Assembly (NCBI GenBank): GCA_963711835.1
Contig: CAVQFQ010000006.1
Span: 64,001-128,000, forward strand
Source: an uncultured delta proteobacterium
GTDB lineage: Bacteria; Desulfobacterota; RBG-13-43-22
Direction: 5' to 3'
DNA length: 64,000 nucleotides
The notes under the pieces were generated by a model. That model was not told the DNA's origin. It made no database searches and saw nothing but the letters and a program-made list of their open reading frames with translations. Each line of letters starts with the position of its first letter. The stretch's first letter is position 1. Below are positions 1 through 64,000 of this stretch, one piece after another. Made by a program: the position numbers and the translations under genes.

Positions 1-1179
1 ATAACGGGCCAAGAGTTGGAAGGCCCCGTAGCCGCCCTTACCAAACACGAAGGGCTTTTTAGGACTGATCTGCTGGGGCAGCCCATTCCTCCAGGGTTCA
101 TGCTCACCCGTTAAAAACCAGCCCAGGGATACATAACCCGCATTGCCGCTAAAGCTTCCCGTTTTGGTGCCGTTGCGAAGATCATTCAATTGCAGGTTCA
201 CGTATTCACCTTTAAGGGATACCGGACCGACCAGCCAGGCCAGTTCGCCTCCCAATCGGGTACGGTTGCCGTCCTGGGCGACCGTATCCTGAAATTGCAT
301 GAAGGTTGTCCCGGCGGCGGTTTTAAAGGCATTTTTCCACCAGTCGGTGCTGGGTTTAGCGGTATGCTCTATCCCGGTGGTAAAGGCCCCGCCGATATGA
401 AAGTCTTTAAGGAAGGCGTTATCCAACTTGGAAAAAGGTGCCAGGGTGATTCTTCCCGCCAGGTCCTTCTGGTCATCCACGTCACCGGCCGTATTGAGTT
501 TGACGCCGTTAAAAACACCCAGTTGATAATACAGGAGATCCTTGGCGACATTTCCGTGAATCATCATCCCGATATCGCGAGAAGGCGCCCAGTTGTCGGC
601 TAAAGAACGTTCTACAAAATCGATCCAGTTGTCGGAGTGCAGTTCCTCCATTAAGAAGGGGACCTTGAACTGCCCGAACATAAACTGGGCATAAGGGACA
701 TAGCGGATGTTCATGAAGGCGTCATTAAGCCGGGGGTTCCCCTGGCCGAATTCCGGTTCGACCATAAAATCATAATAGTTATATAAGGTTCCGATTAGGG
801 CCAGCCGGGCGCGCTTGATGAAAAAAGAATCATTATTGGGATTGTCTCCCAGGTACTGTTTGTAGTCGGCATGGAGCCGGCCTGAAATCCGGATTTTGCT
901 GGCCCCATCGGCTGATTCGATGGAAAAGCCCCTTTTAAAATCGACCTTGGCCCCTTCGGTCGATTTTTTCTCGGCCGCCGCCCGTAATTTTGCTACTTCG
1001 GCATCTTCGGCCTCAACCTCTTTTTTAAGTTCCTGGTATTTTTCCTGACTGACGATCTTGCTTTCCAAGAGAATATCCAGGATTTTTTCGTTGACCGATT
1101 TGGCTTGGGAAATCGAGGCACTTCCCCAGAGAAATACCAGGCCCATTACGATAGCAATCCAACTTTTTTTGATACACAT
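1..1179 (-). CDS. OprO/OprP-family anion-selective outer-membrane porin, 3' end runs off the window
   Basis: Not in the ORF track. Manual translation from ATG at 1179 (AAGGAGG upstream) gives MCIKKSWIAIVMGLVFLWGSASISQA (signal peptide), a coiled-coil, then GRLHADY...FFIKRARL...FGQFKVPFLMEEL...FVERS...RDIG, which are porin O/P motifs. Confidence 0.8.
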   Translation of the reverse strand, partial: MCIKKSWIAIVMGLVFLWGSASISQAKSVNEKILDILLESKIVSQEKYQELKKEVEAEDAEVAKLRAAAEKKSTEGAKVDFKRGFSIESADGASKIRISGRLHADYKQYLGDNPNNDSFFIKRARLALIGTLYNYYDFMVEPEFGQGNPRLNDAFMNIRYVPYAQFMFGQFKVPFLMEELHSDNWIDFVERSLADNWAPSRDIGMMIHGNVAKDLLYYQLGVFNGVKLNTAGDVDDQKDLAGRITLAPFSKLDNAFLKDFHIGGAFTTGIEHTAKPSTDWWKNAFKTAAGTTFMQFQDTVAQDGNRTRLGGELAWLVGPVSLKGEYVNLQLNDLRNGTKTGSFSGNAGYVSLGWFLTGEHEPWRNGLPQQISPKKPFVFGKGGYGAFQLLARY

Positions 1180-1220
1180 GTTGCTTCCTCCTTTGGGAGA
1201 ATTATGTCATAAGAAGCACA

Positions 1221-1246
1221 TATGTCATTAATTACATATATGTCAA
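1221..1246 (-). promoter_or_regulatory. Putative operator TATGTCATTAATTACATA (1221-1238), 2 bp from a -35 TTGACA (1241-1246), upstream of the porin
   Basis: 15/16 match to TATGTCAT-N2-ATGACATA, with an extra half-site at 1203-1210. Same geometry as 12524-12549. Confidence 0.65.
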
Positions 1247-1339
1247 GAAAATTTTTTTTGCTTATAGGAACGGGGGAAAATTTAGCGGAAGACTAATGTA
1301 ATATTTTACAAAGATCCGGAGGCCTTTTGTGGGAGAGAT

Positions 1340-2203
1340 CTATTTAAGAGACTGTGCCTTCCAGGTCGCGTCATGATAAAGCGCTTCTCCATAGACATCC
1401 TTGCCGAAATCTCTGATGAGCTGCTGGCCCCGGTCCGAGGCCAAAAATGTTAAAAATTTAGCTCCTATCTCCGCCCCGGGTGTCGCCCCGGAAGGCTGGC
1501 ACAATCCGTGGTAGGCGTTGATCAGAAAAGGGTCTCCCTGATAGAGGATTTTGAAATGGGGCAAACCGGCCTTTTCCATCACCCAGGTGCTGCTATCGGT
1601 CAGGAAATAACCCCGTTCATCATAGGCCTTTTTCAGGGAGACCCCCATAAAATCATGGGTTATTCGGTAGTAATTCCCATGGGGTTGAACCCCGGCTTGG
1701 CGCCAAATAGCCATTTCTTTTCGGTGGGTCCCGGAATCATCTCCTCTGGAAAAAAATAGAGCTTTTTTGATGACAATCCGCCTGAAGGCTTCCGCCGCAC
1801 TGGCGGCCCCGGCCGTTTGGGCCGGGTCCTCGGAAGGGCCGACCAGGTAAAATTCATTAAAACCCAGCAAGGTTCTTTTCGCAGCCCAGCCTTCTTGAAC
1901 CGCCTTTTCCTCAGCGGCGGGGGAATGAACCAGAATGACATCCACTTTTTTGTTTTGGAGGAGTTTGAAGGACTCCCCGGAACCGGCTTTCACCCAGCAG
2001 AGGGAACTGCCGGTCTCCCGGGAAAAATCCTCTCCTAAGATACGGAGCAATCCCAATTCACCGGGGCTTCCAGTGGCTACAGAGAAAACAAGACTGCCTT
2101 TCCCATAAAGCTGGCTGCACCCGGTTGTCGCAATCGCTTCCGAAAAACAAATGGACACCGTCAGGAGAAGAGAAAAGAGCGAATAGCAAATCGCCTTTTT
2201 CAT
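1340..2203 (-). CDS. TupA-like tungstate/oxyanion periplasmic binding protein (variant ATGSPGELGL N-terminal motif)
   Basis: Signal peptide; motifs NEFYLVGP, FFSRGDDSGTHRKE, YFLTDSSTW, DPFLINAY typical of the TupA/PBP-like family. Confidence 0.8.
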   Translation of the reverse strand: MKKAICYSLFSLLLTVSICFSEAIATTGCSQLYGKGSLVFSVATGSPGELGLLRILGEDFSRETGSSLCWVKAGSGESFKLLQNKKVDVILVHSPAAEEKAVQEGWAAKRTLLGFNEFYLVGPSEDPAQTAGAASAAEAFRRIVIKKALFFSRGDDSGTHRKEMAIWRQAGVQPHGNYYRITHDFMGVSLKKAYDERGYFLTDSSTWVMEKAGLPHFKILYQGDPFLINAYHGLCQPSGATPGAEIGAKFLTFLASDRGQQLIRDFGKDVYGEALYHDATWKAQSLK

Positions 2204-2209
2204 CCTTCG

Positions 2210-2992
2210 CTATTTCTTCCCCTTAATCACCGAGGGTATGGCGTCGGGATAAAAAAGATTGGTGCCGTGCTTTTTATAGCCGGCGATCAATTTCTGCCCT
2301 TCCTGGGAAGTCACAAAAGCGATAAATTCCATGGCCGCCAGGTAATTCATCCTGGGGAATTTGTCCGGGTTCACGGCGATGACGCTATAATTATTGCGCA
2401 GCAGCGGATCGCCTTTAAAAAGGACTTTCAAACCCAATTTGGCTTCGTACTTCAGGAAGGTCCCCATGTCCGTCAGGGTGTAGGCGCCCTGTCGGTCCGC
2501 TTGGATCAGGGTATCGGCCATGTTGGCCCCGGCTTCCTGATACCAGGTTTTTCCCTTGGGATTGATACCGGCATCGTCCCACAAGTCCATTTCCCGGATG
2601 TTGGTACCGGAATCGTCCCCTCGAGAAAAAAAGGCGTTTCCCTTTTCGGCAATTTCTTCGAAGGCCTCAATGGCGGAGTGTGTTTTTTTTACTTTCGCCG
2701 GATCCTTGGCTGGTCCCACGATGGCAAATTCGTTATGCATGACGGCCCGCCGGTTAACCCCATAACCCTCAGCCACAAATTTTTCCTCCCGGAAAGGATC
2801 ATGCACGAAAAGAAGGTCTGCCTCTCCCTTTTTGGCCACCCGGATCGCCTTTCCCGTACCTACGGCAATGACTTCGACCTTGGCTTGAACCTTGGAAAAT
2901 TTTTCGTAGGCCGGGATTAGAATGTCAAAAAGCCCTGAATTTTGAGTGCTGGTGGTCGAAGCAATGATCAACCTGTTTTTACCTTTAACCAT
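2210..2992 (-). CDS. tupA: TupA-family tungstate-binding protein with no signal peptide
   Basis: ASTTSTQNSGL, AVGTGKA, GEADLLFVHDP, MHNEFAIVGP, FSRGDDSGT, YTLTD, LRNNYSVIAVNP. Strong RBS AAGGAGG ahead of ATG 2992. Confidence 0.85.
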   Translation of the reverse strand: MVKGKNRLIIASTTSTQNSGLFDILIPAYEKFSKVQAKVEVIAVGTGKAIRVAKKGEADLLFVHDPFREEKFVAEGYGVNRRAVMHNEFAIVGPAKDPAKVKKTHSAIEAFEEIAEKGNAFFSRGDDSGTNIREMDLWDDAGINPKGKTWYQEAGANMADTLIQADRQGAYTLTDMGTFLKYEAKLGLKVLFKGDPLLRNNYSVIAVNPDKFPRMNYLAAMEFIAFVTSQEGQKLIAGYKKHGTNLFYPDAIPSVIKGKK

Positions 2993-3076
2993 GTTAATTT
3001 TCCTCCTTTATTTTGTCTTTTAAGACCTTAATTAAATAGTTACTATTGAATAGGGTCTTGTCAAGACAGAGGCCGA

Positions 3077-4003
3077 TTATTTTCTCACCCAAGGATCTTC
3101 CCCGTGCTGTTTGCGAATAAAATCCTGAAAGGTCGCCGTCCCTTCCTTCCGGGCCTGGCCGGCGGTCAGGAATTTTCCAACCATGAGCATATGCATTTCC
3201 GGGGGGAGGTCATTAAACTGGACTTCTTTTAAAAAACCCCCGACCGTGTTGCGGATCACCTTCTGCTTTTCCCGGTCGCCGGCATAGGTGACGACGGCCA
3301 CCGGTGTGTCTTTGGGGTAATGTTTCTTGAGCTGGGTGAAAAGTTTGGGATAGTCCAGATGCATGGTATAGAAGATCATACCGGTTTTGTGGGTCATCAA
3401 TTCCTTGTTTTTGTCTTTCCGGCCGGGCCAATCGGTCATGGTCAGGATCACCGAACTGGTGTCCCAGCCGTAAGGGGGGCTCATTTTCACGGCGGCACTG
3501 GCGGCCTGAAAGGCCCCTATCCCCGGGATGACTTCGGAAGGAAAGTCCTTGGGCAGCATCTCCAGGTAATAGGTCGTTCCATACATCATAGGATCGCCCC
3601 ACTGAAGCGCGGCCACGGTCTTGCCTTGTTCCACGGCCTTTTTGATCCGGTTAATTATTTCCTCCCGGGCCTGGGCGTTCTGTATCGCCTTGGCTTTTTT
3701 CCCCGGGTCTTTTATTGTCTCCGGGTCGATTCCATAATAGACCCGGGAAAAATGCCCCAGGTACCAGACTTCCTTGCCCTCGATCATGGGTTTCCAGGCT
3801 TCAAGATCGCCCCTTTCCTCCAGGAGGACGATATCGGTCTTCTTGAGCACCTCTTGGCCGCGGACAGTGATCAGGTCCGGCATGGTTCCCATGCCGACGA
3901 TATAGAATTTACCGGCTTCCGCCCAGGCTGAGCCGGCCAAAACAACCACGGTTAACAAAACAACTGCGACCAGAGTCGCCCAATTTTTGGTGCCTTTAAT
4001 CAT
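3077..4003 (-). CDS. Tetrapyrrole (CobM/CbiF-like) methyltransferase-fold protein with N-terminal signal peptide
   Basis: FYIVGMGTMPDLITVRG, WGDPMMYG, VIPGIGAFQAA, YPKDTPVAVV, preceded by a hydrophobic leader ending AGSAWA. Confidence 0.8.
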   Translation of the reverse strand: MIKGTKNWATLVAVVLLTVVVLAGSAWAEAGKFYIVGMGTMPDLITVRGQEVLKKTDIVLLEERGDLEAWKPMIEGKEVWYLGHFSRVYYGIDPETIKDPGKKAKAIQNAQAREEIINRIKKAVEQGKTVAALQWGDPMMYGTTYYLEMLPKDFPSEVIPGIGAFQAASAAVKMSPPYGWDTSSVILTMTDWPGRKDKNKELMTHKTGMIFYTMHLDYPKLFTQLKKHYPKDTPVAVVTYAGDREKQKVIRNTVGGFLKEVQFNDLPPEMHMLMVGKFLTAGQARKEGTATFQDFIRKQHGEDPWVRK

Positions 4004-4024
4004 TACCTCTTTCCTTTCTCAATG

Positions 4025-4789
4025 TTAATTAAGATGATAGACAATGGGAAGAACGATCTGGGCTTCTATGGGAGGGCGGGGAAAAGGCTCGCTTTCCTTA
4101 ACGGTCTCCAGGGCCGTTCTATCCAGAAGCTCGTATCCCGAACTTTGCATCACCTTAGCCTCTTTAATCGTTCCGTTCAGATTGATAATAAAAGAAACCA
4201 GCACCTTGCCCTGCCAACCCAGGCGGCGGGCCTGGGAGGGATAACTGACGTTCCTGAGTATCTTTTCCCGAATATAGGCAAAATGTTCACTCAAATACTT
4301 TGTTTTTGCCTTTTCCATTCCCTCCTTCCCCATTCCAACCCCGGCCCCAGTCCCTCCGGCAGTACCCAGGGCGGCCCTGGAAGACCCGGAAGCATCGGCA
4401 GCCCCCGGTTGCCGCCCTTCCAATCCTCTTCCGGGCTCCATTTCTTTCAGTTCCGGGACGTTGATCGGGACGGTCAGGTCCGAGGTGGAATGAAGGGCCG
4501 TGGGGGTGTTATCCAAAGGCTTAGGAGATTCGGATCTGACCGAGGGCCTTTCTTCCTGAACCAAAACCCCTGGCGGGGTGAGCGAAGGCTGTTTCAATTC
4601 TACTTTCTGGCGAACGGGGGCGTTAGGGGGGCTTGATTGGGGGATAGGAGGGACTGGTTTTTCCAAACTGAAGTCGATCACCGTGAGGTGGTTCTTTTTT
4701 GCCGCCAGGCTGCTGAGACCCAGGATCCCAAATAGGAAAATGGCATGGATCAGGAAAGAAACCTGGATGGCTTTGGTTTGCGGTTTCAT
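4025..4789 (-). CDS. tonB: Energy transducer TonB
   Basis: N-terminal TM with S..IH, Pro-rich linker, C-terminal YPSQARRLGWQGKV...SSGYELLD. Confidence 0.92.
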   Translation of the reverse strand: MKPQTKAIQVSFLIHAIFLFGILGLSSLAAKKNHLTVIDFSLEKPVPPIPQSSPPNAPVRQKVELKQPSLTPPGVLVQEERPSVRSESPKPLDNTPTALHSTSDLTVPINVPELKEMEPGRGLEGRQPGAADASGSSRAALGTAGGTGAGVGMGKEGMEKAKTKYLSEHFAYIREKILRNVSYPSQARRLGWQGKVLVSFIINLNGTIKEAKVMQSSGYELLDRTALETVKESEPFPRPPIEAQIVLPIVYHLN

Positions 4790-5166
4790 TTCCGTTCTTC
4801 GGTCTGGAGGCTGACCCTTTTAAATCCCATGGTTTTAATGATGTCCAGGACTTCGACAAAACCCTGGAGGGCAATATTCCGGTCGGCCCGGATCAAAATG
4901 GGGATATTCCGGTTGTGGCCGTCCATGGCTGCCTTTAATTCCGATAAAGAAATCGGTTTGGTGTTTAAAAAGATGTTTCCCTGGCGGTCGATTTCAACGG
5001 TCTGGGTGCGAAGCATTTCCCCCTGGCTCTTGACCACTTTAGGCAAGTCTATGGGGATCATTCCGGTGGCGATGAACGACGACGTAGTCAGGACAATGGT
5101 CAGGAGCACCAGCATGACATCCACCAGGGGGATGACATTGATGTAATCAAACTCCTTTTCTTCCAT
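4786..5166 (-). CDS. exbD: ExbD biopolymer transporter
   Basis: [29 protein letters not shown]. Confidence 0.93.
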
Positions 5167-5581
5167 TGCGGATCTCCCAATCCATCATCAACACTTTGAC
5201 CTTGCGCAGCAGGAAGTTATAGAGCGCGACCGAGGGGATGGCCACCAAAAGACCCACCGCCGTGGCCTTCAAGGCCAGGGCCAGGCCGACCATGATTTTC
5301 CCGGTGTCCATGAAACCTTCCAACCCGATGGTGTAAAAGGTGAGCATGATGCCCAAGACCGTCCCCAGCAAGCCGATGTAGGGCGCATTGCTGCCGATGG
5401 TGGCGATCAGGTGGAGCTTCCGGGTTAATTCTTTTTCCAGGCTTGGCCGGTCCGTAAATTGATCCAGCCTGATCTGGCGATACACCAAATACCGCTCGAT
5501 GGCGATCCCGATGGAAACGACGCTCATCAGGATCAATAATCCGATGATGCCATAATCTATGGCGATTTTCAGCCAATCCAT
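5147..5581 (-). CDS. exbB: ExbB (short type) proton channel
   Basis: [21 protein letters not shown]...[17 protein letters not shown]. Confidence 0.93.
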
Positions 5582-5603
5582 AGTTGATCCAGATAGGGGG
5601 GTC

Positions 5604-5648
5604 CGGGGCTATGAACGGCACAAAAAAGGTTCACCGGTCATAGCCCCG
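5604..5648. terminator. Stem-loop between the TonB-dependent receptor and exbB
   Basis: CGGGGCTATGAACGG ... CCGGTCATAGCCCCG inverted repeat. No clear U-tract, so it may be a stabilising or attenuating hairpin. Confidence 0.45.
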
Positions 5649-5695
5649 CCCAATTCCTATTAAAATATTCGGATTTTTTGGAGATAGTGCTTAGT

Positions 5696-7772
5696 TTAAA
5701 ATTTCCCGGTCAACCCTACCCAGAAATTTCGACCTGGTCCGGGAAAACCGTATTCCTGCTCATAGTTGATATCAAAGATGTTGTTCACTGCGAAATAAAC
5801 TTCAAAACACTTAAAAATGGGCTGGGTGGCCTTGAAGTTGGTCAGGAAATAATCCCCGGTCTTCAAGGTGGCCAAGGTCCGGTTTTGTGGGGTCGGAACC
5901 TGGGAAAGAGCCTCTCCGACATAAAGGCCGATCAGATCCAGCCGCGTCTTGGCCCGGGGGATGGTGTACTGGATACCCAGGTCCGCCTTATGCTTTGGAG
6001 AAAAAGGAACGTCGTCGCTAACCCGGCCGGCGCTGTCATTGCGGGATTCATTGTAGGTATAGTCGGCCCTTAAAAGCAGTCCTTCCATGGGATAAATAGA
6101 ACCGCCTAATTCAAAACCCGTTCGATTCACGTGGCCGTAATTTTGATAATTGCCGAGGATACCGGGGGCATCGCGGGAAATCAAATCGCTGATGTCGTGA
6201 TAGAACAGGGAGAGCTCAACCTGTCCCATCTTGCCGATGGCCTGGTTGACGCCGATGGTGTAATTGATGCTTTTTTCCGAGGACAAGTTGGTATTCCCAC
6301 CACGGGTGGCATAAAGCTGCCCCAGGGTGGGGAAGCGGCTTTTCTGGGCTATCGAACCAAAGAGTCTGGTGGCCTCCAGGATCCGATAGTTTATCCCCAA
6401 CATGGGATTGAATGCGCTGGTATTCGGGGTGGGGTTGGATGTCTGGCTTACGAAATTCCCGGTACTGGAATTGGTTACATTCTTCTGGGCCTGGGTAACC
6501 CCGAACCAGTCATAGCTGATCCCGCCGACCAGGGAAAGATTCTTGACTAATGTGAATTCGTCTTCCAGACCCAGGGATCCGGTCCGGGAGACGGATTCGG
6601 CAAAGGGCAGATAGGTGTCATCTCGCTCTTTATGGGAGTCTTCTTTGTAATGAAAGGACATGCGCAGGGTGTTCCATTTTACGGGCTGGAAATCCATAAA
6701 AAAAGACCCGCCCATAAAATAGTCCTCGTAGCGACTGGTGGCGATTTGCTTGGTAAAGCTCTGGTCGGAGTACGACACATAATCATCATTATGGTGATGA
6801 TAAAAAAGTTTGGCCTTAAGGGCAAACTGGTCGGTCAGCCGGTGGGCCCCATCCAGATCGACTCCCCAGTCTTCGTAATTTAGGATCCGGGCAAAATTGG
6901 AGAAGGCTGGCCGGGTGGTGATAACCTGATTGGAATCCGTGGAGGGGGGGTATCCTTTATCCCGGTTCAGGTAATGGAAGTTGACAAAAAATTCAGAATC
7001 CTTTTTTGGGGTCGCCCCGAATTTGGCCCAGAAATTCTTGCTGGTCAAATCCGAGTTGTTCCGGGTCCCGCCGTCCTCGAAAACGGCCTGGCTGGTCCCC
7101 CCGGGTGTGCGTCTGAGGGTCCCCTTTCTGGCTTTATAATCATCGGACAGATTCCAGCCGTTGGAATCCTGGAAAGAGGCATTCAGCCACCAGTTCCAAA
7201 TCCCCGCCTTCATACCATGGGTGGCCGAGAGCCGATAGGTTTGATTTTCCCCGAACTCAATCGTGGCGCTGGTAAAAGGCTTTTCAGACGGTTTTTTGGT
7301 AACAATGTTGATTACCCCAACCAGGGCATTGGGGCCGTAAAGAACCGAGGCAGCCCCTTTGGTGATTTCGATCTTGGCAATGTTGTCGGTCGGGATCTGG
7401 TTCAGATCCAACTTGCCGCCATTGGTTTCATAGTAAGGAACTCCATCGATCAGGATTAGGGCTTGGGTCTGATCAAACCCACGAATGGAGACATTGGGTT
7501 CGTTCTTCCGACCAATGGTAACCCGGACACCCGGGGCATAGGTCAGGGCCTCGGCCACGGTTTTGCTGTTGGTGGCCTGGATATCCTCAGCGGTGATCTC
7601 GGTGATGGTGGCTACTTCCCGGACGCCGGATTTTTGCTCTGAAACCACGATTTCGCCCAGGGTGTAGATCTCGAAATCCTTGGCCTGCGATTCCGAAGCG
7701 AACCAGCCAGGACCACACCCCAACCAAAGAAACAACCAGGGCCATTCCAATGATCCTTTTTCCTTCCTTCAT
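5696..7772 (-). CDS. TonB-dependent receptor (apparent +1 frameshift near 7718-7721 in the signal peptide)
   Basis: TonB box LGEIVVS, plug SIRGFD...LILIDGVP...KIEITKGAASVLYG...GVINIVTKK, C-terminal PGRNFWVGLTGKF. The strong RBS (AAGGAGGAGG) precedes ATG 7772 (MKEGKRIIGMALVVSLVG), which is one base out of frame with the 5696..7750 ORF. Confidence 0.88.
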
Positions 7773-7787
7773 TTTTTCCTCCTCCTT

Positions 7788-9101
7788 TTATTTATGTTTT
7801 TTATTTTTCCTTGACCAGAAGAAATAAAACGGCAACCCCGTCAAGGTGATTAAAACCCCTAACAGCGAAGTGCCCGGTTTGTCTCCTGAAATCTGCCAGG
7901 CGATCCAGCCGTAGGCCGCCACAAAAACCAGGGGCGTCAGGGGGAATCCCCAGGTTCGGTAGGCTCTGAGCTGGTTGGGTTGTTTAACCCTGAGGACCAG
8001 ATGAGCCAACCCGGTCGCCATGGAGGCCAGGAGCATGATTAAAACCACATAGCCCAGAAGCTGATCAAAACTTCCCCAGACGACCATCAAGGCCGCCAGC
8101 AGCCCCTGGATCAAAATCGATCCATAAGGGGTCTTATAGCGGGGATGAAGTTTTTTCAGGAAAGACCAAAAGATTCTATCCTCGGCCATGGCATAAAAAA
8201 TCCGGGAACAGGCCAGGATGGTGGCATTGATGCTGGAGGCAATGGCCAGTAGGATGGCCAGGGAGATCATCCCGGCAAAGGTGCTGTTAAACAGGGTGGT
8301 AGCCGCCAATTGGCCCACGTTAACCACACCCTTCAGACTCGAAATGGGGACCGCGTATAAATAGGTTATATTGACCAGGGTATAAAGGACGGTAACTATC
8401 AAAGTCCCCCAGAGAAGCGAGCGGGGGACGTTTCTTTCCGGGTCCTTGACTTCACTGCCCACATAGGTGGAGGCGAACCAGCCGCTGTAGGTAAAAATAA
8501 CGGCGATCATGGGCGAGGCCAGCATCTTGGACCAGGGGATCGTTCCTCCCGGGCCGCCGGCGAAATGCTGCCAGCTTCCATTGCCGAAAAGCAGCCCCCA
8601 AAATATTAAAATACCCAGCAGGGCCAGGGAGCCCAGGGTGAAGAAATCCTGGGTGGTGCCGCCCCAACGGATTCCCCGGTAATTGACCCAGGTAAACAGG
8701 GCGATGACCACCATGGCCGCCGGCTTTCCGGCACCCGGCAAGGCTGCCGGAAGGACCGGTTTTAGATAAGTGGCCAGGGCCAACGACAGGGCGGCAATGG
8801 AACCGGGGATAATAATCCAAAAGTTGACCCAACCCAACAGAAACCCGGCCCAGGGCCCGTAAGCCTCCTTCAGGAACTGGTAATCACCCCCCGACCTGGG
8901 AAACAAGCCTGCCAGTTCGGCATAGGTCAGGGCCCCGCAAAGGGTCAGCAAGCCCCCAATAATCCAGATGCCGATAAACCAGAAAGGCTGAGGCAGTTCA
9001 CCGGCCAGGAAGCCGCTGGTGGTAAAAATACCGGCGCCGACTACATTGCCTACCACCAGTAGAATGGCATCCCCTAAGGTGAGGCTTCTTTTAAGCTGCA
9101 A
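7788..9101 (-). CDS. APC-family amino acid permease
   Basis: LKRSLTL, VGNVVGAGIF, YAELAGLFPRSGGDYQFLKEAYG, YSGW...GSEVKDPERNVPR; about 12 TM segments; TTG start with AAGGA RBS. Confidence 0.9.
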   Translation of the reverse strand: MQLKRSLTLGDAILLVVGNVVGAGIFTTSGFLAGELPQPFWFIGIWIIGGLLTLCGALTYAELAGLFPRSGGDYQFLKEAYGPWAGFLLGWVNFWIIIPGSIAALSLALATYLKPVLPAALPGAGKPAAMVVIALFTWVNYRGIRWGGTTQDFFTLGSLALLGILIFWGLLFGNGSWQHFAGGPGGTIPWSKMLASPMIAVIFTYSGWFASTYVGSEVKDPERNVPRSLLWGTLIVTVLYTLVNITYLYAVPISSLKGVVNVGQLAATTLFNSTFAGMISLAILLAIASSINATILACSRIFYAMAEDRIFWSFLKKLHPRYKTPYGSILIQGLLAALMVVWGSFDQLLGYVVLIMLLASMATGLAHLVLRVKQPNQLRAYRTWGFPLTPLVFVAAYGWIAWQISGDKPGTSLLGVLITLTGLPFYFFWSRKNKKHK

Positions 9102-9164
9102 GGATGGGTTTCCTTTTTCTCATGAGTTCATTTTTTTAAAAAATAAAATGGTGCCCTCTTTCTT

Positions 9165-10943
9165 TTAATGGTGCCGATCCAGGGAGCTAGCCTCCAGGCA
9201 AGTCCCGATGTAGATCATCCCCAGCCATTTTTCTTTTTCGTCCCAGGTCAGGGAAAGGGCCTGGTCCAATTGGGTTTTAAGCAGCCGCTCGCTATCGGAA
9301 TAGCCCACCCGATAGGCGAAATAAACCGGCGTTTTCGGCGGGTAAACGGTGCCCAGCAGATCTACCAGATTTTTTAATTCTTTCAGTCCCATGAAGAGAG
9401 CCAGGGTATCGCCTTTTTCCAGCGCTGCCTTGAGCAAGGCGGGGTTGTCCTTAAGCGCCCAGAAAGTGGAAAGAATAATCGAGCCCCCTTTGCAGGCCAT
9501 TTCTTTGCCGATCAGGGCATTGGCGGCATTGAAAGCGCTGACGCCGGGAATAATTTCCTTCTGGCTGTCGTCAAACTGAGCGGCGATATGCCGAAGGCTT
9601 CCGTAAATGGAAGGATCCCCATATTCCAGGAGGGCCACGTTTTTGCCCTGCTTGAGTTCCGCTTTAATCAATGCTGCCGCCTCTTCCAACTTTCCCTGGA
9701 GCAGCCGTTTTTTCTCTTCGGCAGACAACTTGGCCAGTTCTTTTCCATAGATGGGTTCCGGCATCAGGTATTTGAAGGGATCAAAAAGGACAGGGCGCTC
9801 CCCGATATAGGAGGCGAACCTTTTTTTGATGTCATCGGAACAGATAAAGACATCGGCCCGGCCTATGGCCGATAGCGCTTTCCGGGTCAACAGATCCGGG
9901 TCGGCACAGCCCACACTGATCAGCATGACCTTGGGCTCCCGGCGCAAAGAGATTACCTCGATCCGGGAAACGGCCTTGACCCAGCGGTCGGCGGAAAGGT
10001 CGTCCGGTATGACCAGCTTGAATTTGCCGTCCGCTTTGATGGGCCGACCATCCAGGCGATCGGCAATTACGATCCGCCGGCCCAGAGGGTTAAGTAAAAG
10101 TTCCCCAGCCGAGATCAGCGACCGGTAGCCGTCCGGTGCGGAAATCACCAGGGCCGAATCGAGGGCCGGAGTAATGCCGGCCTTTTTGAGTAATTCCATT
10201 AACGGCACACCCTCAAGAAGGAGGTGGCCATGATAGCCCTTGCCGTCTCCAAAGACCTTCCCCGGCACCTCCAGACGGGGATAAGAAGATAAATCACTAA
10301 GGGACAGGATTTGTTTCCCGTTCTGAACAATTGAAAGGGCCGGGGCGAAGAGTTCCGGGACTTTCTTGGTGGGCAGTTTCAGGTGCAGGTCGATTACTTC
10401 AATACTGGTGATGTTCTCCAGGGATCGCTCGGTGTAGAAATCGTTGGCGACCACCAGCTTCGGAAATCCCACACTTCTCTTCAATGGATCATACCAGATC
10501 CGGTAAACCTCCGGTTTGTGGCAGAGGTTGCAGTCCCTAAAAGGCATGATGGGCGCTGCCTGGGTAGCAATCACGATTTCAGCCGGATTGCGGTAAAAGA
10601 CCTCGCCCCAGGACAGGACCGTTTGTTTTCCCTCCCGGTTACGGATCACAATGGCCAGATCCAGGGGTTTAATAAAAGAGGATTCTCCTTTTTGGATCAC
10701 GGCCGTTTCCAGCAATTCTTTCAAAGGCACCCCGCGGTAGTTGAAAACGCCGTGGAATTTTTTGTCCTGGTTCAGTTCATTGAGACGAACCTGGACCGAT
10801 TGAAAGCGGGCCAGGTCATTCAAGCTTAATTGAAGCGGCTGTTTGACCGCACCAATGATGCTTAAACCTTCCGACGAAACCGCCCAGGACGGCACGGTGT
10901 ATAAAAAAACCCCCAGAAAAAAAATGGCCCACCTCTTTTTCAT
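9165..10943 (-). CDS. Exported fusion: two molybdopterin-oxidoreductase-like (sulfite oxidase fold) repeats with a CxxCH haem c motif, plus a C-terminal CobM-like tetrapyrrole methylase domain
   Basis: Signal peptide ending VPSWA. Repeat 1 LSIIGAVKQPLQLSL..YRGVPLKELL; CNLCH at 10518-10532; repeat 2 EGVPLMELL..APDGY..RWVKAVSRIEV; methylase domain ISVGCADPDLLT..GDPSIYG..IPGVSAFNAA. Confidence 0.75.
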   Translation of the reverse strand: MKKRWAIFFLGVFLYTVPSWAVSSEGLSIIGAVKQPLQLSLNDLARFQSVQVRLNELNQDKKFHGVFNYRGVPLKELLETAVIQKGESSFIKPLDLAIVIRNREGKQTVLSWGEVFYRNPAEIVIATQAAPIMPFRDCNLCHKPEVYRIWYDPLKRSVGFPKLVVANDFYTERSLENITSIEVIDLHLKLPTKKVPELFAPALSIVQNGKQILSLSDLSSYPRLEVPGKVFGDGKGYHGHLLLEGVPLMELLKKAGITPALDSALVISAPDGYRSLISAGELLLNPLGRRIVIADRLDGRPIKADGKFKLVIPDDLSADRWVKAVSRIEVISLRREPKVMLISVGCADPDLLTRKALSAIGRADVFICSDDIKKRFASYIGERPVLFDPFKYLMPEPIYGKELAKLSAEEKKRLLQGKLEEAAALIKAELKQGKNVALLEYGDPSIYGSLRHIAAQFDDSQKEIIPGVSAFNAANALIGKEMACKGGSIILSTFWALKDNPALLKAALEKGDTLALFMGLKELKNLVDLLGTVYPPKTPVYFAYRVGYSDSERLLKTQLDQALSLTWDEKEKWLGMIYIGTCLEASSLDRHH

Positions 10944-10959
10944 TTGATTTGTTTCCTCC

Positions 10960-11718
10960 TTAAACAGATTTTCGCTGCGGAAAATACCAGAGCATGAACA
11001 AGATCAAGAAGGCGAACCCCCAGAAAATAAGGTTTCTACCGGGGTCCTCCTTAATAATGATTTTTAGTTCCGGCTGGGGATTGTTACTCCGGGACATATC
11101 CAGATGGAAGGTAAGACCTTGCCAGGACAATGGTTCCAGGAATCGGATTTGCCGTTCGGTCGTGCTTCCGGCGGAACTAACCCTCAGGATCACCGAACAC
11201 TGTCTAAGCATCCCCCTAATTGGGGCCGGTGAGGCATACCGTTCACAGGCTTGAGAAATCACCTCCGCTTGTGATGAACCAGGCAGGTTGATCTGGGTTC
11301 CCGGTTTGGCTGGAATAATTTGGTTGTAACCGGCCACCAGACTGATCCCATGGCCGACCAGAATGACCAGGAAGCCCAAATGGATTAAAGAGGGGCTGAT
11401 TCTGATTGAGAACGACTTGAAACCGAGCTGTCTGCGAAGGGGCCAGAGAATAATCAGACGCTTTAGGGCACAGATCAGGGTGTTGGCGCCTAAAAAAAAC
11501 AGAAGAAGCAGTAACGTTCCCAGCCACCAGATCCGACCGGATTGCCGAAGGCCGACCCGCCGGACCCATTCCTGAATCAGCAGGTGATTTAAGGTATTGA
11601 ATAAGGAAAAATTGAATTTAAGGTAGTAGGAACCGATGCCTAAATTGAGCGAGATCAATAACAGCAACCAGAAATTGACCCAGACGTTGCCGCAGAAATC
11701 CCAAATTTTTTTCAACAT
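10960..11718 (-). CDS. Short ResB/CcsB-like cytochrome c biogenesis membrane protein
   Basis: Three N-terminal TMs with NTLIC and HLGFLVILVG (conserved His), a periplasmic domain, then DPG plus a C-terminal TM; adjacent to ccsA. ATG 11718 preferred over TTG 11733. Confidence 0.6.
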   Translation of the reverse strand: MLKKIWDFCGNVWVNFWLLLLISLNLGIGSYYLKFNFSLFNTLNHLLIQEWVRRVGLRQSGRIWWLGTLLLLLFFLGANTLICALKRLIILWPLRRQLGFKSFSIRISPSLIHLGFLVILVGHGISLVAGYNQIIPAKPGTQINLPGSSQAEVISQACERYASPAPIRGMLRQCSVILRVSSAGSTTERQIRFLEPLSWQGLTFHLDMSRSNNPQPELKIIIKEDPGRNLIFWGFAFLILFMLWYFPQRKSV

Positions 11719-11722
11719 GTCC

Positions 11723-12475
11723 CTACCCTCCAATCCGGGGGATAGCGGCCTCTGTAAACAATCCCCCGTAACCGTAGAGGAGGACCAGGAAAAGGCCGAA
11801 CAAGGAAAAGCGGGCCTCGGTCTTCAGATTCCAGATTGACCGGTAGCGTAAGTGAAGCAGGGCGGCGTAGAAGCACCAGAGGGAAGCGGACTGCAGGTGC
11901 CGGTTGCTCCAATGAAGGGGCGTGGCCCAACCCAAATAGGCCCAGTAAGCGCCTAACACCTGGGCAATGCTGTAGAAGATAAACCCCCAAACGAGGAAGG
12001 AATGGAAGATTCGCGCCGGCTCCCGCTTAATTAAGTTGAGAATGGCCAGGGAGCTTCCGGCGATAAAACAAGCCTGGCCCAGGACTTCAAACATAAAAAA
12101 TAATACCGAAAAAATTGTTTGGGTTTTTGGCCCTGGAGGAATAACCCCCGTTGGAAAAAGAAGGGTGGCCAGGGAAAGAATAACGATCGGGATCAACAGA
12201 CCTTCGCTTAAGGAAGCATCCTTGGAAAAGTAGGTAAGCCCCAGACTGATCAGTGCCAGGCACCAGGGTAAAAAAAAGACGGTTTCAAAAAGGGGGTTAG
12301 GGATCCAGATCCCGATAAGCAGGCTCCGGTTAATGATAAAAAGGGTATGAAGCGTAAAACCGAGTCCAAGCAAAAACAGCATGATCCTCGGCCGGCGCCA
12401 TAGCCGGGCCAGCAGTCCTGCTCCGTAAAGCCCGATGACTATCGGAAAAATTTGGATACCTATTCCTGAGGTCAT
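11723..12475 (-). CDS. ccsA: CcsA/ResC-like cytochrome c assembly protein (divergent WWD domain)
   Basis: GFTLHT, P.NPLFET, and LGAYWAYLGWATPLHWSNRH...WCFYAALLH correspond to the GA.WA...WG..W.WD..E..W..Y...LH signature. Confidence 0.75.
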   Translation of the reverse strand: MTSGIGIQIFPIVIGLYGAGLLARLWRRPRIMLFLLGLGFTLHTLFIINRSLLIGIWIPNPLFETVFFLPWCLALISLGLTYFSKDASLSEGLLIPIVILSLATLLFPTGVIPPGPKTQTIFSVLFFMFEVLGQACFIAGSSLAILNLIKREPARIFHSFLVWGFIFYSIAQVLGAYWAYLGWATPLHWSNRHLQSASLWCFYAALLHLRYRSIWNLKTEARFSLFGLFLVLLYGYGGLFTEAAIPRIGG

Positions 12476-12523
12476 TTATAGGGAGTTACCTTTAAAGCTT
12501 ATTGTTATGCTTTTCTTGGCATA

Positions 12524-12549
12524 TATGGCAAGAATGACATATAAGTCAA
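12524..12549 (-). promoter_or_regulatory. Putative operator TATGGCAAGAATGACATA (12524-12541), 2 bp from a -35 TTGACT (12544-12549), heading the ccsA...tonB operon
   Basis: 14/16 match to the palindrome at 40161-40178. A degenerate second site TATGC-N8-GCATA abuts it at 12506-12523. Confidence 0.6.
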
Positions 12550-12705
12550 GATCTTTTTTCCGGAAATTTAAAAGGACCTTGGTCTCAGGTTTGAGGAGGG
12601 GAGCTCCTGAAGCAAAATTCGTGAAAAGGTCATAGCCTTTGGATCTGAAATAGGCTAAAAGATAGAATAAAGCAGGCCGTCACTGAAAATTGCCGGAGGT
12701 TCCCT

Positions 12706-13447
12706 ATGGTGAAAAAGCAGGATGAAACAGGAACGGATTACCTTCCTGAAAGCGCCCTGGCCATCGTGGCCCATCCCGATGATATCGAATTCACCTGCGC
12801 CGGGACGTTGGCCCTCTGGGCTGGAAAGGACGCCCGGGTTGGCTATGTCCTTTGCACCAGCGGCGATGCCGGGATCGATGACCCTGAGATTTCAAAGGCC
12901 CAGGCCGCTCAAATCCGAGAGAAAGAACAGTCGGCCGCTGCCGATAAGATCGGGGTAAAGGAAGTGGTCTTTCTCAGGGAACCCGACGGCCTGCTCCAGG
13001 CCACACTGGCCTTGCGGAAAAAGATTGTCCGGGAGATCCGGCGATTCCGTCCCGAGGTGGTCATGTGCTGGGACCCGACCGTGGTCTGGATCAATGACCG
13101 GATGATCAATCACCCGGACCACCGGGCCGCCGCTTTAGCGGCCCTGGATGCCGTTTTCCCGGCGGCCGGTCAGCCCCATCTCTATGAAGATCTCGAAGCC
13201 GAGGGGTTTCTTCCTCATAAACCCCATAAACTCTATGTGGTAAGCTGGGGTCCGGCCGACCTTTATGTGAATATTGAAGAAACCCTGCCCCTCAAAATCG
13301 CTGCCGTAAAAAAGCATACCAGCCAATTCAAGAATTGGGATCCGGAAAGTGTTTATAAAGGAGATGGCCTCCCAAGCCGGTCGGGAGAAAGGGTTGAAAT
13401 TCGCCGAGGCCTTCCGGGTCATTTCCCTGACCGAATACCCATCCTGA
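12706..13447 (+). CDS. PIG-L/LmbE-family deacetylase (apparent +1 frameshift at about 13346-13348)
   Basis: AHPDDIE, TSGDAG, REKEQ, HPDH. The family C-terminus (IKEMASQAGREKGLKFAEAFRVI, stop 13445-13447) lies in another frame from the 12706..13539 ORF. Confidence 0.85.
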
Positions 13448-13566
13448 CTTACCGATACCCTTATATAATACACCCTCTCCGGATTAATCCCGCCTATAGC
13501 CGGCCCCATTATCATCATAATTACCTATTTGACTCATAGATTATCTTAATCTATCTTGCTAACGTT

Positions 13567-14091
13567 ATGGGAGAGAAGAAAGGGAGCCGCCGGGTCTCCA
13601 ACTGGAAGGGCGGCTTTCCCGGTCGAGGACGTATTTCATGGATTACTCTGGCCGTCCGTGTGGTCTTGGGCGGAATTTTTATTTATGCTGGGACCATGAA
13701 ATTGCTGGACCCGAAGGCCTTTGCCCGGATTATTTCCCAATATGACTTGGTTCCGGAAAGCCTTTTGCCTGTCATAGCCATAGGTTTACCCGGCTTGGAG
13801 GTCATAGCGGGAATCGGACTTATCTGGGCCTTTCCCGGTAGTCTGGGGGTAATTTCCAGCCTCCTGATGCTTTTCGTCGGGGTGCTCTGGTACGGCATTC
13901 TAAAGGACTTGGATGTGGATTGCGGCTGTTTTTCAGCCGAAGAACTTGCAAAACAGGGAGACCTCTGGCAGGCCTTTTACCGGGATTTCCTGATGATCGG
14001 GGCAGCTCTTTTCCTGTTTGTTTCCCGGTGGATGCAGTCGGGTCGCAATAAAAGCTTGCCCCTGTGGGCAAAAATAAAACTCACCTTGTAA
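13567..14091 (+). CDS. MauE/DoxX-family redox-associated membrane protein
   Basis: RVVLGGIFIYAG..K, PGLEVIAG, DVDCGCF, RDFLM. Confidence 0.85.
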   Translation: MGEKKGSRRVSNWKGGFPGRGRISWITLAVRVVLGGIFIYAGTMKLLDPKAFARIISQYDLVPESLLPVIAIGLPGLEVIAGIGLIWAFPGSLGVISSLLMLFVGVLWYGILKDLDVDCGCFSAEELAKQGDLWQAFYRDFLMIGAALFLFVSRWMQSGRNKSLPLWAKIKLTL

Positions 14092-14106
14092 GGGGGAAAT
14101 TGAAAG

Positions 14107-14619
14107 ATGTTGAAGAAGAGAATTGGATTGATTGGTTTTTTGGGGATTTTTCTGGTGATGGGTTTTGCTACCAATGGATTAGCCGCCTGGGGCAGCAAGG
14201 AAATGGATACGGAAAAGATTGCGCTGAACTTCGCCCGGGAGGTGGAACGGGGCGGATATAAGATTGTTTCCACGGAAGAATTAAAGGGTTGGATCGACCA
14301 GAAGAAAGAGCTGCTGATTGTCGATACCATGCCTTTTGAAGATAGTTATAAAAAGCAGCATGTGCCGGGGGCGGTTCAAATGGAATTCCCCATCCCGGAA
14401 ATGACCCAACTGGACGACAAGAAGAAAGCGGATATCGAAAAACTGCTGGGACCCAACAAAGACCGTCTGATCGTCATCTATTGCGGGTTTACCAAATGCA
14501 CCCGCAGCCACAACGGGGCCATGTGGGCCGTTAAAATGGGCTATAAGAATGTTTACCGCTATCCCGGCGGCATCAAGGCCTGGGATGAAGCGGGATACCC
14601 GGTTGAAAAAGTTAAATAA
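14107..14619 (+). CDS. Periplasmic single-domain rhodanese/sulfurtransferase
   Basis: Signal peptide; IVDTMP..YKKQHVPGA; active-site loop YCGFTKCTRS; GYKNVYRYPGGIKAW. Confidence 0.88.
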   Translation: MLKKRIGLIGFLGIFLVMGFATNGLAAWGSKEMDTEKIALNFAREVERGGYKIVSTEELKGWIDQKKELLIVDTMPFEDSYKKQHVPGAVQMEFPIPEMTQLDDKKKADIEKLLGPNKDRLIVIYCGFTKCTRSHNGAMWAVKMGYKNVYRYPGGIKAWDEAGYPVEKVK

Positions 14620-14700
14620 TTTTCACATGATGATACCTTCCAATCCCCTCCGGATTCTGAGCGCACCGGTTCAACAGGACCGGAGGGGAAGCTTTGTACT

Positions 14701-15369
14701 ATGCTGTCACGTTTATTGACCATCCTATCGGTCGGGGTGGTCGCAACCCTGATCATTGCCTCGGCCGGTTCAGGACCTTTATCGGCCCAGGACCTGAACC
14801 CCTTTCCAACGAAGGCCCACCCTCTTTTAGCGGACGTTAAAAACAAGCGGGTTTTAATCTACGCCGAAGTCAATCCTAAAAATCAGGGCAATTCCAACCC
14901 ACATTGGTGCGTTGTTTTTCAGGGCGGGAAGCTGAAGGACAAGGCCATCCTACAGGCCTTCTGCACGCCACAGGAATTCCACGACGCCCTATTGCAAATC
15001 GGCGCCAGGCCCGGAAACAACCTGACCCTCCGCAGTTCCGGGGAGGTCATTGGGGGCGATGAACTCCAGGTTTCGGTCACCTGGCCCGGCCTTTCCCGGC
15101 CCCTGGGGTTGTCCGATATCCTGGACGATTCCTCCGGGAAGGGCTTCCGGATCCGGTTCGGCGGCAACCGGCAGCGGGCCATCGAAGAAAGCACCGGCTG
15201 CATCACCTGCCTGGAAAGCTGCCCCATTGGCATCACCAGCAACGCCGCTTATCCGGCCATCGGCGGCTTTAAAAGGCTGATGTCGCCCAATTCGCAGTTT
15301 AAATTAAAGAGCGAAAAAGTCCCCCGCCAGGGGGGCCTGATTCTGATTTACAGCCTGAAATCAAATTAA
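14701..15369 (+). CDS. Exported YdjY-like protein with CxxCxxxC motif
   Basis: Signal peptide; FHDALLQIGARPGNN, FGGN, TGCITCLESCPIGITSNA. Confidence 0.65.
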   Translation: MLSRLLTILSVGVVATLIIASAGSGPLSAQDLNPFPTKAHPLLADVKNKRVLIYAEVNPKNQGNSNPHWCVVFQGGKLKDKAILQAFCTPQEFHDALLQIGARPGNNLTLRSSGEVIGGDELQVSVTWPGLSRPLGLSDILDDSSGKGFRIRFGGNRQRAIEESTGCITCLESCPIGITSNAAYPAIGGFKRLMSPNSQFKLKSEKVPRQGGLILIYSLKSN

Positions 15370-15372
15370 ATT

Positions 15373-15890
15373 ATGATTCGGTTTGTTCATCTTGAGAGAA
15401 GATTTGAGAAAGAACTGGATGCCCTTGGGAAACGCGGCGAGAAGGGGCGGCTGCCGCCCGAAAAGCCGAAGCGCTCATCGCGGCCTTGACCCAAAAAGGG
15501 CCCCCCGATTTAAAAAAAGTCTGGAAATTGACCGCCAGGGGAGAAAATCGGATTGAAGGCTGCATCAAATACGACCTGGGCGAGGGCTTTCGGGTGATCT
15601 GTTTTCGCCGTGGGGGAACACTTTTTGTTTCCTATATCGGATCCCATGAAGAATGCCACAACTGGTTGTACCATTACAGTGGCCGCCATCACTGGGTAGC
15701 CAAGGAAAACGGCACCACCATCCCCGTCCAATTGACTGAAATCTCGGATGGTTGGAAAACGGGGTCTTTGGATGGGGACCTGGAAGATGATTATGACGAT
15801 CTCTTGATGGAACAGATCGATGATAAAACACTGAGAAAGATTTTCAGCGGCCTGGTTAAAAATGGAAAACAACCGGATAAATCCCTTTAA
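15373..15890 (+). CDS. Hypothetical protein, possibly RelE/ParE-like fold (apparent -1 frameshift at 15444-15447)
   Basis: ATG 15373 MIRFVHLERRFEKELDALGKRGEKG joins AAAARKAEALIAALTQKG of the 15486..15890 frame if one G is added; KYDLGEGFRVICF..YIGSHEEC; acidic tail. Confidence 0.5.
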
Positions 15891-16993
15891 GGAAATCTCT
15901 GAAAAGTGCATCGCCTGCCCCCTCTGCCGGCGGGAGTGCGCCTTTTTAGAGAAGTATGGAAATCCCAAAGAGATCGCCGATCGGATCGATCCGGGCGTGG
16001 ACGCCACCTTAACCTTGGCCTTTGAATGCAGTCTTTGCGGGCTATGCGGGGCCGTCTGCCCGGTTAGATCTTGACCCCAGGGACTTGTTTCTGGAAATGC
16101 GTCGGGGAGCGGTTAAAAAGGGTATCGCCCCGTTTCCCGAGCATAAGATGCTCCTGGATTACGAAAAAAGGGGAACTTCGAGAAGATACTCCTATTATGC
16201 CCTGCCGGAAGGTTGCGACACTATTTTTTTCCCGGGCTGCGGGCTTCCAGGCACCCGGCCAAAGCGAACCCTCCAGGTATTTGAACGCCTTCAGTCTTTT
16301 ATTCCCAGTCTGGGAATCGTCCTGGATTGCTGCACCAAACCCTCTCATGATTTAGGATGTCAGGATTATTTTCTGGCTATTTTCGGCGAAATGAGAGACT
16401 ACCTGGTCCAGAACGGCGTCCGGACCGTTCTTACGGCTTGTCCCAACTGTTTACGGGTCTTTAAGGAAAACGGGAATGGACTGGAGATTAAAACCGTATA
16501 TGAAGTCCTGGCTGAAAAGGGCCTGCCCGTCAACCAGACCCCAACCGGAAAACCGGTGGTCATCCATGACCCCTGCGCGATCCGCCATGAAATTCCGATC
16601 CACGACGCCGTCCGGACCCTGGTTAGAAACCAGGGTCTGCAAGTGGAGGAAATGTCCCATCAGGGTCTAAAAACCCTTTGCTGCGGTGAAGGAGGGGCGG
16701 TTGGGATGCTGGCCCCGGAACTGGCTTGGCAGTGGGGCCAAAAACGCAAAACCGAAGCCGAAAACAGGGTGCTGGTAACGTATTGCGTCGGATGTTCCAG
16801 TCTTTTAAGCAAACTGACCCCCACCTTTCATCTGCTTGATCTGGCCTTCGAACCCGAGGCCACCCTGCAGGGCCGGGTTAAAGCGTCCGGACCCCCCTGG
16901 ACCTATTGGAACCGCCTTATAGTAAAAAAAAAATTAAAAAAGATTATCCAAACCCCGGTAACCCGGGAGAGAATCCTCCACACTGAACGATAA
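15862..16993 (+). CDS. Fe-S oxidoreductase, 2x[4Fe-4S] plus two CCG domains (HdrD/GlpC-like), split by a +1 frameshift at about 16064-16066
   Basis: CIACPLCRREC and CSLCGLCGAVCP in ORF 15862..16074 continue into DLDPRDLF..FFPGC..DCC..ACPNC..HDPC..CCGEGG..YCVGC in ORF 16022..16993. Confidence 0.8.
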
Positions 16994-17150
16994 AAGTTTT
17001 TTATAATTAAAACAGTTTGTTTGACAATTTCGGGCTTCAAGCAAATTTCACACCAGTTGAGGCCAAGCATCCTAAAAAATAGCGCTCATTTTTTACTTTT
17101 CGGGAAAGTCTCGGATCTGCAACCTCCAAAACTTTTACAACATCGAGGTG
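16982..17150. mobile_element. MITE-like family A, partial copy lacking the internal 72-bp hairpin cassette
   Basis: Aligns to 26807-27071 (cgggaaagtc|tcggatctgcaac...acttttacaacatcgaggt). Confidence 0.65.
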
Positions 17151-17397
17151 AACCCAAGACTATGGTGTAAAAAAATACCTTCCGGGAGATATATGGAATT
17201 TGAAAACTAACAAAAAAAGGGATATAAAGGTTATCATAAAACAAAGGCAGTTATGGGGGGATCCTTCCCCATGCTCGCCGGGAAGGAGGAAAAGAGTGGG
17301 AGGGGGAGAAATAAGGGAAATTTTCTAATTTTTAACCAGGCTGTTCAGACCGGTTTGATCACAGGCCGGTAAAAAATGTTGCAAAAGGAGGCAACCT

Positions 17398-18351
17398 ATG
17401 AAGTTCGAAATTGGATTAGCCAAACCAAACGCCGAGGAACGCCTTAAAAACCGGGGCATCTCGCGAAGGGAATTCTTAAAATTTTGCGGTACGGTTGCGG
17501 TCGTAATGGGGCTGGAGGCCTCTTACGCCAAAGAGATCGCCGCCGCCCTGACGGCCCAAAAGCGCCCTTCGGTGGTCTACCTGCACAACGCCGAGTGCAC
17601 CGGGTGCTCCGAGGCGGTGCTGCGAACCGTTGATCCATTCATCGATGAATTGATTCTGGACACGATTTCCCTGGATTATCACGAAACGCTGATGGCCGCT
17701 GCCGGTCAGGCGGCCGAAGACGCCCTGCATAAGGCCTTAAAATCTCCGGAGGGTTATATTTGTGTGATAGAGGGCGCCATCCCCACCAAGGACGGCGGCC
17801 TCTACGGGAAAATCGCCGGCAAATCCATGCTGCAGATTTGCAGTGAAATCGCCCCCAAGGCCAAGGCGGTCATCGCTATTGGGGCCTGCGCTACCTTTGG
17901 AGGCGTTCAGGCGGCCAAACCCAACCCTACCGGCGCCAAAGGAGTCAATGAGGCCTTGAAAAAACTTGGGGTCAAGGCCATCAATATCGCCGGCTGCCCG
18001 CCCAATCCCTATAATTTCGTAGGAACGGTGGTTCACCTGCTCACCAAGGGTATGCCTAAGCTCGACAATCTCAATCGCCCCCTCATGTTTTACGGGGAAA
18101 CGGTCCACGACCAATGCCCCAGGGTTAAACACTTTGATAAACAGGAATATGCCCCCTCCTTTGGTTCGGAAGAGGCCAAGAAAGGTTGGTGCTTATATCA
18201 ATTAGGGTGTAAAGGACCCGACACCTTTAATAACTGTCCCAAGATCAAGTTCAACCAGACCAACTGGCCGGTCCAGGCCGGGCATCCATGCATCGGTTGC
18301 AGCGAACCGGGTTTCTGGGACGCCATGAGTCCCTTTTATGTCCAAAAATAA
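17398..18351 (+). CDS. hynB: Periplasmic [NiFe] hydrogenase small subunit (Desulfovibrio HynB type)
   Basis: Tat leader SRREFLK; [42 protein letters not shown]. Confidence 0.95.
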
Positions 18352-18404
18352 GCTGACGTGCCTGGCCGCATGTTTTATTTAATGTATCTAAGGAGGATAC
18401 CATA

Positions 18405-20096
18405 ATGGCAGAACAAAAAACTACCGGTACCGCCCCTTCGGGGGGGGGATATTCCGGATCCATCGTCATCGACCCGATCACCCGTATTGAAGGACACCTG
18501 CGGATCGAGGTGGAAGTCAAAAACGGAAAAGTCCACAATGCCTGGTCCAGCTCCCAACTTTTCCGGGGCCTGGAAATTATTTTAAAAGGACGCGACCCGC
18601 GGGACGCCCAGCATATCACCCAGCGGGCCTGCGGGGTTTGCACCTATGTTCATGCTCTGGCCGCCACCCGCTGCGTCGATAACGCCGTAGGGGTTACCAT
18701 CCCTGAGAATGCCCGGCTGATGCGAAACCTAGTCCTGGCCAGCCAGTTCATGCACGATCATATCGTTCACTTTTATCACCTGCATGCCCTGGACTGGGTG
18801 GATGTCACCGGGGCCCTGCAGGCGGATGCCTCCAAGGCTGCCAAACTGGCCAACGATATCTCTCCCAACCGCAAAACCACCGCCGAAGGCCTTAAGGCAG
18901 TACAGAACAAACTGAAAGCCTTCGTGGATAACGGACAGTTGGGCATTTTTACTAACGCCTATTTCCTGGGCGGCCACCCGGCCTATGTCCTGCCTCCGGA
19001 GGTCAATCTGATCGCTACCGCCCATTACCTGGAAGCCTTGCGGCTTCAGGTCAAGGCCGCCCGCATGATGGCTGTTATGGGCGGGAAGAACCCCCACACC
19101 CAATTTACCGTGGTGGGTGGGGCCACCAATTACGAGGCCCTGACCCCAGAACGCCTCACCGAATTCCGGGCCCTGTACAAAGAAACCAAGCAGTTTATCG
19201 ATGAGGCCTATATCCCGGATTTATTGGCCGTAGCTTCCTTTTATAAAAATTGGGGGTCCATCGGTGGCTGCACGAACTTCCTCAGTTTCGGGGAATTTCC
19301 GGAGGATGAAAAAGACCTGGAAAGCCGCTGGCTGCCTCCGGGCGTGATCATGAAACGGGACCTGGTCAATATGCAAAAATTCGATCCGGCCGCCATCCGG
19401 GAACATGTAGCTTTCAGTTGGTATGAGGGTACGGAATCCAGAAAACCCTCCAAGGGAGTTACCAAACCCAAGTATACCAGGCTGAGTGATAAGAATCGCT
19501 ATTCCTGGATGAAGGCTCCCCGTTACAACAGCAAAGCCACGGAAACGGGGCCCCTGGCTACCGTCCTGAATGCTTATGCCAAAGGCCAGCCCGAATGCAA
19601 AGCCCTGGTGGATACGGTGCTGAAACATCTGAATGTCGGGCCGGAGGCCCTGTTCTCGACCCTGGGCCGGACCGCCGCCCGGGGGATTGAATGCGCGGTA
19701 ATCGCCGCCAAGACCGAAGCCTGGTTGAACCGGATGGAGGCCAATGTTCAGAAGGGCGATACCAAGCTGTATGAGGAATGGAAGATGCCCAAGGACGCCG
19801 AGGGCGTCGGTTTTGTGACGGCCCCGCGGGGAGCGCTCAGCCACTGGATTTCCATTAGAAATGGGAAAATTGATAATTTTCAATTAGTGGTCCCCTCCAC
19901 CTGGAACCTGGGGCCCCGCTGCGCCTCCGGGAAATTGGGACCGGTGGAAGAAGCCTTAATCGGGACCCCGGTAGCGGATCCCAAGCGGCCGGTGGAAGTA
20001 TTGCGGACGGTCCATTCCTTTGATCCCTGCATTGCCTGTGGGGTTCATATCATCGATCCACAAACCAACGAGGTCTATGAATTTAAAGTTTGCTAA
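18405..20096 (+). CDS. hynA: [NiFe] hydrogenase large subunit (group 1)
   Basis: DPITRIEGH, RGLE..RACGVC (L1), SFDPCIACGVH (L2) plus cleavable tail. Confidence 0.95.
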   Translation: MAEQKTTGTAPSGGGYSGSIVIDPITRIEGHLRIEVEVKNGKVHNAWSSSQLFRGLEIILKGRDPRDAQHITQRACGVCTYVHALAATRCVDNAVGVTIPENARLMRNLVLASQFMHDHIVHFYHLHALDWVDVTGALQADASKAAKLANDISPNRKTTAEGLKAVQNKLKAFVDNGQLGIFTNAYFLGGHPAYVLPPEVNLIATAHYLEALRLQVKAARMMAVMGGKNPHTQFTVVGGATNYEALTPERLTEFRALYKETKQFIDEAYIPDLLAVASFYKNWGSIGGCTNFLSFGEFPEDEKDLESRWLPPGVIMKRDLVNMQKFDPAAIREHVAFSWYEGTESRKPSKGVTKPKYTRLSDKNRYSWMKAPRYNSKATETGPLATVLNAYAKGQPECKALVDTVLKHLNVGPEALFSTLGRTAARGIECAVIAAKTEAWLNRMEANVQKGDTKLYEEWKMPKDAEGVGFVTAPRGALSHWISIRNGKIDNFQLVVPSTWNLGPRCASGKLGPVEEALIGTPVADPKRPVEVLRTVHSFDPCIACGVHIIDPQTNEVYEFKVC

Positions 20097-20114
20097 TAAA
20101 CTATTTTAACCGGC

Positions 20115-20142
20115 GGGGCCTGTTTCTTCGGAGACAGGCCCC
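20115..20142. terminator. GC-rich hairpin after hynA
   Basis: GGGGCCTGTTTC-TTCG-GAGACAGGCCCC; no U-tract. Confidence 0.5.
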
Positions 20143-20153
20143 TGAAGATTCGT

Positions 20154-20660
20154 ATGGGCCAAGATCAAAAAATTTTAGTGCTGGGCATCGGCAACCTGCT
20201 TCTGCGGGATGAAGGGGTCGGCATCCAGGTCGTCAACGCGTTGATCTCCCGGTATCATTTTTCCGAAAACGTGGACCTGGTGGACGGCGGGACCTTGGGC
20301 AGCCGGCTGATCGGCATCATGAGCGATTGTGATATCTTGATTGTGGTGGATGCAGTCAAAAACGGCGGATCGCCCGGAACGCTTTATCGCCTGGAGGGGG
20401 AAGACCTCCCCTTGAACAACCCCACCAAGAATTCCATGCATGAGGCGAGCTTCCTGGAGACCCTGCTTCAATGCCGACTGATAGGCTATGAATTCAAAAC
20501 GGTGATTATCGGCATCGAGCCGGAAGATATTTCTCCCTGGTCGGACGAACTGACCCCGACTATCCAAGGCCGGTTGGCCGACTTGTCAAAACAAGTTCTT
20601 CAAGAAATTAGAAAGGCTGGAGGAAGCTACCGGCTCAGGGACGGGTCGGAGCTCTCTTGA
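20154..20660 (+). CDS. Hydrogenase maturation protease (HyaD/HybD family)
   Basis: LGIGNLLLRDEGVG, VDGGTLG, VVDAV, SMHE. Confidence 0.93.
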   Translation: MGQDQKILVLGIGNLLLRDEGVGIQVVNALISRYHFSENVDLVDGGTLGSRLIGIMSDCDILIVVDAVKNGGSPGTLYRLEGEDLPLNNPTKNSMHEASFLETLLQCRLIGYEFKTVIIGIEPEDISPWSDELTPTIQGRLADLSKQVLQEIRKAGGSYRLRDGSELS

Positions 20661-20850
20661 AGCCAGAAGTGTGAAAGGGTTTATTCAGAGGTTCGATTAT
20701 AAAAGGATTGAACTTTAAAGGAGATAGCTACCGCGGCGTTCGGGCGGAGGAGGGAATCCGGTTTTTTCGCAGGCAGGAGGTTTTTAAAAAAGATGGAAGT
20801 GAGACCGTAGTGCTATTTAATATTTTTAGGATAGGGTAGGAGGGAAATTG

Positions 20851-21183
20851 ATGGAAACCTATTACCGGCCCCAGGACTTGCCCAAATTTCCCGAAATCGG
20901 GAAGGACGCGCCGGTCCTGGCCCAGAAATTTTTTGACTATTACCAAACCGTCTTTGCCGAAGGAGCCTTGACGGAGCGGGAAAAGGCCTTGATCGCCCTG
21001 GCCGTGGCCCATGCCGTTCAGTGCCCTTACTGTATTGATGCTTATACCCAGACCTGCCTGGAAAAAGGCTCCGACTTAAATGAAATGACCGAGGCCGTGC
21101 ACGTGGCCGTGGCCATTCGGGGCGGGGCCTCCCTGGTTCACGGAGTCCAGATGCGCAACGTGGCCGAAAAGCTTTCCATGTAA
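20851..21183 (+). CDS. AhpD/CMD-family peroxidase-like protein of the type found beside arsS
   Basis: GALTEREKALIALAVAHAVQCPYCIDAY..EAVHVAVAIRGGASLVHG. Confidence 0.88.
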   Translation: METYYRPQDLPKFPEIGKDAPVLAQKFFDYYQTVFAEGALTEREKALIALAVAHAVQCPYCIDAYTQTCLEKGSDLNEMTEAVHVAVAIRGGASLVHGVQMRNVAEKLSM

Positions 21184-21223
21184 ACCTCGAAGTTGCATAA
21201 AAATTGATCGATAAAGGGTTTTT
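21183..21223. mobile_element. Left-end stub of MITE-like family A
   Basis: AACCTCGAAGTTGCATAAAAATTGATCGATAAAGGGTTTTT is nearly identical to the start of the element at 26807. Confidence 0.75.
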
Positions 21224-21224
21224 A

Positions 21225-22241
21225 ATGGAATTGGCTGTTAATCCCCCGGGAGAAAAGGCTTCCGCTCCGCCGGAACAGGGCTGGCTCAGACCCTTCAGGA
21301 CTACCTTGGCCGAACAGGGTTTAGCTCTGGTCCGGGATCAGACCAGCACCCTGCAGATCAATGTCGGACTGCTCTGCAACCAGACCTGCCGCCACTGCCA
21401 TTTGGAGGCCGGACCCAACCGACGGGAAGTCATGACGGGGGCGACGATCGACCAGGTTATCGCCTATGCCGAAAGAAGCGGCTTCTCCGTTGCAGACATC
21501 ACCGGTGGCGCCCCGGAGCTGAACCCCAATCTGACCGGATTAATCGCCGGTCTTTCCAACCAAGTCCCCCGGATCATGATCCGCTCCAATCTGACGGCCT
21601 TAAGCGAAGGCGGCCGGTCTTCTCTAATCGAATTTTTGAAGGACCACCGAGTGGTGGTGGTGGCCTCCTTTCCTTCCCTGCAGCTTGGCCAAACCGATGC
21701 CCAGAGAGGCTCCGGTGTGTTCCAACGGTCCATCAGCACCTTGCAGCGGTTGAACGCCCTGGGCTATGGGCGGGAAGACAGCGGCCTGGAGCTGAACCTG
21801 GTCAGCAATCCCAGCGGGGCCTTTCTGCCCCCCTCACAGATAGAAGCGGAAAAACGGTTTCGAAGGGAGATGAAAAACAGGTGGGGTCTGGTTTTCAATC
21901 ATTTGTACGTCTTTGCCAACGTCCCCCTGGGCCGCTACCGGAACTGGCTGGACCAGTCGGGAAACCTGGAAGGCTACCAGGAAAAATTGGCCGCGGTCTT
22001 TAACCCGGCAGCCCTGGCCGGTGTCATGTGCCGTTCCTTGATCTCGATTTCCTGGGAAGGGTTTCTCTACGACTGCGACTTCAATCTGGCCGTAGACCTC
22101 CCTTATGGCGGGCGCAAGGTACACGTTTCCGAAATGGATGGTCCGCCTGCTCCGGGAACCCCGATCCTAACCGCCGACCATTGCTATACCTGCACCGCCG
22201 GCAGCGGTTTCACTTGAGGAACGGGTGCCATCTGCGCCTGA
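21225..22241 (+). CDS. arsS: ArsS-like radical SAM protein with C-terminal selenocysteine (UGA 22215-22217)
   Basis: LQINVGLLCNQTCRHCH, DITGGAPE, MCRSLISISWEGFLYDCDFN, HCYTCTAGSGFT-TGA-GTGAICA*. The TGA is where Cys sits in the CxxCTAGxGxxC tail. SECIS-like hairpin CGCCTG-AGTT-CAGGTG follows. Confidence 0.8.
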
Positions 22242-22248
22242 GTTCAGG
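22198..22248 (+). repeat. 51-bp direct repeat, copy 1 (arsS 3' end with Sec codon and SECIS)
   Basis: 48/51 identical to 23025-23075. Confidence 0.9.
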
Positions 22249-22284
22249 TGACGAAACCCATCCGCTTTGGACAAATATGGGGAT

Positions 22285-22327
22285 AAAAAATGCCCGTTCT
22301 CAGTTGTCCATCAGACTAAGAACGGGC
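22285..22327 (-). terminator. Rho-independent terminator for the 22373..22795 gene
   Basis: GCCCGTTCT...AGAACGGGC stem followed by a T-run on the minus strand. Confidence 0.6.
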
Positions 22328-22372
22328 GGTTTAGGTATGAAAAAAATTCGGATAGATCAGATAGAATGGTTA

Positions 22373-22795
22373 CTATTTTTTCGGAGGAAAATTGTCTGGA
22401 TTAATTACGAACCAGACCTCATTGACGCCCTGCCCCTTGGTATCCCCCGGGTTGGCATCATTCACCCAATAATACAAGGGGTATTTTCTGAAGGTGGTTT
22501 GTTTTTTCCCCTCCTCCCGGGTTATGGTACCAAAATCATTGGGAGACAATCCAGCAGGCGGTGCGACCGTCTCCCGGTAATAAACAGGCCATTTTTCAAC
22601 ACAGGCGCCGGCACAGGCGCTTTTTTCCGGGGAGTCCTTTTTAAACCAATATAAGGTCTTTCCCTCCGTATCAGTCAAATACTTTCCCAACCCCTCTTTT
22701 TGTTGAATTTTTACGGCGTGATGCATGGCCCAGGCGCCACCGCAAAACAACCCCAAAGCCAGAAAAGCTACCATAGCCCCTTTAACTTTTTTCAT
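22373..22795 (-). CDS. Secreted repeat protein with Y-x4-D motifs (COG4315/Lipoprotein_15-like)
   Basis: Signal peptide; YLTDTEGKTLYWFKKD..SACAGACVEKWP..QTTFRKYPLYYWVND..PGDTKGQGV..VW. Confidence 0.85.
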   Translation of the reverse strand: MKKVKGAMVAFLALGLFCGGAWAMHHAVKIQQKEGLGKYLTDTEGKTLYWFKKDSPEKSACAGACVEKWPVYYRETVAPPAGLSPNDFGTITREEGKKQTTFRKYPLYYWVNDANPGDTKGQGVNEVWFVINPDNFPPKK

Positions 22796-22898
22796 CTCCC
22801 GTTTACCTCCTGTATTTTTTTGTCAAACGGTAAGTCCTTCATTCCCTTATGTCAAGGCACCACCTGGCTTGTAAATTTATTCCGGTGCCTCAAAGAAA

Positions 22899-23024
22899 CT
22901 ATCTGAAATTCTGAGCCGCCTGGGTCAGGGTATAGACATTGACCGGCGGAGCGGTGGCCGGGATGACGCACCCCGGGGCGAGGATAAAACCGCCGGGGAC
23001 CCTCGATCCCTCCCGGATCAGCTT
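22899..23024 (-). pseudogene. 3' remnant of a URO-D/MtaA-family gene
   Basis: Manual translation KLIREGSRVPGGFILAPGCVIPATAPPVNVYTLTQAAQNFR* carries the family C-terminal GFILxPGCxxP motif. It has no start and is cut at the 23025 repeat. Confidence 0.7.
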
Positions 23025-23075
23025 CCGGCAGCGGTTTCACCTGAGGAACGGCTGCCATCTGCGCCTGAGGTCAGG
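23025..23075 (+). repeat. 51-bp direct repeat, copy 2 (orphan arsS 3' end)
   Basis: CCGGCAGCGGTTTCACCTGAGGAACGGCTGCCATCTGCGCCTGAGGTCAGG. Confidence 0.9.
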
Positions 23076-23090
23076 CTGCCAGTGATTCCT

Positions 23091-24140
23091 TTAACGTAGC
23101 GTTATTTTCCCCGGAGGACCGTCCAAAATTTCTCCTATGATCGACGCGTCCGAAAGCCCCCGGGTATGCAATTTTTCAAGAAGTAGGGGAGCGCGTTCCG
23201 CGGATAGGGCTATCAACAACCCGCCCGAGGTCTGGGCATCGGACAGGATATCCAGCAGATAGGCCGGGATGGACGGGTCAACCTGCAGGGAGCGGTGGCA
23301 GTAGTTGCGGTTGGCATGGGTTCCCCCCGGCACCATACCCATCTGGGCGTACTCACGGGCAAAGGGGATGATGGGCACCTGAGAGCTGGTGATGACCAGG
23401 CAGTACTTGCTGGCTACAGCCATTTCCAGGGCATGGCCCAATAATCCAAAGCCGGTGATATCGGTGCAGCCGTGGGCGCCGATCTCCTGCATGACCTCGG
23501 CAGCAACGCGGTTCGATTCCACCATAACCGCGATCATGGCCTGCTCCGCTTCTTTGGAGGCGAACTTACCCTTCAAGGCCGTGGCGATGATCCCGGTACC
23601 TATCGGCTTGGTCAGAATCAGATGATCGCCGGGACGGGCTCCGGCATTGGTCATGACTTTATCGGGGTGTATGATCCCGGTTACCGAGAGACCATATTTC
23701 AATTCTACATCATCCACGCTGTGCCCGCCCACCAGCAAGGCCCCGGCCTCATGGATCTTTTCTAACCCCCCCTTGAGGATTTGCTTTAACACGGATTTTT
23801 CCAGGCTCTTTTTGGGAAAACAGACGATATTCATGGCGGTGAGCGGTTTGCCGCCCATGGCATAAATATCACTCAAGGCATTTACGGCCGCAATCTGTCC
23901 GAAGATATAGGGGTCGTTGACAATAGGGGTGAAAAAGTCCAGGGTCTGGATCAGGGCCAGATCCTCCCTTAGTTTGTAGACGCCGGCATCGTCCGAGGTC
24001 TCCCGGCCCACCAGCAGGTTAGGGTCGGTTTCAAGAGGCAAATCGGCTAAAATTTCTTCCAGGTCGCCCGGACCCAATTTAGAGGCTCAACCGGCCGCCC
24101 GGGTACTATCCAACAGATTAATGGGTTGGTCAGGCATCAT
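23091..24140 (-). CDS. selD: Selenophosphate synthetase SelD, selenoprotein form (UGA 24087-24089)
   Basis: Read-through gives MMPDQPINLLDSTRAAG-U-ASKLGPGDL, then DDAGVY, DFFTPIV, NALSDIYAMGG, GGHS, TDITGFGLLGH, QTSGGLL. SECIS-like TTGGGTC-CGGGC-GACCTGG with its loop 16 nt after UGA. Confidence 0.95.
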
Positions 24141-24158
24141 GGCCCGTTCCCCTTTCTA

Positions 24159-25055
24159 TTATTTTTTATGAACCTCGAAAAGAAATTCCTTAAATTCCTG
24201 AGCCAGGGGCGAGAAGGTTTTCTGTTTTTGGGTAATCAGAAAAAAGTTCCGTTTCAAGGGAAGGCCCTTGATCTTGGCCTCCTGGATCCGACCCTGTTCC
24301 AGGTCTTCTTCTACGGCCCGCCGGGAAATGATGGAGATGCCGACACCGGCCTTAACCGCTTGTCGGATGGCTTCATTGCTGCCCATTTCCGCTGCAATTT
24401 GTAGATCTTTCAGATCGAGGTGAATTTTATTTAAGGCCTGTTCTATGGAGGTGCGGGTGCCGGACCCTTCTTCCCGGAGAATAAAAGGGAGTTTTAAAAT
24501 TCCGGCGGGTTCGATAACCTTTCCCTTGGGCAGGCCGGTCCCGTTCGGCAAAATGCAGACCAATTCATCACTGGTGAGCAATTGGCAGGAAATCAGGCGA
24601 TGTTCCACTTGGGCCCCGACCAAGCCCATTTCAATGGATCCCTCCAGGACCTTTTCCAGGATGTTTTTGGTGTCCCCTATGAGCAACTGAATCCGAATGT
24701 TGGGATACTTTGTCTTAAAGCGGCCCAACAGGCTGGGCAGCAGGTATTGTCCCGGGATATTACTGCCGCCGACCAGTAGGTCGCCCAACCCTTTATCCCG
24801 GAACTGTTTCATGGCCCGCTGGGATTCCTCCCGGAGGGCGATCATCTGTATGGCATGCTGCTGTAATAAATGGGCCGCCCGGGTGGGCAAGACCTCTTTG
24901 CCCCGGCGATCGAAAAGGGCCAATCCCAAGTCCTCTTCCAGAAGCCGGATATGTTCGCTGATGGTAGGCTGGGAGAGGTAAAGGGCCTGCCCGGCCTTGG
25001 AAAAGCTCCTTAATTGATAAACCTTAAGAAAAACTTCCAGTCTTCTAAAGTCCAT
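24159..25055 (-). CDS. LysR-family regulator (CysL-like/selenium-metabolism-associated type) directly upstream of selD
   Basis: SFSKAGQALYLSQPTISEHIRLLE HTH; GGSNIPGQYLLP, REEGSGTR, GSNEAIRQAV. Confidence 0.9.
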   Translation of the reverse strand: MDFRRLEVFLKVYQLRSFSKAGQALYLSQPTISEHIRLLEEDLGLALFDRRGKEVLPTRAAHLLQQHAIQMIALREESQRAMKQFRDKGLGDLLVGGSNIPGQYLLPSLLGRFKTKYPNIRIQLLIGDTKNILEKVLEGSIEMGLVGAQVEHRLISCQLLTSDELVCILPNGTGLPKGKVIEPAGILKLPFILREEGSGTRTSIEQALNKIHLDLKDLQIAAEMGSNEAIRQAVKAGVGISIISRRAVEEDLEQGRIQEAKIKGLPLKRNFFLITQKQKTFSPLAQEFKEFLFEVHKK

Positions 25056-25083
25056 GGACCTTTCACCCGATTGGTCTAAGATC

Positions 25084-26733
25084 TCAATACCTCTTTTTGC
25101 GCAAAATATTCACTATCAGCCACAACCCCAATAAACCCGAAACCAGATAACCGATCACCCCCAGGGCCGGAAAACCGAACAGCAGAGGTTCCACTCCGGT
25201 GGTGATGATCATGGAAGAACCGACAATCAAGGCGGCGAGGATGATCCCAAAGGTAACCCGGTTACTGATGGATTCCAGGGTGTTGTTTAAAGCCGAGAGG
25301 CCGGTATGCTTAAAGGAGATGGTCAAATCCCCTTTATCCACCTTGCTGAAAAGGGCCTGGAGCCGGGAGGGGAAATTATGAATAAGATCAAAAAAGTCAA
25401 GCCCCTGGGAGCGCAAGGTTTGGGAGACGGATTTCAGAGACCATCTTTCCTTGAGCAGTTCATTAATCAGGGGACCGGCTTCGGAGGTGATGTTGAAGTC
25501 AGGATCCAGTTCCTTGCCCAAACCCTCCAGGGCCAGCAAGGCCCGACCCAACAAGGCGAAGTCGGATCGGATGCGCAAGCGGTGTTCGTTGAGCACGTTA
25601 ATCAGAAAGGAGATGGTTTCACCGAACTGAATTTCTTTTAACGACAACCCGTAATAGGCATCCATGAGGTCCAAGATGTCCCGCTCCAAACGGTTGCGGT
25701 TCAGATCCGAAGGAACATCGCTGGTCAGGTGGGGGATAAGCCGCAAGACGGTCTCACTGTCCCTGAGCAGGAGGGCCTGAAGGAGGTCGATCAAGTGATG
25801 GCGCAAGTCCGCCGGTATCCTTCCGGTCATTCCCCAATCCAGAAAACAGAGGCGGCCGTCTTCCATGACCAGCAGATTCCCCAAATGGGGATCGGCATGG
25901 AAAAAACCTTGATGGAGCATCTGATCCAGCATGATCTTGGCCCCATTCCTGGCCAATTGCTTACGATCCAGGGCGGTGTCGGCTACTTGATCAAGGCGCA
26001 CCCCTTCGATTAATTCCATGGTCAGAACATAAGGGTTGGTATGGTCCTCCAGGACCTCGGGAACCACCATCAAGTCCGGAAAGGATAAGTTTTTGCGGAA
26101 AATTTTCATATTCCGGGCTTCCCGGGTAAAATCCAGTTCCCGGGTCAAGCTGAACCGTAACTCCTCCACCAGTCCCGGAAAATCATAAGGCTGATAGGTT
26201 TTCAGGCCGCTTAAGCGGGAGGCCATATAAGCCAGGATGTCCAGATCGGCCCTGATTAAAGGCCGGATGTCGGGCCTCTGGACTTTAACGGCTACGGTTT
26301 TTCCCTCTCCGGCCAGCTTGGCCCGGTGAACCTGGGCCAGAGAGGCCGACCCTAAAGGGGTCCAATCAAACTCGCTAAAGACCGTATTCAGGGGCCGTCC
26401 CAGGGCCTTATCCAGCAGGGCTTCGACCTCCTGGCGGGGGGCGGGGGGGACCTGGTCCTGTAATTTTTTAAGCTCAAGGATTAACGGCCCGGGAATCAGA
26501 TCAGGCCGCATGCTCAAGATTTGGCCGAATTTTATAAAGGTCGGCCCCAGTTCCTGAAAGACCATCCGGATTCGTTCATTGACGGTCAGGGGAGTTTTTA
26601 TGCGGTTGATACGGCGCAAGATAAACGAACCGGGAAGATCGAGGCGGTGGATGATATCATCAAATCCATACTTGAGCAGGACCCAGACGATATTTTTAAA
26701 CCGAGTTAAATTGCGGATGGATTTAATTTCCAA
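25084..26733 (-). CDS. ABC1/UbiB/AarF-family atypical kinase
   Basis: LGPTFIKFGQILS, LGSASLAQVH, VAVKVQRP, FFHADPHLGN, LDWGM; two C-terminal TMs. Confidence 0.92.
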   Translation of the reverse strand: MEIKSIRNLTRFKNIVWVLLKYGFDDIIHRLDLPGSFILRRINRIKTPLTVNERIRMVFQELGPTFIKFGQILSMRPDLIPGPLILELKKLQDQVPPAPRQEVEALLDKALGRPLNTVFSEFDWTPLGSASLAQVHRAKLAGEGKTVAVKVQRPDIRPLIRADLDILAYMASRLSGLKTYQPYDFPGLVEELRFSLTRELDFTREARNMKIFRKNLSFPDLMVVPEVLEDHTNPYVLTMELIEGVRLDQVADTALDRKQLARNGAKIMLDQMLHQGFFHADPHLGNLLVMEDGRLCFLDWGMTGRIPADLRHHLIDLLQALLLRDSETVLRLIPHLTSDVPSDLNRNRLERDILDLMDAYYGLSLKEIQFGETISFLINVLNEHRLRIRSDFALLGRALLALEGLGKELDPDFNITSEAGPLINELLKERWSLKSVSQTLRSQGLDFFDLIHNFPSRLQALFSKVDKGDLTISFKHTGLSALNNTLESISNRVTFGIILAALIVGSSMIITTGVEPLLFGFPALGVIGYLVSGLLGLWLIVNILRKKRY

Positions 26734-26806
26734 GGCTTATCCGTAATTGCAGGCTTTTTCGATTTCAGCCGGTTTTCCCAGGAACCGGCGGGGATCTTTC
26801 TCTATT

Positions 26807-27071
26807 AACCTCGAAGTTGCATAACAATTGATCGATAAAGGGTTTTTTCTAAGTTAAAACGGTTTATTCTAACGATTTCAGAGTTGAGACCAAAATTCAC
26901 TCCAGGTATAGTTTAGCATACTAAAAAGTATCGATCAATTTTTACCCTTCGGGAAAGTCTGGGGGGCCGTCCCGCCCCGGCGGGATTGTCCAGGGCTCGC
27001 GGTATGCCTATACAGCTTCGCCCTGGACGCCTCGGATCTGCAACTTCCGAAACTTTTGCAACATAGAGGAT
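26807..27071. mobile_element. MITE-like family A, full copy (~265 bp)
   Basis: Terminal IRs AACCTCGAAGTTGCATAA / TTTTGCAACATAGAGGAT; internal IR AATTGATCGATA/TATCGATCAATT; nested hairpin cassette 26960-27031. Confidence 0.75.
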
Positions 27072-27202
27072 AACTTAACGGTTTTTATAAAAAAGTTCAA
27101 CAAGAAGATACTTTTGGGAAAGAAAGGGATTCATTTGACACAAAAAGAAGGACTGTTTATAATAAAAAAAATTGAACGCGTTGGTTTGGGTAAGGAATCC
27201 CT

Positions 27203-28168
27203 ATGAGCCAAAAAGATTACTATAAGACCCTTGGGGTTGACAAGAAGGCCACGGAAGAGGAGATCAAAAAGACCTACCGAAAACTGGCCATGAAATATCA
27301 CCCGGATCGCAACAAGGGTGATAAAAAAGCCGAGGAAAAGTTCAAAGAAATCAGTGAGGCCTATGCGGTTCTGAGTGACAAGGAAAAACGGAAGCAATAT
27401 GATACCTTCGGCTCGGAAGGCTTTCAACAGCGGTATAGCCAGGAAGATATTTTCAGGGGGTTTGATTTCAGCAATCTTTTCCGGGAATTCGGTTTCGGCG
27501 GCGGCGGAGGATTTGAAAATGTTTTCGGGCAAAGGACCGGCCGGCCGGGTGGAGGCCAATACCGAAGCTACACCTTCCATAAAGGCGGCCCGTCTTTCGA
27601 CTCTGGGGATCCCTACGGGCAGTTCGGCGGGGCCGGCATGGCCCGGCGCGGCGGGGACCAGATGTATGAGTTGGCCATCAGCTTGAGGGAGGCGGCTCAG
27701 GGGGCTGAAAAGCAACTCTCCTTTCCCACAGACAGGGGGGTGGATAAGGTGATGGTCAAGATACCGGCCGGGATCAGCCAGGGTAAGAAACTTCGCATCT
27801 CCGGAAAAGGGGAATCTGGGCAGGGCGGAGGGCCGGCAGGAGACCTCTATATTCAGATCAAGATCCTGGAAGATCCGGTTTTTAAAAGAGAAGAGCAAGA
27901 CCTGATGGTGGAAAAGGAAATCAGCTTCTCCCAGGCCGTCCTGGGAACCAAAGTGGAGGTCCCCACGTTGGAGGGAGGGTCTCTTCAGGTTAAGATCCCT
28001 CCAGGCACCCAGCCCCAATCAAAGTTGCGCTTAAAAGGATACGGGCTGCCGACTCTGGGCGGCAAAGGGAAAGGGGACCAGTTTGTCAAGATCTCCATCA
28101 AGGTCCCTAAGAAAATAACCGATCGCCAAAAGAAACTGCTTGAGGAATTGACTCAGGAAGGGCTCTAA
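27203..28168 (+). CDS. DnaJ class II chaperone (CbpA-like, no Zn finger)
   Basis: J-domain [20 protein letters not shown]-rich region, C-terminal GPAGDLYI. Confidence 0.93.
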
Positions 28169-28237
28169 TCCCAAGAGTCGCTCTAATCCGGCGGCAGGCA
28201 TTTTTGGTAGCCGACCTATTACGCCGTGCCCCCTATT

Positions 28238-28503
28238 TACCTAACAGTTGCATAAAAATTGGGCTGAAAACATGTTTAAGCCAATAACCATCAGGGTTAC
28301 AAGGGAATTTTAGAGTGGTCACAGGAATTCTCCCCAGGTGAAGTTTAACCATATTAAAAAAACCGCCCAATTTTTACCCTGCGGGAAAGCTGATGATGCC
28401 GTCCCGCCGTGGCGGGATTGTCAAGGGCTCGCGGTACCTTCGTGCCGCGTCGCCCTTGACGCCTCGGATCTACAGCATCCTTAGCTTTTGCAACGTTTAG
28501 GTT
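28238..28503. mobile_element. MITE-like family A, diverged full copy
   Basis: Terminal IRs TACCTAACAGTTGCATAA / TTTTGCAACGTTTAGGTT; same internal layout as 26807-27071. Confidence 0.72.
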
Positions 28504-28533
28504 TACTTATCTATTATTTAAGAAACAGCATCC

Positions 28534-29538
28534 ATGCCTTTTTTTCACCATCTGGCCATTGACCTGGGAACCACGTACTCGGTGGTTTATCTGATGGACG
28601 AGGATCGGTTTTTCCAGGAGCCTACCTTCGCCGCCCTGAAGAACCGGCAAAGGATCCCTCTGGCCATTGGGATGGAAGCCAAAAAGATGGCCGGATACGC
28701 TCCTCATCATATCCGGGTCATTCAACCTTTGCGGGATGGGGTCATCTCCGACTTCGAAGTCTGCAGTGCCTTCCTGCAGATTCTCATTAAAAAGGCCCTG
28801 GACCATAGCCGGGGAATCATCCGGAACGTCCTTTTTTGTCTGCCCTGGGGAGCTACCGATGTCGAGGTCCGGGCCTATCGAAAGCAACTGGAGCTCTTCC
28901 CCTTTTCAAGAATTTTTTTAGTTCGGGAGCCTTTTGCCGCCGCCCTGGGGGCCGATATCCCCATAGAGACCCCCAATGGAAATTTGGTGGTTGACTTGGG
29001 GGGGGGGACCACTGAAATCACCACCCTGACCTTGAACGGCATCGTCAAATGCATCTCCCTCAAGGTCGGCGGCAACGCCATGGACCAGGCTATTCAGCAG
29101 GAGATCGAACTCCGGCATCAATTTTCAATCGGCTTGACCACCTCGGAAAAAATAAAAATACTTCATGGCACGGTGGCCCCGGTCCTGGAGGATTACCTGT
29201 TCGAGATCAAGGGCTTTCACCGCTTTTACCGGCTGCCACGGCAAACCCTGCTGGATACGGCTTATATCCGGAGGGCCCTGGAGCCGATCGTTCAAAAAAT
29301 TCTTCAAGGGATCGGCACGATTTTCGAATCCTTGACCCCGGAACTGGCCGCCGATATTTTTACCAACGGCGTAACGCTGGTCGGGGGAGGGGCTTTTTTG
29401 CGGGGCTGGTCGGAACGGATCGCCAAGCGTTTCGGGCTTCCGGTTCGTATCCCTAAGGAACCCCACTACTGCGTGATCAAAGGGATGAAAAAGATCCTCA
29501 CCAACCTGAGAAAATATCGACCTCTTCTGGAAGAATAA
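28534..29538 (+). CDS. Divergent MreB/Mbl actin-like ATPase paralogue
   Basis: AIDLGT, PLRDGVISDF, EPFAAALGA, VVDLGGGTTEI, VGGNAMD, TPELAADI..G.TLVGGGA. Confidence 0.88.
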   Translation: MPFFHHLAIDLGTTYSVVYLMDEDRFFQEPTFAALKNRQRIPLAIGMEAKKMAGYAPHHIRVIQPLRDGVISDFEVCSAFLQILIKKALDHSRGIIRNVLFCLPWGATDVEVRAYRKQLELFPFSRIFLVREPFAAALGADIPIETPNGNLVVDLGGGTTEITTLTLNGIVKCISLKVGGNAMDQAIQQEIELRHQFSIGLTTSEKIKILHGTVAPVLEDYLFEIKGFHRFYRLPRQTLLDTAYIRRALEPIVQKILQGIGTIFESLTPELAADIFTNGVTLVGGGAFLRGWSERIAKRFGLPVRIPKEPHYCVIKGMKKILTNLRKYRPLLEE

Positions 29539-29604
29539 GAGACGGCCAAGGCCGGCAGGCCTGAGGTCGGAGCCGAGAAAAATATTTCCTTCGGATAAAA
29601 CCCA

Positions 29605-30777
29605 GTGGCTACACCCAGAGCAGTATTGACCCCAAAAGGGGAAAGATGGTTTCGAACCGGTCATCCCTGGGTCTTCCGGGACGACTTGGCCAGGCTGGAC
29701 CAGGTCGAAAATGGGGATATCACCGCCCTCACTGATCACCGGGATCATTTTCTGGCCTGGGCCTTTTACAGCCGGCCGTCGCGGATTGCCTTTCGAATTA
29801 TCAGCCGCCTGCCTGAGGAGATAGGAGAAACGTATTGGATGGGGGCACTTGAAAAAGCCATCCAAAAAAGAGAGGGGCTTCTTCAACCCGATCAGGCCTG
29901 CCGTCTTGTTTTCGCCGAGGCCGACAGCTTCCCGGGACTGATAGCCGATTGGTATGCCGGTCATCTGGTTTTACAAACCCTGATACCGGGAACAGAGAAA
30001 CTCCTCGGGAGGTTGGAAGGATTCTTTCAAAAAATCCTGAATCCTTTTTCCATACTCCTTAGAAATGATCTTGAAGTCCGGGGCCTGGAAAACCTCCCCA
30101 GGGAGGTCAGGACCATCGCCGGTCAGATTCCGGAGCGGGTTTTAGTCCGGGAAGGGGAGATTCACTATGGAGTGGACCTCCGGCGAGGCCATAAAACCGG
30201 GGCCTATCTGGATCAACGGGACAACCGGGTTCATCTGGGATCCCTATTTGAACCCGGTGGAAGGGTCCTGGACGGCTTTTGTTTCAGCGGGGGATTCTCT
30301 CTGCACCTGGCCCGGGGAGCAGCAGAGGTCATGGCCGTTGATGATTCCGCCCCGGCCCTGGACCTGGCCCGACAAAATGCCGAAGCCAACAGCCTGCCCA
30401 ATATAACCTTTCATAAAGAAAATCTTTTTAATTTTCTAAAAAAAATGGCTGAAGCAGGGGAGCGCTTTGATCTGATTATCCTGGATCCACCCCCTTTTGC
30501 CCGAAAAAAATCGGAGATAGCCGGTGCCCTGCGGGGCTACCTGGAATTAAACCGCCGGGCCTTGCTGGCTCTGAAACCGAGGGGAAGGCTCAGCACCTAT
30601 TCCTGTTCTCATAACATAACCGAACCGCTCTTCCAGGACATCCTGTCCCAGGCTGCGCAGAAGGCCGGGGTGAAAACTTTCCTCCTTGAAAAACGGCTCC
30701 AGGCCAGGGACCATCCCATTTTATTAAATTTCCCGGAAAGCCATTACTTGAAAGGATTAACCTTGCAGCGGGAATAG
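29605..30777 (+). CDS. RlmI-like class I SAM rRNA methyltransferase
   Basis: PUA domain GHPWVF, EADSFPGLIAD, GHKTGAYLDQRDNR, FDLIILDPPPF, SCS, YLKG. Confidence 0.9.
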   Translation: MATPRAVLTPKGERWFRTGHPWVFRDDLARLDQVENGDITALTDHRDHFLAWAFYSRPSRIAFRIISRLPEEIGETYWMGALEKAIQKREGLLQPDQACRLVFAEADSFPGLIADWYAGHLVLQTLIPGTEKLLGRLEGFFQKILNPFSILLRNDLEVRGLENLPREVRTIAGQIPERVLVREGEIHYGVDLRRGHKTGAYLDQRDNRVHLGSLFEPGGRVLDGFCFSGGFSLHLARGAAEVMAVDDSAPALDLARQNAEANSLPNITFHKENLFNFLKKMAEAGERFDLIILDPPPFARKKSEIAGALRGYLELNRRALLALKPRGRLSTYSCSHNITEPLFQDILSQAAQKAGVKTFLLEKRLQARDHPILLNFPESHYLKGLTLQRE

Positions 30778-30913
30778 GGGGAAAAGAGGGGAGCGCCTTG
30801 ACAACCGAATTTCTCCTTGCTATAAAAAATCAGGGGAGAGGCCAGTAACAACCTCGTGATCTGCGGTAGGCCGTTTGGAACGGTTCACTCCAAAAAATCC
30901 AGGAGGACCAGGC

Positions 30914-31363
30914 ATGAAAGAATTCAAAAAGATACTTTATCCCATTGATTTTTCGGAATCTTCGAAAAAGATTTTTCCTTACGTCATGACCTTCTCCAAA
31001 ACCTTCGGGAGCACCGTCCACCTTTTGTATGTGGTCAGGGACCTGAAATATCTGACCGGCTTTCATGTGCCCCATCCCTCTTTGGATAAATTGGAGGCGG
31101 AAATTACTTCCAGTTCGGAAAAGATGATGGAGAAGGTCTGTAAGGAAGATCTTCAGGGCTGCCCTTTTTTCGTCAAGAAAATTGTCGTCGGCGATGCCGC
31201 CAATGAAATTATTGCCTATGCCCAGGAGGAGAAGATCGATTTGATTATCCTGGGGACTCACGGGCGAAAAGGATTGGAAAAGGCCCTCTTCGGCAGCGTG
31301 GCCGACCGGGTGGTGAAGAACTCCCCGGTCCCGGTGCTGACCATCAACCCCTATAAAGTGTAA
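30914..31363 (+). CDS. Universal stress protein
   Basis: KKILYPIDFS, GDAANEII, DLIILGTHGRKG..FGSVADRVV..SPVPVL; ATG 30914 with GGAGG RBS. Confidence 0.93.
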   Translation: MKEFKKILYPIDFSESSKKIFPYVMTFSKTFGSTVHLLYVVRDLKYLTGFHVPHPSLDKLEAEITSSSEKMMEKVCKEDLQGCPFFVKKIVVGDAANEIIAYAQEEKIDLIILGTHGRKGLEKALFGSVADRVVKNSPVPVLTINPYKV

Positions 31364-31365
31364 CC

Positions 31366-31487
31366 GGTTGGTGAAAAACGTCCCGCTCCGGTGTCCCCCT
31401 TATCCCCGGTCGATCCCAGGGACTATGAGGTCGCCTTCATTCCTCGGGCTATGGGGCGCTTTAAGTCCGAACGTTTTTTGATCAACC
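31366..31487. mobile_element. Small MITE-like element (~120 bp)
   Basis: Terminal IRs GGTTGGTGAAAAACGT / ACGTTTTTTGATCAACC around a GC-rich core; single copy in the window. Confidence 0.5.
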
Positions 31488-31536
31488 CCTGAAAAGGCGA
31501 TATTAAAAATACGCTAATGGAATCTTGAGAGGCAGC

Positions 31537-32187
31537 ATGACCAGCCAGACCCTTGCTTATTCGCGGCCCTCATTGAGGACCGCCGCTTACCTCGATTTTA
31601 TCCAGATGTTGACCGGGGTAGGATTGATTCTATTCATCTATGGCCATTCGATCCTTATGGCCAGCATCGACCTGGGACCTGAGACCATGAACCGTATGGC
31701 CAAGTTTTTGGAAGACAGCTATATGGCTCAAGTGGGCGGCCCGCTGATCGCGATCATCTTCCTGGTGCACTTCGTCCTGGCGGCCCGAAAAATTCCCTTC
31801 CGCAGTCAGGAGCAGCGGATCATGCTGGATCACAGCCGGCTGCTCCACCATCTGGACACCTGGCTCTGGGTCATCCAGGCCGGAACGGCCATGATCATCC
31901 TGATCATGGGTTCCATCCATATCTGGACCGTCCTGACCTCACTGCCGATTTCTGCGGCCAAGAGCGCCGCCCGTATCCAGGGCGGATCCTGGCTGATCTT
32001 TTATATCATCCTGAACCCAATGATTCAACTGCATGTAGGCATAGGGCTCTACCGGATCGGTGTGAAATGGGGTGTCGTCACCCGTTCCAACCGACCCTTT
32101 TACAAACTTTTCGTAACTATTCTGACCCTGATCTTTATTATCCTCGGGGCCTTCACCCTGGTTTCATTTTACACATTAATTCTATGA
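31537..32187 (+). CDS. frdC: Fumarate reductase/succinate dehydrogenase cytochrome b subunit (Wolinella type)
   Basis: QMLTG..H, HFVLAARKIP, HLDTWLW..QAGT, HVGIGLYRIGVKWG; five TMs. Confidence 0.9.
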   Translation: MTSQTLAYSRPSLRTAAYLDFIQMLTGVGLILFIYGHSILMASIDLGPETMNRMAKFLEDSYMAQVGGPLIAIIFLVHFVLAARKIPFRSQEQRIMLDHSRLLHHLDTWLWVIQAGTAMIILIMGSIHIWTVLTSLPISAAKSAARIQGGSWLIFYIILNPMIQLHVGIGLYRIGVKWGVVTRSNRPFYKLFVTILTLIFIILGAFTLVSFYTLIL

Positions 32188-32197
32188 GGTTCTGAAA

Positions 32198-34078
32198 TTG
32201 GATACCTTCTACACCGATTTATTATGTATAGGGGCCGGCCTGGCCGGGGAACGGGTAGCCGTGGAAGCGGCCTCCCGGGGATTCAAAACCATCTGCCTGA
32301 GCATCGTCCCTCCCCGCCGTTCCCATTCCGCGGCCGCCCAGGGGGGCATGCAGGCCTCTTTAGGGAGTTGCTGCATGGGAGACGGGGATTGCCCGGATAT
32401 CCACTTTTCCGATACGGTCAAGGGGTCCGACTGGGGCTGTGATCAGGAAGTGGCCCGCCTCTTTGTTGAAACCGCACCAATCGCCGTTCGGGAAATGGCG
32501 CACTGGGGCATACCCTGGAACCGGGTCGTGGCCGGCAAGAGCACCTACTTCAAGGCCGGCCAGCAGTATGAAAAGATCGAATCCCAGGAAAGGGAGGGGC
32601 TGATTACCGCCCGGGATTTCGGCGGTACGGCCAAGTGGCGGACCTGTTATACCTCGGACGGCACAGGCCATACCCTGCTCTTTACCATGGACAATGTCGT
32701 GGTGCAGCTTGGGGTAACGGTTCATGATCGCGTCGAAGCCATCTCCTTGATTCACGACGGTCTTACCTGCATGGGTGCCGTGGCCCGCTGTCTAAAGACC
32801 GGCCGGCTCCGGGTTTATCTGGCCAAGGCCACCCTGATTGCAACGGGCGGCTATGGGCGCCTCTACCGGGAAACGACCAATGCCGTCATCAACGACGGCA
32901 GCGGGGCAATCATCGCCTTGGATACGGGCATCGTTCCCTTGGGAAATATGGAGGCGGTTCAGTTTCACCCGACCGGCATTGTCCCGACCAACATTCTGGT
33001 GACCGAAGGGTGCCGCGGTGACGGCGGGACCTTAAAGGATGTGAATGAAGAACGATTCATGGATATCTATGAACCGGCCAAACAGGAGCTGGCTTCCCGG
33101 GACGTGGTTTCCCGTTGGATGACTCACCACATCCGGCTGGGCAAAGGGGTGAAGGGTGATTACGGTGACCACCTCTGGCTGGATATCCGACATTTGGGGG
33201 CCCAGCATATCAAAACCAAACTCCGGGAAGTGGATGAAATTTGTAATAAATTCTTGGGCATCGATCCCGTCACCCAGATGATCCCGGTGCGGCCGACCCA
33301 GCATTACAGCATGGGCGGGGTGCGAACCAATAAGGACGGGGCTGCCTATGGACTAAAGGGCCTGTTCGCTGCCGGGGAGGCGGCCTGCTGGGATATGCAC
33401 GGCTTCAACCGCCTGGGTGGAAATTCCCTGGCTGAAACCATCGTGGCCGGGAAGATCATTGGAGAAAAGGTGGCTGATTTCCTGGAAGGCTATGAGGTCC
33501 GGTTCAAGACCGACTCGATCCGCTTGGCCCTGAACCAAGATGAGGAAAGAATTGAAAGCCTCATCCAGGGCAAAAAAGGCAAAGAAAACGTCTATGTCCT
33601 GAAGAGTGCCATGCAGGATGAGTTGATGGAGAGGGTGGCGATCTTTCGGAACGGCCCGGATTTGCAGCAGGCCGTGGAAAACCTGCAGTCCCTCTATGAA
33701 CGGGCTCAAAAAATCGGCCTATCATCCGGCGGCCTGGGAGCCAATCCGGAATTAGCCCTGGCCCTTCGGTTTCCAGGCATGATGCGTTTGGCCGTGTGTA
33801 TTGCCTATGGGGCCCTGGTACGGACCGAAAGCCGGGGATGCCATGCCCGGGAGGACTTCCTTGAACGGAATGATCGGGATTGGCTGAAACGAACCCTGGC
33901 CACCTGGAAGGAAGGGGAAAGGCTGCCGACGTTGGACTACGAGGCCAATTCAGCCGTTTGGGAAATCCCGCCGGGTGAAAGGGGCTACGGTACCTGCAAG
34001 ATCATCTGTTCGGAAGACCCGAGTGTTTGCGGGCTGCAAATTACCCCTCCGGAACCGGAGACGATCTTTAATGAGTAA
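32198..34078 (+). CDS. frdA: Fumarate reductase flavoprotein subunit
   Basis: IGAGLAG, RSHSAAAQGG, QFHPTG, TEGCRGDGG, ELASRD, HYSMGG, HGFNRLGGNSL, ESRGCH. Confidence 0.95.
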   Translation: MDTFYTDLLCIGAGLAGERVAVEAASRGFKTICLSIVPPRRSHSAAAQGGMQASLGSCCMGDGDCPDIHFSDTVKGSDWGCDQEVARLFVETAPIAVREMAHWGIPWNRVVAGKSTYFKAGQQYEKIESQEREGLITARDFGGTAKWRTCYTSDGTGHTLLFTMDNVVVQLGVTVHDRVEAISLIHDGLTCMGAVARCLKTGRLRVYLAKATLIATGGYGRLYRETTNAVINDGSGAIIALDTGIVPLGNMEAVQFHPTGIVPTNILVTEGCRGDGGTLKDVNEERFMDIYEPAKQELASRDVVSRWMTHHIRLGKGVKGDYGDHLWLDIRHLGAQHIKTKLREVDEICNKFLGIDPVTQMIPVRPTQHYSMGGVRTNKDGAAYGLKGLFAAGEAACWDMHGFNRLGGNSLAETIVAGKIIGEKVADFLEGYEVRFKTDSIRLALNQDEERIESLIQGKKGKENVYVLKSAMQDELMERVAIFRNGPDLQQAVENLQSLYERAQKIGLSSGGLGANPELALALRFPGMMRLAVCIAYGALVRTESRGCHAREDFLERNDRDWLKRTLATWKEGERLPTLDYEANSAVWEIPPGERGYGTCKIICSEDPSVCGLQITPPEPETIFNE

Positions 34079-34109
34079 AGCTCATAGCTCATAGCTGATA
34101 GCTCATAGC
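34079..34109. repeat. Heptamer tandem repeat (AGCTCAT)n
   Basis: AGCTCAT AGCTCAT AGCTGAT AGCTCAT AGC between frdA and frdB. Confidence 0.8.
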
Positions 34110-34134
34110 CCACAGTTGAAAAAAGGATCGCATA

Positions 34135-34878
34135 ATGGGAAGACAATTGACCTTTCATATCTTTCGCTACAACCCGGAAGATCCTAACTCCCAACCCCAT
34201 ATGGATGACTTCCGTTTGGAAGAAACCGACAGCATGACGCTGTTCATTGCCCTGAATCGTATCCGTGAAGAACAGGATCCTACCCTGCAATTCGATTTTT
34301 GCTGCCGGGCCGGCATTTGCGGCTCCTGCGCCATGGTGATCAACGGCCGTCCGGACCTGGCCTGCCATACCAAAACCAAGGACCTGCCTGACGAGATTAC
34401 TTTGCTCCCCTTGCCGGTTTTTAAGTTGGTGGGCGATTTGTCGGTGGATACGGGCTCATGGTTCAGGACAATGAATGAAAAGGTGGAGTCCTGGATTCAC
34501 ACGGACAAGACCTTTGACCCCCAGTCCTTGGAAGAACGTATGGTCAATGCCCTGGCGGAAGAAATCTATGAATTGGAACGTTGTATCGAATGCGGCTGCT
34601 GTGTGGCTGCCTGCGGCACGGCCAACATGCGACCCGATTTTGTGGGCGCCGTAGCCTTAAACCGGATTGCCCGCTTTATGATGGATCCCCGGGATCAACG
34701 GACCGAAAAAGAATATTTCGAAGTGGTCGGGACCGATGAAGGTATCTTCGGCTGTATGGGCCTGCTGGGATGCGAGGACGTCTGTCCGAAAAACATTCCC
34801 TTGCAAGACCAATTGGGCTTACTCAGACGACGGATGGGCTGGGGAGCCATCAAACATCTCTTCAAAAGAAAGGCCTAA
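34135..34878 (+). CDS. frdB: Fumarate reductase iron-sulfur subunit
   Basis: CRAGICGSC..LAC, CIECGCCVAAC, CMGLLGCEDVCPK. Confidence 0.95.
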   Translation: MGRQLTFHIFRYNPEDPNSQPHMDDFRLEETDSMTLFIALNRIREEQDPTLQFDFCCRAGICGSCAMVINGRPDLACHTKTKDLPDEITLLPLPVFKLVGDLSVDTGSWFRTMNEKVESWIHTDKTFDPQSLEERMVNALAEEIYELERCIECGCCVAACGTANMRPDFVGAVALNRIARFMMDPRDQRTEKEYFEVVGTDEGIFGCMGLLGCEDVCPKNIPLQDQLGLLRRRMGWGAIKHLFKRKA

Positions 34879-34890
34879 AGGCAGGCGCAC

Positions 34891-34964
34891 GGTTTAAGGT
34901 GTAAGGCGAAAGGTAAAAAATTTTGACGGAATCAATAGGTTTCTTAACCCTTGCACCTTAAACC
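34891..34964. repeat. Inverted heptamer-type repeat between convergent frdB and nitroreductase
   Basis: GGTTTAAGGTGTAAGG / CCTTGCACCTTAAACC. Confidence 0.6.
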
Positions 34965-34976
34965 TTAGACCTTTCT

Positions 34977-35519
34977 TTAGAATTTATCGTAATGGGTAAA
35001 CTCGCCGATCTCCTTACGTTTCGGGGCGGCTGAAATCTTGGCCGGATAGCCTAAGGGCAGCATGGCCACCAGTTCATATCCTTCCGGTACCCCGAGGACC
35101 GCCTTGGCCTGATTGTGATCGAAGAGCCCGACCACCACGGTTCCCAGGCCTAAAGCGTGGGCCGTCAGGCAGAGGCTTTGGGTGGCCAAACCCAGATCGA
35201 AGAGAAACCAGTCTCCGAATTTAGTGGTGACCTGCCCGTTGTAATAGCCGGAGCTCTGCAGTTTGCCGCAGACGACCAGAACGACGGGGGCCCCGAGCAT
35301 GGCCTTGTTAGCCGGGTTGGTAGGCGTCAGGGTGGCCTTAAGTTTCTCCTTGGTCTCCTGGTCTTTAACGACTACGACTTCCCAGCATTGGGTGTTGGCC
35401 CAGGAAGGGGACCAGCGAACAGCTTCCAATATTTGGTTTAGGATTTCAGGAGGAACTTCTTTATCCTGATAATTTCGGATACTGCGTCTTCCCTGAATTG
35501 TTTCCATAAGCTCAACCAT
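34977..35519 (-). CDS. Nitroreductase family protein
   Basis: RRSIRNY, SPSWANTQCW, DLGLATQSLCLTAHALGLGT, PLGYP. Confidence 0.92.
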   Translation of the reverse strand: MVELMETIQGRRSIRNYQDKEVPPEILNQILEAVRWSPSWANTQCWEVVVVKDQETKEKLKATLTPTNPANKAMLGAPVVLVVCGKLQSSGYYNGQVTTKFGDWFLFDLGLATQSLCLTAHALGLGTVVVGLFDHNQAKAVLGVPEGYELVAMLPLGYPAKISAAPKRKEIGEFTHYDKF

Positions 35520-35601
35520 TTATTATACCCCCTTTACCAATGTGATAGGTTTAAATTTTATAGTCAATTGACTCCGGTGTGTCAACCTGATAAAGTCACC
35601 T

Positions 35602-36084
35602 ATGATGAAACACAGCGATTTAATCCCTCTGGCCCTTCCCATCGAACCAAGTCAACTGGTATCTTTCTACCCCCTTCTTCAAGAGGGGGTTCTGATTAAG
35701 ACCTGGGTGGGCTGGAGTATCCAAACCTTCCTGGAAAAGGGACTGGACTTGTCTCCGGAATTTATAAAAGATAACGTTAAGACCGTCTTCTTGGACGGCA
35801 AGGCTGTGGACGATTTCACTGCGGCCCGGATTAGGGATGGTTCGGTCCTTTCTCTCTCAGGGGCCTTGCCCGGATTGGTGGGGGCTACCCTGCGGGCCGG
35901 TGGTTTTTTTGCCGGCTTGCGAAGCCAGATCACCTATCGGGAAGAAAGTTCTCCTGTTTCGGGACAAGAGGGAATGATCACCTTAAAGGTATTCAATCTA
36001 CTTCTTAAAGAGCTTGCGCCCTTGATTTTGAAAAAAGGAATTTGGGTCAGAAAGAAAGACCTGGCCGAATACCAAAAGTCCTAA
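35602..36084 (+). CDS. Conserved hypothetical protein (possible beta-grasp core)
   Basis: Own ORF between genes; TVFLDGKAVDD...DGSVLSLSGALPGLVG. Confidence 0.55.
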   Translation: MMKHSDLIPLALPIEPSQLVSFYPLLQEGVLIKTWVGWSIQTFLEKGLDLSPEFIKDNVKTVFLDGKAVDDFTAARIRDGSVLSLSGALPGLVGATLRAGGFFAGLRSQITYREESSPVSGQEGMITLKVFNLLLKELAPLILKKGIWVRKKDLAEYQKS

Positions 36085-36181
36085 AAAGGGAAAAAGCGCT
36101 CCACCCAGGCCATTCCGAACCTGAAGGGCACCTGTGAAAATTAATCAAGAACCAGCTTGATCGGCCATCAGGCAACATTTT

Positions 36182-36290
36182 GGTAACGTTCAATAGGTTT
36201 GGCACTGGCGTATTATTGCACTGACTTGGGGACCCCTGGTTCCTTCCATCGGGTATCAGAAATAGTATGCCTCAACTTTTGAACGTTACC
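36182..36290. mobile_element. MITE-like family C, short 'empty' copy (109 bp)
   Basis: Terminal IRs GGTAACGTTCAA / TTGAACGTTACC; aligns with both arms of 42283-42607. Confidence 0.7.
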
Positions 36291-36312
36291 GACATCATAG
36301 GGAGTTTAGGAC

Positions 36313-37194
36313 ATGGAGATCCCTTTGGAGCAAGACCCGGCAGCAGGGATAGCGGCCCTGATCCGGGATTTTATCGAACATTCCCCTGAAAATAATCTTA
36401 ATACCCTCCGGCCTGAAAAGGCCTTTGACAGTCCCTTAGTCGGTTTTTCACGAGGAGACGATCCTCTCTTTGAAGCCTACAAAGAGCATGTCGGACCTTT
36501 CCATTGGACGCCTTTGGAACTGTTCGATCTGAGCTTCCCCGGCCATGGTTTAGGGCCGGAGGGACTCACGGTCATCAGTTGGATCCTGCCACAAACCAGC
36601 CCTACCAAGGAGGATAACCGCCGGGAGACCCTTTATCCGGCTGAACGCTGGGCCCGGGCGCGCATCTATGGAGAAGAGGTCAATAAAAAACTCCGGAAAC
36701 ACCTGGTTGCCCGGCTGACCGAAAAAGGATTTCTGGCGGTGGCTCCCCTGCTTTCTCCTTCCTGGGGAATAAGGCCGTCGGAACGGTTTGTCTTTTCTTC
36801 CAACTGGTCGGAGCGGCATGCGGCTCATGCCGCCGGGCTGGGTACCTTCGGTCTCTGCGATGGTCTGATCACCCCCCGAGGCAAGGCCATGCGAACCGGA
36901 TCGGTAGTCACGTCTCTTAGAATCCCTCCGACGCCGCGGCCTTATCAGGATCATCAGGCCTATTGCCTCTTTTTCAGCCAGGGTATCTGCGGCAAGTGTA
37001 TCTCCCGCTGTCCGGTGGGGGCCATTACCAAAGAGGGCCACGACAAGAAAAAATGCCTCGCTCATCTGAAACCGGGTACGGCAGATTATGTTAAATCGCA
37101 CTACGGCTTTGACGGCTACGGTTGCGGCTTATGCCAGACCGGCGTCCCTTGTGAATCAAAGATTCCGCTTAAAAAGGATGCCGAGGAGAATTAA
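36313..37194 (+). CDS. Epoxyqueuosine reductase (QueG)-like 4Fe-4S protein
   Basis: SNWSERHAAHAAGLGTFG, G.AMRTGSVVT, CGKCISRCPVGAI, CGLCQTGVPC. Confidence 0.8.
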   Translation: MEIPLEQDPAAGIAALIRDFIEHSPENNLNTLRPEKAFDSPLVGFSRGDDPLFEAYKEHVGPFHWTPLELFDLSFPGHGLGPEGLTVISWILPQTSPTKEDNRRETLYPAERWARARIYGEEVNKKLRKHLVARLTEKGFLAVAPLLSPSWGIRPSERFVFSSNWSERHAAHAAGLGTFGLCDGLITPRGKAMRTGSVVTSLRIPPTPRPYQDHQAYCLFFSQGICGKCISRCPVGAITKEGHDKKKCLAHLKPGTADYVKSHYGFDGYGCGLCQTGVPCESKIPLKKDAEEN

Positions 37195-37361
37195 GAAATT
37201 CCTATCGGAACTTACTCATAATCATAATTACCTGACGGGGCCGCCTTTTCTTCCGTCTGCGGCGGACCCTTTCGCCAATGACTTCAGAAAAAACAGCCCC
37301 ATCCACCCTGGTAATGTCAGCACTATTATGAGAAGATTAATGAAGAAGTCGGGGCCGTTTT

Positions 37362-38012
37362 ATGAAATTTAAGGCCGTTATTTTTGACTTGGATGGCACC
37401 CTGTTGGATACGATTGAGGATCTGGCGGATTCCATGAACGAGGTCTTGGCCGGATTTGGATTTCCGGGACATGATCTCCAGGTTTACAAGTACTTTGTGG
37501 GGGAGGGAGTGGAGGCGCTGGTCCGCCGGGCTTTGCCCCAGGAGAAGCTGACCGAAGAACTGGTGGAGCGGTCTTTAAAAATCTACCGCGAGGAATACGG
37601 GAGAAGATGGAATCTGAAGACGCATCCTTATGTCGGTATTCCCGAGATGCTGGATGCCCTGACCGGACAACAGCTGCCTCTGGCCATCCTCTCAAACAAA
37701 CCGCATGACCTCAGCCGACTGGTGGTGGCCAAACTGCTTCCCCGGTGGGATTTTAAACGCGTTTTTGGGGCCCGGGCCTCGGTGCCCAAGAAGCCGGATC
37801 CGGCTGGGGCCTTGGAGATCGCTCAGGATCTCATGATTTCACCCGAGCATTTTTTATATCTGGGGGATACCGCCATTGATATGAAAACAGCCGTAGCGGC
37901 CGGCATGTTTCCGGTGGGGGCCTTGTGGGGTTTCCGGACAGCGGAGGAATTATCGACCAATGGGGCCAAGGTTTTGATAGAAAGACCCTTAGAACTCTTA
38001 AAGCTCCTTTAG
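37362..38012 (+). CDS. HAD-family phosphatase (Gph-like)
   Basis: FDLDGTLLDT, LSNK, KPDP, YLGDTAIDM. Confidence 0.92.
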   Translation: MKFKAVIFDLDGTLLDTIEDLADSMNEVLAGFGFPGHDLQVYKYFVGEGVEALVRRALPQEKLTEELVERSLKIYREEYGRRWNLKTHPYVGIPEMLDALTGQQLPLAILSNKPHDLSRLVVAKLLPRWDFKRVFGARASVPKKPDPAGALEIAQDLMISPEHFLYLGDTAIDMKTAVAAGMFPVGALWGFRTAEELSTNGAKVLIERPLELLKLL

Positions 38013-38091
38013 GTTCAACCAACGCCGCAAAAAACCTTTTCACACTTTAAGCAATGCGAGTTTATTGTCTCAGAAATTCCTTGACAATATT

Positions 38092-38162
38092 GTCATTCCG
38101 GACTTGATCCGGAATCCATCCCGCCACCAGCGGGACTGGATTCCCGCATTCGCGGGAATGAC
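38092..38162. repeat. REP/RPE-like palindrome
   Basis: GTCATTCCGGACTTGATCCGGAATCCA...CTGGATTCCCGCATTCGCGGGAATGAC. Confidence 0.8.
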
Positions 38163-38209
38163 GGCCTTAGGAACATTGTGAGTAAAGTTGGAGGCGCAAT
38201 TTTAAAACA

Positions 38210-38250
38210 ATAAAAGCCCTTGCCGACCTCTCGCCGGCAAGGGCTTTTAT
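38210..38250. terminator. Bidirectional rho-independent terminator downstream of aor
   Basis: ATAAAAGCCCTTGCCG-N9-CGGCAAGGGCTTTTAT. Confidence 0.8.
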
Positions 38251-38293
38251 CTTAGGGTACTTCGCGGGCTTTGCGGTGAATATTGCTCTTTGA

Positions 38294-40030
38294 CTACCAG
38301 TTAAAAACCTGATCCAACTCCTCGTCCGTGACCCCGAAGGTCACGTTGTGAGGTGGCAGGACCTGGTTTTTGAAGAACTCGGGCAGGCGGTCATGCTGGG
38401 CGCTTAATCCGGCTTTTAAATTGAACTCCCTTTCATTTTTAAGAACCGACTTGCCCAGGGCCACCACGCTGTCGGCCGTCAACTCCAGCCCAAAAAAGGA
38501 ATTAAGCAGGTCGAGGAAGGCCTGAAAGGTCTCCGGCTGATCCATAACGGCAAAGGCGATGAAGAGACACATACCGGTAGAGTCGATGGCCGCTGTGGTG
38601 ATCTGAAGGTTCCGGGACAGTTCGATCTGGCCCGCAGGCTTCAAGGGGTCCACGAAGCCTCCGACCTTCATGATGTTGGTGGCCACGGCATACCCGGCCG
38701 TGTGGTCGGCCCCCATGGGGCTGGTGGCGTAGGTTACGCCAATGCCCTGCACGGCTCGCGGATCATAGGCCGGCATGGCCTGCCCCTTGACGACGGGGAT
38801 TCTTTCTACGCCGAAGACCTTTCCGGTCACCGCGGCGCCGCTGCCTATTATCCGGCCCAGGGGCGTTCCCTTTCCCACTTCCTTGATCAGGTTGATGGCT
38901 CCCTGGGCGTCGCCGAACTTAAGCAGACCGCCTTCCATGGCTACTCCGATCGTGGCGCCCATTTCAATAGTATCCAGGCCGATATCGTCGTCCAGGAGAT
39001 CCAGTCGGGCGATGTTGTCCAGGTCATCAATGCCGCAGTTGCCTCCATGGGCCCAGACCGTTTCGTATTCCGGCTGTTTGGTCAGGAAGTGGCCGTCTTT
39101 GTCATGATACGTTCCGGAGCAGCGGATGACGCAGCCCCGATGGCAGCCGTGAGTGGCCAGGCCCCCCCGGGAGGTTTCCAATGCCGCCTGAGTCTCCCCG
39201 CTGATCTTGGCTGCGCCTGCAAAGCGGCCTTCCTTAAAATTATAGGTGGGATATCCCCCGGCTTCGTTGAGGATGTTGGTCAGGACATTGGTGCCGTAGG
39301 CCGGAAGTCCCTGGCCGGTAACCGGGTTGGATTTTAAGCCATCCACCCATTGCTTGTTGGCGGCCTTGAATTTTTCCGGGTCTTTAGGCGCCCGCATGGG
39401 CTTGCCGGTATCGTCCAGGACAATGACCTTGACGCCTTTGGAACCCATGACAGCCCCCAGACCGCCTCGGCCGGCATGACGGGTGGGTCGCAGTTCCATA
39501 TCGGTAAAGGCCACCGTAGAGGCGGCCAATTTCATTTCGCCGGCCTGCCCGATAGAGATGCAGGCGATCTTGTCGCCGTAGGCGCCTTTCATCTTTTCCA
39601 CCACGGCGTAATTTCCTAAACCCTTAAGGCTGTTGTCGGGGGTGATCTTCACCCCGTCTTTATTGATGAAGATTTTATAAAGGGTGTCGTCTTTAGGTTG
39701 GCCTTCGAGGACTATGGCGGCATAGCCGAGTCTGGCCAGGACCTGGGAAGGCTGGCCCCCGGAATTGGCCTCTTTGATGCCTCCGGTCAGAGGGCTTTTG
39801 CCGCCTACCGAGATTCTGCCCGACTGGGCGGCGGCGCTGCCGCTCAACATCCCCGGGGCAATGACCAGCTTATTATCAGCCCCCAGGGGATGGCAAAGGG
39901 GGGGCACTTCTTTTGAGACAATGGCCGAGGTCATGGCCCGGCCGCCCAATCCGGCATAGTCTCCAAGAGGAGCTTCCTTCGCTTTAGGGCCGCCATCGGC
40001 CCCCATATCGATCCGTAACACTTTATCCAT
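38294..40030 (-). CDS. aor: Aldehyde:ferredoxin oxidoreductase (tungsten AOR family)
   Basis: KSPLTGGIKEANSGG, AGRGGLGAVMGSKGVK, CHRGCVIRC, PEYET, GLDTIE, YDPR..YATSPMGADH, DSTGMCLF. Confidence 0.95.
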   Translation of the reverse strand: MDKVLRIDMGADGGPKAKEAPLGDYAGLGGRAMTSAIVSKEVPPLCHPLGADNKLVIAPGMLSGSAAAQSGRISVGGKSPLTGGIKEANSGGQPSQVLARLGYAAIVLEGQPKDDTLYKIFINKDGVKITPDNSLKGLGNYAVVEKMKGAYGDKIACISIGQAGEMKLAASTVAFTDMELRPTRHAGRGGLGAVMGSKGVKVIVLDDTGKPMRAPKDPEKFKAANKQWVDGLKSNPVTGQGLPAYGTNVLTNILNEAGGYPTYNFKEGRFAGAAKISGETQAALETSRGGLATHGCHRGCVIRCSGTYHDKDGHFLTKQPEYETVWAHGGNCGIDDLDNIARLDLLDDDIGLDTIEMGATIGVAMEGGLLKFGDAQGAINLIKEVGKGTPLGRIIGSGAAVTGKVFGVERIPVVKGQAMPAYDPRAVQGIGVTYATSPMGADHTAGYAVATNIMKVGGFVDPLKPAGQIELSRNLQITTAAIDSTGMCLFIAFAVMDQPETFQAFLDLLNSFFGLELTADSVVALGKSVLKNEREFNLKAGLSAQHDRLPEFFKNQVLPPHNVTFGVTDEELDQVFNW

Positions 40031-40103
40031 AATTGATCTCCTTTCTATTTGGAAGCGCTGAGGTTAACGATGACCATCCGTAAAAGAATAACCGATCATC
40101 TCA

Positions 40104-40179
40104 ATTTTCTTCTGAATTTACCGGCAAGTCAAGGATTAAATAAGTGTAATATTAATTAGTTATGTCATTTATGACATAA
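40104..40179 (-). promoter_or_regulatory. aor promoter (-35 TTGACT 40127-40132, weak -10 GAAAAT 40104-40109) with perfect palindrome TTATGTCAT-TT-ATGACATAA at 40160-40179
   Basis: Perfect 9-bp arms centred about 40 bp upstream of the -35 hexamer. Confidence 0.7.
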
Positions 40180-40259
40180 AAGAAGAGGATAAAGAAAAAT
40201 CTTTTGAAGAGGAATATTTTGGAAATTATGTCTGAGGAAAATCCATTCGGGAACCGGAA

Positions 40260-40499
40260 TTATCCCCCTCCTAAAGGAGGGAAGATGCCCACATGGTCTC
40301 CCTCTTTCAGGACCTCGTCTCCCTGGGCGTGGAGCCCATTCAGAAAAATGATCTTAGCGACCTCGAAGGGCATTTCGATGCGCTGCAGGAGATCCCTGAT
40401 GGTGGACCCCGGAGCGCATTCTATTTGAAAAGGTTTGTGGCCGGCCTCCGGGGGCAGGTATTTTTCCAGGGTGGCATAAAGATTCAATTCAATTTTCAT
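40260..40499 (-). CDS. MoaD/ThiS-family sulfur carrier
   Basis: LYATL, IFLNG, LKEGDHVGIFPPLGGG C-terminus. Confidence 0.92.
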   Translation of the reverse strand: MKIELNLYATLEKYLPPEAGHKPFQIECAPGSTIRDLLQRIEMPFEVAKIIFLNGLHAQGDEVLKEGDHVGIFPPLGGG

Positions 40500-40511
40500 T
40501 GGAGATCTCCT

Positions 40512-41054
40512 TTACCCGAACCGCCCTTTGCGGCAGACGAGCTGAGCCACGGCCCGGACAGGTTCGGTCTTTATCCCTTCGAAGGAAGCCAGGATTTCCC
40601 AGTCCGAAAACCAGCCCTCAAGTTCACCGGGTTTTAAAAGAAAGGCCGGGTTGTGTGGTTCCCCGAAGGCAGGCTGGCCTGAGGTAAAGGTTTCATATAT
40701 AAGGATCCCACCGGTCTTGAGGGCTTTTTTCAAGCAGGGGATGAGAGGACGATGCAGATAGCGGAAGATAAGGATACCCCCATAATGATCTTCCGGAAGC
40801 GGGTTGACTCCTTTTTCTTCCAGATCAACCTGCCAGACTTCAATGGCGGCCTGCTGTTCCCCGGCCAGTTTTTGGACCCGGATCAGGGCTTCCTGGGAAC
40901 GGTCGCAACAGATGACCTGGACCTGATGGGCGGCCAGAAAGATCCCGTTGTGGCCTTCGCCGCAGGCCAGGTCCAGGACCGGACCAGGCAGTCTGTGCGT
41001 TGTAAAGAGGTTAAGATGCTCAAGCAGCAAAAGATCGGGTTTAAGGAGCGACAC
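40512..41054 (-). CDS. Class I SAM methyltransferase (TehB-like)
   Basis: VLDLACGEGHNG, FRYLHRPL, GGILIYETF, NPAFLLKPGEL. Confidence 0.85.
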   Translation of the reverse strand: MSLLKPDLLLLEHLNLFTTHRLPGPVLDLACGEGHNGIFLAAHQVQVICCDRSQEALIRVQKLAGEQQAAIEVWQVDLEEKGVNPLPEDHYGGILIFRYLHRPLIPCLKKALKTGGILIYETFTSGQPAFGEPHNPAFLLKPGELEGWFSDWEILASFEGIKTEPVRAVAQLVCRKGRFG

Positions 41055-41076
41055 CTAAAATCCTTTGGCTTTCCCT

Positions 41077-41814
41077 TCAGGCCTCGGCTCCTCCGGAGAG
41101 GGAGATAATCTCCCCCGTCAGATAAGCCGCTTGCGGGGAGGCCAGAAAGGCCACCAGATCCACGACATCGTCAATACGGGCGATTCGTCCCAGGGGGAGG
41201 CCTTTTAGGATTTCCTTCAGGATCTCCTGATTACTCCAGAAGGGTTTTGAAAATTCCGTCTCCACCACCCCGGGCGCCACGGCATTGACCCGGATGCCGG
41301 AAGAGGCCAGTTCCTTAGCCAGGACTTTGGTCAGCATATTGACCCCGGCCTTGGCTATGCCGTAAATCCCCATGCCGGGGGAGGCCCGATGCCCGGCAAT
41401 GGAACTGATATTGATAATGACCCCGCCCTTCTCTTTCATCAGGGGAAAGGCCTGGCGGGAACACAGGAAAGCGGCCTTCAGATTGGAATCCATAATTTTG
41501 TCCCAGAGGGGGATGTCGGCCTCGGCTGTAAAGGGGGTGAAGATATTCATCCCTAGATTATTAATCAGGATATCCAAGGTTTGAAACTCGGATCGAAGGA
41601 GGTTAAAGACGTTTTCAACCTCCTCGGCCTTGCCCAAATTGGCGGGGATGGTCAGCAGGTCTCCGATCTCCTCTTTGGCTTTTTGGAGGTTGGTTTCTTT
41701 CCGGCTGCAAATGGCCACCCGGGCCCCTTGCTGAAAAAAATGTCTGGCCAGCCCCAGACCGATTCCGCGCGACCCGCCGGTGATCAGAATTTTTTTATTT
41801 TCGAAGTTTCCCAT
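41077..41814 (-). CDS. SDR-family oxidoreductase
   Basis: TGGSRGIG, NISS, YGIAK, IRVNAVAPG. Confidence 0.92.
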   Translation of the reverse strand: MGNFENKKILITGGSRGIGLGLARHFFQQGARVAICSRKETNLQKAKEEIGDLLTIPANLGKAEEVENVFNLLRSEFQTLDILINNLGMNIFTPFTAEADIPLWDKIMDSNLKAAFLCSRQAFPLMKEKGGVIINISSIAGHRASPGMGIYGIAKAGVNMLTKVLAKELASSGIRVNAVAPGVVETEFSKPFWSNQEILKEILKGLPLGRIARIDDVVDLVAFLASPQAAYLTGEIISLSGGAEA

Positions 41815-41939
41815 AGGCTTCCCCCCTGTCGATACCTAAATTTACTTTTTTCGATTTTAACAAATTCAACCTCGATAAGGAATCGAAATCAGATCAGGCA
41901 GGTCCTCAGGTAAAAACTGCCATAGGAATCTCGATAAAC

Positions 41940-42240
41940 TATTAAGGGTCTCAAAATAATAGTGACCAACAGGGACCGGGGGGTCTTCTTTTCTGGGGTT
42001 GTCCAAAGGGTAACTCATCGCCCTATCCCGGCCCGGACAGCTAAAGGGGTTAGGTGCAGGGCATTCACTCAAGTCCGTTTCGGGCATTAGTGGTGGCCTG
42101 TCTCTGAATTGGATCCCGAATTTGGCCCGGCAAAGAAGCTTTGGGCTTGAAGGTGGACAACCCAGAAAAGAAGACCCCCCGGTCCCAATTTAAGGCAAGC
42201 TCCTCAATTTCATGTCAAGACCATTATGAGACCCTTAATA
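41940..42240. mobile_element. MITE-like family B, copy 1 (~300 bp) with nested 215-bp IR-bounded cassette (41972-42186)
   Basis: Terminal IRs TATTAAGGGTCTCAAAAT / ATTATGAGACCCTTAATA; inner IR GGGACCGGGGGGTCTTCTTTTCTGGGGTTGTCCA; close copy at 48754. Confidence 0.85.
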
Positions 42241-42282
42241 AGTTGACTTTTTCAAGGAAATTTGGTCTATAAACCAAAAGGG

Positions 42283-42607
42283 TTAGTATTGTTCAAAAGT
42301 TTTGGGATTGACGCATTATTGCCTGACTGGGGACCTGGGGTCTTGATTTCAAGGATTGTTCAAAGGGGGATCCTTCCCGCCAATCCGGCCCAGATTTCTA
42401 AGGTTGGTTTAGAGCCGGGCCTTCACCCAACCGGACAAACAGCTTTGGTGAAGGCCTGCTTAAGGCATTATCGTCACCCTTCCAGTCCCGCTAAAAGCGG
42501 GATTTCAAGGTGAGGAGTTAATGGTGGACAATCCATGAAATCAAGACCCCAGGTCCCCTTTCATCGGGTATCAGTACTGTAATGCCCAAACTTTTGAACG
42601 ATACTAA
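42283..42607. mobile_element. MITE-like family C, 'full' copy with nested 230-bp cassette (42329-42558)
   Basis: Terminal IRs TTAGTATTGTTCAAAAGTTT / AAACTTTTGAACGATACTAA; inner IR GGGGACCTGGGGTCTTGATTTCAAGGATTGTTCA. Confidence 0.8.
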
Positions 42608-42664
42608 ATGGTTAAGAAAGAGGATTAATATCCCAGGCCAAGTCAAAAAAGAGGGAAAGGATCC

Positions 42665-42928
42665 ATGGAAAATTTAGAATTGAAAACCGGCAATGAAAAA
42701 ACCAAGGTCATTATTCTTACCAACCATTATCGGATCATCGGGGAGATTTTTCTCCTGCCGGGAGCCAGGCTGACCGACTATATCATCGGCTCTAATTCCG
42801 CCATTGCCGTGACGGACGCCCATGTCTCCAGCCTCGACGGGCGGCTCATCCTTTCGGCCTCCTTCCTGAATGTGGACCGTAATCATATCGAGGTGATCAT
42901 CCCGGCGGAAATGGCTCATTTCGCCTGA
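42665..42928 (+). CDS. Small conserved hypothetical protein (DUF6812-like)
   Basis: RBS AAGGA; YRIIGEIFL..RLTDY..IAVTDA..FLNVDRNHI. Confidence 0.65.
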   Translation: MENLELKTGNEKTKVIILTNHYRIIGEIFLLPGARLTDYIIGSNSAIAVTDAHVSSLDGRLILSASFLNVDRNHIEVIIPAEMAHFA

Positions 42929-43797
42929 GAGGTCCCTGAGGAAAAAACAGGCCTTTCGGACTGCAACCGGGAGGCCATAGCCTCGGGTAACCGCAGGTAA
43001 AAGGCCCCTTCTTCCTTCTTGCCCCTTTTCATACATCCCTGCCCATAGATCCGACATTTCTTTTTAAGTTCCTGAAGGGCCGTCTCTTGCTGGTCCGAAG
43101 ACAACAAATCCGAACCTAAGACCTTAACTAAGGCCTGGATCCGGAAACGATCAAGAAAGGGGATCCGTCGGGAAAGCTGGTCCGGGTGGCCGCCCTGTTT
43201 GACGACCAGGGGCTCTTCAATCAGGAACACGGGAAATCGGCAAGAAATGCGAAGCCAGAGGTCATAGTCCTCGCAGGCCGGCAGGCTTTCATCAAAGGGT
43301 CCTATCTGAATCAGGAATTCCCGGCGGATCATAACGGCTGAGGGGCTGACGATACAGCGAATGAGGGAAGGCGAAAAAATATCCCCGGAAAATTTCCGGT
43401 GTTTTTTGTGGGGATTGACCCTCCGGCCATGACGGATCCAAATTTCCTCGGTCTGGCAAATAAGGGCCTGGGGGTTTTCGGCAAAAAAACGGACCTGGGC
43501 CTCCAGCTTGGCGGGAAGCCAGTAATCATCGGAATCCAGAAAGGCGATCCAGGTTCCCTGGGCCAGGCTTAAGCCCCGGTTGCGGGCCGCGCTGACCCCC
43601 CGGTTTTCCTGATAGATATATCGCAACCGGTTTCCATAGGGTTTAAGGCCTTCTCCGGTCCCGTCCGTAGAGCCGTCATCGATCACGATAAGCTCATAAT
43701 TGCGACACGTTTGGCTAAGAACCGATTCAACAGCCGGCCGCAGGAATTCAAAACGGTTATAAGTGGGAATGATAACGCTGATCAGGGGAGCAGGCAC
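42916..43797 (-). CDS. Family 2 glycosyltransferase
   Basis: SVIIPTYNR, IDDGSTD, GVSAARNRG, AFLDSDD, EDYDLWLR. Confidence 0.92.
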   Translation of the reverse strand: MPAPLISVIIPTYNRFEFLRPAVESVLSQTCRNYELIVIDDGSTDGTGEGLKPYGNRLRYIYQENRGVSAARNRGLSLAQGTWIAFLDSDDYWLPAKLEAQVRFFAENPQALICQTEEIWIRHGRRVNPHKKHRKFSGDIFSPSLIRCIVSPSAVMIRREFLIQIGPFDESLPACEDYDLWLRISCRFPVFLIEEPLVVKQGGHPDQLSRRIPFLDRFRIQALVKVLGSDLLSSDQQETALQELKKKCRIYGQGCMKRGKKEEGAFYLRLPEAMASRLQSERPVFSSGTSQAK

Positions 43798-43825
43798 GGT
43801 ATAAGGCAGCCGTAAACTTAATCAA

Positions 43826-45328
43826 TCAACCCTCTTCCCGAAAGGCTTCTTCCCTCGTCTTTCTGAAAGACGGGATTAAGACGGCCAGCATGGCCAGAAC
43901 GGCCAGACCGATCAAAACCGCACTGATGGGGCGCTGCACGAATACCAGCGGGTTCCCGCGGGAAAGGAGCATGGCCCGGCGCAGATACTCTTCCATCAGG
44001 GGGCCGAGAATAAAGGCCAGCAACATGGGGGCCGGCTCACAATCCAGTTTGGAGAAAAGGTAACCCAGGGCCCCGAAGAGGGCCATAAAGTAAATATCCG
44101 CCTCAGTGTTCTTCAGGCTGAAAACACCGATACAGCAGAATACCAGGATCCCCGGATAGAGCAGCCGGTAAGGGATCATAAGCAGACGGACCCAGATCCC
44201 AATAAGCGGCAGGTTGAGGATGACCAGGAAAAAGTTTCCGATCCACATGGAAGCGATGATTCCCCAGAAAAGCGCCGGTTGCTCGGTAATGACCGAAGGC
44301 CCGGGTTGTATGCCTTGAATGATCATGGCGCCGATCATAAGCGCCATAACCGGGTTGGAGGGGATCCCCAGGGTCAGCATGGGAATGAACGACGTTTGAG
44401 CCCCGGCGTTATTAGCCGCCTCAGGGGCGGCCACACCTTCAATGGCGCCCTTACCGAATTGGGCGGAGTTTTTCGAGACTTTCTTTTCAATGGAGTAGGC
44501 GGCAAAAGATCCCAAGATCGAGCCGCTGCCCGGCAGGATGCCGACCGCAGAACCTATCATGGTCCCACGCAGGATGGGGGCTACCATTCGTTTCCAATCC
44601 TCTTTGGTCGGCATCAGGGTGGTGATCCGGGCCATGACGGATCGGCTTGCTTCCCGTTCCAGGTTGCGGGTTATCTCGGTCAGACCGAACATGCCCATGG
44701 CCACCACCACAAAACCGATGCCGTCGGCCAGTTGGGGGATGTCGAAGGTGAAGCGTTGGGAACCGGAGGTGACATCCGTGCCCACCAGCCCCAAGAGCAG
44801 ACCGAGCACGACCATGCCGATGGCGTGCAGCAGCGACCCCTGGGCCAGCACGGTCGCTGCCACCAATCCCAGGACCATGAGGGAGAAATATTCAGCGGGG
44901 CCGAACTTCAGGGCGATGGCCGACAATCCGGGTGCGAACAAGGCTATCAGAAAGGTGGCAAAGGTACCGGCAAAAAACGATCCGATGGCCGAGGCCGTCA
45001 GGGCCACGCCGGCACGCCCTTGACGGGCCATCTGGTAGCCGTCAAGACAGGTGACCACGGAGGCTGCTTCTCCAGGTATGTTGACCAAAATGGAGGTCGT
45101 TGAACCGCCGTATTGAGATCCGTAGTAGATGCCGGCCAGCATAATGAGGGCCGAGACCGGGGGCAGGGCAAAGGTAATGGGCAGAAGCATGGCGATGGTC
45201 GCCGTTGGCCCGAGACCGGGCAGTACCCCGATCAGGGTGCCGACAAAGACACCGATCAGGCAATAAAGCAGGTTGGCCCAGGTGATCGCCGTTGCCAGAC
45301 CGAGACCAAGATGTTCGATAAGTTCCAT
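43826..45328 (-). CDS. tctA: Tripartite tricarboxylate transporter TctA
   Basis: GVLPGLG, IYYGSQYGGS..ILVNIPG, APEAANNA, PMLTLGIP. Confidence 0.95.
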   Translation of the reverse strand: MELIEHLGLGLATAITWANLLYCLIGVFVGTLIGVLPGLGPTATIAMLLPITFALPPVSALIMLAGIYYGSQYGGSTTSILVNIPGEAASVVTCLDGYQMARQGRAGVALTASAIGSFFAGTFATFLIALFAPGLSAIALKFGPAEYFSLMVLGLVAATVLAQGSLLHAIGMVVLGLLLGLVGTDVTSGSQRFTFDIPQLADGIGFVVVAMGMFGLTEITRNLEREASRSVMARITTLMPTKEDWKRMVAPILRGTMIGSAVGILPGSGSILGSFAAYSIEKKVSKNSAQFGKGAIEGVAAPEAANNAGAQTSFIPMLTLGIPSNPVMALMIGAMIIQGIQPGPSVITEQPALFWGIIASMWIGNFFLVILNLPLIGIWVRLLMIPYRLLYPGILVFCCIGVFSLKNTEADIYFMALFGALGYLFSKLDCEPAPMLLAFILGPLMEEYLRRAMLLSRGNPLVFVQRPISAVLIGLAVLAMLAVLIPSFRKTREEAFREEG

Positions 45329-45363
45329 GAGCGTACGCGAACCTCCTTAAAAAGTTTGGGGGG

Positions 45364-45816
45364 TTAGCCGCCGAACCAGGAACCGAGTATGGGCAGCGGT
45401 ATGCCCAACCCTTTTAAGAACACGGCGATGCAAAACAAAGTGAGACCCGCGGCCATAATTACAGAGGGCCCCCAGCGAAATTCCCTGCTGGCGAAGGCGC
45501 TGACAAAGACCAGAACCGGCAGAGCAATGACCAAACCGGCTCCGCGCACCAGCAGGCCGAACAGGACCGTTGAAACAACTACCAAGGTCAATCCCTTGAA
45601 GGTGAATCCCCCGATCGGGGTCCCTGTCTTCAGAAAGGAGCGGATCAGGGAAATGGTCCCTATGATAATCATTAGGCCGCCGAGGATAGTGGGGAAATAA
45701 GACGGCCCCATTTTAATGGCCGTTCCCATCTGATAATCGCGGGCGATAATGAGCGCGCTCGATCCAAAAAAGATATAGATAAGCCCGGTCCAGAAATCTT
45801 TGCTGCTTCGGATCAT
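45364..45816 (-). CDS. tctB: Tripartite tricarboxylate transporter TctB
   Basis: MGPSYFP, four to five TMs, LGIPLP; lies between tctC and tctA. Confidence 0.9.
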   Translation of the reverse strand: MIRSSKDFWTGLIYIFFGSSALIIARDYQMGTAIKMGPSYFPTILGGLMIIIGTISLIRSFLKTGTPIGGFTFKGLTLVVVSTVLFGLLVRGAGLVIALPVLVFVSAFASREFRWGPSVIMAAGLTLFCIAVFLKGLGIPLPILGSWFGG

Positions 45817-45942
45817 GGCTGCCTCCTGAGCCGCTCAAACGACCAGCCAAGGCGGGTCGGCGGCTTTATAAAGCAACTCGGTTGTCAGAAAAGGCCGGAA
45901 CCACTCCTCTTTCTGTTGCGGCAAGCCGGTAGGGAGCTCCGT

Positions 45943-46914
45943 CTAATCGGCATAGGCCCCGGCCTTCTTGAGGATCGGCCCCCATTTGTCGGTTTCAGCC
46001 TTGAGGTGCTTGCGCAGGGCATCCGGGGTGGCGCGGTCTTCACTGACCGGGTCCGTTCCCAGGTCATGGAAGCGTTGAATAACCATACTGTCTTTCAGGG
46101 CAACCTGCAAAGCCTTGGTGAGTTTATCGATGATAGGCTTCGGCGTGCCCTTGGGGGCATAAAGGCCGTGCCAGATGGCGACCTCGAATCCTTTCAATCC
46201 CGCCTCGTCCATGGTCGGGACATTTGGCAGGGAGGAGACCCGTTTCTTGGTTGTAACCCCATAGACCTTGATCTTCCCGGCCCTGATCTGGCTGGTGGTG
46301 TTGGTGGTCTGGTCGCACATGAGGTCGACCTGCCCGCCCAGTAGGTCGTTCATGGCCGGCCCGGTCCCCTTGTAGGGAATGGTGGTCAGGTCCGTCTCGA
46401 TAGCAACCATAAAGAGCGTACCGCACAAATGCGAGGCGGCCCCGAGGCCGGCGTTGGCCAGGTTGACTTTGGCCTTGTTGGCCTTGACATAGGCGATCAT
46501 TTCCCTGAGATCTTTGGGAGGAAAGTCCTTTTTGGCCACCATGGTCATGGGCACTTCATTGATCAGGCCGATGGGCTCAAAGTCGGTGATCGGGGTATAG
46601 GGTAGTTTGCGGTAAAGGGCCGGGGCGGTGGCCATCCCGATATGGTGCAAAAAGAGGGTGTAGCCGTCGGGCGCAGATTTAGCGGCCCGGTTGGCGCCCA
46701 CAGTGCCGCCGGCGCCATCGACGTTCTCGACGATGACCTGGACATTGAGGGCCTTGGACATGGGTGCGGCCACCAGGCGGGCCACGGTGTCAGTCGGCCC
46801 ACCGGCGGTAAAGGGGACAATAATGGATATGATCTTGGTGGGGTAATCTTGGGCAGCAACCGGATGAGCAACAAATAGGGTAAGAACGGCAATGGCCAAG
46901 AAAATTTTTTTCAT
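45943..46914 (-). CDS. tctC: TctC/Bug substrate-binding protein
   Basis: IVPFTAGGPTD, ENVDGAGG, PDGYTL, PYKGTGPA. Confidence 0.95.
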   Translation of the reverse strand: MKKIFLAIAVLTLFVAHPVAAQDYPTKIISIIVPFTAGGPTDTVARLVAAPMSKALNVQVIVENVDGAGGTVGANRAAKSAPDGYTLFLHHIGMATAPALYRKLPYTPITDFEPIGLINEVPMTMVAKKDFPPKDLREMIAYVKANKAKVNLANAGLGAASHLCGTLFMVAIETDLTTIPYKGTGPAMNDLLGGQVDLMCDQTTNTTSQIRAGKIKVYGVTTKKRVSSLPNVPTMDEAGLKGFEVAIWHGLYAPKGTPKPIIDKLTKALQVALKDSMVIQRFHDLGTDPVSEDRATPDALRKHLKAETDKWGPILKKAGAYAD

Positions 46915-47000
46915 TAATCGGTATCCTCCTTGCGGTTAAGTTGGCTGATTCTAAATTTAGCCTGGAAGGGGTGTCAAGGGAAAAATGTGAGAAGCAGGAT

Positions 47001-48731
47001 TTAAATATGGCCCAAAAGAGCGATGAGACCTGCCAGGAGAAAACTGGACTCGATCAGGGTCTCAAAAAAAATACTGCCGGGCAAGGCCCATTTTTTTTCA
47101 TAAGTGGTCAAAAGCAACCCTTGATACCCGAAAGCAATCAGAAGCCCCAAGGCCCAGAGGGGCAGGAGACCCGACAGGCTGGCCAGCGCTACCAGAATCA
47201 TGGTTCCTAAACACAACATTTTTAGAAAAAGAAGGGTTTTTTCTTCGCCGATCAAGATGGGCAGGGTTTCCTTGCCCACGATCATATCCCCTTGAATGTC
47301 CAGAATATCAAAAAGCCCGGAGCGGATATAAACAAAACTGCAGATGGCCAAGAAAATGATCAGGATGCTCACCGTTAAGGGCCGGTTTTCAGCCAGGACT
47401 GGAATCAGGGTGGTCACGCCGCCCCACCCGAGGGCTACGGAAAGGGTTTTCGAGGCCGGCAGGTCCTTGATTTTTTTCATGGAGGTAAACCGCTGCCAGA
47501 CGGCCGGAACGATTTGAAAGCTGTAAAGGATGCCCAGGAGGCTCATAAAGGCCAAGAGTAAAAAAGGCTTCCAGCCTAATCGATAGGTGAGGAATAGGGA
47601 CAAGAGGGTTGCCCCTATCCCCGAGGAAAAAAAGAGGATCCGGTTCCGTTGATAGAACAGGGAACGATCCGGGTCGTTGTATTCGGCCGCCCCCGAATCC
47701 AAGAGATGGTTGAGGATATGCATGGCATAGATATAGGAAAAGGTAATGGCCATATAGATCCATGGTAAAGGCGCCTGCCGGAGGTGGGCCACCGCCAAAC
47801 TCAGACAGGCCGCCCCAAAGGCCACCATCAGGTTGGTTTTTAAAAGGAAACGAAGAAGACGAAAGAGGAAAGGGCTCCAGAAAGGTTCTCCCTTTCCTTT
47901 GATGGATTCCAATTCCTGGACCACTTTTCGAATCATCCAGTTCGGCGTGGAGGCACCGGCGGTTACGCCCACCTGCTTGAATCGGCTTAATTCTTTCCGG
48001 TCCAGTTCCTCTTCGGTCTCCACCTGAAAACAGGGAGTGCCCACGCCCCGGGCGATTCTTACCAGGCGGCGGGTGTTTCCGCTGTTATAGCCTCCGACGA
48101 TGACCAGGCCCTCCACATTCTGAGCCAGGGTCTTGACTTCGGTTTGACGTTCGTGGGTGGCATGACAGATGGTATTGAAGACCAGGAGATCAGGAAATCG
48201 TTTTTGGAGACCCGCAACCACTTCCTGGAAAAGGCTTTCATCCTGGGTGGTCTGGGCGACGACGATGACTTTCTCCAAAGGAGGAAGGCCGTTCACCTGG
48301 CCGGAGTCGGAGACAACGATACCGGAGCCCTGGGAATAACCCAGAAGACCGACTACTTCCGGGTGGTCCTGATCTCCGACAATAATCGGGGTATATCCCT
48401 GGCGGGTATATTTGCGGATAATGGCCTGGACCTTGATGACCCGTGGACAGGTGGCATCAATAACAAAAAAGCCGGCCTGTTTTAGTTTTTCCTTTTCTTC
48501 GGGGGGAATGCCGTGGGCCCGGATAACAATGGTACCCTCATGCCGATCCTGAAGCCGGTCCAGGATCTGAATGCCTTTTTTTTCGAGCATCCGCAGGACC
48601 TGGGGGTTATGGATCAGGGGACCATAGGTGTAAATAGGATCCTGGTAGTGATAGGTGGCCTCGATGGCCAATTCCATGGCCCTTTTCACTCCCATGCAAA
48701 AGCCGGCTTTTTTTGCCAAACGGACTTTCAT
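47001..48731 (-). CDS. ispH: IspH (LytB) fused to a C-terminal UbiA-like membrane domain
   Basis: AGFCMGVKRA, IHNP, RAHG, DATCP, HPEV, QTT, TIC, SGNT, TAGASTP; then multi-TM region with DILDIQGD..GKETLP. Confidence 0.92.
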   Translation of the reverse strand: MKVRLAKKAGFCMGVKRAMELAIEATYHYQDPIYTYGPLIHNPQVLRMLEKKGIQILDRLQDRHEGTIVIRAHGIPPEEKEKLKQAGFFVIDATCPRVIKVQAIIRKYTRQGYTPIIVGDQDHPEVVGLLGYSQGSGIVVSDSGQVNGLPPLEKVIVVAQTTQDESLFQEVVAGLQKRFPDLLVFNTICHATHERQTEVKTLAQNVEGLVIVGGYNSGNTRRLVRIARGVGTPCFQVETEEELDRKELSRFKQVGVTAGASTPNWMIRKVVQELESIKGKGEPFWSPFLFRLLRFLLKTNLMVAFGAACLSLAVAHLRQAPLPWIYMAITFSYIYAMHILNHLLDSGAAEYNDPDRSLFYQRNRILFFSSGIGATLLSLFLTYRLGWKPFLLLAFMSLLGILYSFQIVPAVWQRFTSMKKIKDLPASKTLSVALGWGGVTTLIPVLAENRPLTVSILIIFLAICSFVYIRSGLFDILDIQGDMIVGKETLPILIGEEKTLLFLKMLCLGTMILVALASLSGLLPLWALGLLIAFGYQGLLLTTYEKKWALPGSIFFETLIESSFLLAGLIALLGHI

Positions 48732-48753
48732 TAAATCTCGATGCCTTTGATCA

Positions 48754-49052
48754 TATTAATGGTCTCAAAATAAAAGTTACCAACAGGGACCGGGGGGTCT
48801 TCTTTTCTGGGGTTGTCCAAAGGGTAACTCATCGCCCTATCCCGGCCCGGACGGCTAAGTGGGTTAGGTGCAGGGCATTCACCCAAGTCCGTTTCGGGCA
48901 TTAGTGGTGGCCTTTCTCTGAATTAGAACCCGAATTTGGCCCGGCAAAGAAGCTTCGGGCTTGAAGGTGGACAACCCAGAAAAGAAGACCCCTCGGTCCC
49001 GCTAAGGCAAGCTCCTCAATTTCATGTCAAGACATTTATGAGATCCTTAATA
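48754..49052. mobile_element. MITE-like family B, copy 2
   Basis: Colinear, highly similar copy of 41940-42240 inserted between ispH and dusB. Confidence 0.85.
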
Positions 49053-49056
49053 AGGA

Positions 49057-50058
49057 TCAGCATTCTCTTTCCCCCTGCCCTTCAGCCTGCGCCTGGGGAA
49101 GCAGGGAACGCCTATAGTTTTCAAAAAGGTTTTTCAGGTTTTCCGGGGACTTGGCCAGGGCCACCTCCTGCCGGAATCCTCCGCTGTCGGGCAAACCCCG
49201 GGTCAGGATGAACAAGGCCCGCCGCAGGCCTTGAATTTGAGCCCTTCCGTATTGATTAGACATGATCCAGTCCCAATAGGAGGTGAGCCATAGACGTCTT
49301 TGCTCCAGTGTCGGCCCGCCCGGCAATCCCCCGGCCTCCAAGGCCCTGATTTCAGTAAAAATCCAAGGGGTGGTGAGGGCCTGGCGGCCGATCATGATGC
49401 CATCGGCTCCGCTTGATTTTTTAAGGGCTATGGCCTGAGAGGCGGAATGGACATCCCCATTCCCGATCACCGGGATTTTTATTTTTTCTTTCATTTCCTT
49501 TAAAATGGACCAGTCGGCTTGACCGGAAAACCCCTGTACGGCCCAACGGGGGTGAATAGTTATGGCATCCACTCCGGCCTCTTCGGCTATTCGGGCGACG
49601 GTCTCGAAAACCGGATTTTCCTTGCTCCAGCCCGGCCGTATCTTTATGGTCAGCGGAAGGGCAATGCTTCGGCGCACAGCCTTGATCAAGGTCTCCACCT
49701 GCCTCGGACTTTTCAGGAGGGCGGCCCCGGCCCCGGTTTTAACCACCTTTTTGACCGGGCAGCCCATATTGATATCGATGATATCCGCCCCGGCGGCCTG
49801 GGCGATTAAGGCGGCCCGGGCCATGATCTCAGGATCGGCACCAAAGAGTTGGACGGTTAAAGGGTGGTCCTCCGGGACGGTCTTAAGAAAAGAACGGCTG
49901 GCCGGCACCTCCCGGACCAGGCCTTCGGAGCTGACCATTTCCGTATAGGCCAGTTCACAGCCCAGGTTCCTGATCAGAAGCCGGAAGGGAAGGTCGGTAT
50001 ATCCGGCCATGGGCGCCATGAAATAGGGGAAGGAGATGACCCGGTTTCCTATGTTCAC
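49057..50058 (-). CDS. dusB: tRNA-dihydrouridine synthase DusB
   Basis: APMAGYTD, QLFG, DINMGCP, TIKIR, IGNGDV, MIGR. Confidence 0.92.
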   Translation of the reverse strand: MNIGNRVISFPYFMAPMAGYTDLPFRLLIRNLGCELAYTEMVSSEGLVREVPASRSFLKTVPEDHPLTVQLFGADPEIMARAALIAQAAGADIIDINMGCPVKKVVKTGAGAALLKSPRQVETLIKAVRRSIALPLTIKIRPGWSKENPVFETVARIAEEAGVDAITIHPRWAVQGFSGQADWSILKEMKEKIKIPVIGNGDVHSASQAIALKKSSGADGIMIGRQALTTPWIFTEIRALEAGGLPGGPTLEQRRLWLTSYWDWIMSNQYGRAQIQGLRRALFILTRGLPDSGGFRQEVALAKSPENLKNLFENYRRSLLPQAQAEGQGEREC

Positions 50059-50407
50059 CGGCCTATTTTCTCAACATTTCTTTGTGGTCCGCAGCACGTC
50101 ATAAGGCCTTGGTAAAGGGGTTAAGCCCCCTCGATCCGCGATAACGAATTTTAGAACCAGCGATTTTATTTTTATCCTAACTCCCCTATGGGCCGTCAAA
50201 GGAACTAAACGGGAAAAGTATATCACAAGGACCGGTTTTTGGACAAAAAATCAGAAAATGAGAAAAAATAGGAAAAAGTTTAAGGGGGCGCCGTCAAATA
50301 GGGTTTCCAATGGGATTATTCTTGACTATAGACAGCAATTAAATTAAATTTATCATTTTGTTCGGCCCGATCAGGGAGGGCGACCTATCTCATTAAGGAC
50401 TGCTTAG

Positions 50408-51901
50408 ATGGAAGAGGACAACCTGTTACGACAACAGCGCTTGAAGAAAGCCGAGGAGTTGAAATCCTCCGGGATTAATCTCTATCCCAGCTTTAATCAA
50501 GTCAGCCATAAGATTAAAGAAATCCAAGAAGGTTTCAGTTCGGTGGGGGAAAACCTGCCGGAAGATTCCAGCCCCTTGGTCAAAGCCGCCGGCCGGTTAA
50601 TGGCCATCCGGGATTTCGGAAAGAGCGTCTTTTTTCAGGTCCAGGACGGAACCGGCCGTCTTCAGGGCTACCTGAAAAAAGAGTTAATCGGGGCTGATGG
50701 TTTTTCTTTGTTTAAGAAAATGGACGTAGGGGATTTTTTGGGTCTGGAAGGCCCCCTCTTTCGGACCAAGACCGGTGAGTTAACCATTCTGGTCAAGAAA
50801 CTGCAACTGTTGTCCAAGGCCCTGCGTCCCCTGCCGGAAAAATTCCACGGCCTGGTGGACGTGGAACAGAGGTACCGGCAGCGCTATCTGGATTTGCTGG
50901 TAAACGTCAAGGTCCGGGAAATTTTCCATCTGCGCTCAAAATTGATGGCCCTGATCCGGAGTTTTATGACCGACCGGGGATTCCTGGAGGTGGAAACCCC
51001 GATGATGCAGGCCATCCCGGGAGGGGCGACGGCCAAACCCTTTAAGACCTTTCATAATGCCTTGAATCTCCCTCTTTTCCTTCGGATCGCCCCTGAACTT
51101 TATTTAAAACGTTTGGTTGTCGGCGGCCTGGACAAGGTCTTTGAGATTAATCGCAATTTTAGGAACGAGGGGATTTCCATTCAGCATAACCCGGAATTTA
51201 CCATGATCGAGTTTTATCAGGCCTATGCCACCTACCAGGACCTGATGAACTTAACCGAAGAACTATTCCATTCCCTGGCCATGGATCTGAAGGGGAGTTT
51301 GCGTTTCTCCTACCAGGGTGAAGCCATTGATTTAACCCCGCCCTGGGAACGGATTCCCTTTATGGAATCCCTGACCGGGATCGGCGGGATCGATCCCGAG
51401 GTCCTGAAGGATTCCCGGAAGGCCATAGACTTAGCCCGCAGCCTGGGGGCCGATCTTAGGGCCACCGATGGGAAGGGGAAAGCCCTGACCAAGATATTTG
51501 AACAATTGGTCGAACCCCGCTTGCGGCAACCGACTTTTGTCACCGGCTACCCGATCGAGGTCTCACCCCTGGCCAAGCGAAATCAGGAAGATCCGGAAGT
51601 AACCGATCGTTTTGAACTGTTTATCTCCGGGCGGGAATTGGCCAACGGCTTTAACGAACTGAATGATCCCCTGGAGCAAAAAGAACGGTTTTTGGATCAA
51701 CTGAAGGCCAAGGAAGCCGGGGATGAAGAGGCCCAGGATATGGACTGGGATTTTTTGCTGGCCCTGGAATACGGCCTGCCGCCGACTGCCGGCGAGGGAA
51801 TAGGGGTGGACCGGCTGGTGATGCTTTTCTCCGATGCCCCCTCGATTCGGGAGGTGATCCTTTTTCCGCAGCTTAGGCCGGAGAAGGGTGCTGTTTCCTG
51901 A
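50408..51901 (+). CDS. lysS: Lysyl-tRNA synthetase class II
   Basis: [47 protein letters not shown]. Confidence 0.97.
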
Positions 51902-51949
51902 AAGCCGAAGACCGCCTGCTGATCGCTGCGCGCTGTTTGAAAGCCGACC

Positions 51950-53194
51950 ATGTTTTTTGAATTCTTTATTAGTTACCGCTACCTGAAGGCCAAGAGAAAG
52001 CAGACCTTTATTTCCATCATCACCTTTATTTCCGTCGGGGGGGTGGCCTTGGGGGTGACGGCGCTGATTGTGGTCCTGGCGGTCATGAGCGGTTTTGAAA
52101 ATGATTTAAAAAATAAGATCCTGGGCTTGAATTCCCATGCCCTGGTATTAAGCTGGCATAATGCCATTGAAGATTATGCCCAGGTGGGGGCCAAGGTGGA
52201 CACCGTTCCCGGCGTCGTCGGGTCCACCCCTTTTATCCTGACCCAGGTCTTATTGAGCGGGGGGGGGCAGGTGACCGGCGCGGTCCTGCGGGGGATTGAT
52301 ATCCGGAGTGCCCCCAAGGTCATTTCCCTGGATCGGATCATAAAAAAGGGGAGTTGGGCTGCCCTGGAATCTCCGGCCCCGGGGATCAAGGAAGAACCCT
52401 CTCTGCCGGGCATCATCTTGGGCCAGGAATTGGCACGGAATCTAGGTCTCTCTCTGAAGGATACCCTTTCCGTAATTTCTCCCTTAGGGGAAGTGACGCC
52501 CTTAGGACGGGTTCCCAAGATGCGGCCCTTCCGGCTGGTGGGGATCTTTGAATCCGGGATGTTTGAGTATGACTCGACCATGGCCTTTATTTCCTTAAGC
52601 CAGGCGCAAGCCTTTCTGGGCCTCTTCGGAAAGGTCAGCGGGCTGGAAGTCAAAACCCGTGACCTCTACCAGGCCCAAGGCATTGCCAAGGCCATTCAAG
52701 AAAAACTGGGTTTCCCCTTTTGGACCAAGGACTGGATGCGCATGAACAAAAACCTCTTTTCGGCCTTGAAATTGGAGAAGCTGGTCATGTTCATTATCCT
52801 GACCTTGATTATTCTGGTGGCTGCCTTTAATATCGTAGCCTCCCTGATCATGGTGGTTATGGAAAAAACCAAGGACATTGCCATCCTGAAGTCGATGGGA
52901 ACGACCTCCGGCAGTATAATGAAAATTTTTATGTTGGAAGGCCTTATCATCGGAACGGTCGGAACCGCCCTGGGTGTTTTGGGGGGTCTGGGCTTGTGTC
53001 ACCTGCTCCAGAAATACCAATTTATAAAATTGCCCAGTGATGTATATTATATCTCTTCCCTCCCGGTCTTAATGAAAGGGATGGATGTCCTGGTTATCAT
53101 TTTGGCGGCTTTGGGGATCAGTTTCGTGGCCACCTGGTATCCTTCCTGGCAGGCTTCCCGTCTTGACCCGGCCGAAGCCATCCGTTATGAATAA
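51950..53194 (+). CDS. lolE: Lipoprotein-releasing ABC transporter permease LolC/E
   Basis: GVALGVTALIVVLAVMSGF, LVAAFNI, IAILKSMG, YPSWQAS..PAEAIRYE. Confidence 0.93.
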   Translation: MFFEFFISYRYLKAKRKQTFISIITFISVGGVALGVTALIVVLAVMSGFENDLKNKILGLNSHALVLSWHNAIEDYAQVGAKVDTVPGVVGSTPFILTQVLLSGGGQVTGAVLRGIDIRSAPKVISLDRIIKKGSWAALESPAPGIKEEPSLPGIILGQELARNLGLSLKDTLSVISPLGEVTPLGRVPKMRPFRLVGIFESGMFEYDSTMAFISLSQAQAFLGLFGKVSGLEVKTRDLYQAQGIAKAIQEKLGFPFWTKDWMRMNKNLFSALKLEKLVMFIILTLIILVAAFNIVASLIMVVMEKTKDIAILKSMGTTSGSIMKIFMLEGLIIGTVGTALGVLGGLGLCHLLQKYQFIKLPSDVYYISSLPVLMKGMDVLVIILAALGISFVATWYPSWQASRLDPAEAIRYE

Positions 53195-53215
53195 AGGAGC
53201 CGGGGAAGATCGCCG

Positions 53216-53911
53216 ATGTCCGTGCCCCTGTTAACGGTCAGCGCCCTGGAAAAATCCTATCTGATGAACGACCATCGGGTCGAGGTCTTGAAAGGCCTGG
53301 ACTTGGAGGTCAACCAGCGGGATACCCTGGCTGTGGTGGGGGCCTCCGGTACAGGGAAATCAACGTTACTCCATATCCTGGGGACCCTGGAACGTCCTAC
53401 GAGCGGCGAGGTTCGCTATGAAGGCCGGGAACTGTTCAACCGGTTTCCCCAGGAACTGGCCGGCTTTCGGAATGAAAAAATCGGCTTTGTTTTTCAGTTT
53501 CATCACCTGCTGCCGGAATTTTCAACCCTTGAAAATGCCATGATGCCTCTATTGATTGCCAGGAAGAGCAAACAGGAGGCCGGCCGGAAGGCCGAGGAAC
53601 TGCTGGTTCAATTGGGTTTAAAAGAGCGCTTGACCCATCGCATCGGGGAATTGTCCGGCGGAGAACAGCAACGGGTGGCTATTGCCCGGGCCTTGGTGCG
53701 TTCCCCCCAACTGGTCCTGGCCGATGAACCGACCGGTAACTTGGACCGCAAAACCGGGGGGCAGATCATGGACCTTTTCCAGGAATTGAACCAGGCCAGG
53801 GGGGTTACTTTTCTGATGGTGACCCATAACCTCGATCTGGCCAAAACCTTTCAGCGCCGGATTGAAATTATTGACGGGAAGGCCTACGAAAGGACCCAGC
53901 CAAAGGTATAA
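53216..53911 (+). CDS. lolD: Lipoprotein-releasing ABC ATPase LolD
   Basis: GASGTGKST, FVFQFHHLL, LSGGEQQR, ADEPTGNLD. Confidence 0.93.
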   Translation: MSVPLLTVSALEKSYLMNDHRVEVLKGLDLEVNQRDTLAVVGASGTGKSTLLHILGTLERPTSGEVRYEGRELFNRFPQELAGFRNEKIGFVFQFHHLLPEFSTLENAMMPLLIARKSKQEAGRKAEELLVQLGLKERLTHRIGELSGGEQQRVAIARALVRSPQLVLADEPTGNLDRKTGGQIMDLFQELNQARGVTFLMVTHNLDLAKTFQRRIEIIDGKAYERTQPKV

Positions 53912-53967
53912 ATTTTTTCTCCCAACCGGTTGGGAGAAAAACCAATTTTTAAGTGAGAGGAAATTTT

Positions 53968-56622
53968 ATGGCGAAGAGGATCGGTTCCATTTTTATTTTG
54001 GGTTTCGTCTTTGCTTTCTTGGCCTCCGCCCCGGGCCAGGCCCAACCTATTGGAAAAGGGGCCATAATGCCCTTTCAGATTTACAGCCAGGAAGACCTGG
54101 CCTATCTCCAAAAAAACATTATGGAGACCTTATACGAGGGCTTGAATAAGCAAAAGATCCCCCTGGTTCCTCTTTCTGAAACAGCACCTTATCTGGGCCA
54201 GAAAATCCCCGGCGACTGGAATGAACTGCGCGGTATCGGGAAAAACCTGGGAGCGGAGTGGCTGGTTTACGGCAACCTGACCAAGATCGGCCAGGGGTTG
54301 AATTTGACCGGAAATCTTCTCGACACTTCCTCGGATAAAGCCCCGCTGACCCTCACTATGACCGAAGACGGTCTGGAGAACCTGTTAAGATTAATCTCCA
54401 AATTCTCCCGGGAGGTGGGGTTGAGAATCCTGGGGCAGGAAAAAATCGCCGAAATTGCGATCCGCGGCAATAAGAGGATAGAAGCCCAGGCCATCCTGAA
54501 GGAAATCAAATCAAAAGTGGGAGAGGCCTATCAGCCCGACCTGCTCGACCAGGACATCCGGGCCATTTTTAATATGGGCTATTTTTCCGATGTCCGATTG
54601 GAGCTGGCCCAGGCCCCTCAAGGAAAACAGGTGACCCTGGTGGTGGTCGAACGCCCCTTCGTAAAAAGGATCGATATCAAAGGAAACAAGGAAATAAAAG
54701 AAGAGGAGCTTCGGGACCAGTCAACCCTTAAAGTCTACTCCATCCTGAACCTCAACACCATCAACGAGACCCTGGAGAAACTGAATACCCATTATCAGTC
54801 CAAAGGCTATTATAATGCCCGGGTCACTTACACGACCACATTTGAAGACCAGGAGCAGGCGGCCGTGGTGGTCTTCACTGTGGTGGAGGGGAAAAAGGTT
54901 TATATTAAAAGCATCAGCTTCCAGGGAGTTAAAGGATTTTCGGAGAAGAAATTAAAATCCTTGATGGAGACAAATGAACAGGGTTTTTTTTACTGGTTAA
55001 CCTCGTCCGGGGTCTATAAAAAGGAGCTACTGGAGCAGGATCTGGAAAAGTTAGCCTCTTTTTATTATAATAACGGATATTTAAAGGCTCGGGTGGGCGA
55101 ACCCCAGGTCCGCCACGAAGGGGATTGGATTTATATCAGCATCCCGGTCGAGGAAGGGCAGCAGTTTAAGATGGGGAAAGCCGATATCCGGGGTGATTTA
55201 TTGCAGGAAAAAGAAAAGTTGGTCAAAAACCTCTTGATAACCAAAGAAAAGTATTACAACCGGGAGGTGATCCGCAAAGACATCCTCCAATTGAGCGACC
55301 TCTATTCGATCGAGGGATATGCCTTCGCTGAAATTTTTCCTCAAATTCAGGAGGACCTCTCGGTGCCTAAGGTCGATCTGGTTTATGAGATCAAAAAAGG
55401 CCCCAAGGTCTATTTTGAGCGTATCGATATCGTCGGGAATGTCAAGACCCGGGACAAGGTCATTCGCCGGGAATTCAAGGTGGCCGAAAAAGGACTTTTT
55501 GATCCCCGGGCGTTACGGAGAAGCAACGAGCTTATCCAGCGCCTGGATTATTTTGAAGAAGTCAACCTCGGCACTTCCCCGGGCAGCCAGGAAGATCGGA
55601 TGAACTTAAAGGTCGAAGTTAAAGAGAAGATGACCGGCTCGTTTTCGGTGGGGGCCGGCTACAGCGCCGTGGATCAATTTGTCGTTATGGGTCAGATTTC
55701 CGAGCGCAACCTTTTCGGAAGAGGGCAGCGCCTGAGTCTGGACGCCCAACTGGGCAGTAAAACCCAACGTTACAACCTGAGTTTTGTGGAACCCTGGCTT
55801 TTCGACCGTCCTATTTCAGCCGGTATTTCCCTTTATAACTGGATCAGGGAATATGATGACTTTACCAAAGACAGCCTCGGCGGCAGCTTGGATTTGGGGC
55901 ATAACCTCTGGGGAGAATATACCCGTGGCTATATTACTTACACCTATGACGACGCCACGGTAACCAATATCAAAGACAATGCCGCCCAGATTATTAAGGA
56001 TCAGGCCGGCCGTCATGTAACCAGCAGCGTCCGATTAACGCTCCGCAGGGACTCCCGGGACTTGCTTTTCAACACCACCAAAGGGTCCATGAATTACGTC
56101 TCGGTTGAATATGCCGGCGGTCCTTTCGGCGGCACGAATTTTTTTACCAGGTATATTGCCAGCTCGGGTTGGTTCTTTCCCCTCTTCTGGGATACCACCT
56201 TTTCCGTCCATGGGAAGGTCGGCTATATCGAGCAGAACGCAGGGGGGGATTTGCCGCTCTATGAAAAATTTTATCTGGGCGGAATGAATTCGATTCGAGG
56301 CTATCCGGCCCTTTCCGTCAGCCCCAAGGACCCGGCGACCGGGGATAAAATAGGCGGGGACAAGATGGTCCAGTTCAATCTCGAATACATTTTTCCGATC
56401 ATTGCCAAGGCCGGGATCAAAGGGGTTTTATTTTTAGACCTGGCCAATTCCTATCTGAAAGATGAGACCGTTGATTTTAGTAGTCTTAGAAAAAGCATCG
56501 GAGCGGGGATCCGCTGGTATTCTCCTATGGGCCCGCTGCGTCTGGAGTTCGGCTACAATCTGGATCCGAAGCCCGGGGATCCATCCAATAACTGGGATTT
56601 CAGCATCGGGACCCTTTTTTAA
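53968..56622 (+). CDS. bamA: Outer membrane protein assembly factor BamA with an extra N-terminal domain
   Basis: POTRA repeats, GNVKTRDKVIRRE, FYLGG.NSIRGY, RWYSPMGPLRL, C-terminal F; ATG 53968. Confidence 0.95.
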   Translation: MAKRIGSIFILGFVFAFLASAPGQAQPIGKGAIMPFQIYSQEDLAYLQKNIMETLYEGLNKQKIPLVPLSETAPYLGQKIPGDWNELRGIGKNLGAEWLVYGNLTKIGQGLNLTGNLLDTSSDKAPLTLTMTEDGLENLLRLISKFSREVGLRILGQEKIAEIAIRGNKRIEAQAILKEIKSKVGEAYQPDLLDQDIRAIFNMGYFSDVRLELAQAPQGKQVTLVVVERPFVKRIDIKGNKEIKEEELRDQSTLKVYSILNLNTINETLEKLNTHYQSKGYYNARVTYTTTFEDQEQAAVVVFTVVEGKKVYIKSISFQGVKGFSEKKLKSLMETNEQGFFYWLTSSGVYKKELLEQDLEKLASFYYNNGYLKARVGEPQVRHEGDWIYISIPVEEGQQFKMGKADIRGDLLQEKEKLVKNLLITKEKYYNREVIRKDILQLSDLYSIEGYAFAEIFPQIQEDLSVPKVDLVYEIKKGPKVYFERIDIVGNVKTRDKVIRREFKVAEKGLFDPRALRRSNELIQRLDYFEEVNLGTSPGSQEDRMNLKVEVKEKMTGSFSVGAGYSAVDQFVVMGQISERNLFGRGQRLSLDAQLGSKTQRYNLSFVEPWLFDRPISAGISLYNWIREYDDFTKDSLGGSLDLGHNLWGEYTRGYITYTYDDATVTNIKDNAAQIIKDQAGRHVTSSVRLTLRRDSRDLLFNTTKGSMNYVSVEYAGGPFGGTNFFTRYIASSGWFFPLFWDTTFSVHGKVGYIEQNAGGDLPLYEKFYLGGMNSIRGYPALSVSPKDPATGDKIGGDKMVQFNLEYIFPIIAKAGIKGVLFLDLANSYLKDETVDFSSLRKSIGAGIRWYSPMGPLRLEFGYNLDPKPGDPSNNWDFSIGTLF

Positions 56623-56692
56623 GCGACTCACCTAAGGCGGCCGGTCTGGATCGGCCCCTTAAAAAAGTGTAAATAAAACCAGGAGGCATTGA

Positions 56693-57235
56693 ATGAATTG
56701 TTTTTTTAAAACCCTTATTTTTTCGTTAGGCGCTTGTGTTTTGTTGATGGGAACCCCATCCTGGGCCACCGACCCCATTAAAGTGGGTGTCCTGGACCTG
56801 CAGAAATGTCTCAATCAATCCGAATCCGGGAAAAAGGCCTCCAAGGCCCTACAGGATAAATCGGACCGGATCAAGAAAGACCTGAGTACCCGCCGGGATG
56901 AGCTGAAGAAGGGCGAGGAAGAATTGGCTAAAAAAAGCACCGTCCTGAGTGCCGACGCCAGGAGGGACAAAGAAAAGGAGTTGCTCCGAAAGAGGGAGGA
57001 CTTCCGGGACTTAGTCCAGGAGAAAGAAGAAGAAATGCGCAAGGATGAATACAACGCCATGCAGCCTCTTCTGAACGAGCTGTTCGAAATAACCAGCAAA
57101 CTGGCCAGGGATGAGGGGTATACCATGATCCTGGAAGCCAAAAGCGGGGTGGTCTACTTCAGCAAGACCGTCGAAATTACGGATAAGATCATCAAGCTCT
57201 TTAATGAAAGCAAGAAAGTAGAAAAGAAGAAATAG
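56693..57235 (+). CDS. skp: Skp/OmpH periplasmic chaperone
   Basis: Signal peptide, KVGVLDLQK, coiled coil, GYTMILE..EITDKII. Confidence 0.9.
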
Positions 57236-57237
57236 GC

Positions 57238-58323
57238 ATGAGTCCTTCATCCCAGGTGACCCCGGGCGTTACCCTGGAGGAGTTAGCCCAACTGCTTAAG
57301 GGCGAGGTTCGGGGATTCTGTGAAGAAAAGATTACCGGAGTGGCGCCTATCCGAGAGGCCCGCCGGGGGGAGATCACCTTCCTGGTCAATCCCAAATATG
57401 CCAACGACCTTAAAACCACCCAGGCCTCGGCCGTCATCGTAGGGCTTCAGGCCGCGGAGACCGGCAAGCCGGTCATTGTGACCCGAAATCCCTATCTGGC
57501 CTATGCTCTGGCGGCGACCTTTTTTGCTCCCAAACCCAGCCACCCCGTGGGGATCAGTCCCCTGGCCCAGATTGGGGAAAATTGCCGCTTCGGAGAAGCG
57601 GTCTCTATTTACCCTTTTGTTTATCTGGGGAATGGGGTGGAGATTGAAGACCGGGTCGTTCTTTACCCGGGGGCCTATCTGGGGGACGGGGTTCGCATCG
57701 GCCGGGATTCCATTGTTTATGCCAATGTCTCCATCCTGCAGGGGAGCCGTATCGGCCGGCGGGTCATCATCCATAGCGGAACCGTAATTGGAAGCGACGG
57801 CTTCGGCTTTGCCCAGGAGGGGGATCGGCATGTTAAAATCCCCCAGGTGGGCTCGGTCCAGATAGACGATGATTGTGAAATCGGGGCCAACAATACTATC
57901 GACCGGGCCGCCCTGGGGAAGACCTGGATCAAATCCGGAGTCAAAACCGACAACCTGGTCCATATCGCCCATAATGTAGTGGTGGGCGAGAATTCCCTGC
58001 TCATCGCCCAGGTGGGAATTTCCGGAAGCGCTGTCCTAGGAAAAAATGTGATCCTGGCCGGACAGGTTGGGGTGGCCGGACATATTGTGATCGGCGATCG
58101 GGTTATGGTCGGCGGCAAATCCGGGGTGGCCAAATCCATCCCCTCCGGTGAAGTGGTTTCCGGGAACCCGACTATGCCCCATCAGACCTATCTGCGCTCC
58201 CGAACCATCATCGCCCGTTTGCCTGAAGTGCTGAAACAGATACGGTCCCTGGAGGAACGGGTCCGTTTCCTGGAGTCCGAGATTGAAAAAGGGAGGTCTT
58301 CGATTCATGGAAATAAGCAATGA
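57238..58323 (+). CDS. lpxD: UDP-3-O-acyl-glucosamine N-acyltransferase LpxD
   Basis: NPY, hexapeptide repeats, [17 protein letters not shown]. Confidence 0.95.
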
Positions 58324-58771
58324 GGAGATCCATCAGATTTTACCCCATCGCTATCCTTTTTTACTGGTAGACCGGATTCTGGATTACACCTTGAATGAAA
58401 AAATTACCGGTCTGAAAAACGTAACTATTAACGAGCCCTTTTTCCAAGGGCACTTCCCTGGCAAACCGATCATGCCCGGGGTCTTGATTGTGGAAGCCAT
58501 GGCCCAAGTGGGTGGTATTTTGGCCTACAAGTCGGCGTCTCACCTTATGGAGCGGAGGCTGTTCTATTTCATGGCCATGGACAAAGTTAAATTCAGAAGA
58601 CCGGTGGTCCCCGGCGACCAATTGATCCTGGAACTGGTAGCGTTGCGCCGCGGGCAGAGGGTCTGGAGGATGCAGGGAAAAGCCTTCGTCCGGGAGAACC
58701 TGGCCGCCGAGGCTGAACTAACGGCGGCGATTGCCGACGGTAAAGAGACCCTAACCGACGAGGAGGTCTAA
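58307..58771 (+). CDS. fabZ: 3-hydroxyacyl-ACP dehydratase FabZ
   Basis: [32 protein letters not shown]. Confidence 0.96.
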
Positions 58772-59556
58772 TGTCCCATTCTTTTATCCATCCGACTGCC
58801 ATCGTCGATCCCCAGGCTGAAATCGGGGAGAACGTTTCCATAGGGCCTTACGCGGTTATTGAAGGCGAGGTTTTTATTGACGCCGGCAGCGAAATCGGGG
58901 CCCATGTCTATATCGACCGCTATACCCGCATCGGCAAGAACTGCCGCATTTCTCCCTTTGCCTCCATCGGAACCCCCCCGCAGGATAAAAAGTTCAAAGG
59001 GGAGAAAACCGAGGTGTTGATCGGAGATGACAACGTTATCCGCGAGTTCGTGACCATCAATAGGGGTACTCCCGGGGGCGGCGGAGTTACCTCCCTGGGG
59101 GAAGAGAATCTGTTGATGGCTTATGTTCATGTGGCCCATGATTGCAAGTTGGGAAAGGGCATCGTGATGGCCAATGTAGCCACCCTGGCCGGGCACGTCG
59201 TTTTGGGCGATTATTCGGTAGTCGGCGGCCTGGCTGCGGTCCAGCAGTTCGTCCGGATCGGGGCCCACGCTTTCATAGGGGGAAAAACCGGGGTGGTCCA
59301 GGATATCCCTCCCTATGTCATTGCTTCCGGAGAAAGGGCCAAGTTGTTTGGGCTGAACATCGTCGGTTTAAAACGTCATGAATTTTCCAATGAGCTGATC
59401 GGGGCCTTAAAGAAGGCCTATCAAATTGTAATTCGCTCTCACCTGACCATCCAGGAGGCGATGATTCGAGTCGAGAAGGAGGTCCCTTCTTTCCCGGAAA
59501 TCAGCACCTTTTTGGAATTTATCCGCAATTCGCAAAGAGGTATCACCCGTCGATGA
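58771..59556 (+). CDS. lpxA: UDP-GlcNAc O-acyltransferase LpxA
   Basis: IHPTAIV, PQDKKF, IREFVTINRGT, HVAHDC, GLNIVGLKR. Confidence 0.96.
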   Translation: MSHSFIHPTAIVDPQAEIGENVSIGPYAVIEGEVFIDAGSEIGAHVYIDRYTRIGKNCRISPFASIGTPPQDKKFKGEKTEVLIGDDNVIREFVTINRGTPGGGGVTSLGEENLLMAYVHVAHDCKLGKGIVMANVATLAGHVVLGDYSVVGGLAAVQQFVRIGAHAFIGGKTGVVQDIPPYVIASGERAKLFGLNIVGLKRHEFSNELIGALKKAYQIVIRSHLTIQEAMIRVEKEVPSFPEISTFLEFIRNSQRGITRR

Positions 59557-60362
59557 CCGGTCCTTCCCCGATTGGTCTGATTGCCGGGAACGGCAACTTC
59601 CCTTTGTTGATTGCCCGGGCCGCCCAGGCCGAAGGGAAAAAGATCGTGGCCGTGGCCCATCGAGGGGAAACCCGCCCGGAACTGGAGCCCCTGGTTGAAA
59701 AGATCACCTGGATCCACCTGGGGGAGTTTGGGAAACTGGTTCGGGTTTTTAAGCAGGCAGGGGTAACGGAAGCCATCCTGGCCGGGGGGATCGATAAAAA
59801 GAAAATGTTTTCCAAGGTCCACCCGGACCTTAAGGGGATCAAGCTTCTGGCCAAACTGGCCCATCGCCGGGACGACTTTATTTTGAGAAGCGTGGCCTCC
59901 GAACTGGAGAAAGAGGGCGTCCGGATCCGTCCTTCAACCTCTTTTCTTCCCTCGCTACTGGCCCCTCCGGGGGTCCTGAGCCGCCGGCAGCCCTCTGCGG
60001 AGGAAGAAAAAGATATTCGTTTCGGGTGGTCTCTGGCCAAGGAATTGGGGAAGTTGGATATCGGCCAATGCCTGGTGGTTCGAAATGGGGCCGTTTTAGC
60101 GGTAGAGGCCATAGAAGGGACGGATGAGACCATCCGACGGGGGGGCCGGTTAGGCCGGGAGAAGACCGTGGTCATCAAGATCAGCAAGCCCGATCAGGAC
60201 CTGCGTTTTGATCTGCCGGCCGTTGGAGAACAAACCATTCAAACCATGCACGAGGTTAAGGCGGCGGTTTTGGTGATTGAGTCCCAGAAAACGATCCTCT
60301 TCGATCAAGAGGCCACGGTTAGTCTGGCCGACCGGTATCGGATGGCGATCGTTTCAAGATGA
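59553..60362 (+). CDS. lpxI: UDP-2,3-diacylglucosamine diphosphatase LpxI
   Basis: GLIAGNGNFP, DIGQC, AVEAIEGTD, KPDQDLRFDLPAVG. Confidence 0.93.
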   Translation: MTGPSPIGLIAGNGNFPLLIARAAQAEGKKIVAVAHRGETRPELEPLVEKITWIHLGEFGKLVRVFKQAGVTEAILAGGIDKKKMFSKVHPDLKGIKLLAKLAHRRDDFILRSVASELEKEGVRIRPSTSFLPSLLAPPGVLSRRQPSAEEEKDIRFGWSLAKELGKLDIGQCLVVRNGAVLAVEAIEGTDETIRRGGRLGREKTVVIKISKPDQDLRFDLPAVGEQTIQTMHEVKAAVLVIESQKTILFDQEATVSLADRYRMAIVSR

Positions 60363-60403
60363 GCCCCCTCTACGGCAACCGGGGATTGGGGTAAGGAGAA
60401 AGT

Positions 60404-60682
60404 ATGGAGCCCAAGTTATTGAACATCGGTTTCGGAAATTCAGTGGTCTCGGACCGGGTCATCGCCATTTTAACCCCGGCCTCTTCGCCCATGAAGCGAC
60501 TGCGGGAAGAGGCCCGGGAAGCCAAACGCCTGATCGATACCACTCAAGGCAGAAAGACGCGGTCCATTATCATTACCGACAGCAACCATGTCATTCTTTC
60601 GGCCATTCAGGCTGAGACCGTTGCCCAGCGCTATAGCCCGGATGGGTCGTCAAAAGAGGATGAGCCTAAAATTACCAAATAA
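60404..60682 (+). CDS. DUF370/RemA-family protein
   Basis: [38 protein letters not shown]. Confidence 0.92.
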
Positions 60683-61253
60683 AACAGCCGGCAGCCTTTA
60701 TGTTCTCTCCGGTCCTTCCGGGGTGGGCAAGACCACGATACGGAAGGCACTGCTTAAAAAAAATTCGGGACTGCATTTTTCCGTCTCCTGGACGACCCGG
60801 GCTCGGCGTCCCGGTGAAAAGGCCGGGAAAGATTATCGGTTTGTTTCGAAAAAGGCTTTTGAGGAAAAAAAAGAGGCCCGGGCTTTTTTGGAGTGGGCTC
60901 GCGTTCACCAGGAATATTACGGCACTCCCCGGTCCCCGATCGAAGGGTGGATAGCCAAAGGGGAAGATGTCATCCTGGATATTGATATTCAAGGCGCCCG
61001 GCAGGTCAAAAAGAGAATCCCGCAGGCCGTGACTATCTTTGTTCTTCCCCCTTCAACCCGGGAGCTCAGGAATCGTTTGGTTAAACGAGAAACCGAGCCG
61101 GCGGCCGAGCTGTTGCTGAGATTAAAAAATGCCGAAAAGGAAATGCAGTCCTGGCGAGCTTTTGATTTTGTCGTCGTAAATAAGGAAATTCGCACCTCCG
61201 TGGCGGCCCTGGAGGCCATCATCAGGGCCGGACGTTTCAGGGTGCGGGTTTAA
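60660..61253 (+). CDS. gmk: Guanylate kinase
   Basis: [36 protein letters not shown]; ATG 60660. Confidence 0.95.
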
Positions 61254-61318
61254 ATCGGAATTATTCTCAACAACACCTGATCCCTTTCTAATCCCATTCG
61301 GGGGAAAGACCCAAGTTA

Positions 61319-62110
61319 ATGTCCCTTTCCCAGGAACCCCTCTCGACTGAATGGATTTGGGGTAAACAACCCATCCTGGAAATCCTTAGAAGTCATCCGC
61401 ACAAAATAAAGCAGGTTTTCATGCCCGCCTCTGACCAGGATCCCCTTCGGGAGGAAATAAGGGCCTTGTGCCGGCAGTTCCATATCCCCCTGACTTTTAA
61501 GGAAAGGTTCTGGTTTAATCAAAAACTGACCGGCTCTCCTCACCAGTCCGTAATAGCCCGGATGGAGAAAGAACAGCCCTTCCTGACCCTGGAGGCCTTC
61601 CTGGCCGGGATTAAAAATCTGCCGGGTCAATCCCCCCCGGTCCTCTTGGCTGTCGATCATGTCCAGGACCCTCGCAACCTGGGGGCCATGATCCGGACGG
61701 CCTACTGTGCCGGGGCGGGAGGTGTCATTGTGCCGAAAAAACGCGCCTGTCCGGTAACCGGCACGGTTCGAAAGGCGGCAGCCGGGGCCATGGAACATAT
61801 GCCCTTGGTTCAGGTAAGCAATCTGGTTCGCACCGTGGAACGCTTGAAGGAACAGGGGTTCTGGTCCCTCAGCCTGGAGGCCGGAGCATCCCATTCCCTG
61901 TACAGCCTGGATCTGACCCTGCCCCTGGTGGTGGTTATCGGGGGAGAAGGGAAAGGGGTCAGCCCCCTCCTTCAAAAAAGGTCCGATTGGGTGGCCTCGA
62001 TTCCCATGGCCGGGAAGCTCTCTTCCCTGAACGCTTCGGTGGCCTGCGCGGTGGTGCTTTATGAAATCTTCCGGCAGCGCAGGGAAAAGATCAAACCGAC
62101 TCATGGCTGA
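61319..62110 (+). CDS. rlmB: 23S rRNA Gm2251 methyltransferase RlmB (SpoU)
   Basis: DHVQDPRNLGAMIRTA, IGGEGKG, IPM.G..SLNASVA. Confidence 0.92.
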   Translation: MSLSQEPLSTEWIWGKQPILEILRSHPHKIKQVFMPASDQDPLREEIRALCRQFHIPLTFKERFWFNQKLTGSPHQSVIARMEKEQPFLTLEAFLAGIKNLPGQSPPVLLAVDHVQDPRNLGAMIRTAYCAGAGGVIVPKKRACPVTGTVRKAAAGAMEHMPLVQVSNLVRTVERLKEQGFWSLSLEAGASHSLYSLDLTLPLVVVIGGEGKGVSPLLQKRSDWVASIPMAGKLSSLNASVACAVVLYEIFRQRREKIKPTHG

Positions 62111-62224
62111 AACCGGTTTTCCTTAAAAAAATACCGGATTCACCTTATTTTATTTTTGAACCTTTTCTGGTAGTGTCGTTTAAGGTAATAACCGCAATTT
62201 ATTAATTGATGCAGGAGGAAACCA

Positions 62225-62617
62225 ATGAAAAAAAGTTTACTCGTTTTAGGATTGTTTTTATTTGCCGTCGGCAGCGTCTATGCCAAGGACTACGAGATAA
62301 CCAAAAAAGCCGATGATCTAACGGTTCAGGTCAGGATCGACAAGAATCCCCCCATAGTCGGACAAAACACGATGACCATACAACTCAAGGAAGCCTCCGG
62401 GAAAACAGTTACCGATGCCAAGGTGAAGGTGGATTACAGCATGCCCCCTATGCCGGGCATGGCCCCTATGGATTACAAGACCGATGCCGAATTGAAAGGA
62501 ACGGAGTACAAGGCCAAATTGAACTTCTCCATGGCCAGCGCCTGGAACGTGGTCGTTACGGTTACACCGCCTTCCGGAAAAGCCAAAAAGGTCCGGTTTA
62601 ATGTAGATGTTAAATAA
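62225..62617 (+). CDS. Exported YtkA/FixH-like Met-rich protein
   Basis: Signal peptide; PPIVGQN, VTDAKV, YSMPPMPGMAPM, FSMASAW. Confidence 0.8.
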   Translation: MKKSLLVLGLFLFAVGSVYAKDYEITKKADDLTVQVRIDKNPPIVGQNTMTIQLKEASGKTVTDAKVKVDYSMPPMPGMAPMDYKTDAELKGTEYKAKLNFSMASAWNVVVTVTPPSGKAKKVRFNVDVK

Positions 62618-62698
62618 ATCCTTCCTTGATCAGGGGGTTGGCCGGTTTTGGGAGGACAGGCCCCTTTCCCGAAGGTTCGGCGCTATCGGAGGTTTTTC

Positions 62699-63959
62699 AT
62701 GAATGTAATGATCTGGCCTTATTTTTATAATTATTTCAATTAGTTGTGTACTACCGGTCCGGGCTGCAGAGCTTCAGCTTCAGGAATTGATCCAGGAAGC
62801 CCTGAGTAAAAATCCTGAAATCCTGGCTTCCCGGTTCCTGGTCAAGGCCTCCGAGCATAAAATCCCTCAAGCGCGCAGCCTTCCCGACCCCATGTTCATG
62901 ACCGGCTATCAGAATGAAGGCTTCAGCGGCTACAAATACGGGGAGTCGTCCGATGCCCAGTGGATGTTTTCGATCTCCCAGATGTTTCCTTTTTATGGCA
63001 AGCGGGATTTGAAGGCTGAAATGGCCTCCAGGGAGAGCGAAGGCCTGAAGGCTTCTCTGGGAAGCCAGCGTCTCAAATTAATTGCCCGGGTCAAGGAACT
63101 CTACTTTGATCTTTTTCTGGCCTACAAGGACCGGGAAATTATCGGGGACAGGACCGATCTCTTCGCCAGGGTGGAAGAAGCGGCCCTGGCCCGCTACGCC
63201 AGCGGCCTGGGGCAGCAACAGGAAGTGCTCATGGCCCAGACCGAGAAATATATGCTGCTCGAAAAAGAGGAGATGTTAAATCAGAAGATCGAGGCCATCA
63301 ACGGGATGATCAATAGCCTCCTGAGCCGGGAAGTCGGGTCTCCCCTGGGCCGTCCGGCGGAACGGGCCGTTAGCCCTTTTCCCCAGGATCTCCAAGAACT
63401 CCTGAAACGGATGAAAGAAGATTCTCCGGACCTGAAATCCAAAGAAAAGATGGTCCTGGGTGCCGAAAGCAAAATCCGGATGGCCGAGAAAGAATATTAT
63501 CCCGATATCACTCTCAATGCCGGTTATTTTAAAAGAGGAGGAGAATTTGAAGACATGTGGAGCCTGACCGCGACCGTGAATGTACCCCTCTTTTATAGGA
63601 GTAAACAACGGCAGGGTGTCCTGGAGGCCAAGGCCCTCCGAGGTCAGGCTGAGGAAGAAATGACGGCCACCCAGAATATGCTGGCTTCCAGCCTGCGGGA
63701 AAATTACTCCATGATGAAAACAGGGGAAAAGCTCATGGAACTCTATCAGCAGGGCTTGATTCCCAAGGCCCAGCAGGACTTCCGCCTGGCCCTGGCCGGG
63801 TATGGAACCGGGAAGGTGGAGGCCCTGACGGTGATCAGCCGTTTGAAGACCTTCCTGGATGTGGAGCTCCTGTACTGGGGACAACGGGTGGAGCGGGAAA
63901 AGGCTATCGCCCGCCTTGAGGCCCTGGCCGGAATCAAGGATCCGGCTTTGATGCCCTAA
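62699..63959 (+). CDS. TolC-family outer membrane efflux protein of heavy-metal type (apparent +1 frameshift at 62717-62718)
   Basis: RBS and ATG 62699 give MNVMIW, which joins LIFIIISISCVLPVRAAEL in the 62787..63959 frame; NPEI, LPDP, ISQMFPFYGK, YYPD, VPLF, YGTGK. Confidence 0.85.
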
Positions 63960-64000
63960 AACCCGTCAAACGATTTTTGGTAAGAGATCAATTTGTAAGA

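Follow-up and report, generated by a model that had tools for sequence, protein, structure and literature searches.

TaoR of Desulfovibrio reportedly targets tup and aor, repressing uptake and activating aor, a role said to have been established by Rajeev et al. in 2019, and the regulator TunR needs Mop/TOBE domains. The ModE-like protein Cj1507c of Campylobacter jejuni is said to have been studied originally by Taveirne et al. in 2009. Available descriptions portray Cj1507c as a protein with no metal-binding domain that controls tungstate and molybdate uptake and is encoded beside the formate dehydrogenase accessory gene fdhD (PMC3417520, PMC7011364), and one of them states that its sensing partner is unknown and metal sensing an open question (PMC3417520). 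TaoR is described as a regulator that responds to tungstate and combines an HTH_17 with a PBP-like domain (PMC11980592, PMC12327845). For ModE-type operators, PMC545781 gives the E. coli consensus ATCGNTATATA-N6-TATATANCGAT, a Geobacter modD site (its Table 6) that contains TATGTCAT, and a Desulfovibrio site CGGTCACG-N14-CGTGACCG, and it already points to ModE genes of a single domain, with unclear sensing, in Desulfovibrio and Desulfotalea. Here we analyze an 18-bp palindrome, TATGTCA-N4-TGACATA, in a 64-kb window (the whole stretch of DNA that was analysed) and propose that it probably serves as operator for a short ModE-family regulator that consists of the DNA-binding part only and would control tungsten and molybdenum genes.

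Three copies of the palindrome lie in the window, upstream of a porin gene, a TonB operon and aor (Table 1). These are the only window matches within three mismatches of the consensus proposed in a first-pass annotation, and 100 shuffled windows held a mean of 0.09 matches and never three, confirming that the palindromes are real. The degenerate 18-mers claimed to adjoin the porin and TonB boxes are also present, in register with the main boxes. A further weak copy proposed before tupA did not hold up, with 5 mismatches in 14 positions, a score of 3.1 bits and genome rank 495, and it is absent from both relatives that retain that intergenic gap (best match, 6 mismatches).

Table 1. Boxes, promoter-like elements and genes in the 64-kb window
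Feature	Position	Strand	Remarks
Porin O/P family gene	1..1179 (runs off window; C6:63773-65179)	-	PF07396, 3e-31; placed under box control by position
Degenerate second box	1203..1220		18-bp tandem register with box at 1221; 11.1 bits, genome rank 30
Putative operator box TATGTCATTAATTACATA	1221..1238		Upstream of porin gene; 1 mismatch to consensus; genome matrix rank 2
TTGACA -35-like hexamer	1246-1241 (within 1239..1246)	-	2 bp from box at 1221
Two TupA-like tungstate-binding protein genes	2210-2992, 1340-2203	-	Both under NF041772 curated cut-off
Weak copy from first-pass annotation	3012..3029		Unsupported as operator
TonB operon	3077..12475	-	Box at 12524 in front
Degenerate second box	12506..12523		Tandem with box at 12524; 14.5 bits, genome rank 12
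Putative operator box TATGGCAAGAATGACATA	12524..12541		Upstream of TonB operon; genome matrix rank 4
TTGACT -35-like hexamer	12544..12549	-	2 bp from box at 12524; spacing kept in relatives
aor, aldehyde ferredoxin oxidoreductase family, 578 aa	38294..40030	-	PF01314, PF02730
TTGACT -35-like hexamer of aor	40127..40132	-	Weak -10-like GAAAAT 17 bp on
Putative operator box TATGTCATTTATGACATA, perfect	40161..40178		Upstream of aor; genome matrix rank 1

We examined the promoter elements around each box. The first-pass annotation placed the porin and TonB boxes 2 bp from a TTGAC(A/T) hexamer and within the -35/-10 spacer; the 2-bp distance is correct, and the boxes overlap the promoter region, with the spacer assignment itself not established. 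At the porin gene this is because the TTGACA at 1241-1246 continues the 18-bp register as a third TATGTCA half-site, a good -10 is lacking 16-18 bp past it, and a promoter scan instead selects ATGACA-16-CATAAT (1228 to 1201) within the two boxes; the -10-like CATAAT (1206-1201, minus strand) is overlapped by the TATGTCA half of the second box. The same scan called no promoter at 12.5 kb. The aor box stands 28 bp from its TTGACT hexamer with its centre 37.5 bp upstream, about -72, in agreement with the earlier estimate of about 40 bp. This gap is 25-27 bp in four relatives, 23 bp in a distant relative and 0 bp in seven, and such variable spacing argues against a single fixed activator contact.

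The annotation had also named a whole-genome matrix scan as a check, and using a matrix of 76 sites near short-modE genes of other genomes, themselves chosen with the host-genome consensus, we found that the five best matches in the 3.9-Mb genome (89% complete) all lie at Mo/W promoters: upstream of aor, porin-tupA, moaA/moeA, the TonB operon and tupBC. Two of these boxes, before tupBC and between moaA and moeA, fall outside the window. The five sites score 30.0-21.1 bits and are the only ones above 21 bits, the next site scores 16.3 bits (C22:53327, with no long ORF nearby), and the best match in the genome read backwards reaches 14.3. Lower-ranked matches that we examined fall within coding regions or precede genes unconnected with Mo/W. 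Of the remaining AFOR-, Fdh- and Mop-type ORFs in the genome, some of which may be operon-internal, none has a box (≤2 mismatches) in the 350 bp upstream. These results support the earlier proposal that the box of a single regulator links tungsten and molybdenum uptake genes with aor.

Downstream of the porin gene lies a third tupA-like gene, outside the window. The TonB operon encodes a CcsA-like protein, a Pfam-less partner, a fusion of Oxidored_molyb and TP-methylase folds with a signal-like N-terminus and a CxxCH motif, an APC permease, a TonB-dependent receptor, ExbB, ExbD, TonB and a second TP-methylase-fold protein, and its gene order is largely retained in 6 relatives. A box precedes 9/9 orthologous operons with upstream DNA and, at ≤2 mismatches, 4/8 close homologues of the porin gene, bearing out the proposed regulon membership of both the TonB/CobM-fold operon and the porin. 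In relatives the box is conserved at aor, the TonB operon and the porin; across the phylum it is found ahead of fdh, aor and tup genes.

The candidate regulator is encoded outside the window by the one short ModE gene of the genome (C26:4577-4903), with a product of 108 residues. It carries a ModE-type winged-helix domain (TIGR00637 E 1.4e-13, 50.7 bits, below the cut-off of 98.5; PF00126), and its structural model (pLDDT 93.5) finds E. coli ModE 1B9M as the best fold match (E 1.6e-6, TM 0.81), with 2IJL as its only PDB sequence match. In the model a helix spanning residues 80-107 follows the wing and the protein (108-109 residues) ends there, with no C-terminal tandem Mop domain. Its recognition-helix signature is SYRAAWG(R/K), and genomes were compared by the wider pattern SYR(A/G)AWG(R/K). 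Across the host's family the locus reads fdhE-modE-ahbB-hemL, with the upstream fdhE overlapping modE, and no box stands in front of modE, so that the box-ModE link in the host genome rests on orthology. TunR and full-length ModE were rejected as regulators since profile searches with PF03459 and TIGR00638 found no Mop/TOBE domain in the host genome. Stand-alone Mop proteins occur in 3/4 other genomes tested and were not found in G280.

Comparison across genomes ties the box to this ModE clade. Among short-ModE-clade loci with at least 300 bp of upstream sequence, 41/77 carry a box (≤2 mismatches) within 500 bp, and a reversed-pattern control gave 0 matches in all 80 loci, which are the best 80 of at least 588, mostly Syntrophales, and are therefore not independent. 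Box and modE adjoin in G072, G172, G386, G059, G268, G058, G405 and G007, with each of four modE paralogues in G386 beside a box, and fdh, fmdE, moeA-PBP, tupB and mobB are among the genes found within 1.2 kb of clade members. Outside the host's family an exact box occurs in 17/49 genomes with the helix signature versus 10/337 without it (odds ratio 17), signature and exact box co-occur in 10 families, and 26/43 exact sites precede fdh, fdhD, aor, tupA/modA, modE or a TonB operon. Five of the 10 box-bearing genomes without the signature have boxes only at toxin-antitoxin promoters and two encode a variant ModE. Overall, the box occurs in 36/401 genomes and the reversed control in none. The signature is insufficient by itself, as 32/49 signature-positive genomes have no exact box, and in a test of five signature-positive genomes four have none within 1 mismatch. 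Boxes are also present in G012 (93% complete) and G015 (100%), both fragmented, where no short ModE was found, and G009 and G018 gave no TIGR00637 match either. Short ModE genes of another type (G023, G029) have CGTTAT-N12-ATAACG-like boxes instead. The core geometry of the box is 6-N6-6, as in the ModE box, and the flanks of 74 sites show no enrichment of its outer CG. A tree of 28 short ModE proteins consists mostly of open forks, with the G027 row out of frame, and was not used as support.

We propose that short ModE would bind the box as a winged-helix dimer. The -35/-10 region of the porin, TonB, tupBC and moeA promoters appears to be covered by one box or by a tandem pair, a placement at which binding would repress uptake and metal insertion, and such repression is likely to occur when tungsten or molybdenum, or its pterin cofactor, is plentiful. 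At aor, where the box is centred near -72 and the promoter has a weak -10, bound ModE would activate the tungsten enzyme gene, a prospect we rate as evenly balanced. The repressor/activator split of the first-pass annotation, drawn from box position, agrees well with the uptake promoters, and at aor the spacing of 23-28 versus 0 bp is not fixed. Because short ModE has no oxyanion-binding domain, the metal signal would most plausibly reach it by way of finished Mo/W-pterin cofactor or of a partner that handles the cofactor, with FdhE and the MoeA-PBP fusion as tentative candidates; this route is conceivable at somewhat less than even confidence. A more far-reaching reading, which we consider unlikely as a whole, holds that a phylum-wide clade of sensor-less ModE proteins has shifted to a new operator, senses finished W/Mo-pterin cofactor via a maturation partner such as FdhE and controls, among its main targets, an undescribed outer-membrane W/Mo importer. 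That importer would comprise the TonB receptor, the APC permease, cytochrome c maturation genes of its own and a periplasmic heme-c protein that joins a molybdopterin-oxidoreductase-like fold to a tetrapyrrole-methylase fold. Its cargo in sulfidic habitats would be tungsten or molybdenum in complexed form, as thiometallate, metallophore or pterin cofactor.

Another regulator travelling with Mo/W clusters might instead bind the box, with modE a mere neighbour; the candidates are DUF2080, a Pfam-less 270-residue protein, an XRE-type protein or an unseen factor, and we judge this improbable. Genes for DUF2080, a small protein that we take to adopt a swapped-hairpin fold, follow an exact box in three genomes, and G012 and G015, where no short ModE was found, also encode it. 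DUF2080 was still rejected as the regulator because just 12/44 of the genomes searched have it and because it is lacking both in G386, G405, G059 and G058, which bear boxes, and in all four f58 genomes. The 270-residue protein gene lies downstream of a box in the loci examined, yet it was likewise rejected, being found in 7/31 genomes and absent from the host genome. The identical 18-mer also stands at Gp49/XRE toxin-antitoxin promoters, at 7/43 exact sites outside the host's family, showing that another protein family can use the palindrome; these boxes, however, occur in genomes that lack the ModE signature, 11-30 bp ahead of the toxin gene. By eye, the NikR, Fur, Zur, PerR, CooA, HcpR and LysX consensus strings given in PMC545781 do not fit the box.

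The regulator proposed by the first-pass annotation was TaoR, an excisionase-HTH plus PBP protein that would repress tup and activate aor. The box targets resemble the TaoR target set, 6/29 motif-bearing genomes encode TaoR, one taoR locus has an upstream box at 2 mismatches, and taoR could be missing from the incomplete host assembly. A search with PF12727, PF12728 and a three-protein alignment nevertheless found no HTH_17 plus PBP protein of about 300 residues in the host genome or in 23/29 motif-bearing genomes, and no full-length TaoR match in any of the 10 family genomes tested (the host and 9 others). Strong PBP_like matches in 19 family genomes are only MoeA-PBP fusions or their pieces, and the only one in the host is a 641-aa MoeA-PBP fusion. 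In the near-closed genomes G280, G349 and G405 exact boxes mark aor or fdh in the absence of TaoR, while TaoR-bearing G019, G028, G029, G318 and G127 have no exact box. Furthermore, 10/11 taoR loci have no box within 2 mismatches, and taoR promoters show AT-rich repeats with a period of about 11 bp instead of the palindrome. The box binder is probably not TaoR, and a TaoR operator is a very remote explanation of these sites. An origin of the palindrome as a by-product of AT-rich promoter DNA and half-site likeness to TTGACA, with no regulator, is barely credible: half-site and -35 consensus share TGACA, and what looks like a -35 at 1241-1246 doubles as a half-site, but the box is rare in the genome, kept across families and absent in reversed controls.

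In Syntrophales, Desulfarculales and Desulfovibrio-like genomes the box is also found ahead of fdh and aor and may thus govern how syntrophs express their W/Mo formate dehydrogenases, and an uncharacterised TonB operon would come under W/Mo control. The tempting TaoR assignment is corrected, as the regulator cannot be told from a target set of tup plus aor. None of the titles and abstract openings retrieved for ModE, TaoR and TunR describes this operator, which may be in print elsewhere, including in supplements. Sensor-less ModE proteins were already known; to these the present analysis adds a specific operator together with a protein clade and a regulon of five promoters, which makes tests of binding and of partners direct, and the box offers a concrete DNA target for testing metal sensing by sensor-less ModE regulators.

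Among known systems, TaoR of Desulfovibrio shares overlapping tup/aor targets and the same proposed logic of repressed uptake and activated aor, but it belongs to an HTH_17 plus PBP_like family not found in the host genome, and its gene promoters bear 11-bp-period AT-rich repeats and not the host palindrome. TunR shares regulation of Mo/W homeostasis and the phylum and differs in its Mop/TOBE sensing domains, not found in the host genome, and the Desulfovibrio CGGTCACG-N14-CGTGACCG site, as given in its published description, is longer than the host box and of other sequence. E. coli ModE (1B9M, 1O7L) and Agrobacterium orphan ModE (2IJL) share the winged-helix fold, the 18-bp core with a 6-bp spacer and a regulon that takes in oxyanion uptake, cofactor synthesis and Mo/W enzymes. 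In contrast to E. coli ModE, the host protein is without the tandem Mop domain and carries the signature SYRAAWG(R/K), and its half-site reads TATGTC versus TATATA in ATCGNTATATA-N6-TATATANCGAT, with the outer CG not conserved. Cj1507c, as described, is likewise a ModE-like protein with no metal-binding domain, the host protein being a ModE DNA-binding domain alone with a long C-terminal helix, and shows accessory-gene linkage (fdhD there, fdhE here), whereas the host box also stands before aor, fdh, moeA, the porin and the TonB operon, with one site in a possible activator position.

Three strong copies of the palindrome TATGTCA-N4-TGACATA (the box) lie ahead of a porin gene, a TonB operon and aor, exactly where the first-pass annotation had placed them, and are the only matches in the window at three or fewer mismatches (chance expectation 0.09). 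The TTGACA at the porin box and the TTGACT at the TonB operon box each lie at the claimed distance of 2 bp, a degenerate neighbouring box in 18-bp register is present at both, and the centre of the aor box falls 37.5 bp upstream of TTGACT, near the ~40 bp first estimated. At the porin the TTGACA is in place but makes a doubtful -35 element: it doubles as a third half-site with no good -10 after it, and a promoter scan favours ATGACA-16-CATAAT within the two boxes. A weak copy proposed before tupA was not borne out, scoring 3.1 bits at rank 495 and lacking conservation in two relatives that share that gap. The tupA gap, which follows a TP-methylase gene, carries a conserved internal promoter with TTGACA, and in two relatives it also has an AT-rich inverted repeat unlike the box (GTTAAAGTATT-N14-AATATTTTAAC in locus L365), possibly the site of a second regulator.

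Positions of the boxes and of the other features described (window, start or range; L, locus in another genome)
Feature	Location
Porin box	window 1221
TonB operon box	window 12524
aor box	window 40161
TTGACA and third half-site at the porin	window 1241-1246
Weak copy before tupA	window 3012
tupA internal promoter	window 3030-3068; gap in L365/L366
Fusion protein of the TonB operon	window 9165-10943
selD with preceding LysR gene	window 23091-25055
270-residue protein	L042:1648-2469
270-residue protein	L049:1601-2419
270-residue protein	L051:660-1466
270-residue protein	L091:1411-2247 and 6888-7655
270-residue protein	L095:4405-5211
Conserved trio with DUF2080	L106:1399-2063; orthologues L104-L119
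Short modE before aor (genome G124)	L216:4741-5185
Three extended boxes (genome G340)	L209:4068-4361

Matrix scans demonstrate the positions of the box across the host genome. A matrix of four local sites, the fourth of them situated in front of tupBC 6 kb before the window start, recovered a fifth, untrained site on another contig between moaA and moeA1-moeA2/PBP (22.1 bits; next 18.2). A second matrix of 76 sites near short-modE genes at 70 loci of other genomes ranked aor (30.0 bits), porin (23.8), moaA/moeA (21.5), the TonB operon (21.4) and tupBC (21.1) as the top five, followed by a sixth site at 16.3 bits, with a maximum of 14.3 in the reversed host genome; the 76 sites were chosen with the host consensus, making this test only partly independent. 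The tungsten/molybdenum regulon marked by the box is real.

Comparison with other genomes demonstrates that the box is conserved. It occurs at one or no mismatch in 16 of 18 relatives from the host's family, and in the other two the boxes are degenerate and stand ahead of fdh and of the TonB operon. The two proposed new regulon members are both upheld: the first gene of the TonB operon is present in 10 of 20 class genomes and has the box in all nine with upstream DNA (eight at ≤2 mismatches, one at 3), with TTGAC(A/T) ending 2 bp before the first box in at least seven genomes as read from the sequences, and the porin has it at ≤2 mismatches in four of eight close homologues with upstream DNA (one more at 4, three without). 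Among 15 close aor orthologues the box is found at ≤4 mismatches in 11 and is absent from three, the upstream DNA of the last being missing. Exact boxes occur in 36 of 401 phylum genomes and the reversed control pattern in none of the 401. Outside the family, 26 of 43 exact sites precede fdh, fdhD, aor, tupA, modA, modE or the TonB operon, one precedes a hydrogenase adjoining modE, three precede DUF2080, seven lie at Gp49/XRE toxin-antitoxin promoters and six have no assignment. A second AOR-family type has an exact box upstream in three genomes (G109, G140, G349), not in the host.

These comparisons also demonstrate a link between the box and short ModE, likely the regulator that binds it. 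The host encodes a single ModE-type winged-helix protein, 108-109 residues long and consisting of the DNA-binding domain only, in a gene that overlaps fdhE and is followed by ahbB and hemL; the structure model of the protein (pLDDT 93.5) best matches E. coli ModE, and ModE model matches occur in 14 of 18 family relatives. The helix signature SYRAAWG(R/K) of the host protein recurs in box-adjoining proteins of seven genomes (G072, G172, G059, G268, G058, G405, G007), and genome G386 has four modE paralogues each beside a box, one with a diverged helix. Within the clade, taken as the best 80 of at least 588 loci and mostly Syntrophales, a box lies within 500 bp upstream in 41 of the 77 loci with ≥300 bp upstream, the reversed pattern was never seen, and in three Bacillota loci the box adjoins a short modE gene. 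Among genomes outside the family, an exact box is present in 17 of 49 that carry the signature versus 10 of 337 that lack it; related genomes are not independent, and signature and box occur together in 10 families. The ten box-bearing genomes without the signature comprise five with toxin-antitoxin promoters only, two with a variant PFRAVWGK protein and three without assignment. Set against short ModE, no box precedes modE in the host's family, and the link in the host genome is therefore by orthology; a protein tree did not resolve the clade; genomes G012 and G015 carry boxes, yet no short ModE was found there; four of five signature-positive genomes tested had no box at ≤1 mismatch; and XRE antitoxin operons carry the identical 18-mer. 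At six loci (L161, L162, L164, L197, L200, L201) in five genomes without the signature, the 18-mer is located 11-30 bp upstream of operons for a Gp49/RelE-like toxin and an XRE antitoxin, likely a convergent use by an antitoxin. In genome G124, which has no box at ≤1 mismatch, a short modE stands immediately before aor, and the DNA between them contains a long inverted repeat other than the box.

The first-pass annotation had inferred a regulon like that of TaoR, the HTH_17 and PBP_like regulator of Desulfovibrio, which does occur in six of 29 motif-bearing genomes tested. In the host, however, the only strong match to the PBP_like profile PF12727 is a MoeA-PBP fusion, and the two PF12728 matches are weak (one a short ORF, the other a 333-residue protein without a PBP_like match). 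Searched with an alignment of three HTH_17+PBP proteins, 11 of 45 chosen genomes gave a full-length match and the 10 genomes tested from the host's family gave none. Three genomes assembled in 1-2 contigs (G280, G349, G405) carry the exact box at aor or fdh, yet TaoR was not found in them, and 10 of 11 taoR loci have no box at ≤2 mismatches. The host genome is 89% complete and absence there alone proves little; the case against TaoR rests on this cross-genome pattern. Several taoR promoters carry AT-rich repeats of ~11-bp period before the -35, and those in L223, L226, L228, L229 and L231 are GTAA(T/G)AATT-like direct repeats just before it, a candidate TaoR operator. TunR is Mop-dependent, and no Mop/TOBE domain was found in the host genome; full-length ModE and TunR are therefore likewise unsupported. 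DUF2080 and a conserved 270-residue protein encoded directly after a box do not have the distribution expected of the regulator, the first being found in 12 of 44 genomes and the second in 7 of 31. The 270-residue protein has no Pfam/NCBIfam match, and its gene lies just before a Mop-type aldehyde oxidoreductase in two loci and beside DUF2080 in two; the family also conserves a trio of DUF2080, a GNAT-like gene and a second AOR-family gene.

With short ModE as regulator, each 18-mer would be bound by a ModE dimer, and the tandem boxes over the -35/-10 region of the porin, TonB and tupBC promoters would block polymerase. In the moeA promoter, TTGCAT and CATAAT are 17 bp apart with the box between them. 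The aor box lies upstream of a promoter with a -10 reading GAAAAT, a layout that would suit activation. E. coli ModE represses uptake genes and activates cofactor and enzyme genes. The proposed scheme of repression at uptake genes and activation at aor is kept only in part: the aor box-to-TTGAC gap measures 28 bp in the host, four relatives have 25-27 bp, one distant relative has 23 bp and seven have 0 bp, a variation that leaves activation at aor about evenly poised. For the metal signal we tentatively favour, at somewhat less than even confidence, sensing via a cofactor or maturation partner, because no Mop partner for short ModE was found in the host genome and the clade's neighbour genes are fdh, fmdE, moeA-PBP, fdhE, mobB and fdhD.

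The TonB operon encodes, in order, a CcsA-like protein, a Pfam-less partner, a 592-residue fusion, an APC permease, a receptor, ExbBD-TonB and a second TP-methylase fold, an order largely kept in six relatives. Its tungsten/molybdenum control points to the metal in complexed form as a likely cargo. The fusion combines a signal-like N-terminus, a CNLCH heme-c motif, two Oxidored_molyb stretches and a TP-methylase fold whose glycine-rich motif reads GCADPD; the N-terminus and heme-c motif would account for the presence of cytochrome c maturation genes at the operon head. Elsewhere in the window, the gene for a selenium-metabolism LysR (a match to NF040786 that passes the cut-off) precedes selD, a [NiFe]-hydrogenase and several genes resembling those of selenoproteins are nearby, and the neighbourhood has no box.

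A search of titles and abstracts, with the main primary papers and RegPrecise beyond its scope, returned no publication on a TATGTCA-N4-TGACATA operator. The E. coli ModE consensus printed in PMC545781 has a 6-N6-6 core, a geometry common to the box, and TATGTCAT is part of a Geobacter site given there. Two short ModE genes of another type have CGTTAT-N12-ATAACG-like boxes, and near a contig end in genome G340 three boxes ~130-145 bp apart have an extended CGTTATG...CATAACG symmetry that bridges our box and the canonical ModE box. The kind of regulator is itself already known: single-domain ModE genes were noted in PMC545781, and Cj1507c of Campylobacter jejuni is a ModE-like protein without a metal-binding domain, whose signal may come via partners or Moco/Wco (PMC3417520).
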